A stretch of 64,000 bases of DNA from a virus. Its lineage: Duplodnaviria > Caudoviricetes. This document shows positions 1 through 64,000 of the stretch, piece after piece. The notes under the pieces were generated by a model. It ran no database searches. It was given only the letters and a program-made list of their open reading frames with translations, and had not been told where the DNA came from. The stretch is from the IMG/VR virus record IMGVR_UViG_3300042561_002102; one strand, written 5' to 3'. The translations under genes were made by a program, and so were the position numbers. Numbering within the stretch: position 1 is the stretch's first letter; each line of letters opens with the position of its first letter.

Positions 1-616
1 TTAAATATATCCATCAACAGACCAAAGGGCATCTATTCTCTCTAGTTCATCTTGGATTAGAATTTTGGTAAGCTCATCTTGTTTTTTTCTTAAAGGTGGT
101 GTGTTCCAGGGTCTACTTACATAATATAAGAAGTAGGAGTTTTTGTTTATTTGTTTTTTGATAACTTCAGGCGTGAAAAAGTGATGTGTAAGTATTAGTT
201 CAGCTTCTCCTGGTTTTTCTTTTTTTTTTTTTAAGTCTACTGGTAAATCCTCGAAGAGAGTATTCATTACGGGAATTATTGAACCAAAACATTCCATCTA
301 CCTTATCGGGTGCGCCTTCTAGAGATACGAGGTGATTATGATCACAACTAAAATACCAACCTACCTCTCTTGGAGATCCATCGAGTGTTCCCAGATTGTT
401 TCCTGAACAATCAAACCATCCACTCACCTTTCCAAACCCGATACCCAAGAAATCTTCAAGTCCTTCACCACCACAAAGAAAAAATCACTCGACATCAACA
501 AGTCCTTCACTATTCACCGACCAACTTCCATCAGTATAGTTATCTAAAAACTTTCTCTGCTCATCCGTTAAACCATCACGACTCTCAAATAACTTGTAAT
601 CTCTAAGATATCTCAT
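1..616 (-). pseudogene. Divergent LRR-array paralogue A0, disrupted
   Basis: Starts MRYLRDYKLFES at 616. Has an in-frame TGA at 485-487 where paralogues have GGA, and an A13 tract (230-242) that shifts the frame; A12 would restore it. Ends DALWSVDGYI-stop at 1-3. Confidence 0.8.
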
Positions 617-627
617 AACACTATATA

Positions 628-1299
628 TTAAAGATATCCACCAATAGACCACAAATCGTCTATCTTTACAAGTATATTCTCGGGTAATATCTTTTTTAGC
701 TCTTCTTGTTTCTTCTTGAACTCTTCCGTATTCCAAACAAGACTTACGTAATACGGGAAATCAGGATTTTTAGTTATTTGTTCTTTTATAACTTCAGGTG
801 TAAAGAAATGATGGGTAAGAAGTAGTGATATTTCTTCTGGTTTGATATGGTCTATCTCGTCCAGGAAGGATTGTAAGTTATAGCTGAACAAGGTATTCTT
901 GAAGTAGAATTCATACTTTATCACTTCAGGAGCTCCCTTTAGGGATATCAAGGGATTTCTTTCACACCAAAAACTCCCACGAACCACTCTAGGTGATCCT
1001 TCAAGAGTTCTCAGTTGGTTACCATGACACAAAAAACCTTCACCAACCTCTCTAGGTGATCCCTCAAGAGTTCTCAGTTGATTATCAAAACACCAAAAAT
1101 CACCACTCACCTTTCCAAACCTGATACCTAAGAAATCTTCAAGTCCTTGACTATAACAATAAAAACTTCCCCTAACATCAACAAGTCCTTCTCTATTCAC
1201 CGACCAACTTCCATAAGTATAGTTATCTAAAAACTTACTCTGCTCATCCGTTAAACCATCACGACTCTCAAATAACTTGTAATCTCTAAGATATCTCAT
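628..1299 (-). CDS. LRR-array paralogue A1 (223 aa)
   Basis: MRYLRDYKLFES start after TAATATATA; 21-aa VxGxFxCxxNQLRTLEGSP repeats; constant C-terminus DDLWSIGGYL. Confidence 0.92.
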   Translation of the reverse strand: MRYLRDYKLFESRDGLTDEQSKFLDNYTYGSWSVNREGLVDVRGSFYCYSQGLEDFLGIRFGKVSGDFWCFDNQLRTLEGSPREVGEGFLCHGNQLRTLEGSPRVVRGSFWCERNPLISLKGAPEVIKYEFYFKNTLFSYNLQSFLDEIDHIKPEEISLLLTHHFFTPEVIKEQITKNPDFPYYVSLVWNTEEFKKKQEELKKILPENILVKIDDLWSIGGYL

Positions 1300-1315
1300 A
1301 ACACTATATATTATA

Positions 1316-1987
1316 TTAAAGGTATCCACCAATAGACCATAAATCGTCTATCTTTACAAGTATATTCTCGGGTAAAATCTTTTTTAGCTCTTCTTGTGTT
1401 TTTTTGAACCCTTCAGTATTCCAGGCAAGACTTACGTAATACGGAAAATCAGGATTTTTAGTTATTTGTTTTTTTATGATCCCAGGTGTGAAGAAATGAT
1501 GTGTGAGAAGTAGTGATATTTCATCAGGTTCGATATGGTCTATTTTTTCAAGGAAGGATTGTAAGTTATATTCGAACCAGGTTTCCTTGAAACGGAATTG
1601 ACCCTTTATCACTTCAGGTGCTCCCTGTAGAGATATCAGGGGATTTCCATCACAAGAAAAATCTCCACCAACCTTCCTCGGTGCCCCTTCAAGAGTTTTT
1701 AGTTGATTACCATCACAATCAAAATTTCCAACAACCTCACGAGGTGATCCCTCAAGAGTTCTCAGTTGATTCCAATAACACCAAAAATAACCACTCACCC
1801 GTCCAAACCTAATACCCAAGAAATCTTCAAGTCCTTGATTTTCACACCAAAAACTTCCCTCGACATCAACAAGTCCTTCACTATTCACTGACCAACTTCC
1901 ATCAGTATATTTATCTAAAAACTTCCTCTGCTCATCCGTTAAACCATCACGACTTTCAAACAATCTATAATCTCTAAGATATCTCAT
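1316..1987 (-). CDS. LRR-array paralogue A2 (223 aa)
   Basis: Same architecture; start trimmed to the MRYLRD ATG. Confidence 0.92.
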   Translation of the reverse strand: MRYLRDYRLFESRDGLTDEQRKFLDKYTDGSWSVNSEGLVDVEGSFWCENQGLEDFLGIRFGRVSGYFWCYWNQLRTLEGSPREVVGNFDCDGNQLKTLEGAPRKVGGDFSCDGNPLISLQGAPEVIKGQFRFKETWFEYNLQSFLEKIDHIEPDEISLLLTHHFFTPGIIKKQITKNPDFPYYVSLAWNTEGFKKTQEELKKILPENILVKIDDLWSIGGYL

Positions 1988-1998
1988 AACACTATATA

Positions 1999-2670
1999 TT
2001 AAAGGTATCCACCAATAGACCATAAGTCGTCTATCTTCAGGAGTATATTCTCGGGTAATGTCTTTTTCAGTTCCTCTTGTGTTTTTTTGAAGCCTTCGGT
2101 ATTCCAAGCAAGACTTACGTAATACGGGAAATCAGGATTTTTAGTTATTTGTTTTTTTATGACTTCAGGTGTAAAGAAACGATGGGTAAGTAGTAGTGAT
2201 ATTTCTTCCGGTTTGATATGGTCTATCTTGTTTAGGAATGATTGTAAGTTATAGCTGGACTCGGTATTCTTGAAACAGAACGAATCTTTTATCACTTCAG
2301 GTGCACCCTCTAGAGATATCAGGGGATTTCCAGAACACCAAAAACCTCCACCAACCTTTCTAGGTGATCCTTCAAGAGTCCTTAGTTGGTTATCGCAACA
2401 CCAAAAATTTCCACCGACTACCCTAGGTGATCCTTCAAGAGTTCTCAGTTGGTTTCTACGACAAAAAAAATAACCAGTAACCTTTCCAAACCTGATACCC
2501 AAGAAGTCACCAAGTTCTTGATCTTCACACCAAAAACTTCCCCTAACATTAACAAGTCCTTCACTATTCACCGACCAAGTTCCAATAGTATTCTTATCTA
2601 AAAACTTCCTCTGCTCGTTAGTTAGACTATTCATGTTCTCAAATAACTTGTAATCTCTTAGATATCTCAT
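1999..2670 (-). CDS. LRR-array paralogue A3 (223 aa)
   Basis: Same architecture. Confidence 0.92.
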   Translation of the reverse strand: MRYLRDYKLFENMNSLTNEQRKFLDKNTIGTWSVNSEGLVNVRGSFWCEDQELGDFLGIRFGKVTGYFFCRRNQLRTLEGSPRVVGGNFWCCDNQLRTLEGSPRKVGGGFWCSGNPLISLEGAPEVIKDSFCFKNTESSYNLQSFLNKIDHIKPEEISLLLTHRFFTPEVIKKQITKNPDFPYYVSLAWNTEGFKKTQEELKKTLPENILLKIDDLWSIGGYL

Positions 2671-2680
2671 ACTCTATATA

Positions 2681-3352
2681 TTAAAGATATCCACCAATAG
2701 ACCACAAATCGTCTATCTTCACGAGTATATTCTCGGGTAAGATCTTTTTTAGTTCATCTTGTTTCTTCTTGAACGGTTCAGTATTCCAAGCGAGACTTAC
2801 GTAGTATGGAAAATCAGGATTTTTACTGATTTGTTTTTTTATAACCTCGGGTGTAAAGAAATGATGGGTAAGTAGGAGTGATATTACATCCGGTTCGGAG
2901 TCGTCTATATTTCCAAGGAATGATCGTAAGTTATAGCTGAACCAGGTATTCTTGAATTGGAACTCACAATTTATCACTTCAGGTGCTCCCTCTAGAGATA
3001 TCAGAGGATTTGCAGAACAACAAAAATCTTCACCAACCTTTCTGGGTGATCCTTCAAGAGTTCTCAGTTGGTTATCGAAACAACTAAAATCTATACCAAC
3101 CTCTCTAGGTGATCCTTCAAGCGTTCTCAGTTGGTTACCATTACAAAAAAAACCCAACCTCACCTTTCCAAACCTAATACCTAAGAAATCTTCAAGTTCT
3201 TGACCTTGACACCAAAAACTTCCGTCGACATCAACAAGTCCTTCACTATTCACCGACCACCTTCCATGAGTATTCTTATCTAAAAACTTCCTCTGCTCAT
3301 CCGTTAAACCATCACGACTCTCGAATAGCTTATAATCTCTAAGATATCTCAT
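2681..3352 (-). CDS. LRR-array paralogue A4 (223 aa)
   Basis: Same architecture. Confidence 0.92.
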   Translation of the reverse strand: MRYLRDYKLFESRDGLTDEQRKFLDKNTHGRWSVNSEGLVDVDGSFWCQGQELEDFLGIRFGKVRLGFFCNGNQLRTLEGSPREVGIDFSCFDNQLRTLEGSPRKVGEDFCCSANPLISLEGAPEVINCEFQFKNTWFSYNLRSFLGNIDDSEPDVISLLLTHHFFTPEVIKKQISKNPDFPYYVSLAWNTEPFKKKQDELKKILPENILVKIDDLWSIGGYL

Positions 3353-3362
3353 ACTCTATATA

Positions 3363-4034
3363 TTAAAGATATCCACCAATAGACCACAAATCGTCTATCT
3401 TCACGAGTATATTCTCGGGTAACATCTTTTTTAGTTCTTCTTGTTTCTTCTTGAACCCTTCAGTATTCCAGGCAAGACTTACGTAGTATGGAAAGTTTGG
3501 ATTTTGGTCGATTTGTTCTTCGATAACTTGAGGTGTAAAGAAACGATGCGTAAGTAGTAGTGATATCTGATCCGGGTTGATTTGGTCTATACTGAATAGG
3601 AATGATTGTAAGTTATAGCTGAACCGGGTATTCTTGAAACAGAAGTTACTTCCTATCACTTCAGGTGCTCCCTCTAGGGATATAAGTGGATTTCCATAAC
3701 AATAAAAATCTCCACGAACCACTCTAGGTGATCCTTCAAGAGTTCTCAGTTGGTTCCCAGAACAACTAAAATCTTTACCAACCTCGATGGGTGCCCCTTC
3801 AGGAGTTCTCAGTTGATTATCAAAACACCAAAAATATCCACTCACCTTTCCAAACCTGATACCTAAGAAATCTTCAAGTCCTTGATTATTACACCAAAAA
3901 TTTCCCCTAACATCAACAAGTCCTTCACTATTCACCGACCAAGTGCCACGAGTATTCTTATCTAAAAACTTTCTCTGCTCATCCGTCAAACCATCACTAC
4001 TCTCGAATAGCTTATAATCTCTAAGATATCTCAT
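3363..4034 (-). CDS. LRR-array paralogue A5 (223 aa)
   Basis: Same architecture; start trimmed. Confidence 0.92.
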   Translation of the reverse strand: MRYLRDYKLFESSDGLTDEQRKFLDKNTRGTWSVNSEGLVDVRGNFWCNNQGLEDFLGIRFGKVSGYFWCFDNQLRTPEGAPIEVGKDFSCSGNQLRTLEGSPRVVRGDFYCYGNPLISLEGAPEVIGSNFCFKNTRFSYNLQSFLFSIDQINPDQISLLLTHRFFTPQVIEEQIDQNPNFPYYVSLAWNTEGFKKKQEELKKMLPENILVKIDDLWSIGGYL

Positions 4035-4045
4035 AACACTATATA

Positions 4046-4717
4046 TTAAAGATATCCACCGATAGACCACAAGTCGTCTATCTTCAGGAGTATATTCTCG
4101 GGTAATGTCTTTTTTAGCTCTTCTTGTGTTTTTTTAAATCCTTCGGTATTCCAGGCAAGACTTACGTAATATGGGAAATCAGGATCTTGGTCGATTTGTT
4201 CTTTTATAACTTCAGGTGTGAAGAAATGATGTGTAAGAAGGAGTGATATTTCATCTGGTTTGATTTGGTCTATCCTGTTTAGGAATGATGGTAAGTTATA
4301 TTTGAATCGGGTATTCTTGAAAAGGAAGTTACCCTCTATCACTTCAGGTGCTCCTTCTAGAGATATCAGTGGATTTTTATAACACCTAAAATCTCCACCA
4401 ACCACTCTAGGTGCTCCTTCAAGAGTTCTCAGTTGGTTACTGAAACAACTAAAATGTTCACCAACCTCCCTAGGTGATCCTTCAAGAGTTCTCAGTTGGT
4501 TACCCCAACAATAAAAACCTCCACTCACCTTTCCAAACCTAATACCTAAGAAATCTTCAAGTCCTTGTTCATGGCCCCAAAAACTTCCCTTGACATCAAC
4601 AAGTCCTTCACTATTCACCCACCACTTTCCACAAGCAATCCTATCTAAAAACTTACTTTGCTCATCCGTTAAACCATCATTACTCTCGAATAGCTTATAA
4701 TCTCTTAGATATCTCAT
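4046..4717 (-). CDS. LRR-array paralogue A6 (223 aa)
   Basis: Same architecture. Confidence 0.92.
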   Translation of the reverse strand: MRYLRDYKLFESNDGLTDEQSKFLDRIACGKWWVNSEGLVDVKGSFWGHEQGLEDFLGIRFGKVSGGFYCWGNQLRTLEGSPREVGEHFSCFSNQLRTLEGAPRVVGGDFRCYKNPLISLEGAPEVIEGNFLFKNTRFKYNLPSFLNRIDQIKPDEISLLLTHHFFTPEVIKEQIDQDPDFPYYVSLAWNTEGFKKTQEELKKTLPENILLKIDDLWSIGGYL

Positions 4718-4727
4718 ACTCTATATA

Positions 4728-5399
4728 TTAAAGATATCCACCGATAGACCACAAGTCGTCTATCTTCAGGAGTATATTCTCGGGTAATATCTTTTTTAGT
4801 TCATCTTGTGTTTTTTTAAATCCTTCGGTATTCCAGGCAAGACTTATGTAATATGGGAAATCAGGATTTTTAGTTATTTGTTCCTTAATAACCTCGGGTG
4901 TAAAGAAATGATGAGTAAGAAGGAGTGTTATTACATCTGGTTTTACATGGGCTATCCTGTTTAGGAATGATTGTAAGTTATATCTGAAAACGGTTCTCTT
5001 GAACAAGAATTGACCCTCTATCACTTCAGGTGCTCCCTCTAGAGATATCAAGGGATTTCCATGACAATGAAAATCTCCATCAACCTTTCTAGGTGCCCCT
5101 TCAAGAGTTCTCAGTTGATTAGCCCAACAATAAAAACCTTCACCAACCTCCACGGGTGATCCTTCAAGAGTTCTCAGTTGGTTACTACGACAACTAAAAT
5201 CTCCACTCACCTTTCCAAACCTAATACCCGAGAAATCTTCAAGTCCTTGACTATGACAATAAAAATCTCCCTCGACATCAACAAGTCCTTCACTATTCAC
5301 CGACCAAGTTCCACGAGTATACTCATCTAAGAACTTCCTCTGCTCATCCGTCAAACCATCACGACTCTCGAATAACTTATAATCTCTAAGATATCTCAT
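4728..5399 (-). CDS. LRR-array paralogue A7 (223 aa)
   Basis: Same architecture; start trimmed. Confidence 0.92.
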   Translation of the reverse strand: MRYLRDYKLFESRDGLTDEQRKFLDEYTRGTWSVNSEGLVDVEGDFYCHSQGLEDFSGIRFGKVSGDFSCRSNQLRTLEGSPVEVGEGFYCWANQLRTLEGAPRKVDGDFHCHGNPLISLEGAPEVIEGQFLFKRTVFRYNLQSFLNRIAHVKPDVITLLLTHHFFTPEVIKEQITKNPDFPYYISLAWNTEGFKKTQDELKKILPENILLKIDDLWSIGGYL

Positions 5400-5410
5400 A
5401 ACACTATATA

Positions 5411-6082
5411 TTAAAGATATCCACCAATAGACCATAAGTCGTCTATCTTCAGGAGTATATTCTCAGGTAATATCTTTTTTAGTTCATCTTGTTTCTTCTT
5501 GAACGGTTCTGTATTCCAAACAAGACTTACGTAGTATGGAAAGTTCGGATTTTTAGTTATTTGTTCTTCGATAACTTTAGGTGTAAAGAAATGATGGGTA
5601 AGAAGTAGTGATATTTCATCTGGGTTGATTTGGTCTATTTTTCTAAGGAATGATTGTAAGTCATAGTCGAAAAAGGTATCGTTGAAACAAAAGTCATTCT
5701 TTATCACATCAGGAGCTCCCTCTAGGGATATCAGGGGATTTAGATAACAATAAAAACTTCCATCAACCTCTGTAGGTGATCCTTCAAGAGTTCTTAGTTG
5801 GTTACCATGACACAAAAAATCTCCACCAACCTCGCTGGGTGCCCCTTCAAGAATCCTTAGTTGGTTACTAGAACAATTAAAACTTCCTCTCACCTTTCCA
5901 AACCTGATACCCAAGAAATCTTCAAGTCCTTGATCTTCACAAAGAAAACTTTCCTTGACATCAACAAGTCCTTCATTATTCACCGACCAAGTTCCATAAG
6001 TATTCCTATCTAAAAACTTCCTCTGCTCATCCGTTAAACCATCACGACTCTCAAATAACCTATAACCCTGGATATACTTCAT
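5411..6082 (-). CDS. LRR-array paralogue A8 (223 aa)
   Basis: Same architecture; starts MKYIQGY. Confidence 0.92.
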   Translation of the reverse strand: MKYIQGYRLFESRDGLTDEQRKFLDRNTYGTWSVNNEGLVDVKESFLCEDQGLEDFLGIRFGKVRGSFNCSSNQLRILEGAPSEVGGDFLCHGNQLRTLEGSPTEVDGSFYCYLNPLISLEGAPDVIKNDFCFNDTFFDYDLQSFLRKIDQINPDEISLLLTHHFFTPKVIEEQITKNPNFPYYVSLVWNTEPFKKKQDELKKILPENILLKIDDLWSIGGYL

Positions 6083-6093
6083 AACACTATATA

Positions 6094-6765
6094 TTAAAGA
6101 TATCCACCAATAGACCACAAATCATCTATCTTCAGGAGTATATTCTCGGGTAAGATCTTTTTTAGATCCTCTTGTTTCTTCTTGAACGGTTCTGTATTCC
6201 AAACAAGACTTACGTAATATGGGAAATCAGTATTTTGAGTTATTTGTTCCCGAATAACCTCGGGTGTAAAGAAATGATGGGTAAGTAGGAGTGATATTAA
6301 TTCTGGTTTCATACGGTCTATCTCGTTTAGGAATGATTGTAAGTTATATCTGAAATAGGTTTTCTTGAAACTGAATTGACCCTCTATCACTTCAGGTGCT
6401 CCCTCTAGAGATATAAGTGGATTTTCATAACAATAAAAACTTCCACCAACCACTCTAGGTGATCCTTCAAGAGTTCTCAGTTGGTTACCCCAACACCCAA
6501 AATCTCCACCAACCTAGCTGGGTGCCCCATCAAGAGTTCTTAGTTGGTTACTACTACAATAAAAACTTCCGCTCACCTTTCCAAACCTGATACCTAAGAA
6601 ATCTTCAAGTCCTTGACCTTGACAATAAAAACCTCCCTTGATATCAACAAGTCCTTCACTATTCACCGACCAAATTCCACTAATACACTTAGCTAAAAAC
6701 TTCCTCTGCTCATCCGTTAAACCATCACGACTCTCGAATAGCTTATACTTTCTAATATACTTCAT
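6094..6765 (-). pseudogene. LRR-array paralogue A9 with internal nonsense codon
   Basis: Full-length 672-bp frame with an in-frame TAG at 6514-6516 where paralogues have GAG (APS-E-V). Confidence 0.85.
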
Positions 6766-6866
6766 ACTACTATATATTAAAGATATCCACCGATAAACTA
6801 CCCTTCATCTACTCCCTCTAGATCCTCTTGAGATAGGATTCTACGAAGCTCATTTTTTTGAAGGTG

Positions 6867-6988
6867 AGATACATTTAGGTTTTCTTTTTTAATATATACA
6901 CTAAAATAATAAACGAAGATGAAAGATAAAAGACACATAAAAAGTTTTAATGAAGCAACAGAAAACTTGAACATATCTGGTCTTAGTG
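6867..6988 (+). repeat. Degenerate leader-type attC-like element (left core lost)
   Basis: AGATACATTT..AACATATCTG arms; homologous to 10140-10273 and 12582-12716; contains TAATATATA and the ATG of the 6919 ORF. Confidence 0.6.
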
Positions 6989-7173
6989 ATAGTAGTTTTA
7001 ATTTTAATGATGAAAAGTTAAGAACTATGATGAAAGATTTAGTTGATTATACAAGAGGTAAGATCAGAGAGGTTCCAAAAGATACAGAGTCGAAAAAATT
7101 CGTTGATAATTTCATCAAAGAATATGAAGACTGGTATAAATTAAGTGATGAAGAACAGAGGTCTGCTATTTAA
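6919..7173 (+). CDS. Hypothetical protein with shared MKxxxHIKSFNE..ENLNIS leader
   Basis: ORF; first ~21 aa homologous to the ORFs at 10204 and 12647, remainder unrelated. Confidence 0.75.
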   Translation: MKDKRHIKSFNEATENLNISGLSDSSFNFNDEKLRTMMKDLVDYTRGKIREVPKDTESKKFVDNFIKEYEDWYKLSDEEQRSAI

Positions 7174-7186
7174 TTAAAACTATTAT

Positions 7187-7321
7187 CACTAACTCGTTTA
7201 CCTGTCCAGTTTTCCTTCACCTATAGAACACAACCATGATGTATTTGTGCCTTTAAGATTTGGAAATCTGAAAATTATTTTGTATATTTGTAAAAAAACT
7301 TACCCATACACCTTGTTATAA
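7187..7321 (+). repeat. Promoter-type cassette boundary element (CACTAAC...GTTATAA)
   Basis: Homologous to 8967-9080 and 12467-12579; carries TTTG (7259) and TATATTTG (7283-7290), matching the Bacteroidota sigma70 -33/-7 consensus. Confidence 0.65.
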
Positions 7322-7334
7322 AACGGTTTTTATT

Positions 7335-7535
7335 ATGAAAAATTCAGAAAATCAAAAAGATTTAGTAAAGGCATGGACCAAGATGGAATTAAATTCTTCT
7401 TACGGATTCCCACCAGTTCCAATCATACCAATGGAATATGATGAAAATAAAGCACTTCAAATTACCGAAGAAGGTAAGAAGAATTTAATGGTGATGCAGG
7501 AAGCGTTGAAAAATGTTCAAACTGAGAACGGGTAA
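7335..7535 (+). CDS. Hypothetical protein
   Basis: ORF beginning 14 nt after GTTATAA. Confidence 0.6.
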   Translation: MKNSENQKDLVKAWTKMELNSSYGFPPVPIIPMEYDENKALQITEEGKKNLMVMQEALKNVQTENG

Positions 7536-7586
7536 AAAGAAAATAAAAATTTTAGAGAGGCAATTAATAAATTTAAACATTAAACT

Positions 7587-8009
7587 ATGTTAGTAAAATT
7601 AAATATTATTCAAGAAACAGAGAAAGCATATAAACTAGAAGGTAATGGTTGGATACCAAAATCTGTATTAGACAACAGAGGACTAAAACATCCTTACTAT
7701 CAAATTAAAGGATGGTGGCTTCAAAATTTAGTTGGGAAACTACATGATAACGAAGCAACTATACAAGAAAAAGAAACTCTAACAAGTTTGAGTAAATGTA
7801 GGATCAAATTAACAGACTTATCAAAAGATGATTTGAATTTTTGGCAAAAATATTGGGATGATGCTTATAATTCATTACCGCCATCGAGAAGTGAAAGGGC
7901 AACACCAAAACACAAATCAAAAAAGAATAATAATCTTGAACATTGGAATGATATAGGTGCTATGAATGATTTATCTTTTCAAGATTTGTATGGAGATTTT
8001 GGTTATTAA
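7587..8009 (+). CDS. Hypothetical protein
   Basis: 140-aa ORF. Confidence 0.7.
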   Translation: MLVKLNIIQETEKAYKLEGNGWIPKSVLDNRGLKHPYYQIKGWWLQNLVGKLHDNEATIQEKETLTSLSKCRIKLTDLSKDDLNFWQKYWDDAYNSLPPSRSERATPKHKSKKNNNLEHWNDIGAMNDLSFQDLYGDFGY

Positions 8010-8068
8010 ATAATTAGTAGAAACCTTAAGAGGTATTTCACATATATCTTGTTATAAAACGTTATTTT

Positions 8069-8245
8069 ATGAAAAAGATTAATAAGAAATACCCAGTTAA
8101 TCATAAAGATGTGTTATTGAGTGGAATTAACACACTTACAAACGAAAATATAAAAGTTATTGGTTATAGGATAAAGGGGGAAAACAGGTTTATAACTTCA
8201 CCAAAAGGATGGTGTGTTAATTTCACACATTATGAAGAACTATAA
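8069..8245 (+). CDS. Hypothetical protein (58 aa, not in ORF track)
   Basis: MKKINKKYPV...HYEEL; bounded by GTTATAAAACG (8051) and TATAAC (8251). Confidence 0.55.
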   Translation: MKKINKKYPVNHKDVLLSGINTLTNENIKVIGYRIKGENRFITSPKGWCVNFTHYEEL

Positions 8246-8250
8246 TGTTT

Positions 8251-8303
8251 TATAACGACCGATAATAAACAATCGTTTTGGTGTTGTTTATCATTTGTTA
8301 TAA
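8251..8303 (+). repeat. Short attC-like hairpin
   Basis: TATAAC-gaccg-ataataaacaa..ttgtttatcat-tt-GTTATAA; near copy of 13190-13243. Confidence 0.75.
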
Positions 8304-8350
8304 GTATGTAAAACAAAAATTATAAAAATTAATATAAAAAACAAAAAAAT

Positions 8351-8584
8351 ATGAGTTGGAAATTAAATACAGAAGATGAAAATCCATTATGGAGACAATA
8401 TATGGATGAACTTGAAAAAATGAATCCTGAAGAACAAAGAAAATGGGAAGTTGTGAGAGAACTACCAGTTGAATTACCATTTAAGACAACAACAACTTCA
8501 AACTATTCAGAGGATGAATTTTTGGAAAAACTTAAAACAGATGAAGAATTTAACAAAAGGTGGGGGAAACTGAAAAACTCATAA
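8351..8584 (+). CDS. Hypothetical protein
   Basis: 77-aa ORF, followed by a left half-site TATAAC..ataaacaa at 8599-8620. Confidence 0.65.
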   Translation: MSWKLNTEDENPLWRQYMDELEKMNPEEQRKWEVVRELPVELPFKTTTTSNYSEDEFLEKLKTDEEFNKRWGKLKNS

Positions 8585-8630
8585 TTTTTTTTATTAGATA
8601 TAACGGTCGAGTATAAACAAATGCAAAATT

Positions 8631-8954
8631 ATGAAAGAAATTAAAGTAAGAAGTAAAGACAATAAACAGTTTATTTTGAAAAAAGATGGAACTTATGCAA
8701 AAGTCAATAATTTTAAAGTTGGTGATATTTTTAAATTCATAAAAGAGTGGAAAACAAGTGAAGGTGATGTTCAAGTTGGCGATGTTTTTATTATTGACTC
8801 AGTATGGGAAAACGATAAAAAATCACAAGGTGTTTATTGGATTAGATGTATTAATAGGAAACGTGATGGTAGAAAAGATAGGGATTGGGTTATGGGAACA
8901 TCTTTAATGGATTTCAATGATAGTTATGGTGATATTTTTATTATTAACCAATAA
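8631..8954 (+). CDS. Hypothetical protein
   Basis: 107-aa ORF. Confidence 0.7.
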   Translation: MKEIKVRSKDNKQFILKKDGTYAKVNNFKVGDIFKFIKEWKTSEGDVQVGDVFIIDSVWENDKKSQGVYWIRCINRKRDGRKDRDWVMGTSLMDFNDSYGDIFIINQ

Positions 8955-8966
8955 AATTTTTGATAT

Positions 8967-9080
8967 TGAATATATTTCGTTTATTTGTCCAGTTCCCCTT
9001 CACCCATACACCAGGAATATGATGTATTTTTGTAGGTAAGATTTGGAAATCTCGAAATTTATACTTACATTTGTAAAAAA
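8967..9080 (+). repeat. Promoter-type boundary element, degenerate left core
   Basis: tgaatatatttcgtttatt..taagatttggaaatctcgaaa..TACATTTG (9066-9073); homologous to the 7187 and 12467 copies. Confidence 0.6.
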
Positions 9081-9233
9081 TTAAAAATAAGTAAAATAAA
9101 ACTATATGGTAATTTTAATTTGGTTAGTAATGGGTGCGTCAGGTGTATTAATTTCTAACGCCATACACAGTATTTTTTGGGCTGGATTTCAATAATTTTT
9201 TATCTTTAGATATTTATATATAAACATAAAACT

Positions 9234-9476
9234 ATGAGTAAAGAAATGGGAAAATACATCGACACTTTCAAACAAAGAATTTTGAAAGAAAATGAAGAAT
9301 TTAATGAAGATGACACAACGAAATATCTTGATTGTTTGGATTCACTTAAAAAAGTTGATGATGGAATACATAGAGAGGAAGTATTTGATTGGTTTAAGGA
9401 GAATAATATAGATTTCTTTAATATGAGTGAATTACGTATGTATATTCTCTATATTGAGAGAAATGCGGTTAGGTAA
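9234..9476 (+). CDS. Hypothetical protein
   Basis: 80-aa ORF after a TATATA motif. Confidence 0.65.
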   Translation: MSKEMGKYIDTFKQRILKENEEFNEDDTTKYLDCLDSLKKVDDGIHREEVFDWFKENNIDFFNMSELRMYILYIERNAVR

Positions 9477-9514
9477 AAATATTGTGTAGATGAGGATTAT
9501 ATATCTTTATATTT

Positions 9515-10021
9515 ATGGATAAAGAGATTATGAAACAAAGAATAAAACATATTAGAAAAACCATTAGAGATTTCATTAGTGAAAATCTACAAAATGAAAA
9601 ATTAATTCAACCCATCAAAGAGTCATCGGTTATGGATAAATTAGTTGATGAGCAGCGTTACTCAGATATGAATTATAATAATATTGTTATTGATTTTTTT
9701 ACAGGTATGAGAGGAATTGATGATTTATTTGAATCCATATACGAAGGATTATATGGTGGAGTTCAACGATATAGAGTAGAACCTAATGAAGGTAATTTTG
9801 ATAAAGATTTCTTAATTAAGTTTATTAAAATAAATCAGGGTGATAATGATTTTGATTATGAACTTGGAAGGATCGGTTATAGATTTCTAACTTCGGATGA
9901 AGGGTTAAAAGAATTATCAAAATTCTACCTAGACGAATTAAAAACATACAAAGATGAATATGTCTCAAATGAAGTTATTGAAAATTGTAAGAAATCGTTA
10001 ATTAATATAATCGGCACATAA
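9515..10021 (+). CDS. Hypothetical protein
   Basis: 168-aa ORF. Confidence 0.7.
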   Translation: MDKEIMKQRIKHIRKTIRDFISENLQNEKLIQPIKESSVMDKLVDEQRYSDMNYNNIVIDFFTGMRGIDDLFESIYEGLYGGVQRYRVEPNEGNFDKDFLIKFIKINQGDNDFDYELGRIGYRFLTSDEGLKELSKFYLDELKTYKDEYVSNEVIENCKKSLINIIGT

Positions 10022-10069
10022 TTTTAATTTTTCTCAAGAAGGGTGGAAAATTTTCATTGTATATAACTT

Positions 10070-10108
10070 ATGAACTACACATCAGCTAAAGACTGATGTG
10101 TAGTTCAT
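10070..10108. mobile_element. Solo IS200/IS605-end-like palindrome (MITE/PATE-like)
   Basis: Perfect 16-bp arms ATGAACTACACATCAG/CTGATGTGTAGTTCAT. The loop reads TCTTTAG on the minus strand, the same as the tnpB left-end loop; the terminus GTGTAGTTCAT equals the tnpB right end. Confidence 0.65.
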
Positions 10109-10139
10109 TTGTAGATTTTTAAAAAAAAATTACATCCGG

Positions 10140-10273
10140 ACATAACGGCTACAGATATATTTAGGTTTTCTTTTTATATATATACTAAAAATAATAAACG
10201 AGTATGAAAGATTTAAAACACTTAAAGAGATTTAACGAGTCAGATGAAAACTCGAATATATCTGATGTTAGAA
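10140..10273 (+). repeat. Leader-type attC-like element
   Basis: ACATAAC-ggcta-cagatatatt ... aatatatctg-at-GTTAGAA; the loop holds TATATA, an ATG and the leader codons. Confidence 0.75.
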
Positions 10274-10446
10274 GTGATAAATCACACATTGATTTCTTGG
10301 ATGAATTTGTTGAAAAAATAAACCAGTTAAGAGATGATGTTAAAAAGAAGGGTTATGTTGATAATGAAAATGTGGATTTTATAGAGGAGCTTTACTCTGT
10401 TTATTCATTTTATTATGATACAGAGGAGAGGTTTGTTAAAAATTGA
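10204..10446 (+). CDS. Hypothetical protein with shared leader
   Basis: MKDLKHLKRFNESDENSNISDV, then unique sequence. Confidence 0.75.
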   Translation: MKDLKHLKRFNESDENSNISDVRSDKSHIDFLDEFVEKINQLRDDVKKKGYVDNENVDFIEELYSVYSFYYDTEERFVKN

Positions 10447-10454
10447 TTTATATG

Positions 10455-11794
10455 TCAAGTCAAAGAAAACACAGAAGTCTTTAGCTTCTGTGATGAATTT
10501 GTAAATATTTTACTAAAAATAGTAAAAAAGTTTAAGAAAATACAAAAAGGAACTTTGAAACTTTAATATATACTAATATGTTAAAGTCGTATAAATATAA
10601 GATTAAACCAACAGAAGATCAAAAAGTCTTGTTAAACAAGCATTTTGGATCTATAAGGTTTGCTTATAATTACTTCTTGAATGAGCGTAAATTTGAATAC
10701 GAAACCAATAAACAAACCTTAAATTATAATGATAATTCTGCGACTTTGACAAAGCTTAAAAAACAAGAAGAATTCAAGTGGTTAAAGGAAATCAATAGCC
10801 AATCACTTCAACATTCACTCAAAAGTTTAGATGATTCTTATAATTCCTTTTTTAAGAAAAGAACTGGATTTCCTAAATTTAAATCTAAACATAGTAAAAA
10901 TTCATTTAAAGTTCCTCAATTTGTTAGGGTAAATGATGGATGTTTAATAATACCAAAGTTTAAAGATCCTATCAAGATGATCCAAGATAGAAAGTTTAAA
11001 GGTGATATTAGACAAGCTACATTATCAAAAACACCTACAAATGAGTATTTTGTAAGTATTTTAGTTGAAACAGATCACAAGAAGTTTGATAAGACCGGTA
11101 AAGAAGTTGGGATTGATCTAGGAATTAAAGATTTCGTTATAACTAGTGATGGACATAAGTATAAGAATAATAAATTTACAAAAACTTACGAAAATAAACT
11201 TACAGAAAATCAAAGACATTTGGCTAAAAAAGTTAGGGGAAGTAGTAAATATAACAAACAAAAACTTAAAGTAGCTAAACTACACAAGAAGATAACCAAT
11301 TCTCGTTTAGATAATCTACATAAAGTATCCACAGAGTTAGTCAGGAAGTATGATGTAATCTATCTTGAAGATCTAAACATCAAAGGAATGATTAAAAATC
11401 ATAAATTGGCTAAACACATTTCAGACGCTTCGTGGGGTAAATTCATTACCCTACTGGAATATAAAGCTATTTGGAATGACAAGCAGATAGTTAAAATCGA
11501 TAGATTTTTTCCATCCAGTAAGCAATGTAATAATTGTGGATTCATAAATCAAAATTTAAAATTGGATTGTAGGGAATGGACTTGTCCTTCCTGTAATACG
11601 GAGTTAGATAGAGATTTAAATGCTAGTAAAAATATCCTTAAAGAAGGAATTAAAACATTATCGTTTGGAACAGACGATTACAGACATGGAGCTCAAATAA
11701 GACCAGTTTTAACTGGCACAGGCGATGAAGTGTTTAAAAAGAAGGAGCTAATGTCTCCCGAAACACAACGAACTTTAGTCGTTGTGTAGTTCAT
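10455..11794 (+). mobile_element. Non-autonomous IS200/IS605-family (IS1341-like) element
   Basis: tnpB without tnpA; left hairpin cacagaag-tctttag-cttctgtg (10470-10492); right hairpin acacaacga-actttag-tcgttgtgt-agttcat (11763-11794). The exact left boundary is uncertain. Confidence 0.75.
10578..11789 (+). CDS. tnpB: RNA-guided endonuclease TnpB
   Basis: N-terminal HTH_OrfB-type sequence (YKYKIKPT..LLNKHFG..RFAYN); RuvC motifs GIDLG, EDL and DRDLNAS; CxxC..CxxC zinc ribbon. Confidence 0.95.
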   Translation: MLKSYKYKIKPTEDQKVLLNKHFGSIRFAYNYFLNERKFEYETNKQTLNYNDNSATLTKLKKQEEFKWLKEINSQSLQHSLKSLDDSYNSFFKKRTGFPKFKSKHSKNSFKVPQFVRVNDGCLIIPKFKDPIKMIQDRKFKGDIRQATLSKTPTNEYFVSILVETDHKKFDKTGKEVGIDLGIKDFVITSDGHKYKNNKFTKTYENKLTENQRHLAKKVRGSSKYNKQKLKVAKLHKKITNSRLDNLHKVSTELVRKYDVIYLEDLNIKGMIKNHKLAKHISDASWGKFITLLEYKAIWNDKQIVKIDRFFPSSKQCNNCGFINQNLKLDCREWTCPSCNTELDRDLNASKNILKEGIKTLSFGTDDYRHGAQIRPVLTGTGDEVFKKKELMSPETQRTLVVV

Positions 11795-11966
11795 AAAGAC
11801 GGCACAATAAAAGAAATTTATAGAGATAAAAAACAATAGAAGTGATGGCAAAAAAAATAGAAGTGATATTGAAACTAATAATCGCAATATTAACAGGTGT
11901 TGTGGTTTGGGAGTGGTTTCAAATCATTTCTATTTTGACCATCGAATCCGGTAAATTTTCATAGAT

Positions 11967-12272
11967 ATGACAGAAGAACAAATGAAAGAATATGTAGTAA
12001 ATGGTGGAAAACTTTTTACTATCAAAACGATTGAAATTATTAGAGATGGTGGGACTGTTGTATTAGACACAACTGGTGGTGTTTTTTTCATACATAAGGA
12101 TAGTAAAAAGTTTCACTATCGTTATTCACCAAGTAATGAAAATTTGGTAACAGATTTACTTTTGGTAGAATATTTGATTGAACGAATTGAGGTATACATT
12201 AAAAGATGTGAGGAAGATGTCCAGAGAAATAAAAATCTTTTAATTGAAATTCAAAAACAAAAAACATTCTGA
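11967..12272 (+). CDS. Hypothetical protein
   Basis: 101-aa ORF. Confidence 0.7.
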   Translation: MTEEQMKEYVVNGGKLFTIKTIEIIRDGGTVVLDTTGGVFFIHKDSKKFHYRYSPSNENLVTDLLLVEYLIERIEVYIKRCEEDVQRNKNLLIEIQKQKTF

Positions 12273-12286
12273 TAATATAGATTTAT

Positions 12287-12466
12287 ATGGAAAAAGAAAG
12301 GGAAAAAACAACAATCTTCTGTGGTGTTTATCACGAAATGACCGAAGAGGAGAAGAACAATTTTATCAATATGATGTCAGAAAATGGAAAGTATGATGTT
12401 GTTTTTGATGATGGTAATACTATACCTAAATTAGTGGAAATGTCTCTACCATTTTTAAAAACTTGA
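12287..12466 (+). CDS. Hypothetical protein (59 aa, not in ORF track)
   Basis: MEKEREKT...PFLKT; stop lies 3 nt before TAAC at 12470. Confidence 0.55.
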   Translation: MEKEREKTTIFCGVYHEMTEEEKNNFINMMSENGKYDVVFDDGNTIPKLVEMSLPFLKT

Positions 12467-12579
12467 ATATAACTCGTTTATTCGTGAAGTTTTACCAACC
12501 CTATACACCCGAATGATGTTGTATTTGTGTTGGTAAGATTTGGAAATCTCGAAACTTATTTGTATATTTGTAAAAAAAT
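12467..12579 (+). repeat. Promoter-type boundary element
   Basis: TATAACTCGTTTAT...TTTG (12539)...TATATTTG (12563-12570). Confidence 0.65.
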
Positions 12580-12581
12580 TA

Positions 12582-12716
12582 CACATAACGTCTCTTAGAT
12601 ATATTTAGGTTTTTTTTTTAATATATACTAAAAACAATTTACGAAGATGAAAGGTAATAAACACATAAAAAGTTTCAACGAGCATCAAGAAAACTTGAAT
12701 ATATCTGATGCTGGCG
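12582..12716 (+). repeat. Leader-type attC-like element with mutated right core
   Basis: CACATAAC..agatatattt ... aatatatctg-at-GCTGGCG. Confidence 0.65.
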
Positions 12717-13183
12717 AAGGCTTTGGATTGAAAACTGGTAAATATGTATTATATAACCATCAGACCATTCCATTACCAATTGAAATTACTGAGATAGGTA
12801 TGGATGGCTGGATAGAATTTGAAACTGACTATTCAGTTGGTAATAAACAATATTGGGTAAAGGAATTCATTGGAACAGAAATGGAGGGACTTGTATACGA
12901 TCCGATCAGGGGTTGGTTTAAATTTAGTGAGATAGAAAAAGTAGAAGGAAAAAAAATATACTTGCTTGTTGGTGATATTTTCAAAATTAAAGCACAGAGA
13001 TTAATAGATGATACTAAAAAACTAAAAGACGAATACTCCCAAAGCCAATATAAAAAGATAATAGATTTAGAAAAACTAATACATGGAACAGAAGATGATA
13101 GGAAAAAGTTTGTTAAATCTATTATGAGACTTTTAGGAATGACAAAGTGGGACTTACCAGATGAGTTGTATAGGTATTTGTAA
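12647..13183 (+). CDS. Hypothetical protein with shared leader
   Basis: MKGNKHIKSFNEHQENLNISDA, then unique sequence. Confidence 0.8.
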   Translation: MKGNKHIKSFNEHQENLNISDAGEGFGLKTGKYVLYNHQTIPLPIEITEIGMDGWIEFETDYSVGNKQYWVKEFIGTEMEGLVYDPIRGWFKFSEIEKVEGKKIYLLVGDIFKIKAQRLIDDTKKLKDEYSQSQYKKIIDLEKLIHGTEDDRKKFVKSIMRLLGMTKWDLPDELYRYL

Positions 13184-13189
13184 AATTAT

Positions 13190-13243
13190 CACTAACGTAT
13201 GATGATAAACAATCGTTTTAATGTTGTTTATCATTTGTTATGT
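13190..13243 (+). repeat. Short attC-like hairpin
   Basis: CACTAAC-gtatg-atgataaacaa..ttgtttatcat-tt-GTTATGT; perfect 11-bp inner stem. Confidence 0.8.
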
Positions 13244-13272
13244 GTAGTCTATTTCATAAATATATAATTAAT

Positions 13273-13725
13273 ATGAAGCTAAAAAAATACAACGAATACA
13301 ATTCACATAAAGATACATTAATAGTATCAGCTTTTCCAGGATGTGGAAAATCACACTATTTCAGAGAAAATAGGGACAAAATCGTACTTGACTCTGATTC
13401 AAGTAAGTTTGATAAATCAGATTTTCCAAGAAACTATATTCAACATATCAAAGAAAATAGGGGTAAAGTCGATGTTATAATGGTTTCTTCTCATAAAGAG
13501 GTAAGGGATGCGTTGGTAGAAAATGGAATAGAATTTACATTAGTATATCCTGATAAATCTATAAAAGATGAGTATATTCAAAGATATATTGATAGAGGTA
13601 GTCCAGATTCATTTATCAACTTACTTACGAAAAATTGGGAATTGTGGATTGATGAACTCGATAATCAAATTGGTTGTGATAAAATAAAACTAAAAGAAGG
13701 TGAATATCTTTCGGATGTTTTATAA
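13273..13725 (+). CDS. Small P-loop NTPase / kinase-like protein
   Basis: IVSAFPGCGKS Walker A; VLDSDSS; start trimmed to MKLKKYNE. Confidence 0.7.
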   Translation: MKLKKYNEYNSHKDTLIVSAFPGCGKSHYFRENRDKIVLDSDSSKFDKSDFPRNYIQHIKENRGKVDVIMVSSHKEVRDALVENGIEFTLVYPDKSIKDEYIQRYIDRGSPDSFINLLTKNWELWIDELDNQIGCDKIKLKEGEYLSDVL

Positions 13726-13734
13726 AATAGATTA

Positions 13735-13867
13735 CACATAACGATACTCAGATATACTCAGTTCCCAGATTTAATATATAAACTTAAATTGAAACACGAA
13801 ACAATTGAAAAGAACAGAATTAAAAGATTTAACGAAAACTCAGAATTGAATATATCTGATGTTAGCA
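13735..13867 (+). repeat. Leader-type attC-like element (divergent loop)
   Basis: CACATAAC..cagatatactca ... tgaatatatctg-at-GTTAGCA. Confidence 0.7.
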
Positions 13868-13974
13868 GTTCGTTGTATCCTACCGATGAACAAATTTTAG
13901 AAATGGTAGAAGATTTTACAAAAGACTTGAATGTGAGCAACACAGTTAAAAAAGCGACGATTTGTGGTCTATAG
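13789..13974 (+). pseudogene. Truncated leader-fused ORF joined to array B upstream remnant
   Basis: RIKRFNENSELNISDV leader; at ~13955 it runs into array sequence GACGATTTGTGGTCTATAGG. Confidence 0.5.
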
Positions 13975-13999
13975 GGGGGTATCTTTAATATATAGTCAT

Positions 14000-14671
14000 A
14001 TGAAGTATATTAGAAAGTATAAGTTATTTGAGAGTAGTGATGGTTTGACGGATGAGCAAAGGAAGTTTTTAGATAGGAATACTGAAGGAACTTGGTCGGT
14101 GAATAAAGAAGGACTTGTTGATGTTAGGGGAAGTTTTTGGTGTCAAGGTCAAGAACTTGGAGATTTCTTAGGTATCAAGTTTGGAAAGGTGAGTGGAAGT
14201 TTTTTTTGTTGGGGTAACCAACTGAGAACTCTTGAAGGATCACCTAGAGAGGTTGGTGGAAATTTTGGGTGTAATGGTAACCAACTGAGAACTCTTGAAG
14301 GATCCCCTATGATGGTTGGTGAAAGTTTTTGGTGTGGAGAAAATCCTTTAATATCTTTAGAAGGAGCTCCTGAAGTGATAGAGGAAGAGTTCAAATTCAA
14401 GAATACCTGGTTCGACTATAACTTACAATCATTCCTAGACGAGATAGACCGTATCAAGCCGGATGAAATATCACTGCTACTTACCCATCACTTCTTCACA
14501 CCACAAGTTATAAAAGAACAAATAACTAAAAATCCTGATTTCCCGTATTATGTAAGTCTTGCCTGGAATACAGAAGGATTCAAAAAAACACAAGATGAAC
14601 TTAAAAAGATCTTACCCGAGAATATACTCGTGAAGATAGACGACTTGTGGTCTATTGGTGGATATTTATAA
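14000..14671 (+). CDS. LRR-array paralogue B1 (223 aa)
   Basis: MKYIRKYKLFES; same architecture as array A. Confidence 0.92.
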   Translation: MKYIRKYKLFESSDGLTDEQRKFLDRNTEGTWSVNKEGLVDVRGSFWCQGQELGDFLGIKFGKVSGSFFCWGNQLRTLEGSPREVGGNFGCNGNQLRTLEGSPMMVGESFWCGENPLISLEGAPEVIEEEFKFKNTWFDYNLQSFLDEIDRIKPDEISLLLTHHFFTPQVIKEQITKNPDFPYYVSLAWNTEGFKKTQDELKKILPENILVKIDDLWSIGGYL

Positions 14672-14682
14672 TATATAGTAGT

Positions 14683-15354
14683 ATGAAGTATATCCAGGGT
14701 TATAAGTTATTCGAGAGTCGTGATGGTTTGACGGATGAGCAGAGAGAGTTTTTAGATAGGATTGCTCGTGGAAGGTGGTCGGTGAATAGTGAAGGACTTG
14801 TTGATATCAAGGGAATTTTTATTTGTAGTGGTGAAGGACTTGAAGATTTCTTAGGTATCAGGTTTGGAAAGGTGAGTGGAAATTTTTCTTGTAGAGATAA
14901 CCAACTGAGAACTCTTAAAGGATCACCTAGAGAGGTTGGTGGAGATTTTAGTTGTCGTGGTAACCAACTTAGAACTCTTGAAGGATCACCTAGAAAGGTT
15001 GATGGATGTTTTTATTGTTATAGAAATCCACTGGTATCCCTAGAGGGAGCTCCTGAAGTGATAGAGGGTAGCTTCTATTTCAAGAATACCTGGTTCAGAT
15101 ATAACTTACCATCATTCCTGAACTGGATAGACCGTATCAAACCGAGTGAAATATCACTACTACTTACCCATCATTTCTTTACGATTGAGGTTATTCAGGA
15201 ACAAATCGACCAAAATCCTGATTTCCCATATTATGTAAGTTGCGCCTGGAATACTGAAGGATTCAAGAAGAAACAAGAAGAGCTAAAAAAGATATTACCC
15301 CAGAATATACTCGTTAAGATAGATGATTTGTGGTCTATTGGTGGATATCTTTAA
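14683..15354 (+). CDS. LRR-array paralogue B2 (223 aa)
   Basis: Same architecture. Confidence 0.92.
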   Translation: MKYIQGYKLFESRDGLTDEQREFLDRIARGRWSVNSEGLVDIKGIFICSGEGLEDFLGIRFGKVSGNFSCRDNQLRTLKGSPREVGGDFSCRGNQLRTLEGSPRKVDGCFYCYRNPLVSLEGAPEVIEGSFYFKNTWFRYNLPSFLNWIDRIKPSEISLLLTHHFFTIEVIQEQIDQNPDFPYYVSCAWNTEGFKKKQEELKKILPQNILVKIDDLWSIGGYL

Positions 15355-15366
15355 TATATACAGAGT

Positions 15367-16038
15367 ATGAAGTATATCCAGGGTTATAGGTTATTTGGGA
15401 AAGTAGATAGTCTCACTGACGAGCAGAGGAAGTTTTTAGATAAGTATATTTCAGGAAGATGGTCAGTGAATGGTGGAGGACTTGTTGATATCGAGGGAAG
15501 TTTTATTCCTGGTGGTGGAGGACTTGAAGATTTCTTAGGTATCAGGTTTGGAAAGGTGAGTGTAAGTTTTAATTGTTGGGGTAACCAACTGAGAACTCTT
15601 GAAGGGGCACCTAGGGTGGTTGATGGAAATTTTAGTTGTTCTAAGAACCAACTGAGAACTCTTGAAGGATCACCTAGAGTGGTTCGTGGAAGTTTTTGGT
15701 GTGAAGGAAATCCCTTGATATCCCTAAAGGGAGCCCCTGAAGTGATAGAGGGTTCCTTCTGTTTCAAGAATACTTATTTCGGATATAACTTACAATCATT
15801 CCTTGAAAAAATAGACGACGACCAACCTGATGAAATATCACTCCTACTTACCCATCACTTCTTCACACCTCAAGTTATCGAAGAACAAATAACTAAAAAT
15901 CCTGATTTCCCATACTACGTAAGTCTTGTTTGGAATACAGAACCGTTCAAGAAGAAACAAGATGAACTAAAAAAGATCCTACCCGAGAATATACTCGTGA
16001 AGATAGATGATCTGTGGTCTATTGGTGGATACCTTTAA
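15367..16038 (+). CDS. LRR-array paralogue B3 (223 aa)
   Basis: Same architecture. Confidence 0.92.
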   Translation: MKYIQGYRLFGKVDSLTDEQRKFLDKYISGRWSVNGGGLVDIEGSFIPGGGGLEDFLGIRFGKVSVSFNCWGNQLRTLEGAPRVVDGNFSCSKNQLRTLEGSPRVVRGSFWCEGNPLISLKGAPEVIEGSFCFKNTYFGYNLQSFLEKIDDDQPDEISLLLTHHFFTPQVIEEQITKNPDFPYYVSLVWNTEPFKKKQDELKKILPENILVKIDDLWSIGGYL

Positions 16039-16048
16039 TATATAGAGT

Positions 16049-16783
16049 ATGAAGTATATTCGAGATTATAAGCTATTTGAGAGTCGTGATGGTTTGACGG
16101 ATGAGCAGAGGAAGTTTTTAGATAAGAATACTCGTGGAACTTGGTCGGTGAATAGTGAAGGACTTGTTGATGTCGACGGAAGTTTTTGGTGTGAAGATCA
16201 AGAACTTGGTGACTTCTTGGGTATCAGGTTTGGAGAGGTAATTGGAAGTTTTCGGTGTTATGCTAACCAACTGAGAACTCTTGAAGGATCACCCAGAAAG
16301 GTTGGTGGAAATTTTAGTTGTTTCAGTAACCAACTGAGAACTCTTGAAGGATCACCTAGGGAGGTTGTTGGGGGTTTTTATTGTTTTCGTAACCAGCTGA
16401 GAACTCTTGAAGGATCACCTAGAGTGGTTGGTGGACATTTTAATTGTTCGGAAAATCTACTGATATCTCTAGAAGGAGCACCTGAAGTGATAGAGGGTCA
16501 TTTCTGTTTCAAGAATACCTGGTTCAGCTATGACTTACGATCATTCCTGAACGAGATAGACCGTATAAAACCAGATGAAATATCACTGATACTTATCCAT
16601 CACTTCTTTACACCCGAGGTTATTCGGGAACAAATAACTCGAAATCCTGATTTTCCATATTACGTAAGTCTTGTTTGGAATACAGAAGGGTTCAAAAAAA
16701 CACAAGAAGTCCTAAAAAAGATCTTACCCCAGAATATACTCGTTAAGATAGATGATTTGTGGTCTATTGGTGGATATTTATAA
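16049..16783 (+). CDS. LRR-array paralogue B4 (244 aa, one extra repeat)
   Basis: 223+21 aa. Confidence 0.92.
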   Translation: MKYIRDYKLFESRDGLTDEQRKFLDKNTRGTWSVNSEGLVDVDGSFWCEDQELGDFLGIRFGEVIGSFRCYANQLRTLEGSPRKVGGNFSCFSNQLRTLEGSPREVVGGFYCFRNQLRTLEGSPRVVGGHFNCSENLLISLEGAPEVIEGHFCFKNTWFSYDLRSFLNEIDRIKPDEISLILIHHFFTPEVIREQITRNPDFPYYVSLVWNTEGFKKTQEVLKKILPQNILVKIDDLWSIGGYL

Positions 16784-16794
16784 TATATAGTATT

Positions 16795-17403
16795 ATGAGA
16801 TATCTTAGAGATTATAGATTGTTTGAGAATGTAGATAGTCTTACTGACGAGCAGAGGAAGTTTTTAGATAACTTTACTCGTGGAACTTGGTCGGTGAATA
16901 ATGAAGGACTTGTTGATATCAAGGGGAGTTTTCTTTGTGGTAATGAAGGACTTGAAGATTTCTTAGGTATCAGGTTTGGAAAGGTGAGTGGACATTTTTA
17001 TTGTTGGGGTAACCAACTGAGAACTCTTGAAGGATCACCTAGAAAGGTTGGTGAAGATTTTAATTGTGCTGATAATCCACTGATATCCCTAGAGGGAGCA
17101 CCTGAAGTTATAAAGTGTGATTTCCGTTTCAAGAATACCTGGTTCAGATATAACCTACAATCATTCCTTAAAAAAATGCTCCAAATCAAACCAGATGAAA
17201 TATCACTCCTACTTACCCATCATTTCTTTACACCACAAGTCATAAAAGAACAAATAACTAAAAATCCTGATTTTCCATATTACGTAAGTCTTGCCTGGAA
17301 TACCGAAGGGTTCAAGAAGAAACAAGAGGAGCTAAAAAAGATATTACCCCAGAATATAGTTGTCAAGATAGACGACTTATGGTCTATTGGTGGATATCTT
17401 TAA
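16795..17403 (+). CDS. LRR-array paralogue B5 (202 aa, one repeat fewer)
   Basis: 223-21 aa. Confidence 0.92.
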   Translation: MRYLRDYRLFENVDSLTDEQRKFLDNFTRGTWSVNNEGLVDIKGSFLCGNEGLEDFLGIRFGKVSGHFYCWGNQLRTLEGSPRKVGEDFNCADNPLISLEGAPEVIKCDFRFKNTWFRYNLQSFLKKMLQIKPDEISLLLTHHFFTPQVIKEQITKNPDFPYYVSLAWNTEGFKKKQEELKKILPQNIVVKIDDLWSIGGYL

Positions 17404-17414
17404 TATATAGTGTT

Positions 17415-18086
17415 ATGAGATATCTAAGGGATTATAGATTGTTTGAGAATGTAGATAGTCTAACTGACGAGCAGAGGAAGTTTTTAGATAAGTATTCTTC
17501 TGGAAAGTGGTCAATGAATGGTGAAGGACTTGTTGATATCAAGGGAAGTTTTTTTTGTGGTAGTCAAGGACTTGAAGATTTCTTAGGTATCAGGTTTGGA
17601 AAGGTGAGTGGAAATTTTTATTGTGATGATAACCAACTAAGGACTCTTGATGGGGTACCTAGCGAGGTTGGTGCAGATTTTGGGTGTTGGGGTAACCAAC
17701 TGAGAACTCTTGAAGGATCACCTAGAAAGGTTGGTGATGGTTTTTATTGTGGTACAAATCCACTTATATCTCTAGAGGGAGCTCCTGAAGTGATAGGGTA
17801 TTACTTCATTTTCAAGAATACCTTGTTAAGATATAACTTACAATCATTCCTAAACGAGATAGACCGTATCGAACCTGATGTAATATCAGTCCTACTTACC
17901 CATTATTTCTTTACACCCGAGGTTATTAAGGAACAAATAACTAAAAATCCTGATTTCCCTTACTACGTAAGTCTTGCGTGGAACACGGAAGGATTCAAAA
18001 AAACACAAAATGAACTAAAAAAGATATTACCCGAGAATACACTCCTAAAGATAGACGACTTATGGTCTATCGGTGGATATCTTTAA
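17415..18086 (+). CDS. LRR-array paralogue B6 (223 aa)
   Basis: Same architecture. Confidence 0.92.
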   Translation: MRYLRDYRLFENVDSLTDEQRKFLDKYSSGKWSMNGEGLVDIKGSFFCGSQGLEDFLGIRFGKVSGNFYCDDNQLRTLDGVPSEVGADFGCWGNQLRTLEGSPRKVGDGFYCGTNPLISLEGAPEVIGYYFIFKNTLLRYNLQSFLNEIDRIEPDVISVLLTHYFFTPEVIKEQITKNPDFPYYVSLAWNTEGFKKTQNELKKILPENTLLKIDDLWSIGGYL

Positions 18087-18098
18087 TATATACAGAGT

Positions 18099-18770
18099 AT
18101 GAAGTATATCCAGGATTATAAGTTATTTGAGAGTCGTGATGGTTTAACGGATGAGCAGAGGAAGTTCTTAGATAAGAATACTGAAGGAACTTGGTCGGTG
18201 AATAGTGAAGGACTTGTTGATATCAAGGGAAGTTTTTGGTGTCAAGATCAAGGACTTGAAGATTTCTTAGGTATTAGGTTTGGAAAGGTGAGTGGAGGTT
18301 TTTATTGTTATTATAACCAACTGAGAACTCTTGAAGGGGCACCCAGAGAGGTTGGTGGAAATTTTGATTGTGATGGTAACCAACTAAGAACTCTTGAAGG
18401 ATCACCTAGGGAGGTTGATGGAAATTTTTATTGTTATGAAAATCCCCTGGTATCCCTAGAGGGAGCTCCTGAAGTGATAAAGATTGACTTCCGTTTCAAT
18501 AATACCGTTTTCAGATATAACTTACAATCATTCCTAAGAGTGTTAGACCAAATCAAACCTGATGTAATATCAGTCCTACTTACCCATTATTTCTTTACAC
18601 CCGAGGTTATTAAGGAACAAATAACTAAAAATCCTGATTTCCCTTACTACGTAAGTCTTGCGTGGAACACGGAAGGATTCAAAAAAACACAAAATGAACT
18701 AAAAAAGATATTACCCGAGAATACACTCCTAAAGATAGACGACTTATGGTCTATCGGTGGATATCTTTAA
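18099..18770 (+). CDS. LRR-array paralogue B7 (223 aa)
   Basis: Same architecture. Confidence 0.92.
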   Translation: MKYIQDYKLFESRDGLTDEQRKFLDKNTEGTWSVNSEGLVDIKGSFWCQDQGLEDFLGIRFGKVSGGFYCYYNQLRTLEGAPREVGGNFDCDGNQLRTLEGSPREVDGNFYCYENPLVSLEGAPEVIKIDFRFNNTVFRYNLQSFLRVLDQIKPDVISVLLTHYFFTPEVIKEQITKNPDFPYYVSLAWNTEGFKKTQNELKKILPENTLLKIDDLWSIGGYL

Positions 18771-18782
18771 TATATACAGAGT

Positions 18783-19391
18783 ATGAAGTATATCCAGGAT
18801 TATAAGTTATTTGAGAGTCGTGATGGTTTAACGGATGAGCAGAGGAAGTTTTTAGATAGGATTGCTCCTGGTAGGTGGTCGGTGAATAGTGAAGGACTTG
18901 TTGATATCAAGGGAAGTTTTTATTGTTATAGACAAAGACTTGAAGATTTCTTAGGTATTAGGTTTGGAAAGGTGAGTGGAGGTTTTTATTGTTGGGGTAA
19001 CCAACTGAGAACTCTTGAAGGATCACCTAGGGAGGTTGGTGAAGATTTTAATTGTGCTAATAATCTACTGATATCCCTAGAGGGAGCACCTGAAGTTATA
19101 AAGCATGAATTCTGGTTCATGAATAGCAGTTTCAGATATAACTTACGATCATTCCTTAGAAAAATGCCCCAAATCAAACCAGATGAAATATCACTCCTAC
19201 TTACCCATCATTTCTTCACACCTGAAGTCATAAAAAAACAAATCGACCAAAATCCTGATTTTCCATATTACGTAAGTCTTGCCTGGAATACCGAGGGGTT
19301 CAAAAAAACACAAGAGGAGCTAAAAAAGATTTTACCCCAGAATATAGTTGTAAAGATAGACGACTTATGGTCTATTGGTGGATATCTTTAG
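18783..19391 (+). CDS. LRR-array paralogue B8 (202 aa)
   Basis: Last copy; ends in TAG and is not followed by TAATATATA. Confidence 0.92.
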   Translation: MKYIQDYKLFESRDGLTDEQRKFLDRIAPGRWSVNSEGLVDIKGSFYCYRQRLEDFLGIRFGKVSGGFYCWGNQLRTLEGSPREVGEDFNCANNLLISLEGAPEVIKHEFWFMNSSFRYNLRSFLRKMPQIKPDEISLLLTHHFFTPEVIKKQIDQNPDFPYYVSLAWNTEGFKKTQEELKKILPQNIVVKIDDLWSIGGYL

Positions 19392-19516
19392 CAGATATCA
19401 CAGATTTCAAAGGTTTTATTTTTTTGAGCAATCAGATACAAATACGAACCGGGTAAAATCGATACACTGGCCTAGAAAAAAAACCTCTTTATTTTCCAAA
19501 ATGAGTAATTATTCCG

Positions 19517-19684
19517 TATCTTTGCTACGTAGTTAAAATCTACGGGCGGGGTATAGAGGTTATACCGGGAGAGTAGACTCCAACCTGCTCTATATTTTAT
19601 CAAAAACATCCCAGGTTGGAGTCTACTCTCCCGCTACTCCCAAGAGTAGTCAGCCCCCTACCAGGTCATCTAACCTGAAATAGT
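19517..19684 (+). ncRNA. Structured repeat copy 1 (candidate ncRNA)
   Basis: Begins at TATCTTTG promoter motif; five hairpins including a perfect 21-bp stem; no ORF. Confidence 0.55.
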
Positions 19685-19708
19685 GGTGTAAATATACAAA
19701 TAATTATT

Positions 19709-21757
19709 TCATTTTTCATCTCTAAAACTAGAAAATCTTTTTATCTTATGTCCTATAGATTTTAGTAAAGAAGATTTATATCTTTTATTTTCAATTCCCC
19801 ATTTATCTGCTTCATTATTTAGTATATGTGAGGGGTATCCCTTTTGGTTTAATTTATCAAATAACTCCACAATTTGATCACGACTCAAAATCGATACCAA
19901 GGATACTCTAACAGTATTGTTTTCTATCAACTCCTCTGTCGATAATCTCTGTGCTAAATTATCTATAAATTGGGGTAGAACTTTAGATGCCCATTCTTTT
20001 ATCCCCGTCGTTCTTGAGTATAAAATATCTAAGAAATTTAAAAATTCTATTCTTCCACTAGATTTTATTATCCAATTAATTTTTTTTCCTATACCTGAAT
20101 CCATATCAAACCTGCACATATATTCACAAAGAACTCCCAACTTATTTTTGAAATAAAACTCGAACGAATTATCAAAATATAGTCTATGGTTTTTTTTCAA
20201 TCCCTGTAATGGTATTTCTAAATTAAACGACCACACAGACTCATCCAGTTTTCTTTCAATAGTCCACCCACCGGATGGGTTAAAATATTCATCCGATAGA
20301 CTCCACTGTAAAGCTTTATCAAATAAAATAAAAGTATCTATTGATAAACCCTCATCAAGGGATAAAGCCATAGACTCTATTATATCTTTTGAATCTGTTT
20401 CACCGCGGAAAATTCCTTCGAGTAAATACCACAAATCCCATAAACCAAAAAATTTTTTGAATTTTTGTAAAATTTTTACATAATATTTTTTATCTGAAAA
20501 TAAGATATAACTAGACAATCTCGGGCTCATTATTCCTTCGCCATTTTCTACCTTAATTTGGACATGTTTAGATAAAATTTGAAAAATAATTTCATCTCTA
20601 TCAAAATTTTTGTAATCTCTTGTTTTTTTATCGAAAATACTATTTACTCTGGTAAAAAGTTTTTCGGCTGTATCATAGTCTAGAGTTTTTGTTTTTTTCA
20701 AAAAATACAAAATATCTGATATATCTGCATTACCTAAATAATGGTAAATACCCACCTTTTCATCTACTATCTTACAATTAAATGGTTCTCTTGATCCTTT
20801 TACATGGTCATAGAGTCTAAAACACAAATATTCCGGATATCTTTGCCATTCCTCTCTATTAGATAAAAATCCACCAGAGGTATTTAATTTCACGCTGAAT
20901 TTTCCCATATCCCAATTTTCATATGGAAAGTATAAATAACTAAAGGTATCCACAAATGGGTAAAGAGTAAAGTCTAGGTATCTGAGTTTTAGTTTTATAT
21001 CTACATTAGAGATCCAATTCTCATTGTTTTGTTTTATAACATATTTTTTACCAGGAAATTTACTCTCTATAAACTTTTCTATACCGCCAATTTTTTTTAT
21101 GGGTTCATCATTAGAATAAATTCTATCTACAAAATAATCTACACCACCCTGACCATCAAGTTTCCAGACCAGAGCTCTTGTGGATGCCTTACCCTCGTCT
21201 AAACGGACCAAAAGAGATATAACATCTGAATTTTTTGTATAAAGATTAAAGGTATTTGGATCTTTATCTCTCATGCAACTTTTGTAGAGTGTTGTTCCCT
21301 CAACTATATTTGTGTTGTTGATATCATAATATTTTGCAATGTCATCACCACTTACTAATTGATATTCATCTTGGTGGGAATCTTTCAATTTACCCCCAAT
21401 AAAATTTACAAAATCACCAAACTCACCCTGATCTATAATAATTTCGGGCTCGATAGATACTAAAATTTTTTGAAGAGCTTTTCCTAGTTTTATCTCTTGC
21501 TGTTTACCTCTATATTCTTGGAATATTTTTCCAGAATCATAATATAAATATTCTATCTCATTATTTGGATAATCAACCTCTGACCTGGCCGCTGATAGAA
21601 TTAAGTTTGCCCATTTTACCCACTCTTCTCTAGAAGAGGAACTTATCAAATTTTTTAATACATCTAAAATAGTAGAAGAAATATCAATTTTACTCTCATT
21701 TAAAAACTCTTTGCTAGATTCATGAACAAATGTTCTAAATAATTTAATCAATTTCAT
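19709..21757 (-). CDS. Large phage protein, SCM..RALVW..DRIY family
   Basis: Motifs shared with 42903-44192; TAATATATA upstream; MKLIKLFRTFVHE start. Confidence 0.75.
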   Translation of the reverse strand: MKLIKLFRTFVHESSKEFLNESKIDISSTILDVLKNLISSSSREEWVKWANLILSAARSEVDYPNNEIEYLYYDSGKIFQEYRGKQQEIKLGKALQKILVSIEPEIIIDQGEFGDFVNFIGGKLKDSHQDEYQLVSGDDIAKYYDINNTNIVEGTTLYKSCMRDKDPNTFNLYTKNSDVISLLVRLDEGKASTRALVWKLDGQGGVDYFVDRIYSNDEPIKKIGGIEKFIESKFPGKKYVIKQNNENWISNVDIKLKLRYLDFTLYPFVDTFSYLYFPYENWDMGKFSVKLNTSGGFLSNREEWQRYPEYLCFRLYDHVKGSREPFNCKIVDEKVGIYHYLGNADISDILYFLKKTKTLDYDTAEKLFTRVNSIFDKKTRDYKNFDRDEIIFQILSKHVQIKVENGEGIMSPRLSSYILFSDKKYYVKILQKFKKFFGLWDLWYLLEGIFRGETDSKDIIESMALSLDEGLSIDTFILFDKALQWSLSDEYFNPSGGWTIERKLDESVWSFNLEIPLQGLKKNHRLYFDNSFEFYFKNKLGVLCEYMCRFDMDSGIGKKINWIIKSSGRIEFLNFLDILYSRTTGIKEWASKVLPQFIDNLAQRLSTEELIENNTVRVSLVSILSRDQIVELFDKLNQKGYPSHILNNEADKWGIENKRYKSSLLKSIGHKIKRFSSFRDEK

Positions 21758-21814
21758 AAAGTTATATATTAAAAAAAGTAACTTTTTTACACATTCCAAA
21801 ATAACTTACTAAAA

Positions 21815-21823
21815 TGTGGATAA
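21815..21823 (-). promoter_or_regulatory. DnaA-box consensus (TGTGGATAA on plus strand)
   Basis: Perfect match to TTATCCACA; an inverted partner lies at 22062-22070. Confidence 0.45.
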
Positions 21824-21852
21824 TTTAGTTTGTAAAAATAGAATATAGTTCG

Positions 21853-22032
21853 TATCTTTGCTACGTAGTTAAAATCTACGGGCGGGGTATAGAGGTTATA
21901 CCGGGAGAGTATACTCCAACCTGCTCTGAATTTTATATAAAATGGTGTAGGTTGGAGTATACTCTCCCGCCACATCAGAATGTAGTCAACCCACTATCAA
22001 GGAATACGCCTTGAAATAGTTATACAAAGATA
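21853..22032 (+). ncRNA. Structured repeat copy 2 (candidate ncRNA)
   Basis: Homologous to copy 1 with compensatory stem changes; convergent TATCTTTG at 22025-22032 on the minus strand. Confidence 0.55.
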
Positions 22033-22061
22033 CAAAGTAATCTCGAATGGAAAAAATAAAC

Positions 22062-22070
22062 TTATCCACA
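22062..22070 (+). promoter_or_regulatory. DnaA-box consensus TTATCCACA
   Basis: Perfect 9-mer. Confidence 0.45.
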
Positions 22071-22276
22071 TTTTACCTCTTTCAAATATTCCTGAATCAA
22101 GTATTGAATCAATCGAGATTTATTAAGATTCATTCTTTGAATGTGATCTAGAAATTCTTTTCTTACTTCTTTTTCAATTGTAAAATACTCTTTTTCTCTA
22201 GAGGGTCTCATAGGTATGATATTTATTTTTACAGAAAAACAAACCTTCTCTTTTTATTTATAAAGAAAAAACAAGT

Positions 22277-23143
22277 ATGAAATTAGATCCTCTTTACAAA
22301 TGGACAGGTGGAAAAAGAAAAGAAATTAAAACATTTTCTCCCTGGTACCCCGACTTTGTATCTGGTGGTGATTATACATATGTAGAACCTTTTTTCGGTG
22401 GTGGTGCGGTTTATTGGTCCTTGAATGCACCAAGAAATATAATTAACGATGTAGATTTAGAACTCATTAATTTTTTAGAGCAAATGAAGTGTAATCCCGA
22501 CACTATTGTGAAAGGGGTAAATGAACTCGGTGAAAAATTATCTCAAATCTCAAAAAGGGAAAAGAAAAAGGAAATATCTATATCCTTGGCAAAAGAGCTC
22601 AGAGGAGAATTCTATTATCCACTCAGAAACTTAGATAGAAAAGATGGTCTTTCAAGTCTATCTCCCAGTGATAGAGCTTTTCGTTTTTATGTTGTAAATC
22701 AACTAGCATTTAACGGGATGAGAAGATTTAATTCTCGTGGTGAGTTTAATGTTCCCTATGGTAATTATAGAACAATTTCACTTAATTTTACGCAAGAACA
22801 TTTTGATCTCTTACAGAGAACTCGTATTTCTAGTGGTAATTATCTTGAAGTGGTACAAAGAGAAGATAAAAAAAATACCTTTATCTATCTCGATCCACCC
22901 TATACTAGAGAATTCAATGAATATTCACATGGACATGAATTTGGTCCGAAAGAGCAGATAGAGTTAAGAGATGCTATTGTAGGTATAAAAAACGCCAAGG
23001 TCATGCTCATAATCAACTCAGATGATTTTACGAGGTCTCTCTACCAAGATATGATAGTTCATAAATACGGACTGAAGTATTCTACCAATATCAAAAATAG
23101 ATTTGATAATGGAGTAGAGCATCTTGTTGTTTGTAATTATTAA
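22277..23143 (+). CDS. dam: Dam-family N6-adenine DNA methyltransferase
   Basis: KWTGGK, EPFFGGGAV, FNVPYG and YLDPPY motifs; the target sequence cannot be determined from motifs. Confidence 0.9.
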   Translation: MKLDPLYKWTGGKRKEIKTFSPWYPDFVSGGDYTYVEPFFGGGAVYWSLNAPRNIINDVDLELINFLEQMKCNPDTIVKGVNELGEKLSQISKREKKKEISISLAKELRGEFYYPLRNLDRKDGLSSLSPSDRAFRFYVVNQLAFNGMRRFNSRGEFNVPYGNYRTISLNFTQEHFDLLQRTRISSGNYLEVVQREDKKNTFIYLDPPYTREFNEYSHGHEFGPKEQIELRDAIVGIKNAKVMLIINSDDFTRSLYQDMIVHKYGLKYSTNIKNRFDNGVEHLVVCNY

Positions 23144-23252
23144 CTCTGAACCAGGGTTCTTCCGAAATCTTTCATTAGTGTGTATAATCATATGGTGTAT
23201 ATTGATTTTTGGTGCCTAAAATACAATTTTCAGATATTCATATATATGGAAT

Positions 23253-23807
23253 ATGAAAGATTTTAGAAGAAGGTTCATATTAACTACGTTAGGGGAATAT
23301 CTTTATGAAAATATTGAGTTTTTGTTAGATAAAGAAAGTGACGAATATAACCATATCTCTAATGATTATGGGATTCAGGACATAACTAAAGTTCATTCCC
23401 ATATTCTTGAGTTTTCTAAAGAGGCGATCGAAACTTTTAGAGATAAAGTTGATTTATTCAAGGATATTAGAATAGTATTCGTTGATAATATTGGTCGTGG
23501 TGCCCTGGGTAGATTTAGGAGTGGTACAAGTTCATCCACACCAATAGTTCTCCTATCAGAAAAAGACATACAAGACGGTTCAAAAAAATACAATGTCCCA
23601 CTACGGGTTGCTGTTGAAACAACAATATTTCACGAACTTGGACATGCTATATGTGAATTAGAATATGATGTTTTTGATCACAAATATCTCGAATATAGTG
23701 ATGAAGAGGAATGGGTTGAAAATTTTGCTTATGATTTAAGTAACTACGGCTATATACCACAAGATTTAGAAAACTTTATTGAGAAGTTTAAAAAGCAAAT
23801 ACCCTAA
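23253..23807 (+). CDS. HExxH zinc metallopeptidase-like protein
   Basis: TIFHELGHA...EEWVE motif. Confidence 0.65.
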   Translation: MKDFRRRFILTTLGEYLYENIEFLLDKESDEYNHISNDYGIQDITKVHSHILEFSKEAIETFRDKVDLFKDIRIVFVDNIGRGALGRFRSGTSSSTPIVLLSEKDIQDGSKKYNVPLRVAVETTIFHELGHAICELEYDVFDHKYLEYSDEEEWVENFAYDLSNYGYIPQDLENFIEKFKKQIP

Positions 23808-24171
23808 AGAAAAAGTGGATAACTTCGTTTGTTGGTGTGGTAATTATTTCATATCTTTGCTACGTAGTTAAAATCTACGGGCGGGGTATAGAGGTTATAC
23901 CGGGAGAGTATACTCCAGCCTGCTCTGGATTTTATATAAAATGGTGTAGGTTGGAGTCTACTCTCCCGCTACATCCGGATGTAGTCAGCCCCCTACCAAG
24001 GAATACGCCCTGAAATAGTTATACAAAGATACGAAGTAATCTCAAATAAAAAAGGTAAAGTTATCCACACACATATCAAGAATAAAAAACAATTACCAGG
24101 TTCAATTTTTATCGGGGTTAGATCTATTGAAATATTCAAATACCACAAGATTTAGAAAACTTTATTGAGAA
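23754..24171. repeat. 32-bp direct repeat pair flanking structured repeat copy 3
   Basis: ATACCACAAGATTTAGAAAACTTTATTGAGAA at 23754-23785 and 24140-24171. Confidence 0.9.
23852..24031 (+). ncRNA. Structured repeat copy 3 (mosaic of copies 1 and 2)
   Basis: Same layout; convergent CAAAGATA; TTATCCACA at 24061-24069. Confidence 0.55.
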
Positions 24172-24255
24172 AATATCCGAAAGAAAGGGGTGATAAAATA
24201 GATCCGTGAAATTTTTTCAAGATTTCATGTGGGTGTGGATATATAGATTTCGTCG

Positions 24256-25764
24256 TTATTTGTTCAATCCTGTCAAGACATAATATTCCGTTAATCCCTT
24301 TCTGTTAAACAAATCTTCTTGTTTTCTTGAAGAGACTAAAAGGCTATCTATTTCACCTTCGGGTTCATCCCATAGAGGATGATTGAATAATCGTGTTAGG
24401 CAGCACCTGATTCTATCTTTTTGATCCTGGTTCATTGTATCACGATAAAGTAATTTGTTTCTGTCTTCACTTGTGATGAAGTTGAATGCCGTTCCTAAAA
24501 TACTTTTCAAATATGGTGTCCAGGTTAAAACAGCCCCTTTATGCCAAATACGTCTTGCTTTCAGCTCTGGTGGAGTTAAAGATTTTCCACGAATCTTTTG
24601 AACCCAATTATTCAGATGTCCACATTCTACTAATAAAGATGCGATCTCTTTGAAGTTTTCAAGTTCAGAGTCTCTATAGTCGCCTTGTGATTTAAAATTT
24701 GCTGTTGATGGTTCAAGGAATAATGTATTCGGAAATACTGCTGTTTTCAAAAGATCAATTGATAAAGCATAACCCGCATCTTTTGATGCTATAGCTGTAA
24801 AGGGTTTCAAATCAGAAAGCTCTACAGCATTTGTAATTATAAGACTCTTGAGCATTTCTTTTGCATTAGCACGATTTTGCCCCTTTTCAGCAACCAGGAA
24901 ACTTATGAAATTTTCTTCAGAATGCTTATCAACTGGTTTTTTTTCTGTAAATTCCTGGAGCATTTCCTTGTAAATAACAGATAATCGGTCTAGTAATGTT
25001 GAAGTGTAAAAAGGTATTTGTTTGTGTTTCGAATGAGCATCAAGGTTTGTAATCATTAAGTCATCAAATAGTTTCTTTGCTCTATCTGATTGGAATGGAG
25101 ATAAGTATGCCTTAATATCAACTTCTGTCGTGTTATTTAATACTTGTCCTGCAAGTTTGTGTTGACCATCAAAAAGTTTGAGTTTGCTGTCAATAATTCT
25201 TGCAATACAAGGTGCTAATTGTGGATGATCTTTTAAATGATCACGAAGCGATATTAATCTTTTATAATCAATTACTCTCGGTTGTAATCCTTCTTGGTCG
25301 TCATTTTCCAACCATTTCACAGGAATTCGTCCATAAAAATAATTAACACCCAAAATTTCATCAAATAGCATTGTGAAAGTTCTACTTTCTGCCCCATCGT
25401 CTATTGTAATTGTATCGTTCCCAACTGAAATATGAAAAGCTTTTTGTGAAATATCTTTAAGTTCAAAAATGTCTTGAAGTTTTATTTTGTTCTTCTTTTC
25501 GTTGAATAGTTTTTCAAGTTTAAGATTGTCCCTTACTTCATAGAGCGATTGGTCCGATTTACGTCTGTTGTAATCTTTTTTAACAATACGAATGTTCGAA
25601 ATCTCACTATCACCATGTTTAGAAAATGGTAAAATGTGGTCATATTCTATAACGTCTGTATCACCAATTACTTCTCCTGAAATAAAACATCTTAAAGATC
25701 CGTCTTTTTCGAGTTGTTGCTCTCTTACTTTTTCTTTTTCTGTATCTGAAATTTGTCTTTTCAT
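24256..25764 (-). CDS. HNH endonuclease fused to DGQH(R)/ParB-like domain
   Basis: N-terminal C..SG..EYDHILPFSKHG..NIRIV..YNRRKS; central LFDGQHKL; host-type promoter TATATTTG upstream. Confidence 0.75.
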   Translation of the reverse strand: MKRQISDTEKEKVREQQLEKDGSLRCFISGEVIGDTDVIEYDHILPFSKHGDSEISNIRIVKKDYNRRKSDQSLYEVRDNLKLEKLFNEKKNKIKLQDIFELKDISQKAFHISVGNDTITIDDGAESRTFTMLFDEILGVNYFYGRIPVKWLENDDQEGLQPRVIDYKRLISLRDHLKDHPQLAPCIARIIDSKLKLFDGQHKLAGQVLNNTTEVDIKAYLSPFQSDRAKKLFDDLMITNLDAHSKHKQIPFYTSTLLDRLSVIYKEMLQEFTEKKPVDKHSEENFISFLVAEKGQNRANAKEMLKSLIITNAVELSDLKPFTAIASKDAGYALSIDLLKTAVFPNTLFLEPSTANFKSQGDYRDSELENFKEIASLLVECGHLNNWVQKIRGKSLTPPELKARRIWHKGAVLTWTPYLKSILGTAFNFITSEDRNKLLYRDTMNQDQKDRIRCCLTRLFNHPLWDEPEGEIDSLLVSSRKQEDLFNRKGLTEYYVLTGLNK

Positions 25765-25858
25765 ATTATTTTTTTGGTATGCAAATATAACCCATGTTCC
25801 AAATATTTTGAGAAAAATATATCCACTTAGTTTTTGTGGATAACTTCCTCTTTTTTAA

Positions 25859-26605
25859 TCACCACGTCCAAATACCAGACAAGCTATAATACCCACGCCA
25901 TCCGAACTCTCTCATATTTAAAAATAACTCCTTACTTCTAACTAGTTTGTAGAGTTTGTTCTTTTTAGTCTTTACTACCGTTGTATCCATCATACCTTGA
26001 ATAAATAAAGCTTTACAACTATGTGGTATCTCGGGGAAAGAAAAAAACTTACTCTCACGTCTAAAACCCAAATCAACCAATCTATCGACTAAATGTTTTG
26101 AACTAGGTCTGATTTCCCAGTGAGGGTTTTTTCGCTTGATAGGATATTCAGAAGAAAGAGCTGAAGAAATCATTTCTATGATGATTTTATCTTTGTGTCT
26201 AAATAATATCTTATTTTCACATGCGTTGAGCATCTGTCCTACAGAAAAAATAACTCCAAGTATATAAGCGTTGTCAGATGTGATTTCATCAAAGTAGTGT
26301 TCATTTATCTTAAACTTTCTTCGATAACACGTTTTTGAGCACCATATTTGATTTGGATAATAAGTAGAGAAATGTTTTTGACAGCTCGGACAAAGTTTAG
26401 TTCTTTTAGTTCTTTTCTTACCAAACTTCTGAGCAAACTTATCTCTACACTTAATAGAACAAAACTTAGGATTTTCAGTTTTTTTTCTACAAACAGGACA
26501 GGTAGTTCTTTTCAGTTCTGATTTTTTGAAAAGACCATAGCATAAGATAGAGCAATATATTTTGTTATTGGTAAGTTCACCACAAACTTTACAAGGCTGT
26601 TTCAA
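25859..26605 (-). CDS. Zinc-finger repeat + degenerate LAGLIDADG-like protein
   Basis: Three CxxC..CSxxC repeats; AYILGVIFSVG and FIQGMMD resemble LAGLIDADG helices but lack a clean catalytic motif. Confidence 0.55.
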   Translation of the reverse strand: MKQPCKVCGELTNNKIYCSILCYGLFKKSELKRTTCPVCRKKTENPKFCSIKCRDKFAQKFGKKRTKRTKLCPSCQKHFSTYYPNQIWCSKTCYRRKFKINEHYFDEITSDNAYILGVIFSVGQMLNACENKILFRHKDKIIIEMISSALSSEYPIKRKNPHWEIRPSSKHLVDRLVDLGFRRESKFFSFPEIPHSCKALFIQGMMDTTVVKTKKNKLYKLVRSKELFLNMREFGWRGYYSLSGIWTW

Positions 26606-26900
26606 GATAGAATATAAGTTTCTACTATAAATCCACCATCATAATACCTCAATATTTCCCAGATAATGGATTTTCCATATATATGAAAATCTTCCCCTTC
26701 ATATCAGCCCCCAATATAAATCATTACCATTTCCAAAAAAAATAACACCACTCATATCTCTTGACCCTACAGGATAACTCATTATTTAGCTGATCCAAAG
26801 TAGTGAAATTTCTTAAAAAGATATAAAGGGATAAAATCTTTCCTAGGTAAAACAGGTGTTGATATAAAAATAATAACATTTATTTCCATATATACTCTAT

Positions 26901-28280
26901 ATGAAATACTTGAAAACATACGAGAGTTTTAGAATCCTTAATGAGGAAATATTTGGTCTTTTCGGGTCTAATAATGGTCAGAAGAGATATAAAAAATTAG
27001 AAGATAAAGATCTAATTAGTTTTATCCAAGACAACTCTAAGGAATTGGAGGGTAAATTTTCGGTCCCTTGGAAGACAAACTTAATACAAAATATTTCTAA
27101 TAAAGACGAAATTATAAAAATATTAAATGATATAAAAAATGAGAGTAGCTTAGATGGATTTATAAGTGACCTAGAGCTTAGTAAAAACATCAAATTAAAA
27201 TCAGTAGAAAAAGATCCATCACAGGAAAAAAAAGATGAACCTCAACCCTCTAAAGAAAAAGAAAATACTAATTTACAAGATACAGAATTAAGAACTTTTT
27301 TAGAAAAATGGAAGGTAGAGTGGGAAAATATAATAGGGGAAGGAATTAATGAAAAATATATTAATGGGTTATATAATTTCTTAAAATGGGAACCAGAGTT
27401 TCAAAATGGTTTACTTAAAGGTGAAAGTATGGGGCCGGATGAAACAGATAGATCAATAAATTTCTTAAAATTAATACAAAAATATAACCCACAATCATTA
27501 AAAGAAAAATTAGATATAATTAATAAAAAAAGGGAAGAACTTTTTAAAGAAATAAAAAAATATTTACCTAATTTTAATATCGATGATCCCAAAACTCACG
27601 AAAAATTTTTTAAAGCCAGCAATGATAAACCCTATATGAGATTAGAAGATTTTTTAGAAAATCTTAACCTTTTTACTAAAAATGAATATTCCTCCCCAAT
27701 AAATAAAAAATTAGAATTCATTTCAGAAAAATTAGAAAAATTTTCATTTGGCACGGATGTTAAAAAATTAGGGATTGATATTTTAAGAGATAAAAAACTT
27801 ATAGTTGATAGAAATGGTTTTGTTACCTATCACGGATCTGATAGGGATAACTATGGCGATGATAAATTTGCTTCTACAATTAACTTTAAAAAAAGAAAAG
27901 GATTAGGGTTATTTACATCAGATTTAAAAACAGCAATACAATATGCTATAGCTCAAACTAAAGGGGGGATGGCAGGATCTAAAGCTGAAGAAGGTGATAA
28001 AGTTACGATTTATCGTATTGTATTAAATAGTAAACCATTTCTATTGGGTAATGAAAATGAAGTCTCTTTCAGTGAGATGAAGGTATTATTAGATTTTGGT
28101 TTTGGTGGTTTAGATGGTATAGGTCAAACCGATAATGAAAGAGAAATTATTATAGTAACTCCTGATGCTATCGAAGGGGCCGAACTGATAAGTCAAGGTG
28201 ATGACGAATTTGGTAAGATTCTCAAGATGGCCGAACAAAAAGGGGGAGGACATCGGGTTTCTGGGAAAAAAATGGACTAG
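26901..28280 (+). CDS. Protein with C-terminal ADP-ribosyltransferase-like domain
   Basis: TYHGS..GLGLFTSDLKTAIQYA..EREIII pattern; MKYLKTYESF start after TATATA. Confidence 0.55.
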   Translation: MKYLKTYESFRILNEEIFGLFGSNNGQKRYKKLEDKDLISFIQDNSKELEGKFSVPWKTNLIQNISNKDEIIKILNDIKNESSLDGFISDLELSKNIKLKSVEKDPSQEKKDEPQPSKEKENTNLQDTELRTFLEKWKVEWENIIGEGINEKYINGLYNFLKWEPEFQNGLLKGESMGPDETDRSINFLKLIQKYNPQSLKEKLDIINKKREELFKEIKKYLPNFNIDDPKTHEKFFKASNDKPYMRLEDFLENLNLFTKNEYSSPINKKLEFISEKLEKFSFGTDVKKLGIDILRDKKLIVDRNGFVTYHGSDRDNYGDDKFASTINFKKRKGLGLFTSDLKTAIQYAIAQTKGGMAGSKAEEGDKVTIYRIVLNSKPFLLGNENEVSFSEMKVLLDFGFGGLDGIGQTDNEREIIIVTPDAIEGAELISQGDDEFGKILKMAEQKGGGHRVSGKKMD

Positions 28281-28458
28281 TAGCGTAGGTAAAAAAATTT
28301 CCAAAAAGTTCTTACATGGAAGTCTTGGCCGGAAAATTTTCTAAAAAAAGGGGGTCAAAAAAAATTTCTTAAAAAAGATGCGAAGGGATAAAATCCTTTT
28401 TTGGGTAGGAAGTGGTGTAATGAAAAAATGATTTAATCTTTTTCAATATATATACTAT

Positions 28459-28929
28459 ATGAAAAAGATTAAATCATTTGTAGAGCACATCAAGGAAGAT
28501 TTAGATGTATCTACTAGGCAAAGAGCTTTTCAAGAGCTCGAGAATAGAGTAAAAAGCTTAAAAAATTTCGAGCTCGATCGTAAGCTCCGGCAGCTTAGTA
28601 ATATCTACCGTAGTCTTTCTGGCAGCTCAAATGCTCTTAAAGACGAGTTACAAAATTATATACGGGAAGTTTTAGGAGTTCCTAGAGCTGAAATACTCTC
28701 ACGTAATCTTAGTATTAGAGGCGTAGGTAATCATACTGTTGAGTTTATTGTAAGGGATGGTGAAAGATCTATTCTATTACACCTGATTGTAAAGCCTAAC
28801 GGATATCGCGTAGGTGGTACATCTAGTAAAGATTTCTTAGATAGATGTGAGAATGATATACAATTTTGGGAGTTAGTAGATAATCTAGCCCAGGGTATTC
28901 AGGAGAATGATATTTATTTGGAAAAATAA
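28459..28929 (+). CDS. Hypothetical protein
   Basis: MKKIKSFVEHIKE start after TATATA. Confidence 0.75.
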   Translation: MKKIKSFVEHIKEDLDVSTRQRAFQELENRVKSLKNFELDRKLRQLSNIYRSLSGSSNALKDELQNYIREVLGVPRAEILSRNLSIRGVGNHTVEFIVRDGERSILLHLIVKPNGYRVGGTSSKDFLDRCENDIQFWELVDNLAQGIQENDIYLEK

Positions 28930-29012
28930 TTTCAAAAAAACCATATAAAACACTTAAAGACATTTAGGCAACTGGACAAAGAGACCTCTATTGAAGTAAA
29001 TATTATCAGGTT

Positions 29013-29279
29013 TTATATGCCTAATATTTGATCGATTTTTTCATCTCTTACCTTTGAGAACTTCTTGAAGTTCTTCATTTCACGGGTAATTACAAATAAT
29101 GAAAGGGGAAATCTTCTACCGCTCTTGTTATATAACACTACCATACCAAATGCTATAGGATCATTTTGGTAGCCAGTATATTCTTTGAATTGGACCAAAT
29201 CACCCCTCTTCAATGGTCCGACCAGCATATCTCTTCCTTGGTAGATGAGAGTTTCACCGGGTATAAATTTATTTTCCAT
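29013..29279 (-). CDS. Small protein with RDEKIDQIL tail
   Basis: ORF. Confidence 0.7.
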   Translation of the reverse strand: MENKFIPGETLIYQGRDMLVGPLKRGDLVQFKEYTGYQNDPIAFGMVVLYNKSGRRFPLSLFVITREMKNFKKFSKVRDEKIDQILGI

Positions 29280-29517
29280 GTTCCAATATATCGTTTATTT
29301 TGCTATCTCTTACTTTCCAATCCCTTATGAAATAACAAACATCTTGACTAGGTATATAACTTACATTTTTACTCTGTGTATATCTTGATACATACATACC
29401 TCCACTTTGAAAGTATTGGATAAACTCTACACGTTCCCCTTTTTTAAGTGTAGTATAAGGTCCTAGTGTCTCTCCTATGAAAATGAGGATTTCTCCAGTT
29501 ATGAACTGATGTGACAT
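29269..29517 (-). CDS. Small protein with RDSKINDIL tail
   Basis: ORF; CAAATATA (minus-strand TATATTTG) upstream. Confidence 0.7.
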   Translation of the reverse strand: MSHQFITGEILIFIGETLGPYTTLKKGERVEFIQYFQSGGMYVSRYTQSKNVSYIPSQDVCYFIRDWKVRDSKINDILEHGK

Positions 29518-29544
29518 ATCTAAATTTTTTACAAATATAGTTAT

Positions 29545-29799
29545 TTATTTTTGGATTTCTTCAGGGGGTAGTTCTAATATTTGCGAGATTTTTTCATCTC
29601 TTAACTCTTGAATAGTTTTCAAAAAGCAGTCGTCGATAGTGTATAGTTGGTTGGGTTCCCCAATGAGTTCAACCAAAAGCCTTTTTCCCCGACCGAGGGT
29701 ATGAAAAAGAACTTCTCTTAATATCACTCGCCGACCTGGTGGAAACCCATTTAATCTTGCTGTTTTGTCTCTCAGTATCAATATATCACCTGTTTTCAT
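29545..29799 (-). CDS. Small protein with RDEKISQIL tail
   Basis: ORF. Confidence 0.7.
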   Translation of the reverse strand: MKTGDILILRDKTARLNGFPPGRRVILREVLFHTLGRGKRLLVELIGEPNQLYTIDDCFLKTIQELRDEKISQILELPPEEIQK

Positions 29800-30067
29800 T
29801 ATCTAATAGAATATTTATTTTTTTTGATCTCCATTCAGATAAGCTGATAAACAATTCAGGTGTAAAAAACTCATCTAAAAGTTCAAATCCTTGAGGATGA
29901 ACTTCCCGTCCTACCTGATACACCATTAAATATTGTTTTGCGCTGTGAGTTTTGAGCCTCATCCACTTTCCGAAAAAAATAACCTTATCACCGTATTTAA
30001 GGTAGGGTGGCTCGTTGATATCTTGACCGATATAAACGATAACATCTCCTCTAAGGGGGGAGTTCAC
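29786..30067 (-). CDS. Small protein with RSKKINILL tail
   Basis: ORF. Confidence 0.65.
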   Translation of the reverse strand: MNSPLRGDVIVYIGQDINEPPYLKYGDKVIFFGKWMRLKTHSAKQYLMVYQVGREVHPQGFELLDEFFTPELFISLSEWRSKKINILLDNENR

Positions 30068-30091
30068 TACTGCTAGTAGGAAGAATATAGC

Positions 30092-30457
30092 TCATAGTTC
30101 TTCCCTGTTTTGGTCGGTTTGGTTACCATCATCCCCTTCATCGGATAGAAGATCTCTTAGCTTACACTCTCTAATGGCTTGAGTTACTATTTCATCAGAA
30201 GCAAATTTAACGTCGTGACCACGGGAATCACAACTATAGACTAATTTACCATCACTAGAATAGTATTCTCTACTCCAAAATCCATTAGAATCTCTGAGTA
30301 GGTAATTTCTTCCGAGATGATCCCAAAACCATCTAGTGCAAGTACCATCTTCTTCTTCTCTGTAAATAAGTTGGTGGTGCTCGTTTTGGATATCAAGATT
30401 ACCATTCACCGAGAAATCCCAATCGAGTAGTTCAGATATTTTAGGCCACGGATTCAT
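30092..30457 (-). CDS. Small protein with RECKLRDLL motif
   Basis: ORF. Confidence 0.65.
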   Translation of the reverse strand: MNPWPKISELLDWDFSVNGNLDIQNEHHQLIYREEEDGTCTRWFWDHLGRNYLLRDSNGFWSREYYSSDGKLVYSCDSRGHDVKFASDEIVTQAIRECKLRDLLSDEGDDGNQTDQNREEL

Positions 30458-30882
30458 TTTTGTGGAATTGTAATTATAGTGCCGCTTTTAAGGCCAAGCT
30501 CCCTAGCTAAGTGCCAACAAGAATCTGCCTGGGTCAGGTCACCTTGAACATGGTGGATACTTCCAAGCAGTAGCAAGGCCTCTGGTGTTGGATACCAAAT
30601 AAGTGTTTGCTCGACAAGAGCTCTAGCTTCGGTGTATCTACGTTCATAAACCATTTTTTGAGCTCTTACTAAATTTTGAATGATTAAATCTGTGGTGAAG
30701 TTAAATTTTTCATAAGTAAGTTGACGGGCCAGTGGAGGTATCGTATCCTTGGGTTTTTGTAGAGATGTTGAATCTTCACGTTTCTCGCGACCCCGCTCGG
30801 TATAGATACGAAATCTCGAACCTTGATAGCAAGAGACAAGTAGTAAAAATGAATAGAACAGAAGTGGTAAGAATTTTTTCAT
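30454..30882 (-). CDS. Putative lipoprotein with TPR-like helices
   Basis: Signal peptide ending LLLVSC; EALLLLGSIHHVQGDLTQA. Confidence 0.6.
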   Translation of the reverse strand: MKKFLPLLFYSFLLLVSCYQGSRFRIYTERGREKREDSTSLQKPKDTIPPLARQLTYEKFNFTTDLIIQNLVRAQKMVYERRYTEARALVEQTLIWYPTPEALLLLGSIHHVQGDLTQADSCWHLARELGLKSGTIITIPQK

Positions 30883-31538
30883 GATGGGTCTTGGGATAAT
30901 ATTCTATTTATTCTAGTTTCTCTTCTAAGTTGTAGAGGCATTACTTTTTCTATCATTCGCATAAAAGCTGCTCTTCTAGCCTCTTCATAACTTTGGAATC
31001 TAGGTATTCCATTGAAAAGTTCCGATTTTCTTTGATCCAGAAATTCACGGACTGAACTTTTCATATTCGTCACATGAAAAGTAAAAAGTTGAATATTAGG
31101 CATCCAATCAACTGAATATTTTAGGTAGTGAACTTCTCTGAACCACCAATCGGCAAGTGCGTAAGTGGGGTAATATTCAGAGTTACCCAAAAAACCAACT
31201 TCTTTGAGCTGTTCAAGTAGATCGCTCTCGATCATATCGACTGGTTTGAGTGGCATGTTGTAATTAGAGAGAGAGAGGAGATGGTGAGTAAAATGAGATA
31301 AGAGGTAGTAAGAACTACCTAAACCTAATAGAGTTGCTAGATTGAAATTTTTCTGGGGATCCTCGTAGCAGGTTATTCCCAGCATGATGATGGTGATTAG
31401 AAGGCTCAAGAGGTCAAAAGCGGGGATATCCCTACCGAATCTTCCGAAAAAAAGATATTCCACGAGTCCAAAAACAAAAACAAGTAGGTAAAGTGCTCGT
31501 AAATTGGTGAAATGCTCCCGTGATAGAAATCTTTTCAT
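30879..31538 (-). CDS. Membrane protein with RETRINRIL tail
   Basis: Three hydrophobic segments. Confidence 0.65.
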   Translation of the reverse strand: MKRFLSREHFTNLRALYLLVFVFGLVEYLFFGRFGRDIPAFDLLSLLITIIMLGITCYEDPQKNFNLATLLGLGSSYYLLSHFTHHLLSLSNYNMPLKPVDMIESDLLEQLKEVGFLGNSEYYPTYALADWWFREVHYLKYSVDWMPNIQLFTFHVTNMKSSVREFLDQRKSELFNGIPRFQSYEEARRAAFMRMIEKVMPLQLRRETRINRILSQDPS

Positions 31539-31621
31539 AGATATTTTTTTACAAAGATAATAAGATTTTCCGGTTTTAGATAGTCTTTAGGTAATTTTTT
31601 TGTATATTTGAAAAAAAACTT

Positions 31622-31852
31622 ATGACATTTGTAGAAATAATTGGCTGGCTCTCAACTCTGGTGGTTTTCATTTCATTTTCTCAAAAATCCATGAAACGAC
31701 TTAGAGTAGTTTCGATTGCTGCTTGCCTGTTATGGTCTTGGTATGGATATTTAAAATCTGATATGCCCGTTATAGTTACGAATATTTCAATTATTTTCAT
31801 ACATATCTCGGCTCTTTATCGTGAAAAAGGTTCAGACGTAACGAGTTCCTGA
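31622..31852 (+). CDS. Small 3-TM YgjV/PQ-loop-like membrane protein
   Basis: EIIGWLSTLVVFISF..KSMKRLRVV..LWSWYG pattern. Confidence 0.6.
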   Translation: MTFVEIIGWLSTLVVFISFSQKSMKRLRVVSIAACLLWSWYGYLKSDMPVIVTNISIIFIHISALYREKGSDVTSS

Positions 31853-32233
31853 AATAACTCTAGGTGAAGGTCTTTTTTCTATAGCTAAAAAATCTTCATA
31901 TTGGTGTATGAAACCGGTTTGATTTATGAAATCTAAAAGTTTATCTCTTTGTGTGAGAGTTGTATAATCAAGTAGGGGATCTAAGTTCTTTATAAAAGGT
32001 ATATAAAGACCCAAGGCAGAAACATTCCAGAAATTTTCTGTAAATCCTTGAAAATCTAGAGTAATATTTGGTCTTACACCAGATTCAGACCTAAAAATTA
32101 TCCGAGTATCTCTACCTAGAAAATCTGAAATATCGCCTGGAAGCTCGTGTGAGTAATCTCCTGATATTAGAACAGTAGCGGATGTTCCAATGAAGGGCTC
32201 AAGATGATGTCTGTAAATTTCAAAGTTTTTCAT
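31832..32233 (-). CDS. Hypothetical protein
   Basis: 133-aa ORF. Confidence 0.65.
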   Translation of the reverse strand: MKNFEIYRHHLEPFIGTSATVLISGDYSHELPGDISDFLGRDTRIIFRSESGVRPNITLDFQGFTENFWNVSALGLYIPFIKNLDPLLDYTTLTQRDKLLDFINQTGFIHQYEDFLAIEKRPSPRVISGTRYV

Positions 32234-32320
32234 ATCTAAATATATTAAATATTTCCTGTTTTGTTCGAGTAGTAATCAAACTTCTTTTTCTGAGCGTCTA
32301 TAAATAAGAAAAAAACATTT

Positions 32321-33895
32321 ATGAAACAAAAATTATTACTACTTCTCTTTCTACTAGTAAGTAGTCTGTCGGAAGCTCAAAATCTAGTAGATACCGTAAG
32401 AACGAATATCACTACCAACACAACCTGGAGACGGGATAGAATTTATCTTATCGAAGGCTATCGGTTTGTAAAAGATGGAGCTACTCTAACAATCGAGCCA
32501 GGCACTACTATTAGAGGTGATAAAGCTTCGAAAGGCACACTTATTATTACAAAGACCGGAAAGATCCTAGCCAACGGAAATGATACAATGCCTATTGTAT
32601 TTACCTCGAATCAACCACAAGGAACTAGAACTTATGGTGACTGGGGAGGTATCGTAATCCTGGGAAACGCACCTATCAATGTTCCTGGTGGCATAGGTAT
32701 TATCGAAGGTGGTCTTCTTGGGCAAGATGCTACTTATGGGGGAAATAACCAAGATGATAGTTCAGGAGTTTTTAGGTATGTTCGTATTGAATACCCAGGC
32801 ATCGCCTATCAGCCAAACTCTGAAATAAACGGATTAACTCTCGGTGGTGTAGGTCGTAAAACACAAATCGATCACATACAAGTTAGCTATTCTGGTGATG
32901 ATGCCTTTGAGTGGTTCGGTGGAAATGTAAATTGTAAATACCTAGTAGCACACAGAGGTTGGGATGACGATTTTGATACTGATTTTGGATATTCTGGAAA
33001 GGTTCAATTCGCCTTATCAATGAGAGACCCAAATATTTCAGACCAATCCCAATCCAATGGACTTGAGTCTGATAACGATGGAACCGGAACTTTTAATACA
33101 CCCTTTACTTCACCTCTATTTTCTAATGTAACTATTATTGGACCTAGAGAGGGTGGTAACCCGGCTTCACTCTACCGTAGAGCTATGCATCTTCGTAGAA
33201 ATACCAGAACTTCTATCTATAACTCTCTTTTTACTGGTTATACAACTGGTCTTCATATTGATGGACAAGCATCTCAAGCAGCAGCTACTCTCGATAGCCT
33301 TCAGCTAGAACGTGTTATACTCTGTAATATGCTAAATAACTTCGAGCAAACATCTGGTCAAAATACCTGGCAAGGTATGAACTCCTATTTTTTAGATTCA
33401 ACTCGTCAGAACCAAATTATTGATAGCACATTTCGATTGGGTCTTCGCCCGGGTTACGCAAACTTGGGTAGTCCAGACCTCGTGCCAGATTCAGGAAGTT
33501 TATTGTTGAGTGGTGCTAATTTTACAAATCCCCGATTGAGTGATGGATTTTTTGATACCGTGAGTTTCATTGGCGCTTTTGGCCTAGTAGATTGGACTAG
33601 GGGCTGGTCAAATTTCAATCCAGATACCGTTCATACCTCTGTAGAAGTCGTAAATCGAACCGTAACAAGGGTTTATCCGAACCCAGTTACACAAGGTCTA
33701 TTTACTATTCAGTTAGATGAACTTCCACAAGATGTGCGTGTATTCGATATTCGTGGTAGGGAGGTTCAATCTTCATGGAGTCAGATCTCTGAAGATGCCA
33801 TCCGAGTATCTCTGGATACAAATAAAGTTGGTCTAATGACCGTTCTTATTCAAGATAAACTTTCCTTAAAGATATCCAGAATAGTAGTTCGGTAA
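32321..33895 (+). CDS. Secreted beta-helix protein with T9SS type A C-terminal domain
   Basis: Sec signal peptide; GDDAFEWFGG/DDDFDTD repeats; C-terminal VYPNP..VRVFDIRGREV. Confidence 0.85.
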   Translation: MKQKLLLLLFLLVSSLSEAQNLVDTVRTNITTNTTWRRDRIYLIEGYRFVKDGATLTIEPGTTIRGDKASKGTLIITKTGKILANGNDTMPIVFTSNQPQGTRTYGDWGGIVILGNAPINVPGGIGIIEGGLLGQDATYGGNNQDDSSGVFRYVRIEYPGIAYQPNSEINGLTLGGVGRKTQIDHIQVSYSGDDAFEWFGGNVNCKYLVAHRGWDDDFDTDFGYSGKVQFALSMRDPNISDQSQSNGLESDNDGTGTFNTPFTSPLFSNVTIIGPREGGNPASLYRRAMHLRRNTRTSIYNSLFTGYTTGLHIDGQASQAAATLDSLQLERVILCNMLNNFEQTSGQNTWQGMNSYFLDSTRQNQIIDSTFRLGLRPGYANLGSPDLVPDSGSLLLSGANFTNPRLSDGFFDTVSFIGAFGLVDWTRGWSNFNPDTVHTSVEVVNRTVTRVYPNPVTQGLFTIQLDELPQDVRVFDIRGREVQSSWSQISEDAIRVSLDTNKVGLMTVLIQDKLSLKISRIVVR

Positions 33896-33915
33896 TTTTT
33901 TATCCGGTTTTTTCT

Positions 33916-33952
33916 AGAGGCGTAGGAAATATTTCCTATGCCTCTTTTTTTT
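33916..33952 (+). terminator. Intrinsic terminator
   Basis: agaggcgtaggaaat/atttcctatgcctct hairpin followed by a T-run. Confidence 0.8.
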
Positions 33953-34004
33953 GTTCTAGAGAGTAAACTTCTAAATATATAAATTTATAATCCTGTCATC
34001 TTCG

Positions 34005-34187
34005 GTGAAAGAAAAAATCTTCTCAACTATTGTTTTTACACTAATCTGGTTACTTGTAATCTGGGTATTAAGATTTTATACAAATTTAGTTTTTGGAAAT
34101 CCAGGATTTATAACTAGCTCAATAATAATATTCGTAGGATTTTTACTTGCTCACCTTTTTACGCCTTTACTTACAAAAAACGAATAA
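34005..34187 (+). CDS. Small 2-TM protein
   Basis: Hydrophobic 60-aa ORF. Confidence 0.55.
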   Translation: MKEKIFSTIVFTLIWLLVIWVLRFYTNLVFGNPGFITSSIIIFVGFLLAHLFTPLLTKNE

Positions 34188-34194
34188 CCAAAAA

Positions 34195-34728
34195 ATGCTA
34201 CTTCGCTCTATTTTTCTTCTGATTTTACTACTTCTTTCTGCCAGAGGCCATTCTCAAATCTATCTTAATGGTGATACAATAAACGATCAAACTTGTAGAA
34301 GAGTTGGTCTTATTCAACTTGATTGGACAGAGACTATCGATACGTCATCTTCGAATGTTATACTCTATTATACGGTTCATATTGATAAAATAATCGATGA
34401 GAAAAAACAAGAAGAGTTGGATAAGTTTTTAGATAAAAATTTAGTAGGGGGCAGAGGTGATACCCTTGTTTATTATTTTTATTACTATAGATATGATCTA
34501 GAAACACTTTCATCACTTCTATCTCATTATAGTTTAAAAACTTCACTAGAGGTTAGAAAAATGATGTTTGTAAAAATTGGCGCTTGGGGTCTGGGCGCTG
34601 GAGTTGCCTTTATAAATCCCGTAGCAGGACTTTTAGTTATCTCAGCTGGAGAGATTTGGAGTTTGAAATGTCTAAGGAATATTTCTAGAGATAGTATCGA
34701 GATGAGTGTCGATGTTCAAGGAAAATGA
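34195..34728 (+). CDS. Exported/membrane hypothetical protein
   Basis: Signal peptide MLLRSIFLLILLLLSARGHS. Confidence 0.65.
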   Translation: MLLRSIFLLILLLLSARGHSQIYLNGDTINDQTCRRVGLIQLDWTETIDTSSSNVILYYTVHIDKIIDEKKQEELDKFLDKNLVGGRGDTLVYYFYYYRYDLETLSSLLSHYSLKTSLEVRKMMFVKIGAWGLGAGVAFINPVAGLLVISAGEIWSLKCLRNISRDSIEMSVDVQGK

Positions 34729-34883
34729 AAAAGGAGTCAAATCTAGTTAAAGGCCACTTAGTTTCAAGAAGTTTGGGACTACTTACAAAACTCACCTCTA
34801 CTGTTGATTGACTCCTTTGAATATATAGTAGAAAAAATATAAGTTGATATCAAAGATATAAAAATTTTGATATATAAATATGT

Positions 34884-35891
34884 ATGGCTTTAATTACCAT
34901 TTCAGCAATCACTAGTTCAACTATACCCAGAGATGGACTTAATTTTTGGTTTGATGCGCAAAATCATCCAAATCTACCAAACAACAACACCGCCACAGAT
35001 AGATCTGGTAATTATGGGGATTTTACCCTGGTGAATAACTCAACAAAAGTAAGTTATAGTGATGATTTTAGTGGTAGCTTTAATTTCAGTGGCGCAACCG
35101 ATAATTACATAAAAACTCCTGTTAACAGAACTAGCACATCTAATACTGTTACCTGGATTGTATGGTTCAGAAGAAATGCAGAACAGGTCGAATACGCTGG
35201 TCTTTTCTATAACAGAACCAACGGAGCAACAGCTGGCTTACATTTTGGTAATTCCGGTAATACTTCTAAATTGAGGTATACTTGGAATAATTCACATTTT
35301 GATGTTGAAACTAATCTTTTGACTTCTATCAATGTATGGACTTTCTGTTCTGTTGCAGTTAGATCGAATGGGGCAACTTTCACAATGATAAGTGCGACAG
35401 GTTCAAAATCTGTTTACTCCCATACTTCTGTAACTAACGCAGCACTTAGTCTAACATCTTCTTTTCTTGGTTGGGATGGGTTTTCTACAAGATATTTTAA
35501 TGGTAGAATATCACAAGCCTTTTTTTATACCAGAGATCTTTCAGATAGTGAAGTTCAGGCTATTTATAATCACACACTTTATAGGAATTATCCGTTAGGA
35601 TATTCCCTACCTCCAGCCACAACAACTACCTCTACTACTACTGCGTTCTCTGGATATTATGTATATACAGATCTCAACCAAGGTGATTGTTCGAGTGGTG
35701 GTGGAATTGAAGCTTATGGAATTAGGTCGACATTTGCAGGACTACAGGACGGAGATTATCTTTATACTGACTTAGGTATAAATCCCCTTCAAGGTTACTC
35801 AGTAATAGGTGATACATTTTTGTATTTTACAATAGATCCAGAAACGGGCAGAATATCAGGTTCTGGAACTCTATGTGAACAGCCCCAATAA
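34884..35891 (+). CDS. LamG/concanavalin-A-like jellyroll protein, probably structural
   Basis: GL.FWFDA, WTFCSV and FNGRISQAFFY.R.LS..EVQAIY motifs. Confidence 0.75.
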   Translation: MALITISAITSSTIPRDGLNFWFDAQNHPNLPNNNTATDRSGNYGDFTLVNNSTKVSYSDDFSGSFNFSGATDNYIKTPVNRTSTSNTVTWIVWFRRNAEQVEYAGLFYNRTNGATAGLHFGNSGNTSKLRYTWNNSHFDVETNLLTSINVWTFCSVAVRSNGATFTMISATGSKSVYSHTSVTNAALSLTSSFLGWDGFSTRYFNGRISQAFFYTRDLSDSEVQAIYNHTLYRNYPLGYSLPPATTTTSTTTAFSGYYVYTDLNQGDCSSGGGIEAYGIRSTFAGLQDGDYLYTDLGINPLQGYSVIGDTFLYFTIDPETGRISGSGTLCEQPQ

Positions 35892-35935
35892 AAATTATTA
35901 GGTATTCTTTTTAAAAAATAAAAAAAAATAAAAAT

Positions 35936-36196
35936 ATGTACGAAAACAGAAAATTTGTAATCTTCTCAGTTACTGAACTTGATTTGGTGGATTTCTCTCA
36001 AGTTTTAGAAACTTCAGCCGAAACAGTAAGAAAATCAGTAGATGGTACTCTTACCTTTGTGAAATACGACGGTGATATGCCTCTATCGGTTCAATCCTTA
36101 ACTACTAGATCAACTGAGCATGGATACACAGAAATGCTGAATATTCTTCAAGGTCCAGATTGGACAAATCCTATACAAGACCAGACCATGGCTTAA
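35936..36196 (+). CDS. Hypothetical protein
   Basis: 86-aa ORF. Confidence 0.7.
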   Translation: MYENRKFVIFSVTELDLVDFSQVLETSAETVRKSVDGTLTFVKYDGDMPLSVQSLTTRSTEHGYTEMLNILQGPDWTNPIQDQTMA

Positions 36197-36207
36197 GAGT
36201 TTATTAT

Positions 36208-36828
36208 ATGAATATAGAAGAGCAAAGGTTATGGAATAATCCATTCATAGATGGTGGACATGAGTGGTCAAGAAATGGGTCGACTCAACTATTATGGGAG
36301 ACCGAGATCGAGAGACATGCCAAAAAATGGTTTTTTGGCGAGGGTCTTGAAATAGCGCCAGGTGAGGGTAGAATGACAGAATACCTCTTAAACTTCTCTG
36401 AAAAGCTATACCTAGTAGATCTCAACGAGCACCCCCTTTCTGTTTGTATGAAAAAATTTGGAAATAAATGTTCTGGTTATTTTGTGAACGATGGTAAATC
36501 GCTACCGGAACATTTTCAAAATAACCTTGATTTTATTTTTTCTTGGGATTCATTTGTACATATTCACTGGGATATTTTCAAAATCTATCTGAAAGAGATA
36601 TCAAGAGCTCTCAAGGTGGATGGTATTTTTTTTATACATCACGCTCACTTTTGGGGTGGTTCGGATTTTTCATTCAATAACTATTGTGGAAGAGCAAATC
36701 TCGATTTGAGCGTATTAAACGATGAGCTTGATGTTTTAGGTTTTGAGGTATTGGAGCAGTATTGGGTGAAGATTTCTTGGCAAGATCCAAATTTTGTGGA
36801 TTGTGTAACTCTAGCTAGAAAGAGGTAG
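36208..36828 (+). CDS. Class I SAM-dependent methyltransferase
   Basis: LEIAPGEGR; DFIFSWDSFVH; LKVDGIFFIH. Confidence 0.85.
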   Translation: MNIEEQRLWNNPFIDGGHEWSRNGSTQLLWETEIERHAKKWFFGEGLEIAPGEGRMTEYLLNFSEKLYLVDLNEHPLSVCMKKFGNKCSGYFVNDGKSLPEHFQNNLDFIFSWDSFVHIHWDIFKIYLKEISRALKVDGIFFIHHAHFWGGSDFSFNNYCGRANLDLSVLNDELDVLGFEVLEQYWVKISWQDPNFVDCVTLARKR

Positions 36829-36837
36829 CACACATTA

Positions 36838-38121
36838 CTACCAATCCTGAACTAGAGTCATCAGTGATTTACGAGAAGAAATTTCCAGATAGGCTTGTGA
36901 AAGTTCATCATCAGGATTTTCTAAATATTCATCTATTAGAGAAAAAGAACAACTATCAAAAATCTTACCGATAATATTCCAAACAGAGGATGATTTCATC
37001 TTTTTGACCTGTTCAATACTTTTTGTAAGGCCTTTTTTTCTAAAATAATTGAAACTTCTAGGTGAAGCCGAAGTAATCTTAGAAATCCACTCGATCCACT
37101 CCTTCTGTGCTACTACAAGGTTATAATCCATATCAACCCAACCAGAAAAGGCAAGATATTCAAGATTTTGTAAAAAATCTTCATTTTTAAACACATCAAA
37201 GTGACCTCCGACCGCACGATAAAGATTTAAGACGTGAATGTAAGTTCTAAAGTATCGAATTTGCAACAACTCATCCACCTCGGTCTTCTCGGTCACCCCG
37301 GTGGGAACTACAAACTCTTTTACTTGCTCTAAAGACCAGAGCTTGAAATGTTTTTCACCAAGATAACTGTTACTTTTATGGAAAAGATAATCTTCAATAT
37401 CTTCCCTGCGAACAAGTTTCAGAGATTGGAGTAGCTGTGAAGTTTTCGGATTTTTTTGTAGGTAGAGAAAATCTTCTGCTAGTTTATCAGAAAAAGTTTT
37501 TCTATGAAGACCCGGAAGTTCAGTGATGATATAATAAAGAAAATCGAAATCATTCTTGGAAAAAGTAAGATCAAGTTGAATAGATTTTTTAAGAGCTCTA
37601 ATAAGTGTTTTGTCGGGAGAATTGAGGTTTTGTAGAGAAAATTCTCGCTTTTGAGGTAGCTGGTCAAAAAACTTCTCAAAGGCCGGGGTATAGATAACTT
37701 CTCGAGTAGATAGATCGCACCCAATAGCACACAGATCGAGATCGAAGTTCTCAAGAATACTTCTATATCCAGATCCCGGTGAAACTTCAACAGAAATGTA
37801 GTTTACTAGACCTTCTCGTTTACAGGTAAGTATTTTATACCAATTCTCGAAAGAAAGCTTCATAATATAGTTATAACCCGATTGAACGATTTCTGGGTTC
37901 CAACTAGTAAGTGAAGTTATCCAGGTGTTTTCAGTGGTTACGTTATCAATCGTAAAAACATCTAGATCATTGATAATAGGTGACGAGGTTCGTAATGTTC
38001 GGTGAATGATCCAGTTCGATAGAGCGCCACCTGCTAAAAAACCCGATGTAGGTAGTTTTTTAGAGATATCGGAATCTAGAAACTCAAGAACCAAGGAGTT
38101 AATCTTTTCTTTTGTAGTCAT
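36838..38121 (-). CDS. Nucleotidyltransferase (CCA/poly(A)-polymerase-head-like)
   Basis: GFLAGGAL..INDLDVF..ILENFDLDLCAIG. Confidence 0.6.
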   Translation of the reverse strand: MTTKEKINSLVLEFLDSDISKKLPTSGFLAGGALSNWIIHRTLRTSSPIINDLDVFTIDNVTTENTWITSLTSWNPEIVQSGYNYIMKLSFENWYKILTCKREGLVNYISVEVSPGSGYRSILENFDLDLCAIGCDLSTREVIYTPAFEKFFDQLPQKREFSLQNLNSPDKTLIRALKKSIQLDLTFSKNDFDFLYYIITELPGLHRKTFSDKLAEDFLYLQKNPKTSQLLQSLKLVRREDIEDYLFHKSNSYLGEKHFKLWSLEQVKEFVVPTGVTEKTEVDELLQIRYFRTYIHVLNLYRAVGGHFDVFKNEDFLQNLEYLAFSGWVDMDYNLVVAQKEWIEWISKITSASPRSFNYFRKKGLTKSIEQVKKMKSSSVWNIIGKIFDSCSFSLIDEYLENPDDELSQAYLEISSRKSLMTLVQDW

Positions 38122-38264
38122 ACAGATTTTTATTTCAACTACAAAGATAGAAAAAAAAATCAGTAGTTGCACATCTTTATGAAAAAAAATCTTTTATGTC
38201 ATTTTGTCATATAAGTTTCTTTGGCACAATATATGTATGATAAAAAGAAAAAAAATATAAATCT

Positions 38265-38603
38265 ATGTTCTTACACTCAAGTAACCTAACCAGATCATTA
38301 GTAGATCACTACCACAAAACAAAGTTTTCTCACAAGTTCGTTCAAAAAGATGATGGGACTATTTCACTTCGTATGGAAGTTCCTGGCTTCACAAAGGATA
38401 CTCTCTGGGTTCAACTCATGGATGGCGTTCTTAATGTATCAGGTAAATATAAAAGTGATGGGGTAACCTATAAGGTAAACACTACTCTGGAAGTTCCAAA
38501 AAATGCCGATCAAGAAACAGCCACCGCTCAGGTTGAAAACGGTATCTTAACAGTCACTATGAACACTAAAACCACCAAGTGCTATAACTTACTCAAAAAA
38601 TAA
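38265..38603 (+). CDS. Small heat-shock protein (Hsp20)
   Basis: MEVPGF.KD.L.V...GVL.VSG..A.VENGILTV. Confidence 0.85.
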   Translation: MFLHSSNLTRSLVDHYHKTKFSHKFVQKDDGTISLRMEVPGFTKDTLWVQLMDGVLNVSGKYKSDGVTYKVNTTLEVPKNADQETATAQVENGILTVTMNTKTTKCYNLLKK

Positions 38604-38631
38604 AATATAAAAAAAATAAACCACTAAAACT

Positions 38632-40509
38632 ATGAAAAAAGACGTAATCATCGGTATTGACCTAGGAACAACTAACTCAGCGGTAGCTATTGTTGAGGCG
38701 GGAGATTCAGTGATCATTCCAAACTCTGAAGGCCGCAGAACAACACCATCGGTCGTTGCCTTCACCGATAAAGACCGAAGAATCGGAGATCCTGCTAAAA
38801 GACAAGCAGTGACCAATCCCCAAAAAACCATCTACTCTATTAAGAGATTTATTGGTAAGAGCTGGGCAGCATCGAAAGACGAAGCTGGCAAAGTTCCCTA
38901 CACGGTGAAATCAAGCTCAAACTCTACACCCGTCGTATCGATTGATGATAGAGATTATACCCCTCAAGAAATCTCAGCGATGATCCTTCAGAAAATGAAA
39001 AAAACCGCCGAAGATTATCTAGGTTACGAAGTTACACGAGCTGTTATTACCGTTCCTGCTTACTTCGGAGATGCCGAAAGAGGCGCAACGATGGAAGCCG
39101 GTCAAATCGCTGGGCTTAAAGTCGAGAGGATTATCAACGAACCTACAGCAGCTGCCCTGGCCTATGGTTTAGATAAAAAAGGTCAAGACTCAAAAATCTT
39201 GGTTTTCGACTGCGGAGGTGGAACCCACGACGTATCAGTTCTTGAAATTGGTGATGGTGTATTCGAGGTAAAATCAACCGATGGTGATACCCATCTAGGT
39301 GGTGATGACTTTGATAATGCGATCATTGCCTGGATGACCGGTGAGTTCAAAAGTGACACTGGTATCGATCTAACGAAAGATCCAATGGCATTACAACGAC
39401 TGAAAGACGCAGCTGAAAAAGCAAAGATCGAACTTTCTTCTTCACTTTCAACCGAGGTCAATCTTCCCTATATTACGGTGAAGGATAACGTTCCTCAACA
39501 CTTTGTGAAATCTCTTACCCGTGCTAAGTTCGATCAACTTACCAAATCACTCGTTGATAGAGCAGTGGCCTGTGCGAAAAGTGCTCTAAAATCTGCTGGT
39601 CTTAAGCCAAGTGAGATTGATGAAGTAGTTTTAGTAGGTGGTTCTACTCGCATTCCAGCTATTCAAGATGCTGTCGAGAGTTTTATTGGTAAAAAAGCCA
39701 ATAAATCTGTAAATCCAGATGAAGTCGTAGCAATGGGAGCAGCTATTCAAGGTGCTGTTCTTACCGGTGATGTTAATGATGTTCTTCTACTAGACGTTAT
39801 TCCACTCTCGTTCGGTATTGAAACCATGGGTGGTGTAATGACCAAACTTATCGAGGCCAACACAACTATTCCAGTAAGAAAGCAGCAAACTTTCTCAACA
39901 GCTGCTGATAATCAAAACTCAGTTGAAATCCACGTTCTTCAAGGTGAAAGGCCGATGGCATCAGATAACCGTTCGATAGGCAGGTTCCATCTTGATGGTA
40001 TTATGCCAGCTCCGAGGGGTGTTCCACAAATCGAGGTTAGTATTGATATCGACGCTAATGGTATCCTAAGTGTTAAAGCTCAAGATAAAGCTACTGGTAA
40101 AGAAAACAAAATTCGTATCGAAGGTGGTTCTTCTCTAACACCAGAGGAAATCCAACGTATGAAAGACGAGGCTATTCAGAACGAGGCTGAGGATAAACGT
40201 AAGATGGAAACTGCCGAGCTTGTCAATAAGTGTGATACTCAAGTATTCACTACTAAAAAATCACTCGAAGAGTGGAAGGACAAGTTTACACCCGAGCAGC
40301 TAGAAGAGCTTCAAAAACTGGTCGGCCAGCTCGAAGAGGCTCTCTCTCAACGAGACGAGACTAGGATGAAAGAAGCTTCGTCTTCTCTTGAGTCGACTTT
40401 CTCCAAAATTTCTACCGAGATTTATTCTAAAATCAGTAGTGAAGAAGGTTCTAGTTCAAGTGGTGTAGAAGATGTAGAATATACAACGGTTGAAGATCAA
40501 GACAAGTAA
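38632..40509 (+). CDS. dnaK: Hsp70 chaperone DnaK
   Basis: [27 protein letters not shown] and GGGTHDVS motifs. Confidence 0.98.
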
Positions 40510-40530
40510 AACCATTAGTTCGTCTATCAA

Positions 40531-40566
40531 ATAGTAGTAGGTCCTAAGATCTACTACTATTTTTTT
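40531..40566 (+). terminator. Intrinsic terminator after dnaK
   Basis: atagtagtag/ctactactat hairpin followed by a T-run. Confidence 0.75.
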
Positions 40567-40595
40567 ACTAAACTAGAAAAATAATATATAATACC

Positions 40596-40859
40596 ATGTC
40601 AATATCCTTAAAAGAATCCGCAATCAATAACTACATTGGTAACCTCAACCTTCGCGAAGAAGATCTCAACTTAAACCAAATCGAACAAGATCTCATCAAA
40701 CTTCTTGGTGAAAGGCCTTCGGTTCAACCTAAATGGGTTAAAGATGCTATGCTCTTAGAAGATAGAAAATCAGCTCGTGAAGTGAAGCGACTTGATAGTA
40801 TTTCTATTATCTTTACCGATCTAGACGATAAAATAAAAAAAATAGAAATCAAAATATGA
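40596..40859 (+). CDS. Hypothetical protein
   Basis: ORF after TAATATATA. Confidence 0.7.
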   Translation: MSISLKESAINNYIGNLNLREEDLNLNQIEQDLIKLLGERPSVQPKWVKDAMLLEDRKSAREVKRLDSISIIFTDLDDKIKKIEIKI

Positions 40860-41077
40860 CACTCGAAAAAGAAACTTGGACACTTGACTGGGATAAACTC
40901 CTAGCAACCAAAAATGAAGAGCACATCGAAATTATTTCTAAAATGTGGAGAGAATATCTTTCTTACTCTTCGATGTCTACCAGCTTCTCTGGAAACCTAG
41001 CACTTAATCAATCGATGAGAGATACCCTTCTTGAAAATCTAAAATCCAAGGGTCATCTTAAAAAAGTATCCTTGTAA
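40856..41077 (+). CDS. Hypothetical protein
   Basis: Translationally coupled ORF. Confidence 0.65.
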   Translation: MTLEKETWTLDWDKLLATKNEEHIEIISKMWREYLSYSSMSTSFSGNLALNQSMRDTLLENLKSKGHLKKVSL

Positions 41078-41078
41078 A

Positions 41079-41432
41079 ATGAAAGAAGTTATACCTTCTG
41101 TATTGGATTATCTTGGTAGTGTTGAGTCGGATGTTCTTTGCCTACTAACCTTGATGATTGAAGGTGAGTATTTTGAAGCTTGTTATTTCTACGGACCTAT
41201 CGATGGGTTGGTAATACTCTCAAACGAACTAGAAAGTAAGATAGAAGAACTTTCTTGGCAAATTGATATGGAGATACTAGAGAAAAAAATAAGTTCACTG
41301 GTCGTTCCCTATGAGCAAATAATCAATATGGTTAGTGAGTATGTGCCACCTACCGAAGAAGAAATCTTAAAAGCTATCGAGATTAAACCAGCAAGTGAAA
41401 TCGATCGAAAAGATGTTCAGGAGTTAGATTGA
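41079..41432 (+). CDS. Hypothetical acidic protein
   Basis: ORF. Confidence 0.7.
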   Translation: MKEVIPSVLDYLGSVESDVLCLLTLMIEGEYFEACYFYGPIDGLVILSNELESKIEELSWQIDMEILEKKISSLVVPYEQIINMVSEYVPPTEEEILKAIEIKPASEIDRKDVQELD

Positions 41433-42799
41433 TCTTTTAGGCTAAATAATCTAAGTAACTTTCTTTCCATATCTCTACCAGCCTGGTTTATTCTTCTCTC
41501 GAATAACTTCATTAGTGATGGAACATCTTGAATAGTTTCAATATCTTTGTAAAGTTTAGTATTGGTTTCTTTTGTTTCGAGTTGTTTATAATCTTTTACA
41601 AACCAATTTTTAAGTCTAGTTAGTATAGAATCTTTGAGGTGTGGTGAAACTTCATCAATAGCGTCTAGGATTGTTCTATAATGTGCTTCCCAAGAAAAGT
41701 TTTTCATTTTCTGTGTGCCTTCCCAAATAGTAGTTCTCTTGAACTCGTCCAAGCTCATAGATTTCACATATTCGTATGCTTCTTGAACTACCGCGTTTTG
41801 TTCGTAAGGTTCAGATATATAGACTAAGTAATGAAATCTATACCAAAATTTCCAGATAGTTTTTGGAATATTATAGTTTTTTGCTCCTGCCCAAGATAGA
41901 CTGAAGGTTTGGCCACCACGACCTTTGATATGTCTTTGATAAAACTCGTGAAGATGAGCAAGTTCATGAGATATAGTAGCTCGAAGTTCTCTGTATAGAT
42001 TATCTACAACGGGTCCTTCGAATACATTAGAAACTCTAATAGAAAACTCAAGTCTTCCAGTAATAGTTTTTTCAATCTCTCCTGGTAAATCTCGAACAGC
42101 ATCGGGATTAGCTAGAGCTAAGAAACTTTCATCAGGTGAATCTTCTTTCTGGGAAATGTTTTGAGCTAATCCAGTTACAGTGTATTTACCCCTGAAATCC
42201 AACTTTTTTACACGCCTAAGTGTAACCTTCATATCTACTTTTTCAAGAGGAAATTTGATGAAATCTTCCGCTTTACCCTGAAAGGCGATCTTGAAACTAG
42301 CCCACGGTATAGAGATTTTAACTAAATCACTTGATAGATTACTCTCTAAAAATCTAGAAGTTATTGGTAGAAGAGCCTTATAGATAGTCTCAACAGCTGG
42401 TTCTATTTGTGTTGCTACACCTAACTTTTCATCGATCTTTTGAGGTGATGAGAATACATCAGAAAAAGCTCTATAATCAAATAGTTTTTGTTTTTTCCGG
42501 GCAAGTATCGATTGTACCTCTCGAATAACACTTTCCCAATCAGTGAAAAGTTGATAGGTGTTTTCGGATACTGAAGAAAAATCTGCATAGGTAACGATCC
42601 ATTCATTGGTAAATTTTTCTATAGTAAGTAGATAGGAGTAGGCCAAAAAACAATATACAGCTGTCTCATCGTGATTTTTCTTAACGTAGTTCGATGGGGT
42701 GCTGAAGATCTTTTTCAATCTTTGAATCTCGTTCTCATTGAAAACCTGAGAACGATTTTCTAGTAAATATTTTTCGTATTGAAGTTCATCTAAAATCAT
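41417..42799 (-). CDS. Protein with HExxH metallopeptidase motif
   Basis: TISHELAHLHE..EPYEQNA; start trimmed. Confidence 0.65.
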   Translation of the reverse strand: MILDELQYEKYLLENRSQVFNENEIQRLKKIFSTPSNYVKKNHDETAVYCFLAYSYLLTIEKFTNEWIVTYADFSSVSENTYQLFTDWESVIREVQSILARKKQKLFDYRAFSDVFSSPQKIDEKLGVATQIEPAVETIYKALLPITSRFLESNLSSDLVKISIPWASFKIAFQGKAEDFIKFPLEKVDMKVTLRRVKKLDFRGKYTVTGLAQNISQKEDSPDESFLALANPDAVRDLPGEIEKTITGRLEFSIRVSNVFEGPVVDNLYRELRATISHELAHLHEFYQRHIKGRGGQTFSLSWAGAKNYNIPKTIWKFWYRFHYLVYISEPYEQNAVVQEAYEYVKSMSLDEFKRTTIWEGTQKMKNFSWEAHYRTILDAIDEVSPHLKDSILTRLKNWFVKDYKQLETKETNTKLYKDIETIQDVPSLMKLFERRINQAGRDMERKLLRLFSLKDQSNS

Positions 42800-42902
42800 A
42801 TTTGTATATATAAAATCTATACTATGGAACTTCACTCAAAACTTCATCTTATTAAGTTCCTAAGAAAAGTGAAAAGTTTCTTAAAAACTAAATAGAGTTC
42901 AA

Positions 42903-44192
42903 TTAGTCATCGACTTCATACCAATCACCAGAAGTAGAAACAAGTTGTCTTTCAGATGAGTCGATAGCTATGTTAGTAAGACATTTCTCAGTGAGACTCA
43001 AATATTTCATACTATCAACATAAGGATATCTATCAAAATATACTTTTTTAAGATTACATATATAAGTATCTTCTGTTTTTCTGGTTTTACCGTCCGTCAT
43101 CATAAGATTAGAACTTGAATCTTGATGGGTTTTGTAAAACCAACCTTTAGATTGAGCAAATTGCTTGAAAAGTTCAATATCTGAATCGTTGTTTGTGTAA
43201 ATCCTATCTACAAAGATAGTTCCGTCATTAAGTGTCCAAACAATAGCTCTACCACGAATCTTATTGGATAGATATTTACCATCGGATATTCTTCCATTGT
43301 TATCATAAAGTATAACCATTTGGCAAACTTCTGGATTTTCGGTGTATATCTTGAAATACTCAGGCCCCTTTTCTTTCATACAAGAGTTTCCGAGCTGGCC
43401 TAGTTGAGATTCATAATTCTGACTTTTATACCAAAATGCTATTTGATCACCTTTGACAACATCAAATTTAGCGAAAGCTTGGTTGAAAATATCCCAGGCT
43501 GCTTTATACCGGTTGGTAAAAACTTCGATTTCTTGTTCAGTGTGATTGATATTAAGAACTTTGAGAACAGATTTAGCAAATTTTCCTACTTTAAAAGTAG
43601 CTCTTTGCTCAGTCCAAAGCCTGTCGTATCGATTATCAAAAGGAATAAGACTGTTAATGTTGATAACTTTCTGAACACCATTCGAAACAAACTCTTTACC
43701 TTGAACTTCACCAATATCAATCAAGGCATATTCTTTTTTACTTGGATTAATACATCGAGCCTTTATTTGGCATTTCATTCCAGATGAAATTGATGTTGAA
43801 ACATCACCATCGGTAGGTGTGTAGTTCAATCTTCTGAAAGTAGAAATGTTTTTGTATTCACCATTCTCGTCTTTATTAAAAGTTAGTAATCCAGACGTGT
43901 TGTTGATTATCCAGATCTCTTTTGTTTCAGATAAAATTCTTTCAGCTTTGTTTTGTGGAATATACTCAACATAATCTTTTCTATCTTTTGTAAGATCAAT
44001 GTAGTTAGCTGCGTATTCAGCGTCTTTTCCTGATTGAAAAGCTGATAGTATTTCTCTAGCTACTCTATCATCATCTTTGAGAGAGTTCAAGAGAGAAGTA
44101 AAATTTGGTGAAAAATTGAGAGTAGATTCCATGATAAGGTTTTCTAGGAGAATTTCTTCGTTTAAGAACTGGTTGAACTTTTTGTGTATCAT
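42903..44192 (-). CDS. SCM..RAIVW..DRIY family protein, paralogue of 19709-21757
   Basis: Shared motif order; TAATATATA upstream. Confidence 0.75.
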   Translation of the reverse strand: MIHKKFNQFLNEEILLENLIMESTLNFSPNFTSLLNSLKDDDRVAREILSAFQSGKDAEYAANYIDLTKDRKDYVEYIPQNKAERILSETKEIWIINNTSGLLTFNKDENGEYKNISTFRRLNYTPTDGDVSTSISSGMKCQIKARCINPSKKEYALIDIGEVQGKEFVSNGVQKVININSLIPFDNRYDRLWTEQRATFKVGKFAKSVLKVLNINHTEQEIEVFTNRYKAAWDIFNQAFAKFDVVKGDQIAFWYKSQNYESQLGQLGNSCMKEKGPEYFKIYTENPEVCQMVILYDNNGRISDGKYLSNKIRGRAIVWTLNDGTIFVDRIYTNNDSDIELFKQFAQSKGWFYKTHQDSSSNLMMTDGKTRKTEDTYICNLKKVYFDRYPYVDSMKYLSLTEKCLTNIAIDSSERQLVSTSGDWYEVDD

Positions 44193-44271
44193 ATTTGTAT
44201 ATATATTATTTGAGGAATGTTTTTTTATATATAAACTTTATCAAAAAAAAAATAATCAAAAGAGAAAGAGA

Positions 44272-44484
44272 ATGTTTTCAATAGAAGATCTAAATATTTG
44301 TATTATTTCTCATAACATATTTATTAAAGACATAAATCTCGGACATAACTTCGATCAAATACACCGGATATCTGTAAAAAGGGGCAAACCTTCGAAGGAA
44401 ATCCTAGATGAAATTTGGAAAAAAAAGTTAGCTAAATCAGTTCAACTAAAAAGGGATAGAAGGTTGAAAAAAATACTGAATTAA
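44272..44484 (+). CDS. Small protein with RDRRLKKIL tail
   Basis: Start trimmed to the ATG after TATATA. Confidence 0.55.
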   Translation: MFSIEDLNICIISHNIFIKDINLGHNFDQIHRISVKRGKPSKEILDEIWKKKLAKSVQLKRDRRLKKILN

Positions 44485-44999
44485 ATCTTCTGCCTTTTCG
44501 TGGTTAGATATTCTTTCAAATCTTCGTATCGAACTTGACCAGGATTGGTGAAAAGTTTAGATCTATCACCTTTATTTTTGACTGGATTTGGAATATCTGT
44601 AGATAACTCACTCGATACATCATTTAGCTGTTCAATCTTAGTATCAACTTCTTTCATCATTTTGCCTATCCAGGCATCGGTTCCAAATTCTCTAACATAT
44701 TGATTATCATAATTTAACTCAAATTCCTCAAAATCTTTATAGATGAGTATTTTGTTTGGGGATATTGTATGATCAGTGTAGAAATGCATATTTCCAACTT
44801 CGCCGGCACTTAGACAAATTGAACCTTTATATTTTCTATAAGCAAAGGCAAATCTATCTTTATCATTATCTAATCTATCTTCTCCTTTTGTATCTTCAAG
44901 AGTTAGTGAAACACCTAAATTAACTCTGAAGTATTTGGAACTTGATTTAATAGAACTTATAATAGCATGTGATGTTACTACAAAATACTTACCATCCAT
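44481..44999 (-). CDS. Hypothetical protein
   Basis: 172-aa ORF. Confidence 0.7.
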   Translation of the reverse strand: MDGKYFVVTSHAIISSIKSSSKYFRVNLGVSLTLEDTKGEDRLDNDKDRFAFAYRKYKGSICLSAGEVGNMHFYTDHTISPNKILIYKDFEEFELNYDNQYVREFGTDAWIGKMMKEVDTKIEQLNDVSSELSTDIPNPVKNKGDRSKLFTNPGQVRYEDLKEYLTTKRQKI

Positions 45000-45007
45000 A
45001 CTAACTT

Positions 45008-45550
45008 TTACTGAGTTTCTATAGAAAAGTTTTCTTCCGAAGAATCTTTACTACCACCATCAAGCTCTAACTTGAGTTCTATTAGAAGATCTTCATCGAT
45101 ATCTTCTATCTTGATATTTTTAGATATTTCGCCTAAAAGATCGAAGCTGTCGATGTTGTATTTCTTAAACTTTACAAAACAATCTTTAATATCATCTGCC
45201 GAGAAATCTTTAGATCCATCAGCCGGAACAGCATCCTTCAAATCGAGTATAACAGTAAAATCATAAAGGTTTTCATCATCCGAGAATCTACACTTGATAC
45301 TATCTTGAACTTTCGAGTATTTTGATTTTTGTATAGAATCTAGCTGAATACCAAGTTCGTTGAACCTCATTTTACCACCACCTTTAAGATCTTTTTGTTC
45401 TTTTGCCGAAAAAGTATCTACTTCTTCACCAGATTCTTCAAAAAGAGATTTTATAGTTCTCTCTATAGTATCAAGCCTAGTAGAAATATACCCCTCTGGA
45501 GTATCGTAAAGCCTCTCAAGAATAAACTCGTCAAAATATCTAACCCTCAT
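45008..45550 (-). CDS. Hypothetical acidic protein
   Basis: MRVRYFDEFILE start after TAATATATA. Confidence 0.7.
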   Translation of the reverse strand: MRVRYFDEFILERLYDTPEGYISTRLDTIERTIKSLFEESGEEVDTFSAKEQKDLKGGGKMRFNELGIQLDSIQKSKYSKVQDSIKCRFSDDENLYDFTVILDLKDAVPADGSKDFSADDIKDCFVKFKKYNIDSFDLLGEISKNIKIEDIDEDLLIELKLELDGGSKDSSEENFSIETQ

Positions 45551-45581
45551 ATAAAATTTTATTTAAGGGTATATATTATTT

Positions 45582-46502
45582 TCAAGAGGCCATAAACTCA
45601 CTTCTGAACTTTAGAAGTGCTAAATCTTTTGCTTTACATTCTAGCTCAACATCGATATCGTAACCATAATCATCAAAGTTCTCAAAAAGATAGTCGGCGT
45701 GTGCTTCGAGTTTAGATGATTGATCTTCATGAATTTTTCTAGAAGATGAATGATGACATAGTTGCTTTTCTTGCCAGGTCTGACGAGCCAACTCGAAAGC
45801 TGACCTCTGATCGAGATCATCAGAAAAACAAGCGTGATGAAAAAAATCAAATACAATAGGCGTTCCTATCTTATCCCAAATCATGGACTTTAGCATTTGG
45901 GTTGAGAACTGATTTTTTGAGTCGTCGTTTTCTACTGTTAGTCGTTTTTTGGTAGTTGCTGATAACCTCTCAAAATTTTGACAAAATCTCTCGGCTGCTT
46001 CTTCTCTGCTGGGTTTGGTTACACCAACATGAACATTGATTGAATAGTAGGTCGATGCCTCGAGACCCATGAGATCCATTAGCTGTGAATGTTTATCGAG
46101 TTCGTCGATTGTTTTTTCTACTACATCTGGATTTTGACTAGCTAATACACAAAACGGTGGTGCGTGAAACGATAATCTCATACCGTGTAGCTTGGCAAAA
46201 TCACCAGCAGATTTTAGAAGAGCTTTTATCCTATCAAATCTAGGTAATGTCGTTACATCGTAATGTGTAAGCCAAGGGAACATCTCTGAGGACATTCTAT
46301 ATACAAAGATGTTGTTTTGTAAATTATACTCAAGGATTTTGATTAAATCTTCTAAATTTTTGGTAGCTAGTTCGCTAACACCTTCAAGACCTTTCGTGTC
46401 AAAAGTTTTTTTGACCATACCACGATTCACTGATACTTGATCTACTTTTTTGACACCTTCGTTGATACCAAGGCAGATACAGCAATATCCTATTTTTGAC
46501 AT
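45582..46502 (-). CDS. uvsE: UV-damage endonuclease (UvsE/UVDE)
   Basis: IGYCCI, YRMSSEMFP, RLSFH, LTVENDD, PIVFDFFHH and MLE-like VELECKAKD motifs. Confidence 0.92.
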   Translation of the reverse strand: MSKIGYCCICLGINEGVKKVDQVSVNRGMVKKTFDTKGLEGVSELATKNLEDLIKILEYNLQNNIFVYRMSSEMFPWLTHYDVTTLPRFDRIKALLKSAGDFAKLHGMRLSFHAPPFCVLASQNPDVVEKTIDELDKHSQLMDLMGLEASTYYSINVHVGVTKPSREEAAERFCQNFERLSATTKKRLTVENDDSKNQFSTQMLKSMIWDKIGTPIVFDFFHHACFSDDLDQRSAFELARQTWQEKQLCHHSSSRKIHEDQSSKLEAHADYLFENFDDYGYDIDVELECKAKDLALLKFRSEFMAS

Positions 46503-46535
46503 TCTTTATTTTTTTACAAAGATATGAAAAAATAT

Positions 46536-47117
46536 TTAATTATTTACTCTTTCGACATCATCAAGTGGTATTTCTATAAAGTTTTCTCTACCAAAAATTT
46601 TCACAGAAACTTTAACTGAATTCTTTTGTCGGTTCATTTCTTTCACATCACCTTCAAATCCAGAAAATGGACCACCTAAAATACGAACTCTTTCACCTGA
46701 TGAGTATTCCAAAGCCGTAGCTGTATCTGTTTCGTCAATTTTAGCTCTCATTTTCTCAAGTTCATACTGCTTAACCCAGATAGGGTTTCCAGCGGCATCT
46801 TTAAGAAGACCAGCAGCTCCGGGCGTAGATTTTACCCAGTATTCAAGCTCACCTACATATTTAGTTTCTACGAAGATATAGCCAGGAAAAAGAACTTTTT
46901 CTCTCATGATTCTTTGGCCATTTCTATTGGTGATTGTTTTTTCTGTAGGATAAAAAGCTTCTATAATCGGTAGATCACCTCTGTCTTTATCTCGGTTCAT
47001 TCTTTCGAGTAGGGTTCTTTCTCTGCCAGATTGAACTCTGAGCGTATACCAATTGGTTTTTTTCGGATCAATTTCTGATGTATCTACACCGTCTATTCTG
47101 GATTTTGTATTTGACAT
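46536..47117 (-). CDS. nusG: Transcription factor NusG
   Basis: WYTLRVQSGRE, LFPGYIFV, KOW motif GERVRILGGPFSGFEG and VSVKIFGR. Confidence 0.92.
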   Translation of the reverse strand: MSNTKSRIDGVDTSEIDPKKTNWYTLRVQSGRERTLLERMNRDKDRGDLPIIEAFYPTEKTITNRNGQRIMREKVLFPGYIFVETKYVGELEYWVKSTPGAAGLLKDAAGNPIWVKQYELEKMRAKIDETDTATALEYSSGERVRILGGPFSGFEGDVKEMNRQKNSVKVSVKIFGRENFIEIPLDDVERVNN

Positions 47118-47141
47118 ATATTTTTTGTTTTTATTTTTTTT

Positions 47142-47951
47142 TTAATTTGAATATCTTTCACGATAAAAACTGTAGATTGGATCAATTTCTTTCGGGTAGT
47201 TATATGGTTCACTAAAGAGTATATTCGTTACGCCCCAAGCTTGGTTGAAACAACCATCATCTTTGAAATAATGTAATCTAGATGGTAGTTGTCTAAGAGT
47301 TATCTTAAACTGCATCAGGTGTGTTTTTAGTATATTCTCGGGTGGAAACATGTAGGCACCTTCTTTAAGGTATCTAGAAAGATAAATGAATAAAGAGCTA
47401 TAATAATTCATATTTTTCTGAGAGCCATAAGCAAACTGATCTGGGGGACCGCCATTATTTAACCATTTATCGTTGAATGTACAACCCCAAACTAGATTCA
47501 AATAACCATTGATTTCCAGATCAGGGAATGGCTCGAAGTAAATATCAGTTCTTGTTCTAATTACTATATCATAGTTTTTGTCTTGACACAATGAATTACA
47601 TTTCATAACTTTATACCAAAGATAAAAAAATCGACATTCTCTGGTCGACTCTAGTAAATCAGGAGTCAAAGGCCACATATCATTTATGCTAAATTTTTCT
47701 ATGATTTCTTCACGAAATACACTTACAACCGAACTTTCAAAATTATGTGGATTTTCCCATTCACATTTTATTGGATTTAATTTGTAGAATAGTTCTTCTT
47801 GTGTGATATCTTCTGAAAGTTTTTCCTCTTCGGTTCTCTCCCAAAAACTACCATAAACATCCAAATTGTATTCTTCGGTAATTTTTTTCCAGTAATCAAA
47901 ACTTTTGTGCATTTCTCTGATTTGACCAGAAAAACAAATAGCAATTTTCAT
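47142..47951 (-). CDS. Putative glycosyltransferase-like protein
   Basis: MKIAICFSGQIR..YDIVIRTRTDI..DQFAYG. Confidence 0.55.
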   Translation of the reverse strand: MKIAICFSGQIREMHKSFDYWKKITEEYNLDVYGSFWERTEEEKLSEDITQEELFYKLNPIKCEWENPHNFESSVVSVFREEIIEKFSINDMWPLTPDLLESTRECRFFYLWYKVMKCNSLCQDKNYDIVIRTRTDIYFEPFPDLEINGYLNLVWGCTFNDKWLNNGGPPDQFAYGSQKNMNYYSSLFIYLSRYLKEGAYMFPPENILKTHLMQFKITLRQLPSRLHYFKDDGCFNQAWGVTNILFSEPYNYPKEIDPIYSFYRERYSN

Positions 47952-48355
47952 AATAATTTTTCCATTTCTGTTTTTTTTACTCTTTTGAACTCCTTAATTA
48001 TAATATCAAAACTTTCTGGATAAAGTTGCTTAATACAATCCAATTCTGATTTCGTTAAATCATGTTTTAACATAATTTCATCATCAAATTGCTCAGTTTT
48101 TTTATGTGAAGAATTTGGATTTTTTTTCCAAAACCAGGCCTCGTAACCACGACCTCTAACTAAGTGATGCCAAGTATCCATAGCTGAAGATTTATCTACG
48201 TTGTCTTGGGACAAAATTGAAGACCACTCTGGATATTTCTTTGCGAACATTCTATTTATTATAAAATAGTGAGCTTCTTTGTCTTCACGTGTTATATTAC
48301 TCCACATCTGTGAGCTCCCAAAAAGCGCTTTTGTGAAATCTAAAAGGTTAGTCAT
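47948..48355 (-). CDS. Possible T4 gp62-like clamp-loader small subunit
   Basis: YFIINR motif and similar size; weak. Confidence 0.35.
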   Translation of the reverse strand: MTNLLDFTKALFGSSQMWSNITREDKEAHYFIINRMFAKKYPEWSSILSQDNVDKSSAMDTWHHLVRGRGYEAWFWKKNPNSSHKKTEQFDDEIMLKHDLTKSELDCIKQLYPESFDIIIKEFKRVKKTEMEKLL

Positions 48356-48722
48356 TTTCTAAAATTTTTTCTATTAAAACATCTCTTAAAAGACGGGGAT
48401 TATTTATTCTTAGATAAATCTTTCCGAGTGGAGTCCCAAAAAAACTTTTATTACTCCCGAAAACACCATCACCAACTTGGTGAACTACATCTGAAAATTC
48501 ATTCATAGATTTTTCGATTGATTTAATATTTGCTATAGTAAAATCAGACCAAAGTTCCCAAAAATAAACACAATCTTGAACATCGTTGTATCTATCTGGA
48601 TGTTTGGATTCAGGCCACTGATTTAAGGTCTGTGACCAAACAAAAATAGAATAATAATTTTTAATACGCGCTTTATTTTGGGTGTAATGGTAAAAAAGTT
48701 GGCATCTTTCTGATGTAATCAT
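48348..48722 (-). CDS. Small protein with RDVLIEKIL tail
   Basis: ORF. Confidence 0.65.
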   Translation of the reverse strand: MITSERCQLFYHYTQNKARIKNYYSIFVWSQTLNQWPESKHPDRYNDVQDCVYFWELWSDFTIANIKSIEKSMNEFSDVVHQVGDGVFGSNKSFFGTPLGKIYLRINNPRLLRDVLIEKILEND

Positions 48723-49220
48723 CTAGTTTAATATTTTATTGATTTGTTCTTCTCTAAATAAATCTGGATTCACAATTCGGTGGAAGATAGATGAAAAAGT
48801 GGTATCAACTAGATCAGGTGCTAAAAAGTTACCGGAGGATTTTTTATCTGAAATGATTAAATTTCCATCTTCTAGTTCATATTCGAATGTTCCTGTTTCG
48901 TAGTTGAACCATTCATTTACGACTTTAGAACGAGATTGGTTTTGATTGGTGATATTTTTATTCAGATTTTCTAAAATAGTTGTGATATTTGGGACATTTT
49001 TTTTCTCAGCTTTTGAAAGTGTATCTATCCATCTTTCATAAAATTCAACAAAAACACAGAGGTATTGGTAGTTACTCATTTTTTTCTTGTTCATGTTTGG
49101 CACTCTATCTGAGATAAAACCATACCATTTGAAGAGTGATTCTTTAACTATTTTATCTCCTATGAAGGAGGTAAGGTTTTGCAACTTTAACCAATTGATA
49201 AATCTCTCATCTATAATCAT
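48723..49220 (-). CDS. Protein with REEQINKIL tail
   Basis: ORF. Confidence 0.65.
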   Translation of the reverse strand: MIIDERFINWLKLQNLTSFIGDKIVKESLFKWYGFISDRVPNMNKKKMSNYQYLCVFVEFYERWIDTLSKAEKKNVPNITTILENLNKNITNQNQSRSKVVNEWFNYETGTFEYELEDGNLIISDKKSSGNFLAPDLVDTTFSSIFHRIVNPDLFREEQINKILN

Positions 49221-50178
49221 GGACTTGGTTCATTTTTTCTACGATTTGTCTTGGAAGTGTATCTAGATCGAGATGAATCAGTTTCCAGTTCTCCCGTATA
49301 TTATGTGAAATCTGAGGTATAGTTGATTTTGATAATCTTTTTTTCTCACAAATAATATCGGCTAAGTTCTCGAATAAATCAGGATCACTAATAGAAATTT
49401 GACCAAAAGATTGCTCGTATCTTTTGTAGATATCTTTTGCGCCTTTTGGTCCAATACCACGGATCTTACCGAACTTCTCGACTTGCCAAACCGATTTAAT
49501 GTTATCAGAGTTATCACCGGATAGTATTTTTGTGATCAGAGATTCAACTGGATCAGCTACTGACGTTTGGTATTTGTCGGTAAAGTTTTTGAGTAGTTTT
49601 ATAAAATCTTCAGAATAATCCTGATCGAAGATAGTTTGCTCTTCGGCTTTTTGTGTAACACGATTCAAGAATACTTGAAAGTTTTTTGGTAGGAATATTT
49701 TTTGTTTATTGATAATCTCGTTACTCATTACGTTGATGTAAGGTGGATCAAGACCATACCTGATAAGCTGCTTTATATCGTGATCGTTCGAGATAATAAC
49801 ATTCGAGATATTTTTCTCGTTTGATTTGTTGATAATATAGCAGATCCAATCATCACCCTCTATTGAAGGATACTCGAGAACGTGCACACCTTGTAGGTTT
49901 TCCTTGAAGTTTTTGTAAGTTTCATGAACAAAACTCCAGTCTATATCATTATTCTTTTTTCTGGTTGCTTTGTATTCTTGGTTTAATTTCTTTCTCCAAG
50001 ATTTTTCTTTTGAATCTGATACAAGATAAATCTTAGTGAAAGGATACCATCTTTTGTAAGATTGGAGTGATTTCTCAAGAGCTCTTTGAAGCTCACCGAA
50101 AAGAAGATTATTTTTATGAAGTGTAAAAACACATTTGTTTAAAAGGTAGTTCCCATCAATCAATAAATTGACTAGCAT
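49207..50178 (-). CDS. 5'-3' exonuclease / flap endonuclease (T4 RNase H-like)
   Basis: LLIDGN, EGDD, SNDHD and GDNSDNI..GIGPK motifs. Confidence 0.85.
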   Translation of the reverse strand: MLVNLLIDGNYLLNKCVFTLHKNNLLFGELQRALEKSLQSYKRWYPFTKIYLVSDSKEKSWRKKLNQEYKATRKKNNDIDWSFVHETYKNFKENLQGVHVLEYPSIEGDDWICYIINKSNEKNISNVIISNDHDIKQLIRYGLDPPYINVMSNEIINKQKIFLPKNFQVFLNRVTQKAEEQTIFDQDYSEDFIKLLKNFTDKYQTSVADPVESLITKILSGDNSDNIKSVWQVEKFGKIRGIGPKGAKDIYKRYEQSFGQISISDPDLFENLADIICEKKRLSKSTIPQISHNIRENWKLIHLDLDTLPRQIVEKMNQVHDYR

Positions 50179-50381
50179 AGTCTTTTGATTATTTTTTTTA
50201 GACTAGCTATTTTCCAAACCTTGAACGATTATACTCGTCTCAAGTAGTCACTACCTCTTATTACCCAACAAGGAGTATTATTTATTGAACCGAGAATGTA
50301 AAGTTGCACTTGACCAAAAAGATAGGATATTGATTTCTTACTTCGTGGATTTGGCATAATAACTAATTTGATATTATATAC

Positions 50382-50750
50382 CTAAATATGAACTTTGTTT
50401 TTATCCGATAATATCTGCTCAATCTTTTTATCTCTGTTTACAATCCTTTTCATATCTTTAAGATAATCAGAAAAACTTCTATCTAGGAACTCTAAATAAA
50501 TTGGATTCTCTTCTATGAATTCTAACATCCTCTCTAAGCCATATTTTTTTATAAACCAAACGCACATGTTGTTTTGCCAATCGTCATTCACTAAAATATC
50601 CGTTCCTGGTATCGTAATTTTTGATCCGAAGACAGGAGATCCTAAAGATATATTATTGTTGGATACACCTCCAGTAGTAATAGTAGTTGAAATACCAGGA
50701 TATGTAACTGTGTAAGTGTTGTTGGAAGACGATGAGATTATGTTGAACAT
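50382..50750 (-). CDS. Protein with RDKKIEQIL tail
   Basis: ORF. Confidence 0.6.
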   Translation of the reverse strand: MFNIISSSSNNTYTVTYPGISTTITTGGVSNNNISLGSPVFGSKITIPGTDILVNDDWQNNMCVWFIKKYGLERMLEFIEENPIYLEFLDRSFSDYLKDMKRIVNRDKKIEQILSDKNKVHI

Positions 50751-50756
50751 AGTTTT

Positions 50757-50951
50757 TTATGAAATTTTCGGAAGGTTATTATCTAGGCTTAAGGAGTTTT
50801 GTGAAGATTTCAGTTCTTCTATAATTTCGTTACCTATTTTGATATTCTCTTCTAACATCCAATAGGGCCAGTTATCCATTGATACTTCTTGAGTGCCGTA
50901 TTGTTTTTGTAGAAGTAGTTTATTTTTTAATATACCGGTCAAAGGCATCAC
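50757..50951 (-). CDS. Possible T4 gp51-like baseplate hub assembly protein
   Basis: LLLQKQYG..MDNWPYWMLE pattern immediately after the hub-like gene. Confidence 0.5.
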   Translation of the reverse strand: MMPLTGILKNKLLLQKQYGTQEVSMDNWPYWMLEENIKIGNEIIEELKSSQNSLSLDNNLPKIS

Positions 50952-51888
50952 GAATAACGAAAAGAGATGATGCTCCTCGAGGAAAGATACTCTCGCTGCG
51001 GACCTCCTGACCGCAGCTACAAGTTGATTTTACACATTTGATGCCAAACTTCATAAGATCCACCGTGTTATTAAGGAATTGAAAAGATATATCGTCCATT
51101 TTTTCTTCGTCCGAGAAATCTTTCTCAAGTTCTAACAATCTTTGGCTATCCAGACTATTCTGACCGTTGGCAAGAAAAGGCATAATTTTCAAGAATGAAG
51201 GATTAACTTTCTTACCTTCTGCGTTTCTCTGTTGAATCCACTCATACAAGCTTTTCTGAACACCAACCGTGGGCGGAGATAGATTGAAAACATAATCGTT
51301 GACGGTTTCGAAGCTAAAGCAACTTAGGTTTTGATTGTAAAAAGGCTTGATTTTATCACCTGGTGTATGAAACTCGAAGTTAGCTCTTTTAAGCTCTATA
51401 TTACATTCAGTGTTATCTACCGGACAAATAGCCTTTGTGGTCAGGTAGTTACCTTTTTGGAAAGTAAGTTCTCTTATTAAAAATATCACAAAAAATTTGT
51501 CAGGATCTTTAAGATCAAGATAGGTCTTTGTTTCACCAGTTGGATATTTCAATTTTAAGCAACTAGATAAGATATAGTTTATTTTTTCTAGTATATCATA
51601 GATATTGTTATCATCAACCATCGAGAAATATTGAATCTCAATTACTTTAGCAGCTCTTATTTGTATGTAGGAACCTTTTGGATAAAATACTCCACAAGGT
51701 AGTTCTCTAGTATCTATACTGAAGTATTGAAGTTCACCAACTCTAGCTGAATCCGGTGCCATACCAAAACTTTGATCTACCTCAGGTACGACCGCCTCTT
51801 TTTGTGAGGTGAATTGTTTTTCTCGTTCTACACTTTCAATATGTCTTCTTAAATATTCTTCTTCTGATAATTGTTCTTCTTGACTCAT
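50920..51888 (-). CDS. T4 gp26-like baseplate hub / tail assembly protein
   Basis: ELPCGVFYP, DKFFVIFLIRELT and CP..C/CxCG motifs. Confidence 0.6.
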   Translation of the reverse strand: MSQEEQLSEEEYLRRHIESVEREKQFTSQKEAVVPEVDQSFGMAPDSARVGELQYFSIDTRELPCGVFYPKGSYIQIRAAKVIEIQYFSMVDDNNIYDILEKINYILSSCLKLKYPTGETKTYLDLKDPDKFFVIFLIRELTFQKGNYLTTKAICPVDNTECNIELKRANFEFHTPGDKIKPFYNQNLSCFSFETVNDYVFNLSPPTVGVQKSLYEWIQQRNAEGKKVNPSFLKIMPFLANGQNSLDSQRLLELEKDFSDEEKMDDISFQFLNNTVDLMKFGIKCVKSTCSCGQEVRSESIFPRGASSLFVIRDAFDRYIKK

Positions 51889-51948
51889 GTTTGGGTTATT
51901 TTTATATAATTTCGCCTGGTTTATATTGTGGTCGTAAGAAAAAGTTGA

Positions 51949-53754
51949 TTACTTGAACGATAGATTAGTATCTTCGTCTAAGTAACTAAGTTTTGTTGAG
52001 ATTTCTCTAACTACTGATGTAAGAGCGGCTATTTGAGATGATAAACCACCGAGCATTTGGTTACCCAAATTTTGCTCTTGATCTTTATTTTCAGATAAAA
52101 TTGGAACCGGTGGCTGTTCGGTATTTATTGGTAATCCCACCGATGACACCGTAGTTGGTGATTCTGTTCTAGTGACGGGCTGATCGACTTCAAAATTTGT
52201 TTTGGATATTGGTGTGACCATCGATTCTGATATCAGTTGAGGTGTCTGTTTCACAAAATTAGTTTGTAAAGTTGCCATGGGTATTATGTCAGAACGATTT
52301 GTTCTAATTTCATTTTCGGAATTTGAATAGGTGTTCATCTTTGGTATATTATTCATTCCAATAAATCTATTGTTTTCTGGCCTCACCATTTCAGAGTTAT
52401 TCATCGAAGCTATCTGCATAGAGATAGGTGTTATGAATCTATTTTCTCCTGTTGATCTCGAAGAACCTCTATCGAGTGTATTTACCGGGAGATTATTTTC
52501 AGAAAATTGTGTTGACCTATTGTAAAAATTATTCGTGAAGTTATCTGAATTGAAAACCGAATCTAATCCTCGATTTATTAAATTATTTGAATAGAGATCA
52601 GAATAGTTCAATAAATTATTAATCGTTCTTGTCGATAAGAAGTTATCCGATCTGTTGGGATTTGATATTTTATTAAAAATAGGATTTGAGATGTTGGAAT
52701 TGTTATTTGGTGCTAGAGATGATGATATATTACCAGAATTTAAAAAATTGGATAAGTTGTTTGTAATAATACCTTTTTCAGTTGAGAAATTCTCCAGATT
52801 CATAAACGATGAAATCATCATAGGCAAGTAATTTGATTCAAATAAATTAGTTGCTGAGTTTCTAGATCTAGTATCATATATTTGTCTTGAATTATTCAAA
52901 ATAGAGCTGATGTTATTCAAATTTTGATCTGTAAAATTGTTTTTGCCAAAAGATAAATTTGTAATATCTCTATAGGATAAAAATCTGGAATTAGTTGAAA
53001 AATTATTATTATTTTGATCTAAGTTAGTAGAAGACGATATATCTTGAATATTGGTAAATAACTTTGTTAAATTATTTATCAGTGGTTGTGTAGATGTCTG
53101 AAAATCAATAATAGGTCTAGTTTCGGTTGAATCATTCGACTTTATTTGAAAATAAAAATTTTTATTATTCACAACATTATCACCCATGTTTGTAATAGTG
53201 TTTGTGATATTTTTAATCTCATTACCTACCTCTTGATTTGTATTTGTGAATGTCAAATTCTCTCGAGTAATAGGTCTGTTTTCATTTAATTTTATAATTT
53301 CTAATCCTGTTAAATCATTTGTGAGTCTTGATCCTGTTAAATCATTTGTGAGTCTTGTTCCTGTTAAATCATTTGTGAGTCTCGATCCTGTTAAATCATT
53401 TGTGATCCCAGGTCTTGTAAAATCATTTTCAATTTGTTTTCCTTGTTCCTTTTTTGAAAAATTACTTACAAATTCTTCTACCGGTGTTAAAAAAACATTC
53501 AGTAAAGGAGGTGTAACACCAATCATTCCTAGATTAGATAATCTATTTTCACTTTGTTGTTCTGTATTTCCTACTACTAAATTAGAAAAATCATTTATTT
53601 TTTGTGGAATTTCTAATTTTTTTCCAGTAATAGACTTTGTAACTCGATCTAGTGAAAAATCATTTATATTTTCGAAGGCGAATTGATCGGATACATTTCT
53701 TACATTCTGAAAATCACCAGAGAGTAACATTTCATATGTATTCAGTAGATTCAT
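51949..53754 (-). CDS. Asn/Ser/Thr-rich low-complexity protein
   Basis: Long ORF with TNDLTGSRL repeats. Confidence 0.65.
   Translation of the reverse strand: MNLLNTYEMLLSGDFQNVRNVSDQFAFENINDFSLDRVTKSITGKKLEIPQKINDFSNLVVGNTEQQSENRLSNLGMIGVTPPLLNVFLTPVEEFVSNFSKKEQGKQIENDFTRPGITNDLTGSRLTNDLTGTRLTNDLTGSRLTNDLTGLEIIKLNENRPITRENLTFTNTNQEVGNEIKNITNTITNMGDNVVNNKNFYFQIKSNDSTETRPIIDFQTSTQPLINNLTKLFTNIQDISSSTNLDQNNNNFSTNSRFLSYRDITNLSFGKNNFTDQNLNNISSILNNSRQIYDTRSRNSATNLFESNYLPMMISSFMNLENFSTEKGIITNNLSNFLNSGNISSSLAPNNNSNISNPIFNKISNPNRSDNFLSTRTINNLLNYSDLYSNNLINRGLDSVFNSDNFTNNFYNRSTQFSENNLPVNTLDRGSSRSTGENRFITPISMQIASMNNSEMVRPENNRFIGMNNIPKMNTYSNSENEIRTNRSDIIPMATLQTNFVKQTPQLISESMVTPISKTNFEVDQPVTRTESPTTVSSVGLPINTEQPPVPILSENKDQEQNLGNQMLGGLSSQIAALTSVVREISTKLSYLDEDTNLSFK
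53304..53404. repeat. 27-bp tandem repeat, ~3.7 copies
   Basis: Unit ATCCTGTTAAATCATTTGTGAGTCTTG. Confidence 0.9.
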
Positions 53755-53774
53755 ATTTTTATATATAAAAGGGT

Positions 53775-54068
53775 ATGAACTACAGATCAAAGATCAAAAA
53801 CTTCACTCAGTTCGTTAAAGAGGCAATATCTGGAACTTATGATATATCACCACTTGGACCGAATATGCCAAGACAAGAGTTGAAACTTCCAGCAGGAACT
53901 CTCAAAGATGAAATAGTTTGGCTAGATGGATATGATAAATTTTATACTAGAGATGATTTTGAAGAAATCTATAACGAGTATTTGAAAGCTGGTGGAAGTC
54001 CTCTTTTTGAATTCACAAAACAAAATTTGCAAATTATTCTTCAGTTTTTAGAAGAAAAAAATAGTTAA
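53775..54068 (+). CDS. Hypothetical protein
   Basis: KIKNFTQFVKE start after TATATA. Confidence 0.7.
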   Translation: MNYRSKIKNFTQFVKEAISGTYDISPLGPNMPRQELKLPAGTLKDEIVWLDGYDKFYTRDDFEEIYNEYLKAGGSPLFEFTKQNLQIILQFLEEKNS

Positions 54069-54622
54069 ATGCCTCGTAGCCATTTATCTGAAAACCCTTT
54101 ATTTCCAGTGCAGTATCGAGCATATTCATTTACGGTTGGAGTTCCAGTATTATAAAAACCAAGTGCTAAAGACCAAGTTCCAAACTCATCGTGTAAATAT
54201 TTAAGATATTTAAGCGATATATTCACGTTCATATCTATATTTGTTAGAAGCTCTTTACGAGAAATTCTTCTTCTTTCAACAAAATTTGCAGTTTTTGGCA
54301 TTACTTGCATTGGACCAACTGCTCCTTGACCAGAAACTTGTCTAGGTGAGTAGGCAAAATGTAGAGGGCCTCGGTATCCAGTTTCTAAATAAGCTACATT
54401 GAAAGCGATATGTTCAGGTATTTCGTATTTTTGAGCGTATTTTCTAATGGATTCATACATATGAATTGAGGCAATCATAGAAGTTTCTGAATATTCTCGA
54501 TCCTCTTGAGATACAACCTCTTTAGCTGAAAAAAGTTTCCAAGAAAGAAAAAAAGTTAATAATATTGAACAAACGTAGAATAATATTAGTTTATTTCCTA
54601 GTTTTATAAATTGATTACTCAT
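54065..54622 (-). CDS. Lytic transglycosylase (SLT) with N-terminal TM segment
   Basis: AYLETG..GAVGPMQVMPKTA..ALGFYNTG. Confidence 0.85.
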   Translation of the reverse strand: MSNQFIKLGNKLILFYVCSILLTFFLSWKLFSAKEVVSQEDREYSETSMIASIHMYESIRKYAQKYEIPEHIAFNVAYLETGYRGPLHFAYSPRQVSGQGAVGPMQVMPKTANFVERRRISRKELLTNIDMNVNISLKYLKYLHDEFGTWSLALGFYNTGTPTVNEYARYCTGNKGFSDKWLRGI

Positions 54623-54932
54623 GTCTTACCATATTTTTAGCGTATATATGAAAAATACCATATCCTATTGAGTCCTCATAAAACTTGATCTCACCGGTTT
54701 CTTTATCGATAAGAAGAAGATTATCATACTGATCTATTGCTAGATTTACTCTATCTTTTAGTATTATCGAGTGTTTTGGCTTGGTTTTTTGGTTGTAAAG
54801 AAGATCGAAGTTCATACCGGCTAGAAATCCAGCACCTAGTGAGAAAACGACTAATACATAGTAAAAAAACTTATTTAAGAAAGTTTTTACTTTTTGAATG
54901 TTTATAAAATCAAGATTAAATTTTTTGTTCAT
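54615..54932 (-). CDS. Single-TM protein next to the lysin
   Basis: One hydrophobic segment. Confidence 0.6.
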   Translation of the reverse strand: MNKKFNLDFINIQKVKTFLNKFFYYVLVVFSLGAGFLAGMNFDLLYNQKTKPKHSIILKDRVNLAIDQYDNLLLIDKETGEIKFYEDSIGYGIFHIYAKNMVRHE

Positions 54933-55855
54933 AATTTATTTTGTTTAAGAAATTCGAGTGCTATTTGAGATTCGTTTTGATTTTTGAATCCATGATAGAA
55001 TAATACTTCACTTGAGTTTCGACAATACGTATATCCATCTTCTTCAAGGTAGGTATCTAAAATATTCGGATCCATTTCAACTTTTTTAAGTATTTCACTT
55101 TTATGAGTATTTACAAAAATTGTTTCATAATTTTTTTCAACACTTCTTCTCCAAAGAATGATATTTATTGCTGTTTCCTCGTGAAAAGGTAGATATTCTT
55201 TACCTCTTCTTCGTATCCAGGGATTTTCTATGAGTGATTTCCATTCTAAAATAAAATCTTCACACTTTTCACCAAAACTAATTACACAGGTTCCAACATA
55301 TCTCATCGATCTTTTTTTAACACCGAAAAGACACATAAGTGCTGCTTCGTTGTAGATAATTGTCCCAGGTGTTCCGGTAACCCTACCATCAATATCGACT
55401 TCAACAGCTAGTCTTTCTTGACCATCAGATCCAATGTATTTCAATGTAGGATTCCATATTTTAGCTTTGGAGTAATGTGGTCCAAAAATTATTGGAAAAG
55501 AATGGGATATTGTCGTGAGGAGAGGATAGTCCTCATCATTTTCAAAATAGTCGATATTAAATCTTTTACCGACAAGAATATCACAATCCATGAACAAAAA
55601 ATCACCACCAAAATGATTTAATGCGTGAAATAAAATAGCTGGTTTATAAAAATAAAAATCAGTGCCGTATTCTTTTACTGGTTCAAAATATTGACATATA
55701 AGATTTGGATAGTCAAGTTGTGATTCAAATCCAATTGTATAATATATTATAGGTATAGTATAATTGGTTCTTATTATTATAGACTCAACGAGATTTTTAG
55801 CTTGAAATTCATAATTTTTATCGGAAAGAATAATAATTTTTCTTGAATTTTTCAT
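54929..55855 (-). CDS. GT-A-type glycosyltransferase-like protein
   Basis: FYKPAIL..FLFMDCDILV (DxD motif). Confidence 0.65.
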   Translation of the reverse strand: MKNSRKIIILSDKNYEFQAKNLVESIIIRTNYTIPIIYYTIGFESQLDYPNLICQYFEPVKEYGTDFYFYKPAILFHALNHFGGDFLFMDCDILVGKRFNIDYFENDEDYPLLTTISHSFPIIFGPHYSKAKIWNPTLKYIGSDGQERLAVEVDIDGRVTGTPGTIIYNEAALMCLFGVKKRSMRYVGTCVISFGEKCEDFILEWKSLIENPWIRRRGKEYLPFHEETAINIILWRRSVEKNYETIFVNTHKSEILKKVEMDPNILDTYLEEDGYTYCRNSSEVLFYHGFKNQNESQIALEFLKQNKL

Positions 55856-58170
55856 ATCAATCCATTTTGTTTTAGTTTTTCAAAAATAAATTCTGGTTCA
55901 ATTGTTCTAGTACATTCAAACCATTTTGTTGAACCTTTATGTTCCGGACACCAAGTCCAGTCACCTGGATCGAATTTCCAGTCAGTTGTTTTAGTGAAAC
56001 AAGAATTACATACTTGTTGGTTTTGTATTCTTATAATGTCTTGTGTAAATTCGTTGTCAGCAGAGGTAACTCCTGATATCATAACTACTTCTTTCCCAAG
56101 TGCGTGAGCAACCCAAGAAAGACCAGAAGAAACTCCAATAAAAAATGCAGAATGTTGTATAATATTCACTACTTCATCGAAACTTAGTCCTGTTTTACGA
56201 ACCGAGGAATGAGGTAAAGAATTCCACCAACCTTCAATTCCAAAAACTTCGTGAAGATCCACCGCAACTGGTATTAAATCGATTTTTCTCAACATTTTTG
56301 ATAAAATTTCCCATCCGTTGGGATAGTTCCAATATTTACACTGGGAGGTAGATTGAACCCCTAGGCAAACATATTTGTCCCTAATAGGTCTTGGTAATTT
56401 AGATCTTTTGATGAGTGGTCTGAGTTCTTTATATTCAAGTTCAAGTTGATCTGAAAAACCTTTCATGACCGGTCTATCAAATTTGTAATCAAGATAAATT
56501 ATATTAGTAAAGTTTTCATCAAAATGTTCTTTTTTCTCTAATAAATTCAGGTTTGGAAAATCCGAAGGATCGAAAATATCTACACCTTTCACGTAAAGAT
56601 CACACACTATATTTTTCATCAGTGCGAATTCTTGAGCATACCTTACTGAAACTATTTTATCACCAAGAGCATCACTATTAGAGACAATAATAGTTTTTTG
56701 AGAAATTTTTTCTTTTTGATTAAAATAATCTAGAAGTTGTCGTTCGTTCAAGGAGTAATAAAACCCGTTTTCGTCGGCTTGAGAATCAATTTGAACACCA
56801 TCAATGTAGTAATTTTTTCTAGTTTTTATGGTAAGATAACATCTAGTTTTTTCAACAAAAGATTTTACAGTATCTGGTTCTAGATCGAAACTCTCGATAA
56901 CAAGCAAAATACGCTTATTTTCAAGAGAAAGTTCTTCTTTATGTAAAATTTTGGATCCCTCTTTTACCTCAACAACCCATTCTATAAATTCTCCATCTCT
57001 AAATGCTGAAGACCATATGTTTGTTGATTTTTTCGTAAGACTATGGTATATGACTCTTCCTGTTTTCTTATCACTAAAAACAACAGTCCCATCAAAAGAA
57101 AAACCTACTTTACAAAAAGCTCTTCTAGATGAAAAATTTATAATGATTCCCTTGGTGTCGGGAGTAGACCTAGATGTCTTTTTAATTTTGTTGTAATTAT
57201 ATAAAAGTTGATCTCTTTCACTCACTTGGTAGAATTTTTTATAATTTTGGATCATTCTACCAACTACCAAATCCCAAGAAAAACTTAGACGATTATCAAT
57301 AATTTGGTTGGTCAAGCTATCGTATTTCTTGAAAGCATTCCCAATCGCCTTCTCTAAAGAATCTATCTCTGGGGAGCAATTTATTAGTCCAGGTAAAGAT
57401 TCATTGCAAACCCCAACAACTGGCATACCCACAGATAAAGCTTCTAGAATTGTTAAATTTGGATGACCAGCTTCTAAATTAGAAGGATGCAAAAATAACT
57501 GGTAATTTTTCATTCTATCAATAGATTCTTTGTAATCTAAATCATATAGAATAGTTAAATTTTTGTAATCTGGTTTCCAGAAATCAAAGAAAGTTTGATT
57601 ACTGGATGGGCACATGATATGAATTTCGAAGCCGAACTTTTTAGCACATTCGATACCTAACAAAAAACCCTTTCTATCTATGGTTCTGTCGCCACCCATA
57701 CCATTATTTGCCATCATCAATAATTTTGGGTTATCTATACGAACTTTCTCGGATCTATCAATTAAGGGATAGTCTTCTAAATTTACACCGTGTGGGAGAT
57801 ATACTATTTGTTCGAGTTCGTCGAAATATTTTATCAAATGTTTTGAGTGCACAAATGTAAGCTTCGAATTTTTAATAGCCCTGTAATTTTCTTTATAAAC
57901 CGCTGAATCTTTTCCGAAATACTCTACGTGATGATCATGTAGGGAAAAAACATAAGGGATCCCCTTTTGATATAAAATATTTGCCAAATTGGCCATGTGA
58001 ACATGTATAATTTGACCATGCCTATATTGTATATCATCAAGATAAAGAATTTCTACCTCATACCCGAGTTTCTCTAGTGAGAGTTTATATTCCCAGATTA
58101 TTTTTTCAACCGCACCCCATCCATTTGGTGGTATGGGTATATTACCAGGTGTTACTTGAATTATCTTCAT
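55852..58170 (-). CDS. GT4 + GT9/autotransporter heptosyltransferase (TibC/Aah-like) fusion
   Basis: GWGAVEK..LEALSVGMPVV; DALGD; FFIGVSSGLSWVAHALGK; C-terminal Cys cluster CNSC..WCPEHK..FECT. Confidence 0.8.
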   Translation of the reverse strand: MKIIQVTPGNIPIPPNGWGAVEKIIWEYKLSLEKLGYEVEILYLDDIQYRHGQIIHVHMANLANILYQKGIPYVFSLHDHHVEYFGKDSAVYKENYRAIKNSKLTFVHSKHLIKYFDELEQIVYLPHGVNLEDYPLIDRSEKVRIDNPKLLMMANNGMGGDRTIDRKGFLLGIECAKKFGFEIHIMCPSSNQTFFDFWKPDYKNLTILYDLDYKESIDRMKNYQLFLHPSNLEAGHPNLTILEALSVGMPVVGVCNESLPGLINCSPEIDSLEKAIGNAFKKYDSLTNQIIDNRLSFSWDLVVGRMIQNYKKFYQVSERDQLLYNYNKIKKTSRSTPDTKGIIINFSSRRAFCKVGFSFDGTVVFSDKKTGRVIYHSLTKKSTNIWSSAFRDGEFIEWVVEVKEGSKILHKEELSLENKRILLVIESFDLEPDTVKSFVEKTRCYLTIKTRKNYYIDGVQIDSQADENGFYYSLNERQLLDYFNQKEKISQKTIIVSNSDALGDKIVSVRYAQEFALMKNIVCDLYVKGVDIFDPSDFPNLNLLEKKEHFDENFTNIIYLDYKFDRPVMKGFSDQLELEYKELRPLIKRSKLPRPIRDKYVCLGVQSTSQCKYWNYPNGWEILSKMLRKIDLIPVAVDLHEVFGIEGWWNSLPHSSVRKTGLSFDEVVNIIQHSAFFIGVSSGLSWVAHALGKEVVMISGVTSADNEFTQDIIRIQNQQVCNSCFTKTTDWKFDPGDWTWCPEHKGSTKWFECTRTIEPEFIFEKLKQNGLI

Positions 58171-58178
58171 AAAGGAAA

Positions 58179-61100
58179 TTATTTATTCGGAATCTGAACA
58201 GTATCTCGTAAATCTTTGGATTTTCCGCTAAAAACTACTCTGTTTTGATATACAACTTCCCACGACAATAGAGAACCATCTACTATATTCCAGGACCAAG
58301 AGGATTCATAATTTGCTAATTCTTGTTCTAAAATTTCTTCTCGACCATCATCATATACTAATATAAATTTTATTCCAATATTATTGTTCGTAAGATTTCT
58401 AGAGAAGAACATAAAGTTATCTGAATTTTCAACTCTGTAAACACCCGTGAAGAAATCCTTGAAATTATTAGAAAAATTAGAGATAGAGGCCTCTGTATTC
58501 CAAATAGTATCTGTTAAAATACTATCCATAATTCTACCATTATGTATTTTCAATTCTTTCGGGTTTGTTTTTTCAAGAAGTCTTCTAAATAACACTTCTA
58601 CAGTTACAAAATCTCTACTATGCCACTTTTTTTGTATAAAATCTAAGTAATCACTCTCTTTACTAAATTTTGGTATTGTATCTAAAAAATAATCAATATT
58701 CCAGAACTGAAGATGAAAAGATATGTTATTTTCTTCAGTTTCTGTGGATTCATCGTAGTCGTTAAAAAATAACACCGCTTTTTGGTCATTACTCTCCATT
58801 TCAAGTGCGATATCATAGATTTTATCTAGTGAACGATTACCATATAGATCGTCACATTCAATTCTCACCACATTTGTGTATCCGAGTGATTTTGCTAAGC
58901 TCATTGCGTTATGAAAATTTACCATTACAGATAAACCGTGTTTTTGAACACCTTTTGTAAAATTTTTCAGAGTGAAAATCCATTTACTTTCAAGAGAGAC
59001 ATAATCATTTATAATTATTTCTTTAACATTTGAATATTCTTCACGAAATAATTGATTTCTACGATCATAGTAAAAAAAATCAACCATTTGTTGTATTTCT
59101 CTATCAATTGTTGTATTAGATACTAACATCAAATCAAATCCTCTAATTTTGAACCTTTCGATCTGCTGAATTAGTCTTTCTTTCACTCTTCTACTTGATA
59201 CATAACTATCTAAAATTACTAGAGTTTTTTCTAGACCTTTTATTTGGATATCAGTTTTTGTTAATTCTTTATCCCCATGAATATTTTTTGATATGAAAAC
59301 CACACCTTTTTCCTGTGAAGTGCCGTTTATCAGAGTTTTACAATCTTCTTCAAAAATTTGATACTGGTATCCAAGCTTAATGATTCTCAAAATTATTTGA
59401 TTTCTAAGTATATCTTCAAAGTTATCGTGGAACTCTAATATAATATTCTCTATCTTGAGTAAATTCTGATCAGAAAGACCCTCGAAGGCTTTATATTCAC
59501 TACCTTCGATGTCCATTTTCATGAGAGAGACTTTCTCAATACCAGAATCAGCAAAAAAGCTATCTAAGTCTATTGATGAAATTTCGAAATGTTTATCGGT
59601 GATATTGATGGCAGAGCTAATAATTGAATTGTTTTGATCTTCATAGATTTTTATCTTTTCTTTTTTATCCCAAACAGCGTTTTTTACAAGACTAACTCGT
59701 GAATCCTCACCGTGTAAATTATTAAATACCTTGACTGCTTTATCAGAAACCTCAAAAGCTATTACTTTTTTTGCTCCTTTATCTTTTGCTAATTCCGTGA
59801 ATAGTCCAATAGAACTACCAACATCTAAAATCAGATCAAGTGAGTTTATACTAGAAAGAAATTGATCATAAATTCTATCTGTAAAAAATTGTTCGAAATT
59901 TACAAAAATAGGTTCATAAGTATCGATTCTAAACTTTTTTTTCTGAACATTAATCATCTTTATCTGATATGATTGAGAATATAGTAAATTTCCACCATGA
60001 TCGTAGAAATCAATAAGAAATCCTGAGAAATTTGGATTTTCTGAAAAATCATAATAGGATTTTGGTAGTGGTATTGCCCAATAATTATTTTTATTTTCGA
60101 ATTTTGCATCAAATGAAAAAATAGGAATTTGAGTATCCATATCTCTAATACAAACCATCATATCGAAAGGAAGGTCATGTAAATAATTTAGAGTCAATTT
60201 ATTATCTGAACTATCAAAGTCAATATCAAATAATTTTTGGTTGAAAAATTCTGGTTTGATTAGTGTGTAGTTGTTTAATAAGTCTAGCATAGAGTATAAT
60301 ATTTTTGAATTTTCTTCTAAATCTTGGACCATCCATTTCAATTTCGAAGATTCTGTGTAGGTGTTCATATAGACGGGTATATTTCTGAGAAAAAGTGGTA
60401 TTTCCCAAGCGATGGCTTCTTTTATAGCAAGTGGGTTCGTTTCAGTATCACCATATCTACCTTCTGATGGGAAAATTACGGCATCCATACAAGAGTAAAA
60501 AGTATGAACATCGCTTCTTTCCCTCCAAATTTGACAATTTGGTGGTTTATTATCAATCAAATCTTGCCAATGACCCCTATAATTATCAGGAAGAGCTCCA
60601 ACAAAATGAAACTGAACATCAGGCATTATTTTTGCTAGGGAGAAGGTAAATCGTTGATTTTTTCTATTAGAGAAAAGTCCTACTTGAAGAACATGCCTTT
60701 TTGTAGGATCGAGTCCTAATGTTTTCATACCTAATTCCCTATTTCTCTCACCGGTCGTAATTTCATGCTCGATAATTTCGATGGGAATCCCAAGAGGTAG
60801 GAAATTTTTGACTTGCCACAGACTCACAACAAGCATCTTATCTGGTAGATACTTTTTCTCACGATGATCGATCGACGAGTCATGAAGTGTTTCAAATATT
60901 TTCCAAGTTCTTGATGGTGAATATATTTTATCTAGTAATGGATGTGGCAGAAAATGGTCTGAAGTTTCTTCGAAATGAACCACATCAGGTGAAATTTTCT
61001 GTAATAAGGTAAAAAGTTTTTTATAATTTTGATCGAGTGAAACCAATCTCGAACCAATCATCCCCTCTATTTTTTCTCGAATCGTCGTATATTGTTTTTC

Positions 61101-61217
61101 ATATACTAATTCGAAAACCCATACTTCGTTGTCTGTGTGTAATAGTTCTACTTTTTTTCTTAAATACTCTGGCATTCCACCAGTAGAAAGATGTGGTGTA
61201 ATATAAACTATTTTCAT
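58179..61217 (-). CDS. GT4 + FkbM methyltransferase multidomain protein
   Basis: PHLSTGG..PLAIKEAIAW; ILDVGSSIG..FE..MKMDIEGSE. Confidence 0.85.
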   Translation of the reverse strand: MKIVYITPHLSTGGMPEYLRKKVELLHTDNEVWVFELVYEKQYTTIREKIEGMIGSRLVSLDQNYKKLFTLLQKISPDVVHFEETSDHFLPHPLLDKIYSPSRTWKIFETLHDSSIDHREKKYLPDKMLVVSLWQVKNFLPLGIPIEIIEHEITTGERNRELGMKTLGLDPTKRHVLQVGLFSNRKNQRFTFSLAKIMPDVQFHFVGALPDNYRGHWQDLIDNKPPNCQIWRERSDVHTFYSCMDAVIFPSEGRYGDTETNPLAIKEAIAWEIPLFLRNIPVYMNTYTESSKLKWMVQDLEENSKILYSMLDLLNNYTLIKPEFFNQKLFDIDFDSSDNKLTLNYLHDLPFDMMVCIRDMDTQIPIFSFDAKFENKNNYWAIPLPKSYYDFSENPNFSGFLIDFYDHGGNLLYSQSYQIKMINVQKKKFRIDTYEPIFVNFEQFFTDRIYDQFLSSINSLDLILDVGSSIGLFTELAKDKGAKKVIAFEVSDKAVKVFNNLHGEDSRVSLVKNAVWDKKEKIKIYEDQNNSIISSAINITDKHFEISSIDLDSFFADSGIEKVSLMKMDIEGSEYKAFEGLSDQNLLKIENIILEFHDNFEDILRNQIILRIIKLGYQYQIFEEDCKTLINGTSQEKGVVFISKNIHGDKELTKTDIQIKGLEKTLVILDSYVSSRRVKERLIQQIERFKIRGFDLMLVSNTTIDREIQQMVDFFYYDRRNQLFREEYSNVKEIIINDYVSLESKWIFTLKNFTKGVQKHGLSVMVNFHNAMSLAKSLGYTNVVRIECDDLYGNRSLDKIYDIALEMESNDQKAVLFFNDYDESTETEENNISFHLQFWNIDYFLDTIPKFSKESDYLDFIQKKWHSRDFVTVEVLFRRLLEKTNPKELKIHNGRIMDSILTDTIWNTEASISNFSNNFKDFFTGVYRVENSDNFMFFSRNLTNNNIGIKFILVYDDGREEILEQELANYESSWSWNIVDGSLLSWEVVYQNRVVFSGKSKDLRDTVQIPNK

Positions 61218-61290
61218 GTTATTTTTATATCCCATATCCTGTAATAGTTTTTGTAAACAAATAACAAATTAAATATATACTATAGTGTAT

Positions 61291-61626
61291 ATGGAAAAAG
61301 TATTCAATTTTTTTAGTAGTTTCTTAACTAGTAATTTTTTTAATTTTCCCCAACTGAATTTCTATACACTCGAATGCATCGTATGGACTTTTATGATCTC
61401 TTGGCTTATTTCAAGATTCGAACCACTTCAGTGGTTTATTAAAATATTCCCGAATAACAAGCTAAGATTTCTGATAGAAACACTCACAACTTGTATAAAA
61501 TGTGTATCTTTGTATATGGGTTTAATTATTTCAGGAAATATATTTCTTCCTGCCTTTAGTTCTTTTATCGCTATGATTTACGATAAAACTGTTGGTCAGT
61601 GGGAAACAAAAATAAAATTTAAATAA
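61291..61626 (+). CDS. Membrane protein with CxxC
   Basis: Hydrophobic; TTCIKCVS. Confidence 0.6.
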   Translation: MEKVFNFFSSFLTSNFFNFPQLNFYTLECIVWTFMISWLISRFEPLQWFIKIFPNNKLRFLIETLTTCIKCVSLYMGLIISGNIFLPAFSSFIAMIYDKTVGQWETKIKFK

Positions 61627-61627
61627 A

Positions 61628-61846
61628 ATGTTTACTATAGAAGATAGAAATGAACTAAATCGCCTTCAAGCGACCGAAACTCCAAATCAACAAGATATGG
61701 ATAAAATCTTTGAGCTTTACAAAAAGTATATCAATCCTGATGTTCAGGGATATACTACAGGTTGTAGCTGCGGTAACTCAATCACCAAACTTTATCAAGG
61801 ATTGATGGGTTGGTTTTTGATGAACGAGAATCAATTCGTTAATTAA
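61628..61846 (+). CDS. Hypothetical protein (GCSCG)
   Basis: ORF. Confidence 0.65.
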   Translation: MFTIEDRNELNRLQATETPNQQDMDKIFELYKKYINPDVQGYTTGCSCGNSITKLYQGLMGWFLMNENQFVN

Positions 61847-61850
61847 TTTT

Positions 61851-62096
61851 TCAATATTGTATCAATTCGAAAATCAATACTTGACTTCCACTTACCCAAC
61901 ACGGAAGATCTTCTCTTTGGCAAAAATCTTCATACCATTGCCAAAGATAGCTCTTGCCCTGAAGTTTATCAACATCTTCTTCTCTAACCTTGATGGGTTT
62001 AAGAAGTTCAATCGGTATATCTTGAACCAAGTCAGTTATATTTTCAAGTATAACTTGCTTGTTATTTGTTATTTTAACAAAAATACCACTTTCCAT
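61851..62096 (-). CDS. Hypothetical protein
   Basis: ORF after TATATA. Confidence 0.55.
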   Translation of the reverse strand: MESGIFVKITNNKQVILENITDLVQDIPIELLKPIKVREEDVDKLQGKSYLWQWYEDFCQREDLPCWVSGSQVLIFELIQY

Positions 62097-62134
62097 AATC
62101 GGTATATATAGTTTTTTTTTCTAAAAAATATGAA

Positions 62135-62491
62135 ATGGTGAATATAAACAACTTTTTATCGAAAATCTCTTTCAAAACTATTAAATGGGACTATTCTTTT
62201 AGTCTTTTCAATATTTATATAAGAGATAAAAACACTTTTTGGGGATTCAGTATTCTTTCCTTTACTGGTTCTAGACAAAAATATTCGTTTTTAGAACTTA
62301 TTGTTGTCTTACCCAATTTCACAAACTACAAAACATTGGTTTGGTGGTCATTTGATCTTTTTTTCTTGAAAAACTACCTTAGTGATCAATGGGAAAAAGA
62401 AAGAGAAAGACTTATTTGGTCAGAAGAGTATAGAGACAAGACCATTTTTGCCAGGTTTGCTCAAAAATTAAATGATTTTATAAAAAAATGA
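62135..62491 (+). CDS. Hypothetical protein
   Basis: ORF. Confidence 0.6.
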   Translation: MVNINNFLSKISFKTIKWDYSFSLFNIYIRDKNTFWGFSILSFTGSRQKYSFLELIVVLPNFTNYKTLVWWSFDLFFLKNYLSDQWEKERERLIWSEEYRDKTIFARFAQKLNDFIKK

Positions 62492-63018
62492 TAAAAAGAA
62501 CAATTAAAGAAAGAAAACACCGCCTCAACTCAGAAGTTAGATATGATAAAGTTCGACTTATCGAAGAGAGTGGTAGTAGAATCATGAGTTCACTTGAAGC
62601 TTCGATTCTAGCAAAAAACGCTGGTTTGGATCTTATCTTAATTAACGATAAATCCGATCCACCCATAGTAAGAATAGAAGAATATTCTAAGTTTCTTTAC
62701 AACATAGAAAAACAAGAAAAGTTAAATAAGAAAAAACAAAAAGCTTCCGAATTAAAAGAAATACAACTATCACCTGATATTGCCGACAATGATTTATCAA
62801 CAAAGTCTGCGAAAGCCAGGGAGTTTTTAGAGAAGGGAAATAAAGTTAAAGTTTTAGTTATTCTCAAAGGTCGCCAAAAGGCACACCCACAACGAGGAGA
62901 ATTAACTCTACTTAAGTTTATTAATAGTTTGGAGGAGTTCGGAGATGCCGAGACATTTCCCAAATATGAGAATTTTAGATACAATGTTATCTTAAAACCT
63001 CGTAAAAAAATAAACTAA
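62488..63018 (+). CDS. infC: Translation initiation factor IF-3
   Basis: LNSEVRYDKVRLI..A.N.GLDLILI..PPIVRIEEYSKFLY..KEIQL..D..TK...AREFLEKGNKVKV. Confidence 0.93.
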   Translation: MIKRTIKERKHRLNSEVRYDKVRLIEESGSRIMSSLEASILAKNAGLDLILINDKSDPPIVRIEEYSKFLYNIEKQEKLNKKKQKASELKEIQLSPDIADNDLSTKSAKAREFLEKGNKVKVLVILKGRQKAHPQRGELTLLKFINSLEEFGDAETFPKYENFRYNVILKPRKKIN

Positions 63019-63045
63019 GAAAAAAAATAGATTATAAATTAAGTT

Positions 63046-63534
63046 ATGAGAATATTGGTTAAACCGTCGGATTTAGTAAAAAGATGTATCTGGGATTATT
63101 ATGTGTATTATATTTTGGGAAGTGAAAAAGAAGCACAAAGACTTCTTGAACTAGATGAAGAGTTTGAGATCTCAGAAAGAGATGCTCTTATATCTGGACT
63201 TCTTAAAGTAGTAGAAACTGACAATCTCATCCATCGTTTTAATGATTATATGGTTCATTTCTTAACAACTAAAAGTGTTAAAGAAAGAGATGTTCTTTTT
63301 ATAAAAAAGAAAAATCTAGATATGTATATCAATAAATTTTTAGATAAATTTCCTGATTACTGGCAAGCGCCGATTAACTATCTTAACGCGTTGTCAGATC
63401 TAGTATCCTATATCAATACACTCAGAGCAGATATCGAAGAACTGGATCTGCATAAAGTTGTTGTTCAAAACACGACTCACGAAGTTTATGCATCAAATAG
63501 TGTAAAAAAACTTCTTTCATTTAACTATTATTAG
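63046..63534 (+). CDS. Hypothetical protein
   Basis: 162-aa ORF. Confidence 0.7.
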   Translation: MRILVKPSDLVKRCIWDYYVYYILGSEKEAQRLLELDEEFEISERDALISGLLKVVETDNLIHRFNDYMVHFLTTKSVKERDVLFIKKKNLDMYINKFLDKFPDYWQAPINYLNALSDLVSYINTLRADIEELDLHKVVVQNTTHEVYASNSVKKLLSFNYY

Positions 63535-63536
63535 TA

Positions 63537-63701
63537 GTGAATAATCTCGGATATCTTCAAGATTTAGTATCAACCTATCCGAATGATGAGGATTTAGGTA
63601 GAAACTTGAGAAAACATATTTGGAACATTTTCGAGTTGAGGAGCAAAAGAATTCACAAAGTAGAAAAACTTTTGAAACTTTTATCTAAAAAAACTAAATA
63701 A
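63537..63701 (+). CDS. Small protein (YPNDEDLGR motif), not in ORF track
   Basis: 54-codon ORF from GTG. Confidence 0.45.
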   Translation: MNNLGYLQDLVSTYPNDEDLGRNLRKHIWNIFELRSKRIHKVEKLLKLLSKKTK

Positions 63702-63721
63702 TCTATCTAAAAAATATTTTT

Positions 63722-64000
63722 ATGAAAATAAAACTAAGAGGAATAACAATTGATCCCCAGAAGGAGCCAGTAAAACTAATCTTCGAAACCCGACAAGAGA
63801 TTGAAAATATCTCTAGTTCAGAGGAATCTTTTACATCAGAAGATGAAGGTTCTACAGGTAGTGTAGAACATCTTTTGTTCAGTGAAAATTTCGGCGAAAC
63901 ATCTGAAAATGAAGATACAGCTGATATAGAAGATTTATCATGGAAAGATAGATGGATAAGATCGGTTGCTGAGTTTGAGAACTATAAAAAAAGAATCGAT
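63722..64000 (+). CDS. grpE: GrpE nucleotide exchange factor, 5' partial (runs off window)
   Basis: Acidic N-terminus, then WKDRWIRSVAEFENYKKR matching the GrpE LRxxAEFENYRKR motif. Confidence 0.75.
   Translation, partial: MKIKLRGITIDPQKEPVKLIFETRQEIENISSSEESFTSEDEGSTGSVEHLLFSENFGETSENEDTADIEDLSWKDRWIRSVAEFENYKKRID

What the first reader, a model, noticed from the sequence alone, without database searches (positions are those of the whole stretch)
1..19391. Antibody-like repertoire: 18 LRR paralogues hypervariable only on the predicted binding face
Seen: ~683-bp units repeated 10 times on minus and 8 times on plus. Each has a near-constant N-cap and C-terminal domain around 21-aa repeats VxGxFxCxxNQLRTLEGSPxx. 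Variation concentrates at the x positions around F, C and N, which carry W/Y/F/H/R/D/N/G/S. Established: these positions map onto LxxLxLxxN concave beta-sheet residues, the surface diversified in lamprey VLRs; T4 packages IPI-type internal proteins that block host nucleases. Inference: this is a phage-encoded, recombinationally diversified library of binders, probably packaged and injected, aimed at polymorphic host defence proteins or receptors.
Basis: partly seen in the sequence, partly recalled or inferred. Interest (0 to 1): 0.92.

Follow-up and report, generated by a model that had tools for sequence, protein, structure and literature searches.

The report
Hypervariable LRR binder gene arrays, huge phage
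A huge freshwater phage carries 18 tandem copies of a small leucine-rich-repeat protein that are nearly constant except for about 20 positions on the predicted binding face, which selection and gene-to-gene recombination have randomised; it looks like an inherited panel of binders, but what they bind is unknown.

Summary
Two divergent arrays hold 18 units of about 683 bp: 10 on the minus strand (1-6765) and 8 on the plus strand (14000-19391). Sixteen genes are intact and two are broken.

Each gene encodes a 26-kDa protein with four parts:
- an N-terminal 11-residue tag
- an N-cap
- 2-4 full 21-residue repeats of the cysteine-ladder LRR type (InlJ-like)
- a constant five-helix C-domain found almost nowhere else

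LRR positions 3, 5, 7 and 8 are randomised between copies. Pairwise identity there is 0.27, equal to the random expectation, against 0.84 in the scaffold. dN/dS is 3.2 at these sites and 0.27 elsewhere. The residues are rich in Tyr, Ser, Gly, Asn, Asp and Trp.

Recombination is shown by several results:
- the PHI test
- four-residue modules whose linkage decays over one or two repeats
- a conversion tract seen between samples
- a clean one-unit deletion

The array is otherwise stable in lake metagenomes from 2020 to 2025. It is therefore an inherited repertoire, not a hypermutating one, and a DGR is rejected.

More than 600 relatives occur in metagenomes, and other lineages carry 21 or more genes. 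Packaging and injection, and the targets, remain untested. The only lead is a tag resembling the T4 capsid-targeting sequence. I found no published description.

The parts
1..616 (-). m00: terminal, decayed family member (one in-frame stop, one frameshift in a poly-A run). Its C-terminal half is of the divergent type seen as a single-copy gene in L009.
   Evidence: An uninterrupted 141-aa partial version covering the last repeats and the C-domain, read through the poly-Lys run without the frameshift, exists elsewhere (P0123).
628..1299 (-). m01: intact 223-aa LRR paralogue
1316..1987 (-). m02: intact 223-aa LRR paralogue
1999..2670 (-). m03: intact 223-aa paralogue. It is the only window gene with a clear orthologue in another lineage (94% to L001_p15, 91% to L005_p06), and that orthologue keeps nearly the same variable residues.
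2681..3352 (-). m04: intact 223-aa LRR paralogue
3363..4034 (-). m05: intact 223-aa LRR paralogue
4046..4717 (-). m06: intact 223-aa LRR paralogue
4728..5399 (-). m07: intact 223-aa paralogue here, but carries E79-to-stop in another sample (L013)
5411..6082 (-). m08: intact 223-aa paralogue. In L013 a conversion tract of about 105 nt replaces its first 30 codons and switches the N-terminal tag type.
6094..6765 (-). m09: first gene of the minus array, broken by one amber codon (TAG at 6514-6516 where paralogues have GAG). The stop is also present in L012 and L013.
6766..6800 (-). Orphan remnant of a unit's 3' end plus the TAATATATA motif, upstream of the first minus-strand gene
   Evidence: the upstream sequence ends like the conserved gene 3' end
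13955..13999 (+). Orphan remnant of a unit's 3' end plus the TAATATATA motif, upstream of the first plus-strand gene
14000..14671 (+). p01: intact 223-aa paralogue (equals P0018, seen on many contigs)
14683..15354 (+). p02: intact 223-aa LRR paralogue
15367..16038 (+). p03: intact 223-aa LRR paralogue
16049..16783 (+). p04: 244-aa paralogue with one extra 21-residue repeat
16795..17403 (+). p05: 202-aa paralogue with one repeat fewer
17415..18086 (+). p06: intact 223-aa paralogue. It shares a 212-nt identical 3' end with p07.
18099..18770 (+). p07: intact 223-aa paralogue, the one modelled. It is absent as a clean one-unit deletion from the otherwise identical locus L012.
18783..19391 (+). p08: 202-aa paralogue, last of the plus array
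10578..11789 (+). TnpB (IS605 OrfB) gene in the 7.2-kb segment between the arrays. It is context, not part of the repertoire.
   Evidence: A second, inverted copy lies just left of the window (joint 1 to 11494).

Best explanation
This is an inherited, combinatorial repertoire of small binder proteins encoded by a huge freshwater phage, probably of Bacteroidota.

Each of the 16 intact genes makes a 26-kDa cytoplasmic-type protein with no signal peptide and a pI near 5. The protein has four parts:
- an 11-residue N-terminal tag
- an N-cap
- a short cysteine-ladder LRR solenoid
- a constant five-helix C-domain

The solenoid's concave-face positions (LRR positions 3, 5, 7 and 8 in five successive turns, about 20 residues) form a paratope that differs in every copy.

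Shown:
- Diversity at these sites is maintained by selection, while the scaffold is conserved.
- The diversity is reshuffled between paralogues by short-tract gene conversion of about one to two repeats.
- Unequal crossing-over adds or removes whole 63-bp repeats and whole 683-bp units.

Inferred:
- Each paralogue binds a different, variable host molecule through the concave face.
- The constant C-domain and the tag give all copies a common handling step, such as localisation, packaging or docking.
- The most likely use is neutralising or recognising polymorphic host proteins inside the infected cell. Delivery by packaging into the capsid through the tag is possible but unproven.
For: Architecture:
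- AF2 model: pLDDT 91, pTM 0.83. Residues 1-13 are disordered, the solenoid spans 28-138 and five helices span 142-220.
- Nearly all of the top 50 structural matches are LRR proteins, Z 6.4-9.9.
- The family profile matches only internalin J, placing F at L4, C at L6 and N at N9.

Selection:
- Pre-defined concave codons have dN/dS 3.16, against 0.41 for the rest of the LRR region and 0.27 for all other codons of the gene.
- None of 5000 random codon sets reached that value.
- Identity at variable sites is 0.270, against 0.275 expected for random draws; the scaffold is 0.836. There are 109 distinct signatures in 128 proteins, with a paratope-like composition.
- One orthologous trio keeps its variable residues across 12-20 synonymous changes.

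Recombination:
- PHI is 0.708 against 0.763 +/- 0.009, with 0 of 300 permutations as low.
- Segment identities are uncorrelated, and p06 and p07 share a 212-nt identical run.
- Differences between near-identical variants fall in blocks.
- There are 69-77 distinct four-residue modules per repeat, against 105-121 expected if positions were independent.
- In non-orthologous pairs, sharing one module predicts sharing an adjacent one in 7-20% of cases and a non-adjacent one in 0-4%.
- Between samples of the same phage, the array differences seen are one unit deletion, one conversion tract of about 105 nt and one nonsense mutation. One SNP was seen elsewhere in 14 kb.

Spread:
- More than 600 relatives at 90% clustering.
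- Arrays of 21 or more genes in another lineage, and a single copy in a 95-kb phage contig.
- The C-domain occurs in only 11 representative clusters out of 1.84 billion, in seven of the eight inspected attached to this LRR.
Against: - No ligand, no expression data and no virion data exist.
- The mapping to the concave face rests on repeat register and the internalin J alignment, not on inspected coordinates.
- The pairwise counting dN/dS ignores recombination and saturation. A value above 1 could partly reflect old, selectively maintained modules sitting in a scaffold that conversion has homogenised. That would still be selection for diversity, but not necessarily an ongoing arms race.
- The arrays are almost unchanged over five years in lake samples.
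- One orthologue keeps its paratope between lineages.
- Two of 18 copies are broken, and a third is broken in another sample, so individual copies are dispensable.
Confidence: 0.6

Rival explanations
1. Capsid-packaged, injected internal proteins. The 11-residue tag would act like the T4 capsid-targeting sequence. The prohead protease would remove it after Glu11, and the LRR panel would enter the cell with the DNA to block host defence proteins before any phage gene is expressed. This is a special case of the best explanation.
For: - The tag (basic, then aromatic/hydrophobic spacing, ending L-F-E then S) is disordered in the model.
- Its length and hydrophobic-x-Glu ending resemble the 10-residue T4 sequence that gp21 cleaves (PMC10229621, PMC5694885; the exact T4 sequence and motif are from my own knowledge).
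- About ten other proteins of unknown function in the window carry similar N-termini, whereas Hsp70, the methylase, the glycosyltransferases, TnpB and the nucleases do not.
- The distant huge phage LR756501 has a tandem LRR array with the same kind of tag and a head maturation protease of the T4 gp21 family.
- T4 internal proteins are a diverse set of anti-restriction proteins sharing only the targeting sequence (PMC3012670).
- Giant phage SPN3US packs a 20-member paralogue family in its head (PMC5694885).
Against: - The motif is short and could arise from AT-rich codon usage or from requirements of translation initiation.
- The window's own genome could not be searched for a gp21-type protease.
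- The proteins are mostly acidic (pI about 5), unlike the basic DNA-associated T4 IPII and IPIII (own knowledge).
- No proteomics exists.
Confidence: 0.25
2. Virion-surface accessory adhesins. The constant C-domain would anchor the proteins on the capsid or tail, and the variable LRR faces would bind variable host surface glycans or proteins, widening adsorption. This is functionally like Ig-domain decoration proteins or DGR-diversified receptor binders.
For: - Tyr, Trp, Asn and Asp enrichment at the variable sites also suits carbohydrate binding.
- A conserved C-domain found only with this LRR fits a docking module.
- Bacteroidota surfaces are highly polymorphic (own knowledge).
- Other jumbo phages have LRR-containing proteins suggested to act in host recognition (Goslar preprint).
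Against: - There is no recognisable tail-fibre, baseplate or decoration domain.
- Single-copy relatives sit beside replication genes such as the SSB, and the Vibrio phage relative sits beside DnaB.
- A buried cysteine ladder and the lack of any export signal say nothing either way.
Confidence: 0.12
3. Targeted hypermutation: a diversity-generating retroelement or a similar somatic-type mechanism rewrites the variable codons.
For: Variable codons are overwhelmingly NNT. For N/D/H/Y/F/C codons, 92% end in T at variable sites against 66% in the scaffold. This superficially resembles mutagenised AAT codons.
Against: - W, K, E and Q make up 17% of variable residues, and AAY mutagenesis cannot produce them.
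- Conserved Asn and many other A-containing scaffold codons are untouched.
- No reverse transcriptase was found among the window's ORFs.
- The arrays are essentially identical in samples from 2020 to 2025.
Confidence: 0.02
4. No binding function: a selfishly amplified or structurally redundant gene family whose exposed residues merely drift.
For: - Two of 18 copies are pseudogenes, and another is broken in a sister sample.
- Copy number varies between samples.
Against: - dN exceeds dS threefold at the variable sites.
- The composition is strongly non-neutral, with almost no I, L, V, T, A or P in an AT-rich genome.
- The scaffold is under purifying selection (omega 0.15-0.3).
- An orthologue conserves its paratope.
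Confidence: 0.05

Closest known systems
Listeria monocytogenes internalin J (PDB 3bz5), the cysteine-ladder LRR class
   Same: It has a 21-residue repeat in which a conserved Cys replaces one core hydrophobic residue (L..L.C..N.L). It is the only solved protein hit by the family profile (E 2.7e-10).
   Different: InlJ is a long, secreted, wall-anchored bacterial adhesin with 15 repeats and an Ig-like domain. The phage proteins have only 2-4 full 21-residue repeats, flanked by a degenerate repeat on each side. They also have a different N-cap, a unique helical C-domain, no export signal, and Phe at LRR position 4.
Lamprey and hagfish variable lymphocyte receptors
   Same: They are LRR scaffolds with constant caps and hypervariable concave-face residues. 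Diversity is built by copying LRR modules between genes, and repeat number varies.
   Different: VLRs are assembled somatically in each lymphocyte from incomplete germline cassettes by a deaminase-linked process (own knowledge). Here every gene is complete, the repertoire is inherited, and exchange happens on evolutionary time. There is no sequence relationship beyond the LRR fold.
T4 internal proteins IPI, IPII and IPIII and the hyperplastic IP locus of T-even phages
   Same: They are a phage-encoded, diverse set of small proteins sharing only a short N-terminal targeting peptide. At least one of them, IPI*, blocks a host restriction enzyme after injection (PMC3012670).
   Different: The T4 proteins are unrelated folds, present as a few genes, not an LRR scaffold with a diversified face. 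Packaging of the proteins described here is not shown.
SPN3US head paralogue family B (20 members) and phiKZ inner-body paralogues
   Same: They are giant-phage multigene families, up to 20 tandem paralogues, with copy number plastic between phages and function unknown (PMC5694885).
   Different: Those proteins are proven head components. They showed no sequence similarity to the proteins here (the tblastn search of phages found only Vibrio and uncultured phages). No hypervariable face has been described for them.
Repeat-protein multigene families of giant eukaryotic viruses, for example the CroV FNIP/FGxxFN LRR proteins
   Same: They are virus-encoded LRR expansions thought to bind host factors through the concave surface (PMC9525666).
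   Different: Their repeat class is different (the FGxxFN motif is absent here). Their variability is limited to one or two positions per repeat, and their hosts are eukaryotes.
Plant NLR / R-gene clusters such as RPP8
   Same: They are tandem paralogues whose LRR residues are under diversifying selection and which exchange sequence between genes (abstract of PMC6771003, listed).
   Different: These are host immune receptors with signalling domains. Here the repertoire belongs to the virus, and the proteins are binder-only plus a small constant domain.
DGR variable proteins of phages (Mtd type)
   Same: They are phage proteins with a constant scaffold and a massively variable ligand-binding surface.
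   Different: The mechanism differs (reverse transcriptase, adenine mutagenesis, usually one or two targets, C-type lectin or Ig fold). Those signatures were tested here and not met.

Membership tests
Leucine-rich repeat superfamily (cysteine-ladder, InlJ-like class) | Tandem 20-30-residue repeats with the highly conserved segment L..L.L..N.L (here .F.C..N.L) | tested here: met
   Repeats are 21 residues, with F, C, N and L invariant in 49 of 49 repeat copies.
Leucine-rich repeat superfamily (cysteine-ladder, InlJ-like class) | Significant sequence or profile match to an established LRR protein | tested here: met
   Profile A1 against PDB sequences hits internalin J 3bz5 at E 2.7e-10, and it is the only hit. 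PF12799 is recorded on the 309-aa relatives. Pfam gives no LRR hit for the window proteins themselves.
Leucine-rich repeat superfamily (cysteine-ladder, InlJ-like class) | Curved solenoid fold with one short beta strand per repeat on the concave side | tested here: met
   AF2 pLDDT is 91 with strands at F-x of each repeat. Nearly all of the top 50 VIA-align hits are LRR proteins, Z 6.4-9.9 over residues 20-153. The Z values are moderate, and coordinates could not be inspected.
T4-type capsid-targeted internal proteins | N-terminal targeting peptide of about 10 residues ending in a hydrophobic-x-Glu protease site | tested here: inconclusive
   The 11-residue tag ends L-F-E, is disordered in the model, and is shared in pattern with about 10 other proteins. 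This is a resemblance only.
T4-type capsid-targeted internal proteins | gp21-family (Peptidase_S77) prohead protease in the same genome | not testable with these tools
   No whole genome is held. The distant relative LR756501 has such a protease.
T4-type capsid-targeted internal proteins | Presence in virions in processed form and ejection into the host | not testable with these tools
   This needs virion mass spectrometry.
DGR variable protein | Reverse transcriptase and template repeat nearby | tested here: not met
   No reverse transcriptase domain was found in any window ORF of 150 aa or more. The only family copies found are the 18 genes. The rest of the genome was not searched.
DGR variable protein | Variation limited to adenine-derived NNY codons (no W, K, E, Q) | tested here: not met
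   W 6.4%, K 5.2%, E 3.9% and Q 1.6% occur at variable sites. Conserved AAY Asn codons are unaffected.
DGR variable protein | Variable region differs between closely related genomes or within populations | tested here: not met
   The arrays are near-identical in 2020, 2024 and 2025 runs and in loci L012 and L013.
VLR-type somatically assembled LRR receptors | Incomplete germline gene completed by copying flanking LRR cassettes | tested here: not met
   All units are complete genes with their own start, stop and upstream motif.
FNIP / FGxxFN giant-virus LRR family | FGxxFN motif within a 22-23-residue repeat | tested here: not met
   The repeat consensus lacks the motif. BFVD matches to such proteins are weak, E above 0.1.

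The most novel reading that the evidence does not exclude
The phage carries a pre-made 'innate antibody' kit. A library of module-shuffled LRR binders, each tagged for the capsid interior, is packaged and injected with the DNA. A single virion would then arrive with inhibitors against many alternative host defence proteins. The constant C-domain would couple every binder to one common effector or docking step. Population-wide, the library would comprise hundreds of specificities exchanged between co-infecting phages by gene conversion.
Probability: 0.2. Interest if true: 0.92.

Novelty: new variant of a known kind. Interest (0 to 1): 0.72.

Why it matters
Virus-encoded repeat-protein families, and host LRR repertoires diversified by selection and gene conversion, are both known. 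I found no description of a bacteriophage carrying a large, tandem, face-randomised LRR repertoire (literature searches found none; the jumbo-phage survey PMC7824862 does not mention LRR proteins).

If the proteins are binders of host factors, three things follow:
- The locus would show that phages can meet host diversity with an inherited combinatorial binder library, rather than with single dedicated inhibitors or DGR mutagenesis.
- It would provide a natural, small (26 kDa), cysteine-ladder LRR scaffold with about 20 designable positions and more than 100 natural variants.
- It would give a direct route to discovering defence or surface proteins of uncultured freshwater Bacteroidota, using the paralogues as baits.

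The between-sample events seen here (a unit deletion and a conversion tract) also make it a clean system for measuring recombination-driven evolution of gene arrays in natural phage populations.

Tried and rejected
- Pfam and PHROGs on the paralogues gave no meaningful family.
- Foldseek against the PDB gave only weak LRR-like rows, E above 0.2. BFVD gave weak matches to viral LRR proteins.
- The C-domain alone matched only generic helical-repeat shapes in the Atlas (TM about 0.6) plus two phage clusters, so no function could be read.
- No whole genome is held for the window, so a prohead protease, capsid genes or a reverse transcriptase elsewhere in the genome could not be sought.
- A homology search with the LR756501 protease found no member on the window's 335-kb contig. 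The search is word-based, so this says nothing about absence.
- The first IMG/VR scan with a single protein found nothing. The profile scan found one single-copy relative.
- Expression: no RNA holder was listed. The one 'RNA?' run laid is probably DNA and covers mainly 12-13 kb, not the arrays.
- The Atlas search on the tagged 682-aa neighbour was uninformative.
- Sigma-70 promoter and terminator scans were at chance level.
- A DGR was considered and rejected (see rivals).
- 'The two arrays are a recent inverted duplication' was considered and rejected. The best inter-array identities (about 80%) equal those within an array and those between genomes.
- TAG readthrough or an alternative genetic code for m09: no tRNA was found in the window and there is no other evidence, so it is treated as a nonsense mutation.

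Full report
WHAT IS THERE

ORF listing and a tblastn of one unit against the window show two arrays transcribed away from a 7.2-kb central segment.
- The minus strand has nine full-length units (628-6765) and a decayed tenth (1-616).
- The plus strand has eight units (14000-19391).
- A unit is a 672-bp gene (223 aa) followed by 10-16 nt. Every junction reads TAA-TATATA, then 5-7 nt, then ATG.
- Two genes are 202 aa and one is 244 aa. They differ by exactly one 21-residue repeat.
- Sixteen genes are intact.
- m09 has a single amber codon at 6514-6516, GAG to TAG. The same stop is present in two other samples.
- The terminal copy has a stop and a frameshift in a poly-A run. Its C-terminal half resembles a divergent single-copy relative.

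GENOMIC SETTING

- No genome is held for the window.
- The window encodes Hsp70, a Dam-type methylase, an HNH protein, a TnpB, glycosyltransferases, phage-type endo- and exonucleases, a transcription antiterminator and a transglycosylase.
- The nearest record among the phage records searched is a 642-kb uncultured huge phage, matched only over Hsp70 at 73%.
- The window's own proteins occur on contigs up to 335 kb.
- A T9SS sorting domain on one protein fits a Bacteroidota host.
- Eighteen lake-water metagenome runs from 2020 to 2025 hold about 80% of the sampled words of the locus.

I read this as a huge freshwater phage.

FOLD AND REPEAT CLASS

- Pfam and PHROGs are silent on the paralogues.
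- A 54-sequence alignment gave an AF2 model with pLDDT 91 and pTM 0.83. Residues 1-13 are disordered and there is a helix at 18-27. A solenoid spans 28-138 with a short strand at the F-x dipeptide of each repeat. Five helices span 142-220.
- An exhaustive structural comparison returns almost only LRR proteins (internalins, SDS22, LegL1, YopM, Nogo receptor, VLR fusions) at Z 6.4-9.9 over residues 20-153.
- The family profile hits one solved protein, internalin J, at E 2.7e-10. InlJ is the cysteine-ladder LRR with 21-residue repeats (Bublitz 2008, cited in PMC9525666).
- That alignment sets Phe at LRR position 4, Cys at position 6 and Asn at position 9. The four variable positions per repeat are therefore LRR positions 3, 5, 7 and 8, the canonical concave-face positions.
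- I could not inspect coordinates, so this mapping is by register.
- The C-domain profile finds only 11 representative clusters among 1.84 billion proteins. In seven of the eight whose sequences I inspected it is attached to this LRR; the eighth, a weak hit, is unrelated.
- By shape it resembles only generic helical repeats.
- Four phage-only Atlas clusters share the whole architecture at TM 0.59-0.75.

SELECTION

I defined the variable sites from the repeat register (F-1, F+1, F+3, F+4 in five turns) rather than from observed variability. Pairwise Nei-Gojobori counts over 17 genes gave these values:

| Codon set | dN/dS |
|---|---|
| Pre-defined concave sites | 3.16 (pN 0.485, pS 0.210) |
| Rest of the LRR region | 0.41 |
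| All other codons of the gene | 0.27 |

- None of 5000 random 20-codon sets exceeded 2.06.
- In 128 distinct 223-aa members (window, related loci and database hits), 17 of the 20 pre-defined sites are among the 26 most variable positions.
- Pairwise identity at those sites is 0.270, against 0.275 expected for independent draws. Scaffold identity is 0.836.
- There are 109 distinct 20-residue signatures.
- The residues are Tyr 17%, Gly 13%, Ser 12%, Asn 12%, Asp 10%, Trp 6% and Arg 6%. Aliphatic residues, Thr, Ala and Pro are almost absent.
- That composition is typical of binding paratopes, and of sugar-binding sites. It is far from neutral expectation in an AT-rich genome.
- Identity between paralogues within the genome (77%) equals identity between genomes (77%).
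- Only m03 has a clear orthologue elsewhere (94%). That orthologue keeps almost all its variable residues while accumulating 12-20 synonymous differences. Individual specificities can therefore be conserved.

RECOMBINATION

- The PHI statistic is 0.708, against 0.763 +/- 0.009 in permutations, with 0 of 300 as low.
- Pairwise identities of the N-terminal, LRR and C-terminal thirds are uncorrelated, rho about 0.
- p06 and p07 share a 212-nt identical 3' end although the rest is 78-83% identical.
- Near-identical variants in four samples of another lineage differ by blocks of clustered changes, not scattered ones.
- The four variable residues of a repeat travel together. There are 69-77 distinct modules per repeat, against 105-121 expected if positions were independent.
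- In non-orthologous pairs, sharing one module predicts sharing an adjacent one in 7-20% of cases, a non-adjacent one in 0-4%, and any given module at baseline in under 1% (up to 2% for the last repeat). This implies conversion tracts of about one to two repeats.
- The same phage locus from two other samples gives the most direct evidence:
  - L012 shows one SNP in 14 kb plus a clean loss of unit p07.
  - L013 shows one tract of about 105 nt spanning the m09/m08 junction. It switches the N-terminal tag type.
  - L013 also carries one new nonsense codon.

Array change is thus dominated by conversion and unequal crossing-over.

WHAT IT IS NOT

A DGR is excluded:
- The window shows no reverse transcriptase.
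- Trp, Lys, Glu and Gln make up 17% of variable residues.
- Conserved Asn codons are untouched.
- The array is stable for five years.

The arrays are not a recent inverted duplication. The repertoire is inherited, not generated anew in each infection.

FUNCTION (INFERRED)

The proteins have no signal peptide or membrane segment and are mostly acidic, about 26 kDa. A conserved scaffold and handle with a randomised LRR concave face argues for a panel of binders against variable host molecules.

How they are deployed is open. The packaging idea has the following support:
- The N-terminal 11 residues end L-F-E and are disordered.
- About ten other proteins of unknown function in the window begin in a similar way. 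None of the recognisable enzymes do.
- The 735-kb phage LR756501 has its own tandem LRR array and neighbouring genes with such tags.
- LR756501 also has a head maturation protease of the T4 gp21 family.
- This resembles the T4 capsid-targeting sequence system. There, diverse anti-restriction internal proteins share only the tag (PMC3012670, PMC10229621).
- It also recalls the 20-member head paralogue family of SPN3US (PMC5694885).

All of this is a lead, not a test.

A virion-surface adhesin role is the main alternative. Another possibility is that the constant C-domain couples all binders to a common partner.

WIDER FAMILY

- More than 600 clusters at 90% identity.
- Arrays of 21 or more genes in another lineage.
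- Relatives with six to seven repeats and the same tag and C-domain.
- A single copy beside a gp32-type SSB in a 95-kb phage contig.
- A cultured Vibrio phage protein made of eight nearly identical repeats of the same class, lacking the tag and the C-domain.

VERDICT

The 'antibody-like' label fits only as an inherited repertoire. Packaging and targets are untested. Several first-stage notes of this scan on the same stretch made overlapping points, and I tested them here. I found no published description.

Noticed in passing
window-wide; e.g. 6890, 10564, 12619, 21763, 40582, 44200, 45570: TAATATATA occurs 26 times against 2.3 expected. It lies 5-20 nt (78 nt at one site) upstream of the ATG of every LRR gene and of unrelated genes, including TnpB. 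It may be a phage promoter giving near-leaderless mRNAs, or a translation-initiation element.
   Followed up: partly
window 19709-21757(-), 26901-28280(+), 28459-28929(+), 42903-44192(-), 45008-45550(-), 53775-54068(+); L008 4908-12425: About ten proteins of unknown function begin with a pattern like the LRR tag: M-K, basic residues, spaced aromatic/hydrophobic residues, then Glu. No recognisable enzyme has it. The same pattern is seen around the LRR array of the 735-kb phage LR756501.
   Followed up: partly
window 1 and 11494-11617; left of the window: Contigs of two runs join window position 1 to about 11494 on the opposite strand. Variant letters also occur across 11531-11742. A second, inverted and diverged TnpB copy therefore lies just left of the window. 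The two copies bracket the minus array and could have inverted it. In L001 and L002 the array is followed directly by TnpB in the same orientation.
   Followed up: partly
variable codons of all units, e.g. codons 45-50, 67-72, 88-93: For N/D/H/Y/F/C, variable-site codons end in T 92% of the time (424:35), against 66% (1618:825) in the scaffold. This is unexplained. It does not fit a DGR.
   Followed up: partly
window 14210-14214: A 2025 run carries a contig variant that changes codons 71-72 of p01 (Trp-Gly to Arg-Ala), two variable positions. It lies near a contig end, so it may belong to a co-occurring strain or a paralogue.
   Followed up: no
window 6919-7173, 10204-10446, 12647-13183: Three genes in the central segment share a homologous N-terminus (M-K-x-x-K-H-I/L-K-S/R-F-N-E ... 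N-I-S-D) followed by unrelated sequence. First-stage notes read these boundaries as cassette-like.
   Followed up: no
L007 5950-6585 (Vibrio phage VB_VaC_SRILMA, CDS0008): A cultured 196-kb Vibrio phage encodes a 211-aa protein made of eight almost identical 21-residue repeats of the same G.F.C..N.L.SL.GAP class, next to DnaB. It could serve as an experimental handle on this repeat class.
   Followed up: partly
window 38632-40509(+); L009 1175-2197: The phage encodes a full-length Hsp70 (807 bits to PF00012). The related 95-kb contig encodes a DnaJ-like protein (read by eye from the J-domain motif).
   Followed up: no
L004 versus L003 (arrays from two samples): L004 repeats a four-gene block (genes 18-21 equal genes 13-16), which L003 lacks. 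This is either a real block duplication or an assembly artefact in a repeat.
   Followed up: no

What the first reader, a model, noticed from the sequence alone, without database searches (positions are those of the whole stretch)
616..54068. TAATATATA regulon coincides with a T4 capsid-targeting-like N-terminus
Seen: TATATA lies ~5-20 nt before ATG in genes starting MRYLRDYKLFES (arrays), MKDLKHLKRFNE, MKLKKYNEY, MKLIKLFRTFVHE, MKYLKTYESFRILNE, MKKIKSFVEHIKE, MIHKKFNQFLNE, MRVRYFDEFILE and MNYRSKIKNFTQFVKE. Genes behind TAnnTTTG (uvsE, HNH, NTase, 29-31 kb ORFs) lack this pattern. Established: T4 internal proteins carry a ~10-aa basic-aromatic-Glu CTS removed by the prohead protease after Glu, and T4 late promoters are a short AT-rich -10-only motif. 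Inference: more than 25 genes in this window encode packaged proteins.
Basis: partly seen in the sequence, partly recalled or inferred. Interest (0 to 1): 0.75.

Follow-up and report, generated by a model that had tools for sequence, protein, structure and literature searches.

The report
Capsid-address tag on late phage genes
In this stretch of a huge lake phage of Bacteroidota, about 28 genes (16 of them tandem leucine-rich-repeat paralogues) sit directly behind the phage's late-type TAATATATA element and start with a 10-15-residue peptide that matches phage T4's capsid-targeting tag, so they probably encode cargo loaded into the phage head, although no experiment shows this yet.

Summary
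TAATATATA occurs 26 times in the window (2.3 expected), and 18 of these copies belong to two tandem arrays of LRR paralogues. With the arrays collapsed, 7 of 13 motif-bearing gene families carry the N-terminal tag, against 2 of 53 others, and both exceptions have near-motifs.

The closest complete relative is LR756502.1 (642 kb).
- The link between motif and tag repeats there genome-wide (odds ratio 8.5, p = 2e-16), across about 95 unrelated protein families.
- The same element precedes its portal, protease-scaffold, capsid, sheath, terminase and lysin genes.
- A gp55-like sigma candidate lies beside a T4-type head module.

Synonymous codons inside the tag vary as they do in the rest of the genome, so selection acts on the peptide. 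A tag matrix trained only on the relative ranks T4's IPIII, IPII and IPI 2nd to 4th among 255 T4 ORFs.

Packaging, cleavage after Glu and transcription start sites remain untested, and this phage's own head genes could not be reached.

This scan has already reported the same kind of tag on other genomes and in other windows of this genome. I found no paper describing it for huge phages. Verdict: a new variant of a known kind, the T4 capsid-targeting system, greatly expanded and coupled to near-leaderless late genes.

The parts
1..6779 (-). Minus-strand tandem array of ~223-aa LRR paralogues. Eight are intact: 628-1299, 1316-1987, 1999-2670, 2681-3352, 3363-4034, 4046-4717, 4728-5399 and 5411-6082. 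Two are broken: 1-606 and 6094-6765. Each starts M[RK]Y[LI][RQ]xY[KR]LFE, and each has TAATATATA ending 5-6 nt before its ATG.
   Evidence: Tag scores are 12-23 bits. In the AlphaFold2 model, residues 1-11 have pLDDT below 50 and the folded body starts at about residue 17.
13986..19391 (+). Plus-strand tandem array of eight intact LRR paralogues: 14000-14671, 14683-15354, 15367-16038, 16049-16783, 16795-17403, 17415-18086, 18099-18770 and 18783-19391. They have the same tag and the same motif spacing as the minus-strand array.
   Evidence: In the 16-sequence alignment M1, Y3, Y7, L9 and F10 are invariant and E11 is kept in at least 90%.
6867..7173 (+). First of three genes that share one ~140-nt module: TAATATATA, a 19-nt A-rich leader and the first ~22 codons (MKDKRHIKSFNE...NLNIS). 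The rest of each protein is unrelated to the others.
   Evidence: DNA alignment; tag score 9.9 bits.
10140..10446 (+). Second copy of the promoter-leader-tag module (MKDLKHLKRFNE), joined to a different protein body.
   Evidence: tag score 12.9 bits.
12582..13183 (+). Third copy of the promoter-leader-tag module (MKGNKHIKSFNE), joined to a different protein body of 178 aa.
   Evidence: tag score 12.3 bits.
13255..13725 (+). Tagged gene starting at 13273 (MKLKKYNEY), with AATATATA at -12.
   Evidence: tag score 15.8 bits.
19709..21771 (-). 682-aa tagged protein (MKLIKLFRTFVHE) behind TAATATATA at 21763-21771. It belongs to a family of tagged paralogues that includes 42903-44192.
   Evidence: No Pfam or PHROG match.
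26885..28280 (+). 459-aa tagged protein (MKYLKTYESFRILNE) behind CATATATA at -12.
   Evidence: 19.9 bits. The identical protein occurs in 44 blocks of public lake assemblies.
28440..28929 (+). 156-aa tagged protein (MKKIKSFVEHIKE) behind AATATATATA.
   Evidence: 6.8 bits.
31832..32252 (-). 133-aa protein (MKNFEIYRHHLEPF) with a weaker tag, behind the variant motif TAATATATT.
   Evidence: 9.1 bits.
42903..44208 (-). 429-aa tagged protein (MIHKKFNQFLNE) with the T4-type core F-x-x-F-L-x-E, behind TAATATATA at 44200-44208.
45008..45578 (-). 180-aa tagged protein (MRVRYFDEFILE; compare T4 MKTYQEFIAE), with TAATATATA 25 nt upstream.
   Evidence: Across 19 orthologues the aromatic-x-x-aromatic-[ILV]-x-E core is kept and the Glu is invariant. 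The model shows a short low-confidence helix followed by a hinge.
53755..54068 (+). 97-aa tagged protein (MNYRSKIKNFTQFVKE). The 20-nt gap to the divergent gene 51949-53754 holds a single TATATATA that is at promoter distance from both start codons.
10564..11789 (+). TnpB (IS605 OrfB) gene behind TAATATATA but without the tag. It shows that the DNA motif does not require the tag.
   Evidence: tag score 1.9 bits.
34860..35891 (+). Untagged gene with the motif (Laminin_G_3 / concanavalin-like domain, 335 aa).
50920..54622 (-). Untagged genes with the motif: 50920-51888 (its orthologue lies next to the tail sheath gene in the relative), 51949-53754, and 54065-54622 (SLT lytic transglycosylase domain).
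   Evidence: SLT from precomputed Pfam hits.
45582..46530 (-). Example of the second promoter class: UvdE behind TATCTTTG (TAnnTTTG, the Bacteroidota housekeeping type), with no tag. The HNH gene 24256-25764 and the 29-31.5 kb genes look the same.

Best explanation
The window belongs to a very large phage of Bacteroidota with T4-type virion genes.

**The DNA element.** (T)TAATATATA is the phage's late-type promoter, a -10-like element with no -35 partner. It is probably read by host RNA polymerase carrying a small gp55-like phage sigma. It appears in two layouts:
- 20-36 nt before the ATG, followed by an A-rich leader. This is the layout of the structural genes.
- 10-13 nt before the ATG. Transcripts would then start at or within a few bases of the AUG.

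**The peptide.** Genes of the second layout often begin with M-[KR]-x-[IL]-K-x-[YF]-x-x-[FY], frequently followed by [ILV]-x-E. I read this as a capsid-targeting propeptide of the T4 kind.
- Its two aromatic residues, three apart, correspond to T4 IPIII residues 4 and 7, which determine targeting.
- The [ILV]-x-E corresponds to residues 8 and 10, which determine processing.
- The same 7-residue core (aromatic-x-x-aromatic-[ILV]-x-E) is the repeat unit of the scaffold that is fused to the head protease in relatives.

**Proposed mechanism.** Tagged proteins would co-assemble with the scaffold core inside the prohead. The gp21-type protease would cut them free after Glu. They would stay in the head and enter the host with the DNA.

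In this window the cargo would be 16 intact LRR paralogues and 11 unrelated small or medium proteins of unknown function.

**Shown:** the motifs, their positions, their association, selection at the peptide level, and the match to T4's proven tags. **Inferred:** promoter function, leaderless starts, packaging, cleavage and delivery into the host.
For: **DNA element**
1. It is strongly enriched in the window.
2. It is sharply positioned. In LR756502.1 the 9-mer lies at the -10..-13 position before 101 genes and at -20..-36 before 54 genes, against 1-2 genes in equal-sized control windows further upstream. The consensus tTAATATATA is the same in both classes.
3. In the relative it precedes the portal, protease-scaffold, major capsid and sheath genes. 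The genes carrying the 8-mer at -20..-36 include sheath, portal, large terminase, endolysin, tail fibres, head maturation protease and major head protein.
4. A gp55-like candidate lies 5 kb from the portal gene.

**Tag and its link to the element**
5. In the relative the tag occurs in 31% of genes with the close motif, 12% with the far motif and 6% of the rest. Shuffled N-termini give 1-3%.
6. The link holds per family: 42/124 against 37/654, odds ratio 8.5, p = 2e-16. About 95 unrelated families are tagged.
7. In the window, at family level, 7/13 against 2/53 are tagged.
8. Positions that my search pattern did not fix are also conserved: K/R at residue 2, H/Y at 3, I/L/V at 4. The first aromatic residue sits at position 7 in 63 of 104 tags.
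9. Synonymous codon use inside the tag equals genome-wide use.
10. An [ILVM]-x-E site follows the tag in 51 of 96 families, against 20.6 expected.

**Match to T4**
11. T4 IPII and IPIII start MKTYQEFIAE. In T4, residues 4 and 7 govern targeting and residues 8 and 10 govern processing (PMC9026906).
12. The matrix trained on the relative scores IPIII and IPII at 15.5 bits and IPI at 11.6 bits, ranks 2-4 of 255 T4 ORFs.
13. The relative's protease-scaffold protein carries 11 repeats of Y-S-E-Y-[IL]-A-E, and its capsid protein N-terminus contains EYAEFHQINE.

**Structure, orthologues and this phage's own genes**
14. The tag lies outside the folded body in both models, and its Glu is invariant in 19 orthologues.
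15. Contigs that carry proteins identical to the window's also encode a T4 gp13-like neck protein and gp32, in the same gene order as the relative.
Against: - There is no direct evidence of packaging, cleavage or transcription starts.
By synteny they lie about 240 kb away.
- Only about half of the tags have an [ILVM]-x-E site.
- The scaffold repeats do not score with the full tag matrix. Only the 7-residue core is shared.
- By the matrix, roughly 200 of 919 genes in the relative are tagged. That would be far more head proteins than any studied phage has.
- The element is not exclusive to virion genes. UvsX-like, PhoH-like and homing-endonuclease genes also carry it, as does TnpB in the window.
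- The protease (Pfam) and gp55 matches are weak.
Confidence: 0.6

Rival explanations
1. The peptide is a real signal but has a different destination or purpose. It could be a recognition site for the phage's own chaperones (Hsp70, Hsp20 and, just beyond the window, GrpE and DnaJ). It could be a degradation tag for a phage or host Clp-type protease. Or it could be an amphipathic anchor for a membrane or an intracellular phage compartment.
For: - The tag is basic and hydrophobic-aromatic, the general type of peptide that Hsp70 binds (established knowledge of DnaK binding motifs).
- The phage encodes Hsp70 at 38632-40509, Hsp20, and GrpE and DnaJ just past the window.
- About a fifth of all genes in the relative are tagged. 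That is easier to reconcile with a general handling signal than with capsid cargo.
- Only half of the tags have a protease-type site.
Against: - This reading does not explain why T4's three proven capsid-targeted proteins rank 2-4 of 255 with the tag matrix.
- It does not explain why the core equals the scaffold repeat unit.
- It does not explain why the tag is tied to the promoter element that head and tail genes share.
Confidence: 0.15
2. The N-terminal pattern follows from gene expression mechanics. The mRNAs are leaderless or nearly so, so the first 10 codons, or the nascent peptide, are constrained for ribosome loading. Alternatively, TAATATATA at -13..-5 is itself a ribosome-binding element rather than a promoter. 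On either version the peptide has no targeting role.
For: - The close class places the motif exactly where a Shine-Dalgarno sequence would lie, at a tight distance.
- Bacteroidota lack Shine-Dalgarno-led initiation and use A/U-rich leaders (established knowledge).
- The phage encodes its own IF3 at 62488-63018.
- The tag is concentrated in the close-motif class.
Against: - Synonymous codons in the tag follow genome-wide usage. Leu and Ser each use both of their codon families, so the RNA sequence is not what is conserved.
- 82 of 124 close-motif families have no tag, and 49 tagged families lack the close motif.
- The same asymmetric consensus lies 20-36 nt upstream of structural genes, outside any ribosome footprint.
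- Two aromatic residues three apart and a following Glu are not a known requirement for initiation.
Confidence: 0.12
3. The promoter and the first codons spread together as a mobile recombination cassette. The shared N-terminus would then be a passenger of that history with no function of its own.
For: - Three window genes (6919, 10204, 12647) share a ~140-nt promoter-leader-first-22-codons module joined to unrelated protein bodies.
- The arrays copy the promoter and the tag together.
Against: - Across about 95 families the tag is conserved as amino acids while synonymous sites are randomised. That indicates long-term purifying selection on the peptide, not recent copying.
- Orthologues at 42-92% identity keep the core and the Glu.
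- Cassette spread and function do not exclude each other. T-even internal-protein genes likewise share only the targeting sequence (PMC3012670).
Confidence: 0.08

Closest known systems
Capsid targeting sequence (CTS) of phage T4 internal proteins IPI, IPII and IPIII (also Alt), removed by prohead protease gp21 (Mullaney and Black 1996; reviewed in PMC9026906, PMC3012670, PMC5694885)
   Same: - It is an N-terminal peptide of 10-20 residues found on otherwise unrelated proteins.
- It has a basic residue followed by two aromatic residues three apart, and in the T4-type subset I/L-x-E (window MRVRYFDEFILE and MIHKKFNQFLNE against T4 MKTYQEFIAE).
- T4's three internal proteins score 11.6-15.5 bits on the huge-phage tag matrix.
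- Relatives have the portal, gp21-like protease and gp23-like capsid genes in T4 order.
- The cargo genes are variable and share only the tag.
   Different: - Scale: about 28 tagged genes in 64 kb here and about 100-200 in the 642-kb relative, against a handful in T4.
- The dominant tag form (MK[HY][LI]KxYKxFES) is longer at the basic end than the T4 tag.
- Only about half of the tags have an [ILVM]-x-E site.
- Protease and scaffold are one fused protein in relatives, and the scaffold is built from 14-residue repeats of the core.
- The cargo includes a 16-copy LRR array.
- The genes sit 10-13 nt behind the promoter element.
- Packaging is unproven here.
T4 late promoters (TATAAATA, -10 only, read through gp55/gp33/gp45)
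   Same: - It is a short AT-rich element with no conserved -35 partner.
- It precedes head, tail, terminase and lysis genes in the relative.
- A small gp55-like protein is encoded near the head genes.
   Different: - The sequence is (T)TAATATATA, with a palindromic core that can serve divergent gene pairs (53755-53774).
- In two thirds of cases it lies so close to the ATG that the mRNA would be leaderless.
- No transcript mapping exists.
- gp33 and clamp dependence were not examined.
Propeptide-bearing ejection and inner-body proteins of giant phages phiKZ, 201phi2-1 and SPN3US (PMC5694885, PMC10052503)
   Same: Many head-internal proteins are processed by a gp21-related protease after Glu, and paralogue families share conserved N-termini.
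   Different: In those phages the propeptides are mostly longer than 100 residues, the cleavage motif is A/S/G-x-E, and about 8-19 proteins are processed. No short portable tag has been described on a fifth of the proteome.

Membership tests
T4-type capsid targeting sequence (CTS) system | A short (10-20 residue) peptide at the extreme N-terminus, shared by otherwise unrelated proteins | tested here: met
   The first aromatic residue is at position 7 in 63 of 104 tags. About 95 unrelated families in the relative and 9 in the window carry it.
T4-type capsid targeting sequence (CTS) system | Targeting determinants equivalent to IPIII residues 4 and 7 (two aromatic residues three apart) | tested here: met
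   In the tag logo the first position is Y/F/W and the position three residues later is F/Y. T4's sequence was read from NC_000866. The roles of the residues are taken from PMC9026906. T4 IPI, IPII and IPIII rank 2-4 of 255 ORFs with the huge-phage matrix.
T4-type capsid targeting sequence (CTS) system | A processing site [I/L]-x-E at the end of the tag | tested here: inconclusive
   It is present in 51 of 96 tag families against 20.6 expected, and in 6 of 8 window families. It is absent from about half, including many MKHLKTFESF-type tags.
T4-type capsid targeting sequence (CTS) system | A gp21-family prohead protease and a scaffold core encoded by the same phage | tested here: inconclusive
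   Met in relative LR756502.1: PF03420 at E = 1.8e-5, below the cut-off; phrog_207 at 6e-28; 11 scaffold repeats. More than 4,000 homologues were found. Only a gp13-like neck protein and gp32 were found on contigs that carry proteins identical to the window's.
T4-type capsid targeting sequence (CTS) system | Tagged proteins are present in virions with the tag removed | not testable with these tools
   This needs virion proteomics with N-terminal mapping.
T4-type late promoter | An AT-rich -10-type element without a -35 partner, upstream of virion genes | tested here: met
   The consensus is tTAATATATA, with no conserved positions further upstream. It precedes the portal, protease, capsid and sheath genes and the wider late gene set in the relative.
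T4-type late promoter | The sequence TATAAATA | tested here: not met
   The motif here is TAATATATA. It is a functional analogue, not the same sequence.
T4-type late promoter | A gp55-family late sigma | tested here: inconclusive
   A 121-aa ORF at LR756502.1 217128-217493 matches phrog_234 at E about 1e-5, and that is its only PHROG hit. Searching with T4 gp55 itself found nothing. The phage's own genome was not searched.
T4-type late promoter | Transcripts start a few bases downstream of the element, late in infection | not testable with these tools
   No RNA run was listed for this sequence.

The most novel reading that the evidence does not exclude
Huge Bacteroidota phages address about a fifth of their proteome to the capsid. 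They do so with a portable T4-type tag that copies one unit of their own repeat-built scaffold, and they express this cargo from leaderless late transcripts. On this reading the two 8-copy LRR arrays in the window are a diversifying set of injected binding proteins, an arsenal delivered with the DNA against host defences. The cargo of any such phage could then be read from its sequence alone.
Probability: 0.35. Interest if true: 0.8.

Novelty: new variant of a known kind. Interest (0 to 1): 0.62.

Why it matters
If the tag does what T4's does, the set of proteins that uncultivated huge phages inject into their hosts can be listed from sequence alone. This group of phages has no cultured member and no proteomics, so that would matter.

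It would also show three further things:
- The T4 targeting principle is ancient and scalable, from 3-5 proteins to perhaps 100-200.
- The tag is a single unit of the scaffold's own repeat.
- New cargo is recruited by joining a roughly 45-nt promoter-plus-tag cassette to any gene.

The tagged proteins are almost all of unknown function and include a hypervariable LRR array. That makes them a focused list of candidate host-takeover and anti-defence proteins. The tag itself could serve to load foreign proteins into large capsids.

Tried and rejected
- **Whole genome:** none is held for this window. Records behind the metagenome loci cannot be searched.
- **Similar DNA:** megablast of 40-64 kb against the phage collection found nothing.
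- **IMG/VR:** searches with two tagged proteins found no relatives, although the pattern MKYLKTYE alone matched 66 stretches.
- **RNA evidence:** no RNA holder was listed, so transcript starts could not be examined.
- **Complex prediction:** the tag's first 40 residues were tested against two copies of the scaffold repeat region. The job gave no verdict (score 0.00). This counts neither for nor against binding.
- **Fold search:** Foldseek of the LRR paralogue model against the PDB gave nothing below E = 0.5; only weak LRR rows appeared.
- **Domain searches:** Pfam and PHROGs on the window's tagged proteins and on 20 canonical tagged proteins of the relative returned almost nothing.
- **gp55:** searching the relative with T4 gp55 found nothing, and phrog_12791 found nothing.
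- **Terminase:** PF17289 found nothing, though PHROG terminase families did match.
- **Walking to the head module:** I walked from the window's end towards this phage's own head genes. I stopped when synteny placed that module about 240 kb away.
- **Scaffold as a polymer of the whole tag:** rejected. The repeats do not score with the full matrix. Only the 7-residue core is shared.
- **Bare TATATA at -20..-36 as a late-gene marker:** rejected. About 40% of those hits are background, and the set then includes ribonucleotide reductase, topoisomerase and DnaB genes. These drop out when the 8-mer is required.

Full report
**What the window is.** The sequence is AT-rich (27-40% GC) and densely coded. 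Recognisable genes include Hsp70, Hsp20, a NusG-like protein, UvdE, a 5'-3' exonuclease, a Dam methylase, an HNH endonuclease, TnpB, large glycosyltransferases and a protein with a type IX secretion sorting domain. A protein identical to one encoded here occurs in 44 blocks of public assemblies, on contigs of up to 0.2-1 Mb; the samples listed were read as lake metagenomes. By protein similarity the nearest records are the huge uncultured phages LR756502.1 (642 kb) and LR745206.1, at 44-56% identity. More distant are the 735-kb phages, the Lak phages and Sphingomonas phage PAU. Contigs carrying proteins identical to the window's continue past its end into IF3, GrpE, DnaJ, a T4 gp13-like neck protein, the small subunit of ribonucleotide reductase and gp32. 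These lie in the same order as LR756502.1 469-484 kb, at 69-81% identity for the conserved ones. No whole genome is held for the window. I therefore fetched LR756502.1 in full and used it as an independent test genome.

**The DNA motif in the window.** TAATATATA occurs 26 times against 2.3 expected. Eighteen copies belong to two inverted tandem arrays of ~223-aa leucine-rich-repeat paralogues, where the TAA of the motif is the stop codon of the preceding copy. The arrays hold 16 intact and 2 broken copies.

**The DNA motif in the relative.**
- The TATATA start position upstream of 919 ORFs has a sharp peak at -10 to -13 and a broad one at -20 to -36.
- The full 9-mer precedes 101 genes in the first position and 54 in the second, against 1-2 in control windows of equal size further upstream.
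- Both classes share the asymmetric consensus tTAATATATA, and nothing is conserved further upstream.
- The portal (PF07230, 1e-58), a protease-scaffold fusion, the major capsid protein (PF07068, 4.5e-28) and the tail sheath all carry the element 25-35 nt upstream.
- When the 8-mer [AT]ATATATA is required, the annotated genes of the far class are sheath, portal, large terminase, endolysins, tail fibres, a tail protein, head maturation protease and major head protein. A few recombination genes, a PhoH-like gene and homing-endonuclease genes are also present.
- With bare TATATA about 40% of the far class is background, and ribonucleotide reductase, topoisomerase and DnaB appear.
- A 121-aa ORF 5 kb from the portal gene matches only the T4 gp55 family, and weakly.

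I read the element as a late-type promoter. In the close class its end lies 4-7 nt from the ATG. By analogy with -10 elements, that would put the transcript start at or next to the AUG. This is inference, because no RNA data could be found.

**The peptide.** I defined the tag first by a regular expression taken from the window's examples, and then by a position matrix trained only on the relative.
- The logo is M-[KR]-[HY]-[ILV]-K-x-[YF]-x-x-[FY], followed by an excess of Glu. The positions that the expression left free are also conserved.
- The core motif is about eight times more frequent at N-termini than inside proteins.
- In the relative it marks 31% of close-motif genes, 12% of far-motif genes and 6% of the rest, against 1-3% for shuffled N-termini.
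- After clustering the protein bodies almost every tagged gene is its own family (about 95 families), and the association stays (odds ratio 8.5, p = 2e-16).
- In the window, using the externally trained matrix at a 1% false-positive threshold, 7 of 13 motif-bearing families are tagged against 2 of 53 (p = 6.6e-5). The two exceptions have the near-motifs CATATATA and TAATATATT.
- With the stricter expression the window alone is not significant once the arrays are collapsed. The window's raw impression therefore leans on paralogy, and the whole-genome test is what carries the claim.

**Peptide or nucleic acid?** Inside the tag, synonymous codon use equals genome-wide use. Lys at position 5 is AAA 0.60 / AAG 0.40 in both, and Leu and Ser each use both of their codon families. 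Many close-motif genes have no tag, and many tagged genes lack the close motif. Selection therefore acts on the amino acids, not on a leader or a downstream RNA element.

**Comparison with T4.** T4 IPII and IPIII both start MKTYQEFIAE. The review PMC9026906 states that targeting depends mainly on residues 4 and 7 and processing on residues 8 and 10. These are the two aromatic residues three apart and the I-x-E. Window proteins MRVRYFDEFILE, MIHKKFNQFLNE and MNYRSKIKNFTQFVKE have the same K/R-x-aromatic-x-x-F-[ILV]-x-E. Applied to all 255 T4 ORFs, the huge-phage matrix puts gp61.1 (MKTFKEFIKE, uncharacterised) first, then IPIII, IPII and IPI. All three experimentally established carriers are in the top four.

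**The T4-type core in the relative.**
- The 7-residue core (aromatic-x-x-aromatic-[ILVM]-x-E) starts within the first 13 residues of 29 genes in the relative (3.6 expected) and 5 in the window (0.4 expected).
- It occurs 11 times at a 14-residue period in the scaffold part of the protease-scaffold protein, as YSEY[IL]AE.
- The capsid protein's N-terminal region contains EYAEFHQINE.
- The full tag matrix does not score the scaffold repeats, so only this core is shared, not the basic N-terminal half.
- An [ILVM]-x-E site follows the first aromatic residue within 10 residues in 51 of 96 tag families (20.6 expected) and is missing from the rest.

**Structure and orthologues.** In an AlphaFold2 model of an array paralogue (mean pLDDT 81), residues 1-11, exactly the tag, have pLDDT below 50 and no secondary structure. 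The confident body begins at residue 17, yet M1, Y3, Y7, L9 and F10 are invariant among the 16 paralogues. In the 180-aa protein the tag forms a short low-confidence helix followed by a low-confidence hinge. Its 19 orthologues at 42-92% identity all keep the core, with an invariant Glu. A peptide that is conserved but not part of the fold is what a linear signal looks like.

**Modules.** Genes 6919, 10204 and 12647 share about 140 nt comprising the promoter element, an A-rich leader and the first ~22 codons, and then diverge completely. This parallels the T-even internal-protein genes, which share only the targeting sequence (PMC3012670; PMC9026906).

**What remains open.**
- Nothing shows packaging, cleavage or timing.
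- The fraction of tagged genes (about 200 of 919 by the matrix) is far above any known head proteome. This leaves room for a broader role, such as chaperone recognition.
- This phage's own head module was not seen.
- The protease (Pfam) and gp55 matches are weak.
- The tagged proteins are nearly all without known domains. A summary scan of the 98 genes of the relative that match the regular expression lists NUDIX, SET, GNAT, 2H-phosphoesterase/Acb1-like, SLT and methyltransferase domains. Some of those hits belong to false positives of the expression, such as SmpB and DnaB.

**Prior knowledge.** This scan has reported T4-like targeting tags on many other phage genomes and in other windows of this genome, and has noted the repeat-built scaffold elsewhere. 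I used those notes as leads and tested the scaffold claim myself. In the paper library, no paper combining 'capsid targeting' with megaphage or huge-phage terms was found. The only jumbo-phage papers that mention the CTS concern SPN3US-type phages, which have long propeptides.

Noticed in passing
window 62488-63018 (+): A phage-encoded translation initiation factor IF3 (IF3_N + IF3_C, from precomputed Pfam hits). IF3 is known to discriminate against leaderless mRNAs in E. coli. A phage copy beside a genome full of predicted near-leaderless late genes may be connected to that.
   Followed up: no
window 38265-40509 and L040 11235-15679: The phage carries a full chaperone set: Hsp20, Hsp70 (DnaK-like), GrpE and DnaJ. 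The last two lie just beyond the window's end, on contigs that carry proteins identical to the window's.
   Followed up: partly
window 53755-53774: The 20-nt gap between divergent genes 51949-53754 (-) and 53775-54068 (+) holds a single TATATATA at promoter distance from both ATGs. In LR756502.1 the 26-nt gap between 24005-25108 (-) and 25135-25572 (+) is a perfect palindrome around the same element. Both look like bidirectional promoters.
   Followed up: partly
T4 NC_000866 18966-19130 (gp61.1): This uncharacterised 54-aa T4 ORF starts MKTFKEFIKE and scores higher on the tag matrix than IPII and IPIII. It may be an unrecognised capsid-targeted T4 protein.
   Followed up: no
LR756502.1 225272-227371; P0076: The head protease and the scaffold are one 696-699-aa protein, with 11-12 tandem 14-residue repeats (KNIxYSEY[IL]AENLD), each carrying an [IL]-A-E site. 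More than 4,000 homologues exist in public metagenomes.
   Followed up: partly
window 10578-11789 (+): A TnpB (IS605 OrfB, Cas12f-like TNB domain) gene lies among the small cassette-like genes, directly behind TAATATATA and without a tag.
   Followed up: no
window 13735-13800 (+): A copy of the promoter module (TAATATATA at 13772) has no obvious ORF behind it. It lies just upstream of the plus-strand LRR array.
   Followed up: no
window 32321-33895 (+) and 30454-31538 (-): These are secreted or lipoprotein-like genes of Bacteroidota type: a signal peptide, a beta-helix and a type IX secretion C-terminal sorting domain just below the Pfam cut-off. They sit behind host-type TAnnTTTG promoters.
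   Followed up: no
L042 4860-5471 (-): A further LRR-array-type paralogue with the tag (MRYIRNYKLFENSSSLTQDQ) lies about 14 kb beyond the window's end, away from the two arrays.
   Followed up: no

What the first reader, a model, noticed from the sequence alone, without database searches (positions are those of the whole stretch)
1..19391. Antibody-like repertoire: 18 LRR paralogues hypervariable only on the predicted binding face
Seen: ~683-bp units repeated 10 times on minus and 8 times on plus. Each has a near-constant N-cap and C-terminal domain around 21-aa repeats VxGxFxCxxNQLRTLEGSPxx. Variation concentrates at the x positions around F, C and N, which carry W/Y/F/H/R/D/N/G/S. Established: these positions map onto LxxLxLxxN concave beta-sheet residues, the surface diversified in lamprey VLRs; T4 packages IPI-type internal proteins that block host nucleases. 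Inference: this is a phage-encoded, recombinationally diversified library of binders, probably packaged and injected, aimed at polymorphic host defence proteins or receptors.
Basis: partly seen in the sequence, partly recalled or inferred. Interest (0 to 1): 0.92.

Follow-up and report, generated by a model that had tools for sequence, protein, structure and literature searches.

The report
Hypervariable LRR gene arrays in huge phage
A huge bacteriophage, probably of Bacteroidota, carries two back-to-back arrays of 18 near-identical leucine-rich-repeat genes (16 intact) that differ almost only on the predicted binding face, which is under strong positive selection: an inherited library of binders whose targets are unknown.

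Summary
Window 1-19391 holds 18 units of about 683 bp: 10 on the minus strand (8 intact, 2 decayed) and 8 intact on the plus strand. The two arrays diverge from a 7-kb AT-rich core that carries a TnpB gene.

Each 202-244-aa protein has a conserved 12-aa leader, an N-cap, 4-6 rungs of a 21-aa cysteine-ladder LRR (Internalin-J type), and a conserved helical C-domain.

Twenty sites fixed in advance from the LRR register (F-1, F+1, F+3, F+4) give N/S 16 (omega about 4.9), against omega about 0.35 elsewhere. Synonymous rates there are not raised. The copies are mosaic (PHI p<0.001).

The antibody/VLR analogy holds only for where the variation sits. Same-strain contigs from several metagenomes carry nucleotide-identical copies, differing by one lost unit, one conversion patch and one new pseudogene. 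There is no DGR and no cassette assembly. This is germline birth-and-death evolution.

A related lineage has at least 20 copies at the same locus, and only 1 of the 16 specificities is shared. The N-cap+LRR module is a large, apparently undescribed multigene family of jumbo phages with T4-type portals.

Targets, timing and packaging are untested. A T4-CTS-like leader, shared with non-LRR neighbours, is a lead for packaging.

The parts
1..616 (-). Decayed 18th unit (pseudogene): in-frame stop, frameshift at an A-run, diverged 3' half. It marks the outer end of the minus array.
   Evidence: Contigs of the same phage show non-array genes (NUDIX, SAICAR synthase, PurS) beyond it.
628..6082 (-). 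Eight intact 223-aa LRR paralogues: 628-1299, 1316-1987, 1999-2670, 2681-3352, 3363-4034, 4046-4717, 4728-5399, 5411-6082.
6094..6765 (-). First unit of the minus array, with an in-frame stop at 6514-6516 (it replaces the E of APSEVGG). The same break is seen in other strains.
6766..13999 (+). AT-rich core (27-29% GC, against 37-38% in the arrays) between the diverging arrays. It holds about 16 small plus-strand ORFs, and short 3'-end remnants of a unit sit immediately upstream of each array's first gene. Four ORFs share a 22-aa N-terminal leader (6919, 10204, 12647, 13789). There are three near-identical Bacteroidota-type promoter-like motifs at 7259, 9042 and 12539.
10578..11789 (+). TnpB/OrfB_IS605 (Cas12f-like TNB) gene in the core. 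An 83%-identical copy follows the end of the array in the related lineage (L005).
14000..19391 (+). Eight intact LRR paralogues: 14000-14671 (223 aa), 14683-15354 (223), 15367-16038 (223), 16049-16783 (244, one extra rung), 16795-17403 (202, one rung fewer), 17415-18086 (223), 18099-18770 (223), 18783-19391 (202).

Best explanation
This is a germline, birth-and-death multigene family of small non-secreted LRR binder proteins encoded by a huge phage, probably one infecting Bacteroidota.

Each protein is built from constant and variable parts. The constant parts are a 12-aa leader, an N-cap, the LRR framework with its cysteine ladder, and a six-helix C-domain; all are kept by purifying selection. 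The variable part is a stripe of about 20-26 exposed residues on the concave sheet, rich in Tyr, Trp, Ser, Gly, Asp, Arg and Asn.

Selection drives that stripe apart between paralogues. Unequal crossing-over changes copy number and rung number. Gene conversion shuffles segments, including between the two inverted arrays.

The most likely function (inferred) is as follows. The 16 co-oriented, tightly packed genes are co-expressed. Each product binds a different variant of a polymorphic ligand from the host or from a competing element, most plausibly defence or surface proteins. The constant leader and C-domain couple every paralogue to one shared phage function. That function could be loading into the capsid through a T4-CTS-like leader, followed by cleavage after LFE and injection.

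Shown: the anatomy, the LRR fold, positive selection on the concave register, recombination, stability within a strain, repertoire turnover between lineages, and the family's spread in jumbo phages.

Inferred: binding, the nature of the targets, co-expression and packaging.
For: - Architecture and hypervariable positions.
- LRR identity: InlJ (3bz5) at E=2e-8, with F/C/N aligned to L4/C6/N9. AF2 pLDDT 92.9, with short strands at the F-x positions. VIA-align top 50 all LRR, Z up to 9.7. Foldseek top hits are LRR, including VLR-like proteins. Pfam LRR_4 in 26 of 100 relatives.
- Selection, pairwise NG86 at sites chosen by entropy: dN 1.04, dS 0.33, against 0.097 and 0.386 elsewhere.
- Selection, 20 sites fixed in advance: N=531, S=33, against N=891, S=769 elsewhere; Fisher p=8e-81; omega about 4.9 against 0.35.
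- dS at hypervariable codons is not raised, so this is selection rather than a mutational hot spot.
- The C-domain has high dS (0.55) and low dN (0.08), so its constancy reflects purifying selection rather than homogenisation.
- Recombination: PHI 0.673 against 0.763+-0.009 in permutations. Nearest neighbours switch along the gene and across arrays. A 98-nt identical tract carries rung-2 hypervariable codons between m4046 and p18783. Strain L001 lacks one unit and strain L002 has a conversion patch.
- Functional constraint on a specificity: m1999 and L003_p13973 share 25 of 26 hypervariable residues although their frameworks differ by 6.3%.
- The other 15 copies have no specificity-orthologue in a lineage whose flank is 94% identical and whose orthologous array has at least 20 copies.
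- The same hypervariable register appears in an independent 219-kb jumbo phage cluster.
- There is no signal peptide or hydrophobic segment (sequence).
Against: - No ligand, expression or virion data exist.
- The C-domain has no recognisable fold relative (best Z 6.1), so the proposed shared function is undefined.
- Exposure of the variable sites was inferred from the LRR register and the model's strand pattern. It was not measured on coordinates, because the model file could not be read.
- The omega estimates come from counting methods on a recombining family, not from a likelihood model with recombination partitions.
- The neighbouring genes are nucleases, methyltransferases, Hsp70 and TnpB. 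That does not point to any particular target.
Confidence: 0.6

Rival explanations
1. The paralogues are virion-exposed adhesion or receptor-binding modules. The constant C-domain or leader docks them on fibres, whiskers or the capsid. The hypervariable face binds polymorphic host surface structures, widening host range.
For: - Receptor-binding proteins are the fastest-evolving phage genes, and LRR or beta-helix modules are predicted host-recognition elements in the jumbo phage Goslar.
- Bacteroidota surfaces carry polymorphic tandem LRR proteins suggested to act as phage receptors (PMC10392669).
- One relative (P0182) lies next to a T4-type portal gene.
- The constant-anchor-plus-variable-tip logic fits.
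Against: - The proteins are small (25 kDa) and show no fibre, trimerisation or beta-helix features.
- No structural genes lie in the 64-kb window; the neighbours are nucleases, a methylase, Hsp70 and TnpB.
- The only cultured relative sits beside a DnaB-like helicase.
Confidence: 0.2
2. The variation is produced by a dedicated hypermutation or assembly mechanism that operates during the phage's life. Candidates are a diversity-generating retroelement, VLR-like cassette copying, or TnpB-triggered conversion. The selection signal would then be secondary.
For: - A TnpB nuclease gene lies between the arrays, and next to the array in a second lineage.
- Conversion tracts and a conversion patch are seen.
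- The variation is extremely focused.
Against: - Copies are nucleotide-identical in near-identical strains from other metagenomes.
- Synonymous divergence at hypervariable codons (0.33) is no higher than elsewhere (0.39).
- About 21% of hypervariable residues (W, E, K, Q) cannot arise from AAY/NNY mutagenesis.
- No reverse transcriptase was found among the window ORFs of 269 aa or more that were scanned.
- All units are complete genes, not an incomplete gene with cassettes.
Confidence: 0.04
3. The locus is a bacterial cell-surface LRR locus like that of Flavobacterium psychrophilum, or a chimeric metagenome assembly, and not a phage feature.
For: - Tandem LRR loci exist in Bacteroidota.
- The window has a T9SS-sorting-domain ORF, a DnaK homologue and glycosyltransferases.
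- No whole genome is held for the window.
Against: - The Hsp70 is 72-74% identical to those of 634-642-kb uncultured phages.
- The neighbouring ORF has relatives in Cellulophaga phages and huge phages.
- The proteins lack a signal peptide and a T9SS domain.
- The C-domain patterns were not found in 185,579 species genomes.
- Relatives cluster in IMG/VR jumbo phages with T4-type portals.
- The array was assembled identically in several samples.
Confidence: 0.03
4. The variable sites are unconstrained surface positions drifting neutrally in redundant gene copies that are kept for dosage.
For: - High copy number with constant frameworks.
- Two, and in one strain three, copies are decaying.
Against: - N/S at the sites fixed in advance is about 5 times the neutral expectation.
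- The residue mix at hypervariable sites is biased toward Y, W, S, G, D and R.
- One specificity is conserved at 25 of 26 residues across lineages despite framework divergence.
Confidence: 0.05

Closest known systems
Lamprey/hagfish variable lymphocyte receptors (VLR)
   Same: An LRR scaffold in which diversity sits on the concave beta-sheet positions x3, x5, x7 and x8 of LxxLxLxxN. The variable residues are rich in Tyr, Trp, Ser, Asp and Asn. Rung number varies. VLR and VLR-like structures appear among the fold matches.
   Different: VLR diversity is made somatically, by copying flanking cassettes into one incomplete germline gene. Here every unit is a complete inherited gene and is stable between strains. 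There are no LRRNT/LRRCT cysteine caps and no stalk. The proteins are cytosolic or virion-borne, not secreted.
Tandem LRR protein locus of Flavobacterium psychrophilum (Duchaud 2007; Altae-Tran et al. 2020, PMC10392669)
   Same: Up to 19 tandem LRR paralogues in a Bacteroidota setting. Hypervariable residues lie on one face, there are recombination signatures, and copy number differs between strains.
   Different: That locus is bacterial. Its proteins have a signal peptide and a T9SS C-terminal domain, carry 2-14 repeats of about 22 aa, and are interspersed with many gene fragments. Here the locus is phage-encoded, with no secretion signals, a 21-aa cysteine-ladder repeat and its own leader and helical C-domain.
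Listeria Internalin-J (PDB 3bz5), cysteine-ladder LRR
   Same: The only solved structure found by sequence (E=2e-8). It has a 21-residue repeat with Cys at LRR position 6, and F/C/N align to L4/C6/N9.
   Different: InlJ is a long, wall-anchored bacterial adhesin with an inter-repeat Ig-like domain. It is a single gene, with no paralogue array and no hypervariable register.
Multigene families of large eukaryotic DNA viruses (entomopoxvirus LRR gene family, poxvirus ankyrin/F-box proteins, Bodo saltans virus ankyrin arrays)
   Same: Tandem arrays of repeat-protein binders in a viral genome, with a variable binding domain plus a constant terminal module, thought to track host factors. Entomopoxvirus and giant-virus LRR proteins appear among the structural matches in the viral library. 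The comparison with ankyrin/F-box and BsV arrays rests on my own knowledge.
   Different: Those are viruses of eukaryotes, and the constant module, where known, is an F-box that recruits host ubiquitin ligase. Here the virus is a bacteriophage and the constant C-domain has no known relative.
T4 internal proteins IPI/IPII/IPIII with their capsid targeting sequence
   Same: A short conserved N-terminal leader ending hydrophobic-x-Glu followed by a small residue: MKTYQEFIAE|A in T4 against M[KR]Y[IL][QR]xY[KR]LFE|S here. The leader is shared by otherwise unrelated small proteins of the same phage. Relatives have T4-type portals.
   Different: The folds are unrelated. Cleavage and packaging have not been shown here. 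No S77 prohead protease hit reached the Pfam cut-off in the related huge phages. That the T4 leader acts as a targeting and cleavage signal is recalled from the literature (Mullaney and Black 1996), not tested here.
Diversity-generating retroelement targets (e.g. Bordetella phage Mtd)
   Same: A phage-encoded protein with a hypervariable ligand-binding surface.
   Different: There is no RT or template repeat. The substitutions are not adenine-specific. The fold is LRR, not C-type lectin or Ig. Diversity is spread over many paralogues rather than regenerated in one gene.

Membership tests
Leucine-rich repeat superfamily | Tandem repeats with the LxxLxLxxN/CxL highly conserved segment | tested here: met
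   4-6 rungs of x-x-x-F-x-C-x-x-N-Q-L-x-x-L per protein, with F, C, N and L invariant.
Leucine-rich repeat superfamily | Curved solenoid with a parallel beta-sheet on the concave side | tested here: met
   AF2 model pLDDT 92.9, with a short strand at each F-x. All 50 best VIA-align chains are LRR proteins, Z 6.4-9.7, covering residues about 11-166. Foldseek top hits are all LRR but weak, E>=0.08.
Leucine-rich repeat superfamily | Match to curated LRR profiles | tested here: inconclusive
   The window proteins themselves give no Pfam LRR hit at E<=1. 26 of 100 relatives match LRR_4, best E 2.3e-11. A profile of the window copies hits InlJ at E=2e-8.
InlJ-type cysteine-ladder LRR | 21-residue repeat with Cys replacing the hydrophobic residue at position 6 | tested here: met
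   63-bp period. Cys is invariant at repeat position 7 (= LRR position 6) and aligns to the InlJ ladder cysteines.
Variable lymphocyte receptors | One incomplete germline gene flanked by partial LRR cassettes that are copied in somatically | tested here: not met
   16 complete ORFs and 2 decayed full-length units. The copies are identical across strains.
Variable lymphocyte receptors | LRRNT and LRRCT cysteine-knot caps and a C-terminal stalk | tested here: not met
   The N-cap is a helix plus hairpin with no Cys pairs, and the C-terminus is a six-helix domain.
Diversity-generating retroelement system | Reverse transcriptase plus template repeat, with variation confined to template adenines | tested here: not met
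   No RT among the window ORFs scanned. W, E, K and Q make up 21% of hypervariable residues. dS at hypervariable codons is not raised. The rest of the phage genome could not be searched.
T4-type packaged internal proteins | N-terminal capsid targeting sequence removed by the prohead protease after [LI]-x-E | tested here: inconclusive
   The leader ends L-F-E|S. It is conserved in distant relatives although disordered in the model. It is shared with non-LRR ORFs and resembles the T4 IPII/IPIII leader. Cleavage has not been tested.
T4-type packaged internal proteins | Presence in the virion | not testable with these tools
   No proteome data are available, and the phage is uncultured.
F. psychrophilum-type surface LRR locus | Signal peptide and T9SS C-terminal sorting domain | tested here: not met
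   The N-terminus is charged and non-hydrophobic (MRYLRDYKLFESRDG), and there is no Por_Secre_tail hit in the LRR proteins.

The most novel reading that the evidence does not exclude
Jumbo and huge phages with T4-like heads carry inherited repertoires of tens of LRR 'paratopes'. These are loaded into the capsid through a shared N-terminal targeting leader, cleaved after LFE, and injected with the DNA. Each one pre-emptively binds and disables a different allele of the host's polymorphic immune sensors or effectors. This would be a viral counterpart of an innate immune receptor repertoire, and a previously unrecognised, widespread class of phage counter-defence.
Probability: 0.2. Interest if true: 0.92.

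Novelty: new variant of a known kind. Interest (0 to 1): 0.74.

Why it matters
Multigene families of binders under diversifying selection mark host-parasite arms races in plants, animals and large eukaryotic viruses. They have hardly been described in bacteriophages, where rapid evolution is usually assigned to tail fibres, DGR targets and single anti-defence genes.

Here a compact, well-defined scaffold (about 25 kDa, no disulfide caps, cytoplasmic) shows one of the cleanest framework-versus-paratope partitions one could ask for. The same family occurs in tens of copies per genome across jumbo phages.

If the targets are host defence proteins, the family would be a major unexplored arm of phage counter-defence and a predictor of host range. 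If they are surface ligands, it is a new class of receptor-binding module. Either way the scaffold is a natural, bacterially expressible binder library of possible practical use.

The shared N-terminal leader may also give a handle on protein packaging in uncultured huge phages.

Tried and rejected
- Pfam, PHROGs and ESM Atlas on the window proteins gave no usable family.
- The C-terminal domain folded alone reached pLDDT 75, and VIA-align found only generic helical-repeat matches at Z<=6.1. No function can be read from it.
- Complex prediction on two copies of the full protein returned 'no answer' (score 0.01). This is no evidence either way.
- A sigma-70 promoter and terminator scan gave counts at chance level.
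- Rfam found nothing in the window.
- A genome-contig scan with C-domain patterns found no bacterial relative.
- The whole-genome search was impossible because no genome is held. The 178-kb JGI contig of the same phage could not be searched either.
- The S77 prohead protease search in related huge phages gave only sub-threshold hits of 20-24 bits.
- Six literature searches found no paper describing phage LRR arrays. The library is partial, so this is weak evidence of novelty.
- The DGR idea was rejected on residue spectrum, dS and strain identity.
- An assembly artefact was rejected on independent identical assemblies.
- Model coordinates could not be read in the Python box, so solvent exposure of the variable sites was not computed.

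Full report
**What is there**

ORF listing and pattern scans show two arrays of one gene family. Nine units lie on the minus strand between 628 and 6765, and eight on the plus strand between 14000 and 19391. A more decayed eighteenth unit occupies 1-616 on the minus strand.

Sixteen units are intact ORFs. The unit at 6094-6765 has an in-frame stop at 6514-6516. The unit at 1-616 has a stop, a frameshift and a diverged 3' half.

The standard gene is 672 bp (223 aa). One copy has an extra 63-bp rung (244 aa) and two lack one (202 aa). Spacers are 10-16 nt and conserved, so each array looks like one transcription unit.

The arrays point away from a 7-kb AT-rich core (27-29% GC against 37-38% in the arrays). 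The core holds about 16 small plus-strand ORFs and a TnpB/OrfB_IS605 gene. Contigs of the same phage show that the minus array ends at the decayed unit; NUDIX, SAICAR synthase and PurS genes follow.

**What the protein is**

The alignment shows these parts in order:
- a conserved 12-residue N-terminus, M[RK]Y[LI][RQ]xY[KR]LFES;
- a helix-hairpin N-cap;
- a degenerate first rung;
- two to four canonical 21-residue rungs, V-x-G-x-F-x-C-x-x-N-Q-L-R-T-L-E-G-S/A-P-x-x;
- a closing rung;
- an 83-residue C-terminal domain that is nearly invariant.

Pfam and PHROGs do not recognise the window proteins. A profile of the 16 copies, however, matches Listeria Internalin-J (PDB 3bz5) at E=2e-8. In that alignment F, C and N fall on positions 4, 6 and 9 of the LRR motif, so this is the 21-residue cysteine-ladder LRR type.

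An AlphaFold2 model built on 62 sequences has mean pLDDT 92.9. Foldseek's best PDB hits are all LRR proteins, though weak. An exhaustive VIA-align search gives 50 of 50 LRR proteins at the top, with Z up to 9.7. Of 100 distant relatives, 26 match Pfam LRR_4.

The C-domain is six helices. Folded alone it finds only generic helical-repeat matches at Z<=6.1, which is not significant for helical folds. There is no signal peptide or hydrophobic segment.

**Where the variation is, and why**

Column entropy is near zero for the framework. It reaches 2.5-3.3 bits at repeat positions 4, 6, 8 and 9, the x before F, the x between F and C, and the two after C. Corresponding positions of the first and last rungs also vary. 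In the LRR register these are x3, x5, x7 and x8. Established LRR structural knowledge places these side chains outward on the concave sheet; they are the positions diversified in VLRs.

I could not read the model coordinates. Exposure therefore rests on the register, on the in/out alternation with invariant F, C and N, and on the model's strand positions.

| Measure | Hypervariable sites | Rest of gene |
|---|---|---|
| Pairwise Nei-Gojobori, 20 highest-entropy codons | dN 1.04, dS 0.33 | dN 0.097, dS 0.386 |
| Parsimony counts, 20 codons fixed in advance (F-1, F+1, F+3, F+4 of five rungs), 45 unique genes | N=531, S=33 (omega about 4.9) | N=891, S=769 (omega about 0.35) |

The second test was set up to avoid choosing sites by their variability. 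Its Fisher p is 8e-81.

Two further points matter:
- Synonymous divergence at the hypervariable codons is not raised, so the signal is selection and not a mutational hot spot.
- The C-domain has the highest dS (0.55) with low dN (0.08), so its constancy is purifying selection and not recent homogenisation.

Hypervariable residues are dominated by S, G, Y, D, R, E, N and W, a paratope-like mix.

**How the family evolves**

The copies are mosaics. The nearest neighbour changes along the gene and often lies in the opposite array. A 98-nt identical tract carrying rung-2 hypervariable codons links m4046 and p18783. A 212-nt identical tract links p17415 and p18099. A PHI test gives 0.673 against 0.763+-0.009 in 1000 permutations.

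Contigs of the same phage from other metagenomes are essentially identical to the window. Fifteen of the 16 intact copies recur letter for letter in the contigs examined from four other samples. The few differences seen are all recombination or decay:
- L001 has lost exactly one unit.
- L002 has a clustered patch of changes in the N-terminus of m5411, typical of gene conversion.
- In the same strain (L002/L009), two SNPs split copy m4728.

This is birth-and-death evolution with conversion. It is not the ongoing or somatic diversification implied by 'antibody-like'.

A second lineage has a flank 94% identical at the boundary of the same array. It has at least 20 tandem copies there, again followed by a TnpB gene that is 83% identical. 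Only one window copy has a specificity-orthologue in that lineage: m1999 and L003_p13973 share 25 of 26 hypervariable residues while their frameworks are 93.7% identical. One more copy shares 17 of 26, and the rest share 3-12.

So repertoires turn over between lineages. A given specificity, once present, can nevertheless be held constant, which argues that the variable residues are functional.

**Whose genome, and how widespread**

The evidence for a huge phage of Bacteroidota is:
- The window's Hsp70 is 72-74% identical to those of 634-642-kb uncultured huge phages.
- The ORF next to the plus array has relatives in those phages and in Cellulophaga phages.
- One ORF carries a near-threshold T9SS sorting domain.
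- Bacteroidota-type promoter motifs are enriched, 10 against 4.4 expected.

A profile search of 1.84 billion cluster representatives finds 20,257 relatives at E<=1e-3. Most share the leader, N-cap and rungs (residues 1-131) but have other C-termini. In IMG/VR the module occurs on 40-350-kb viral contigs.

| Record | Size | Matches | T4-type portal |
|---|---|---|---|
| IMG/VR G002 | 349 kb | 17 | yes |
| IMG/VR G003 | 290 kb | 23 | yes |
| IMG/VR G004 | 230 kb | 10 | yes |
| IMG/VR G005 | 219 kb | 39 | not found |
| IMG/VR G006 | 207 kb | 10 | not found |
| LR756501 | 735 kb | cluster of 4-5 genes | not searched |

The matches in these genomes are mostly in tandem clusters. In the G005 cluster the same repeat positions are hypervariable, at 2.9-3.6 bits, with invariant F, C and N. 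Nineteen of its genes also share the first half of the C-domain.

The window is therefore an especially regular example of a family-wide phenomenon. The only cultured carriers found are two Vibrio phages, where the gene is a hypothetical protein beside a helicase. Six literature searches found no description of such phage arrays. The closest published case is the bacterial tandem LRR locus of Flavobacterium psychrophilum.

**The leader**

Residues 1-12 are disordered in the model (pLDDT below 50). Even so, they are conserved in relatives that are only 31-42% identical overall, as M[KR]H[IL]K[ST][FY]xxFE[SA], and they are under purifying selection.

A closely similar leader, MK..KHIKSFNE..ENLNISD, heads four otherwise dissimilar small ORFs of the core. 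Such a motif occurs within the first 22 residues of 17 of 111 ORFs in the window, and elsewhere in only 1. Non-LRR ORFs in the G005 cluster carry it too.

T4 IPII and IPIII begin MKTYQEFIAE|A, and IPI begins MKTFKEFTS. From the literature as I recall it, not tested here, this peptide targets proteins to the prohead core and is removed by gp21 after [LI]-x-E. The leader here ends L-F-E|S.

Prohead-protease hits in the related huge phages are below threshold, and nothing shows cleavage or virion location. I put packaging at roughly one in three.

**Verdict**

The structural reading, hypervariability confined to the LRR binding face under positive selection with recombinational shuffling, is supported.

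The mechanism is germline paralogue diversification rather than an antibody- or VLR-like generator. Targets and delivery remain inferences.

The most likely function is a co-expressed repertoire of binders against polymorphic host or competitor ligands, coupled to a shared phage function through the constant leader and C-domain. A virion-surface receptor-binding role is the main rival.

It is a new variant of a known kind: viral or host-conflict multigene families of repeat-protein binders. It has apparently not been described for bacteriophages.

Noticed in passing
window 6919-7173, 10204-10446, 12647-13183, 13789-13974 (+); looser at 28459-28929 (+): Four otherwise dissimilar small ORFs share a 22-aa N-terminal leader, MK..K[HR][IL]K[SR]FNE..EN.NISD, that resembles the LRR family's leader. 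The motif is N-terminus-specific: 17 of 111 ORFs have it in the first 22 residues, against 1 of 111 elsewhere. Similar leaders head non-LRR ORFs in the G005 jumbo phage cluster (L045).
   Followed up: partly
window 10578-11789 (+); L005 10296-11507: A TnpB/OrfB_IS605 (Cas12f-like) gene sits between the two arrays. An 83%-identical copy sits directly after the array in a related lineage. Whether its nuclease activity promotes array recombination is unknown. No omega-RNA family matched in Rfam.
   Followed up: partly
window 7259-7290, 9042-9073, 12539-12570 (+): Three near-identical matches to the Bacteroidota promoter consensus (TTTG-N-TAnnTTTG) share the core TTTGGAAATCTSGAAA. The window has 10 consensus matches against 4.4 expected by chance.
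   Followed up: partly
window 32321-33895 (+): A 524-aa phage ORF has a C-terminal T9SS sorting domain (Por_Secre_tail, 25.7 bits against a cut-off of 27). This is a possible phage-encoded cargo of the host's type IX secretion system and a hint that the host is a Bacteroidota.
   Followed up: no
window 38632-40509 (+): A full-length Hsp70/DnaK homologue (807 bits) is 72-74% identical to those of 634-642-kb uncultured huge phages.
   Followed up: partly
window 55852-61235 (-): Two very large ORFs (772 and 1018 aa) combine glycosyltransferase and FkbM methyltransferase domains.
   Followed up: no
IMG/VR records G002 316138-319008, G003 29443-32392, G004 35768-38640: Jumbo phages that carry the LRR family have two adjacent paralogous T4-type portal genes.
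   Followed up: no
L002 729-1400 / L009 5901-6572 (= window 4728-5399): In one strain, copy m4728 is split into 141- and 78-aa ORFs by two SNPs at codons 79-80. This is a strain-specific pseudogene in an otherwise identical array.
   Followed up: partly
window 6766-6800 and 13955-13987: Each array is preceded by a short remnant of the 3' end of a unit (...WSIGGYL*-like). The duplication unit is therefore offset from the gene, and both arrays start with a broken unit.
   Followed up: partly
window 19709-21799 (-): A 696-aa ORF flanks the plus array and has no Pfam or PHROG family. It has 27-31%-identical relatives, in several copies, in huge phages and in Cellulophaga phages phi38:1 and phi40:1.
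   Followed up: partly
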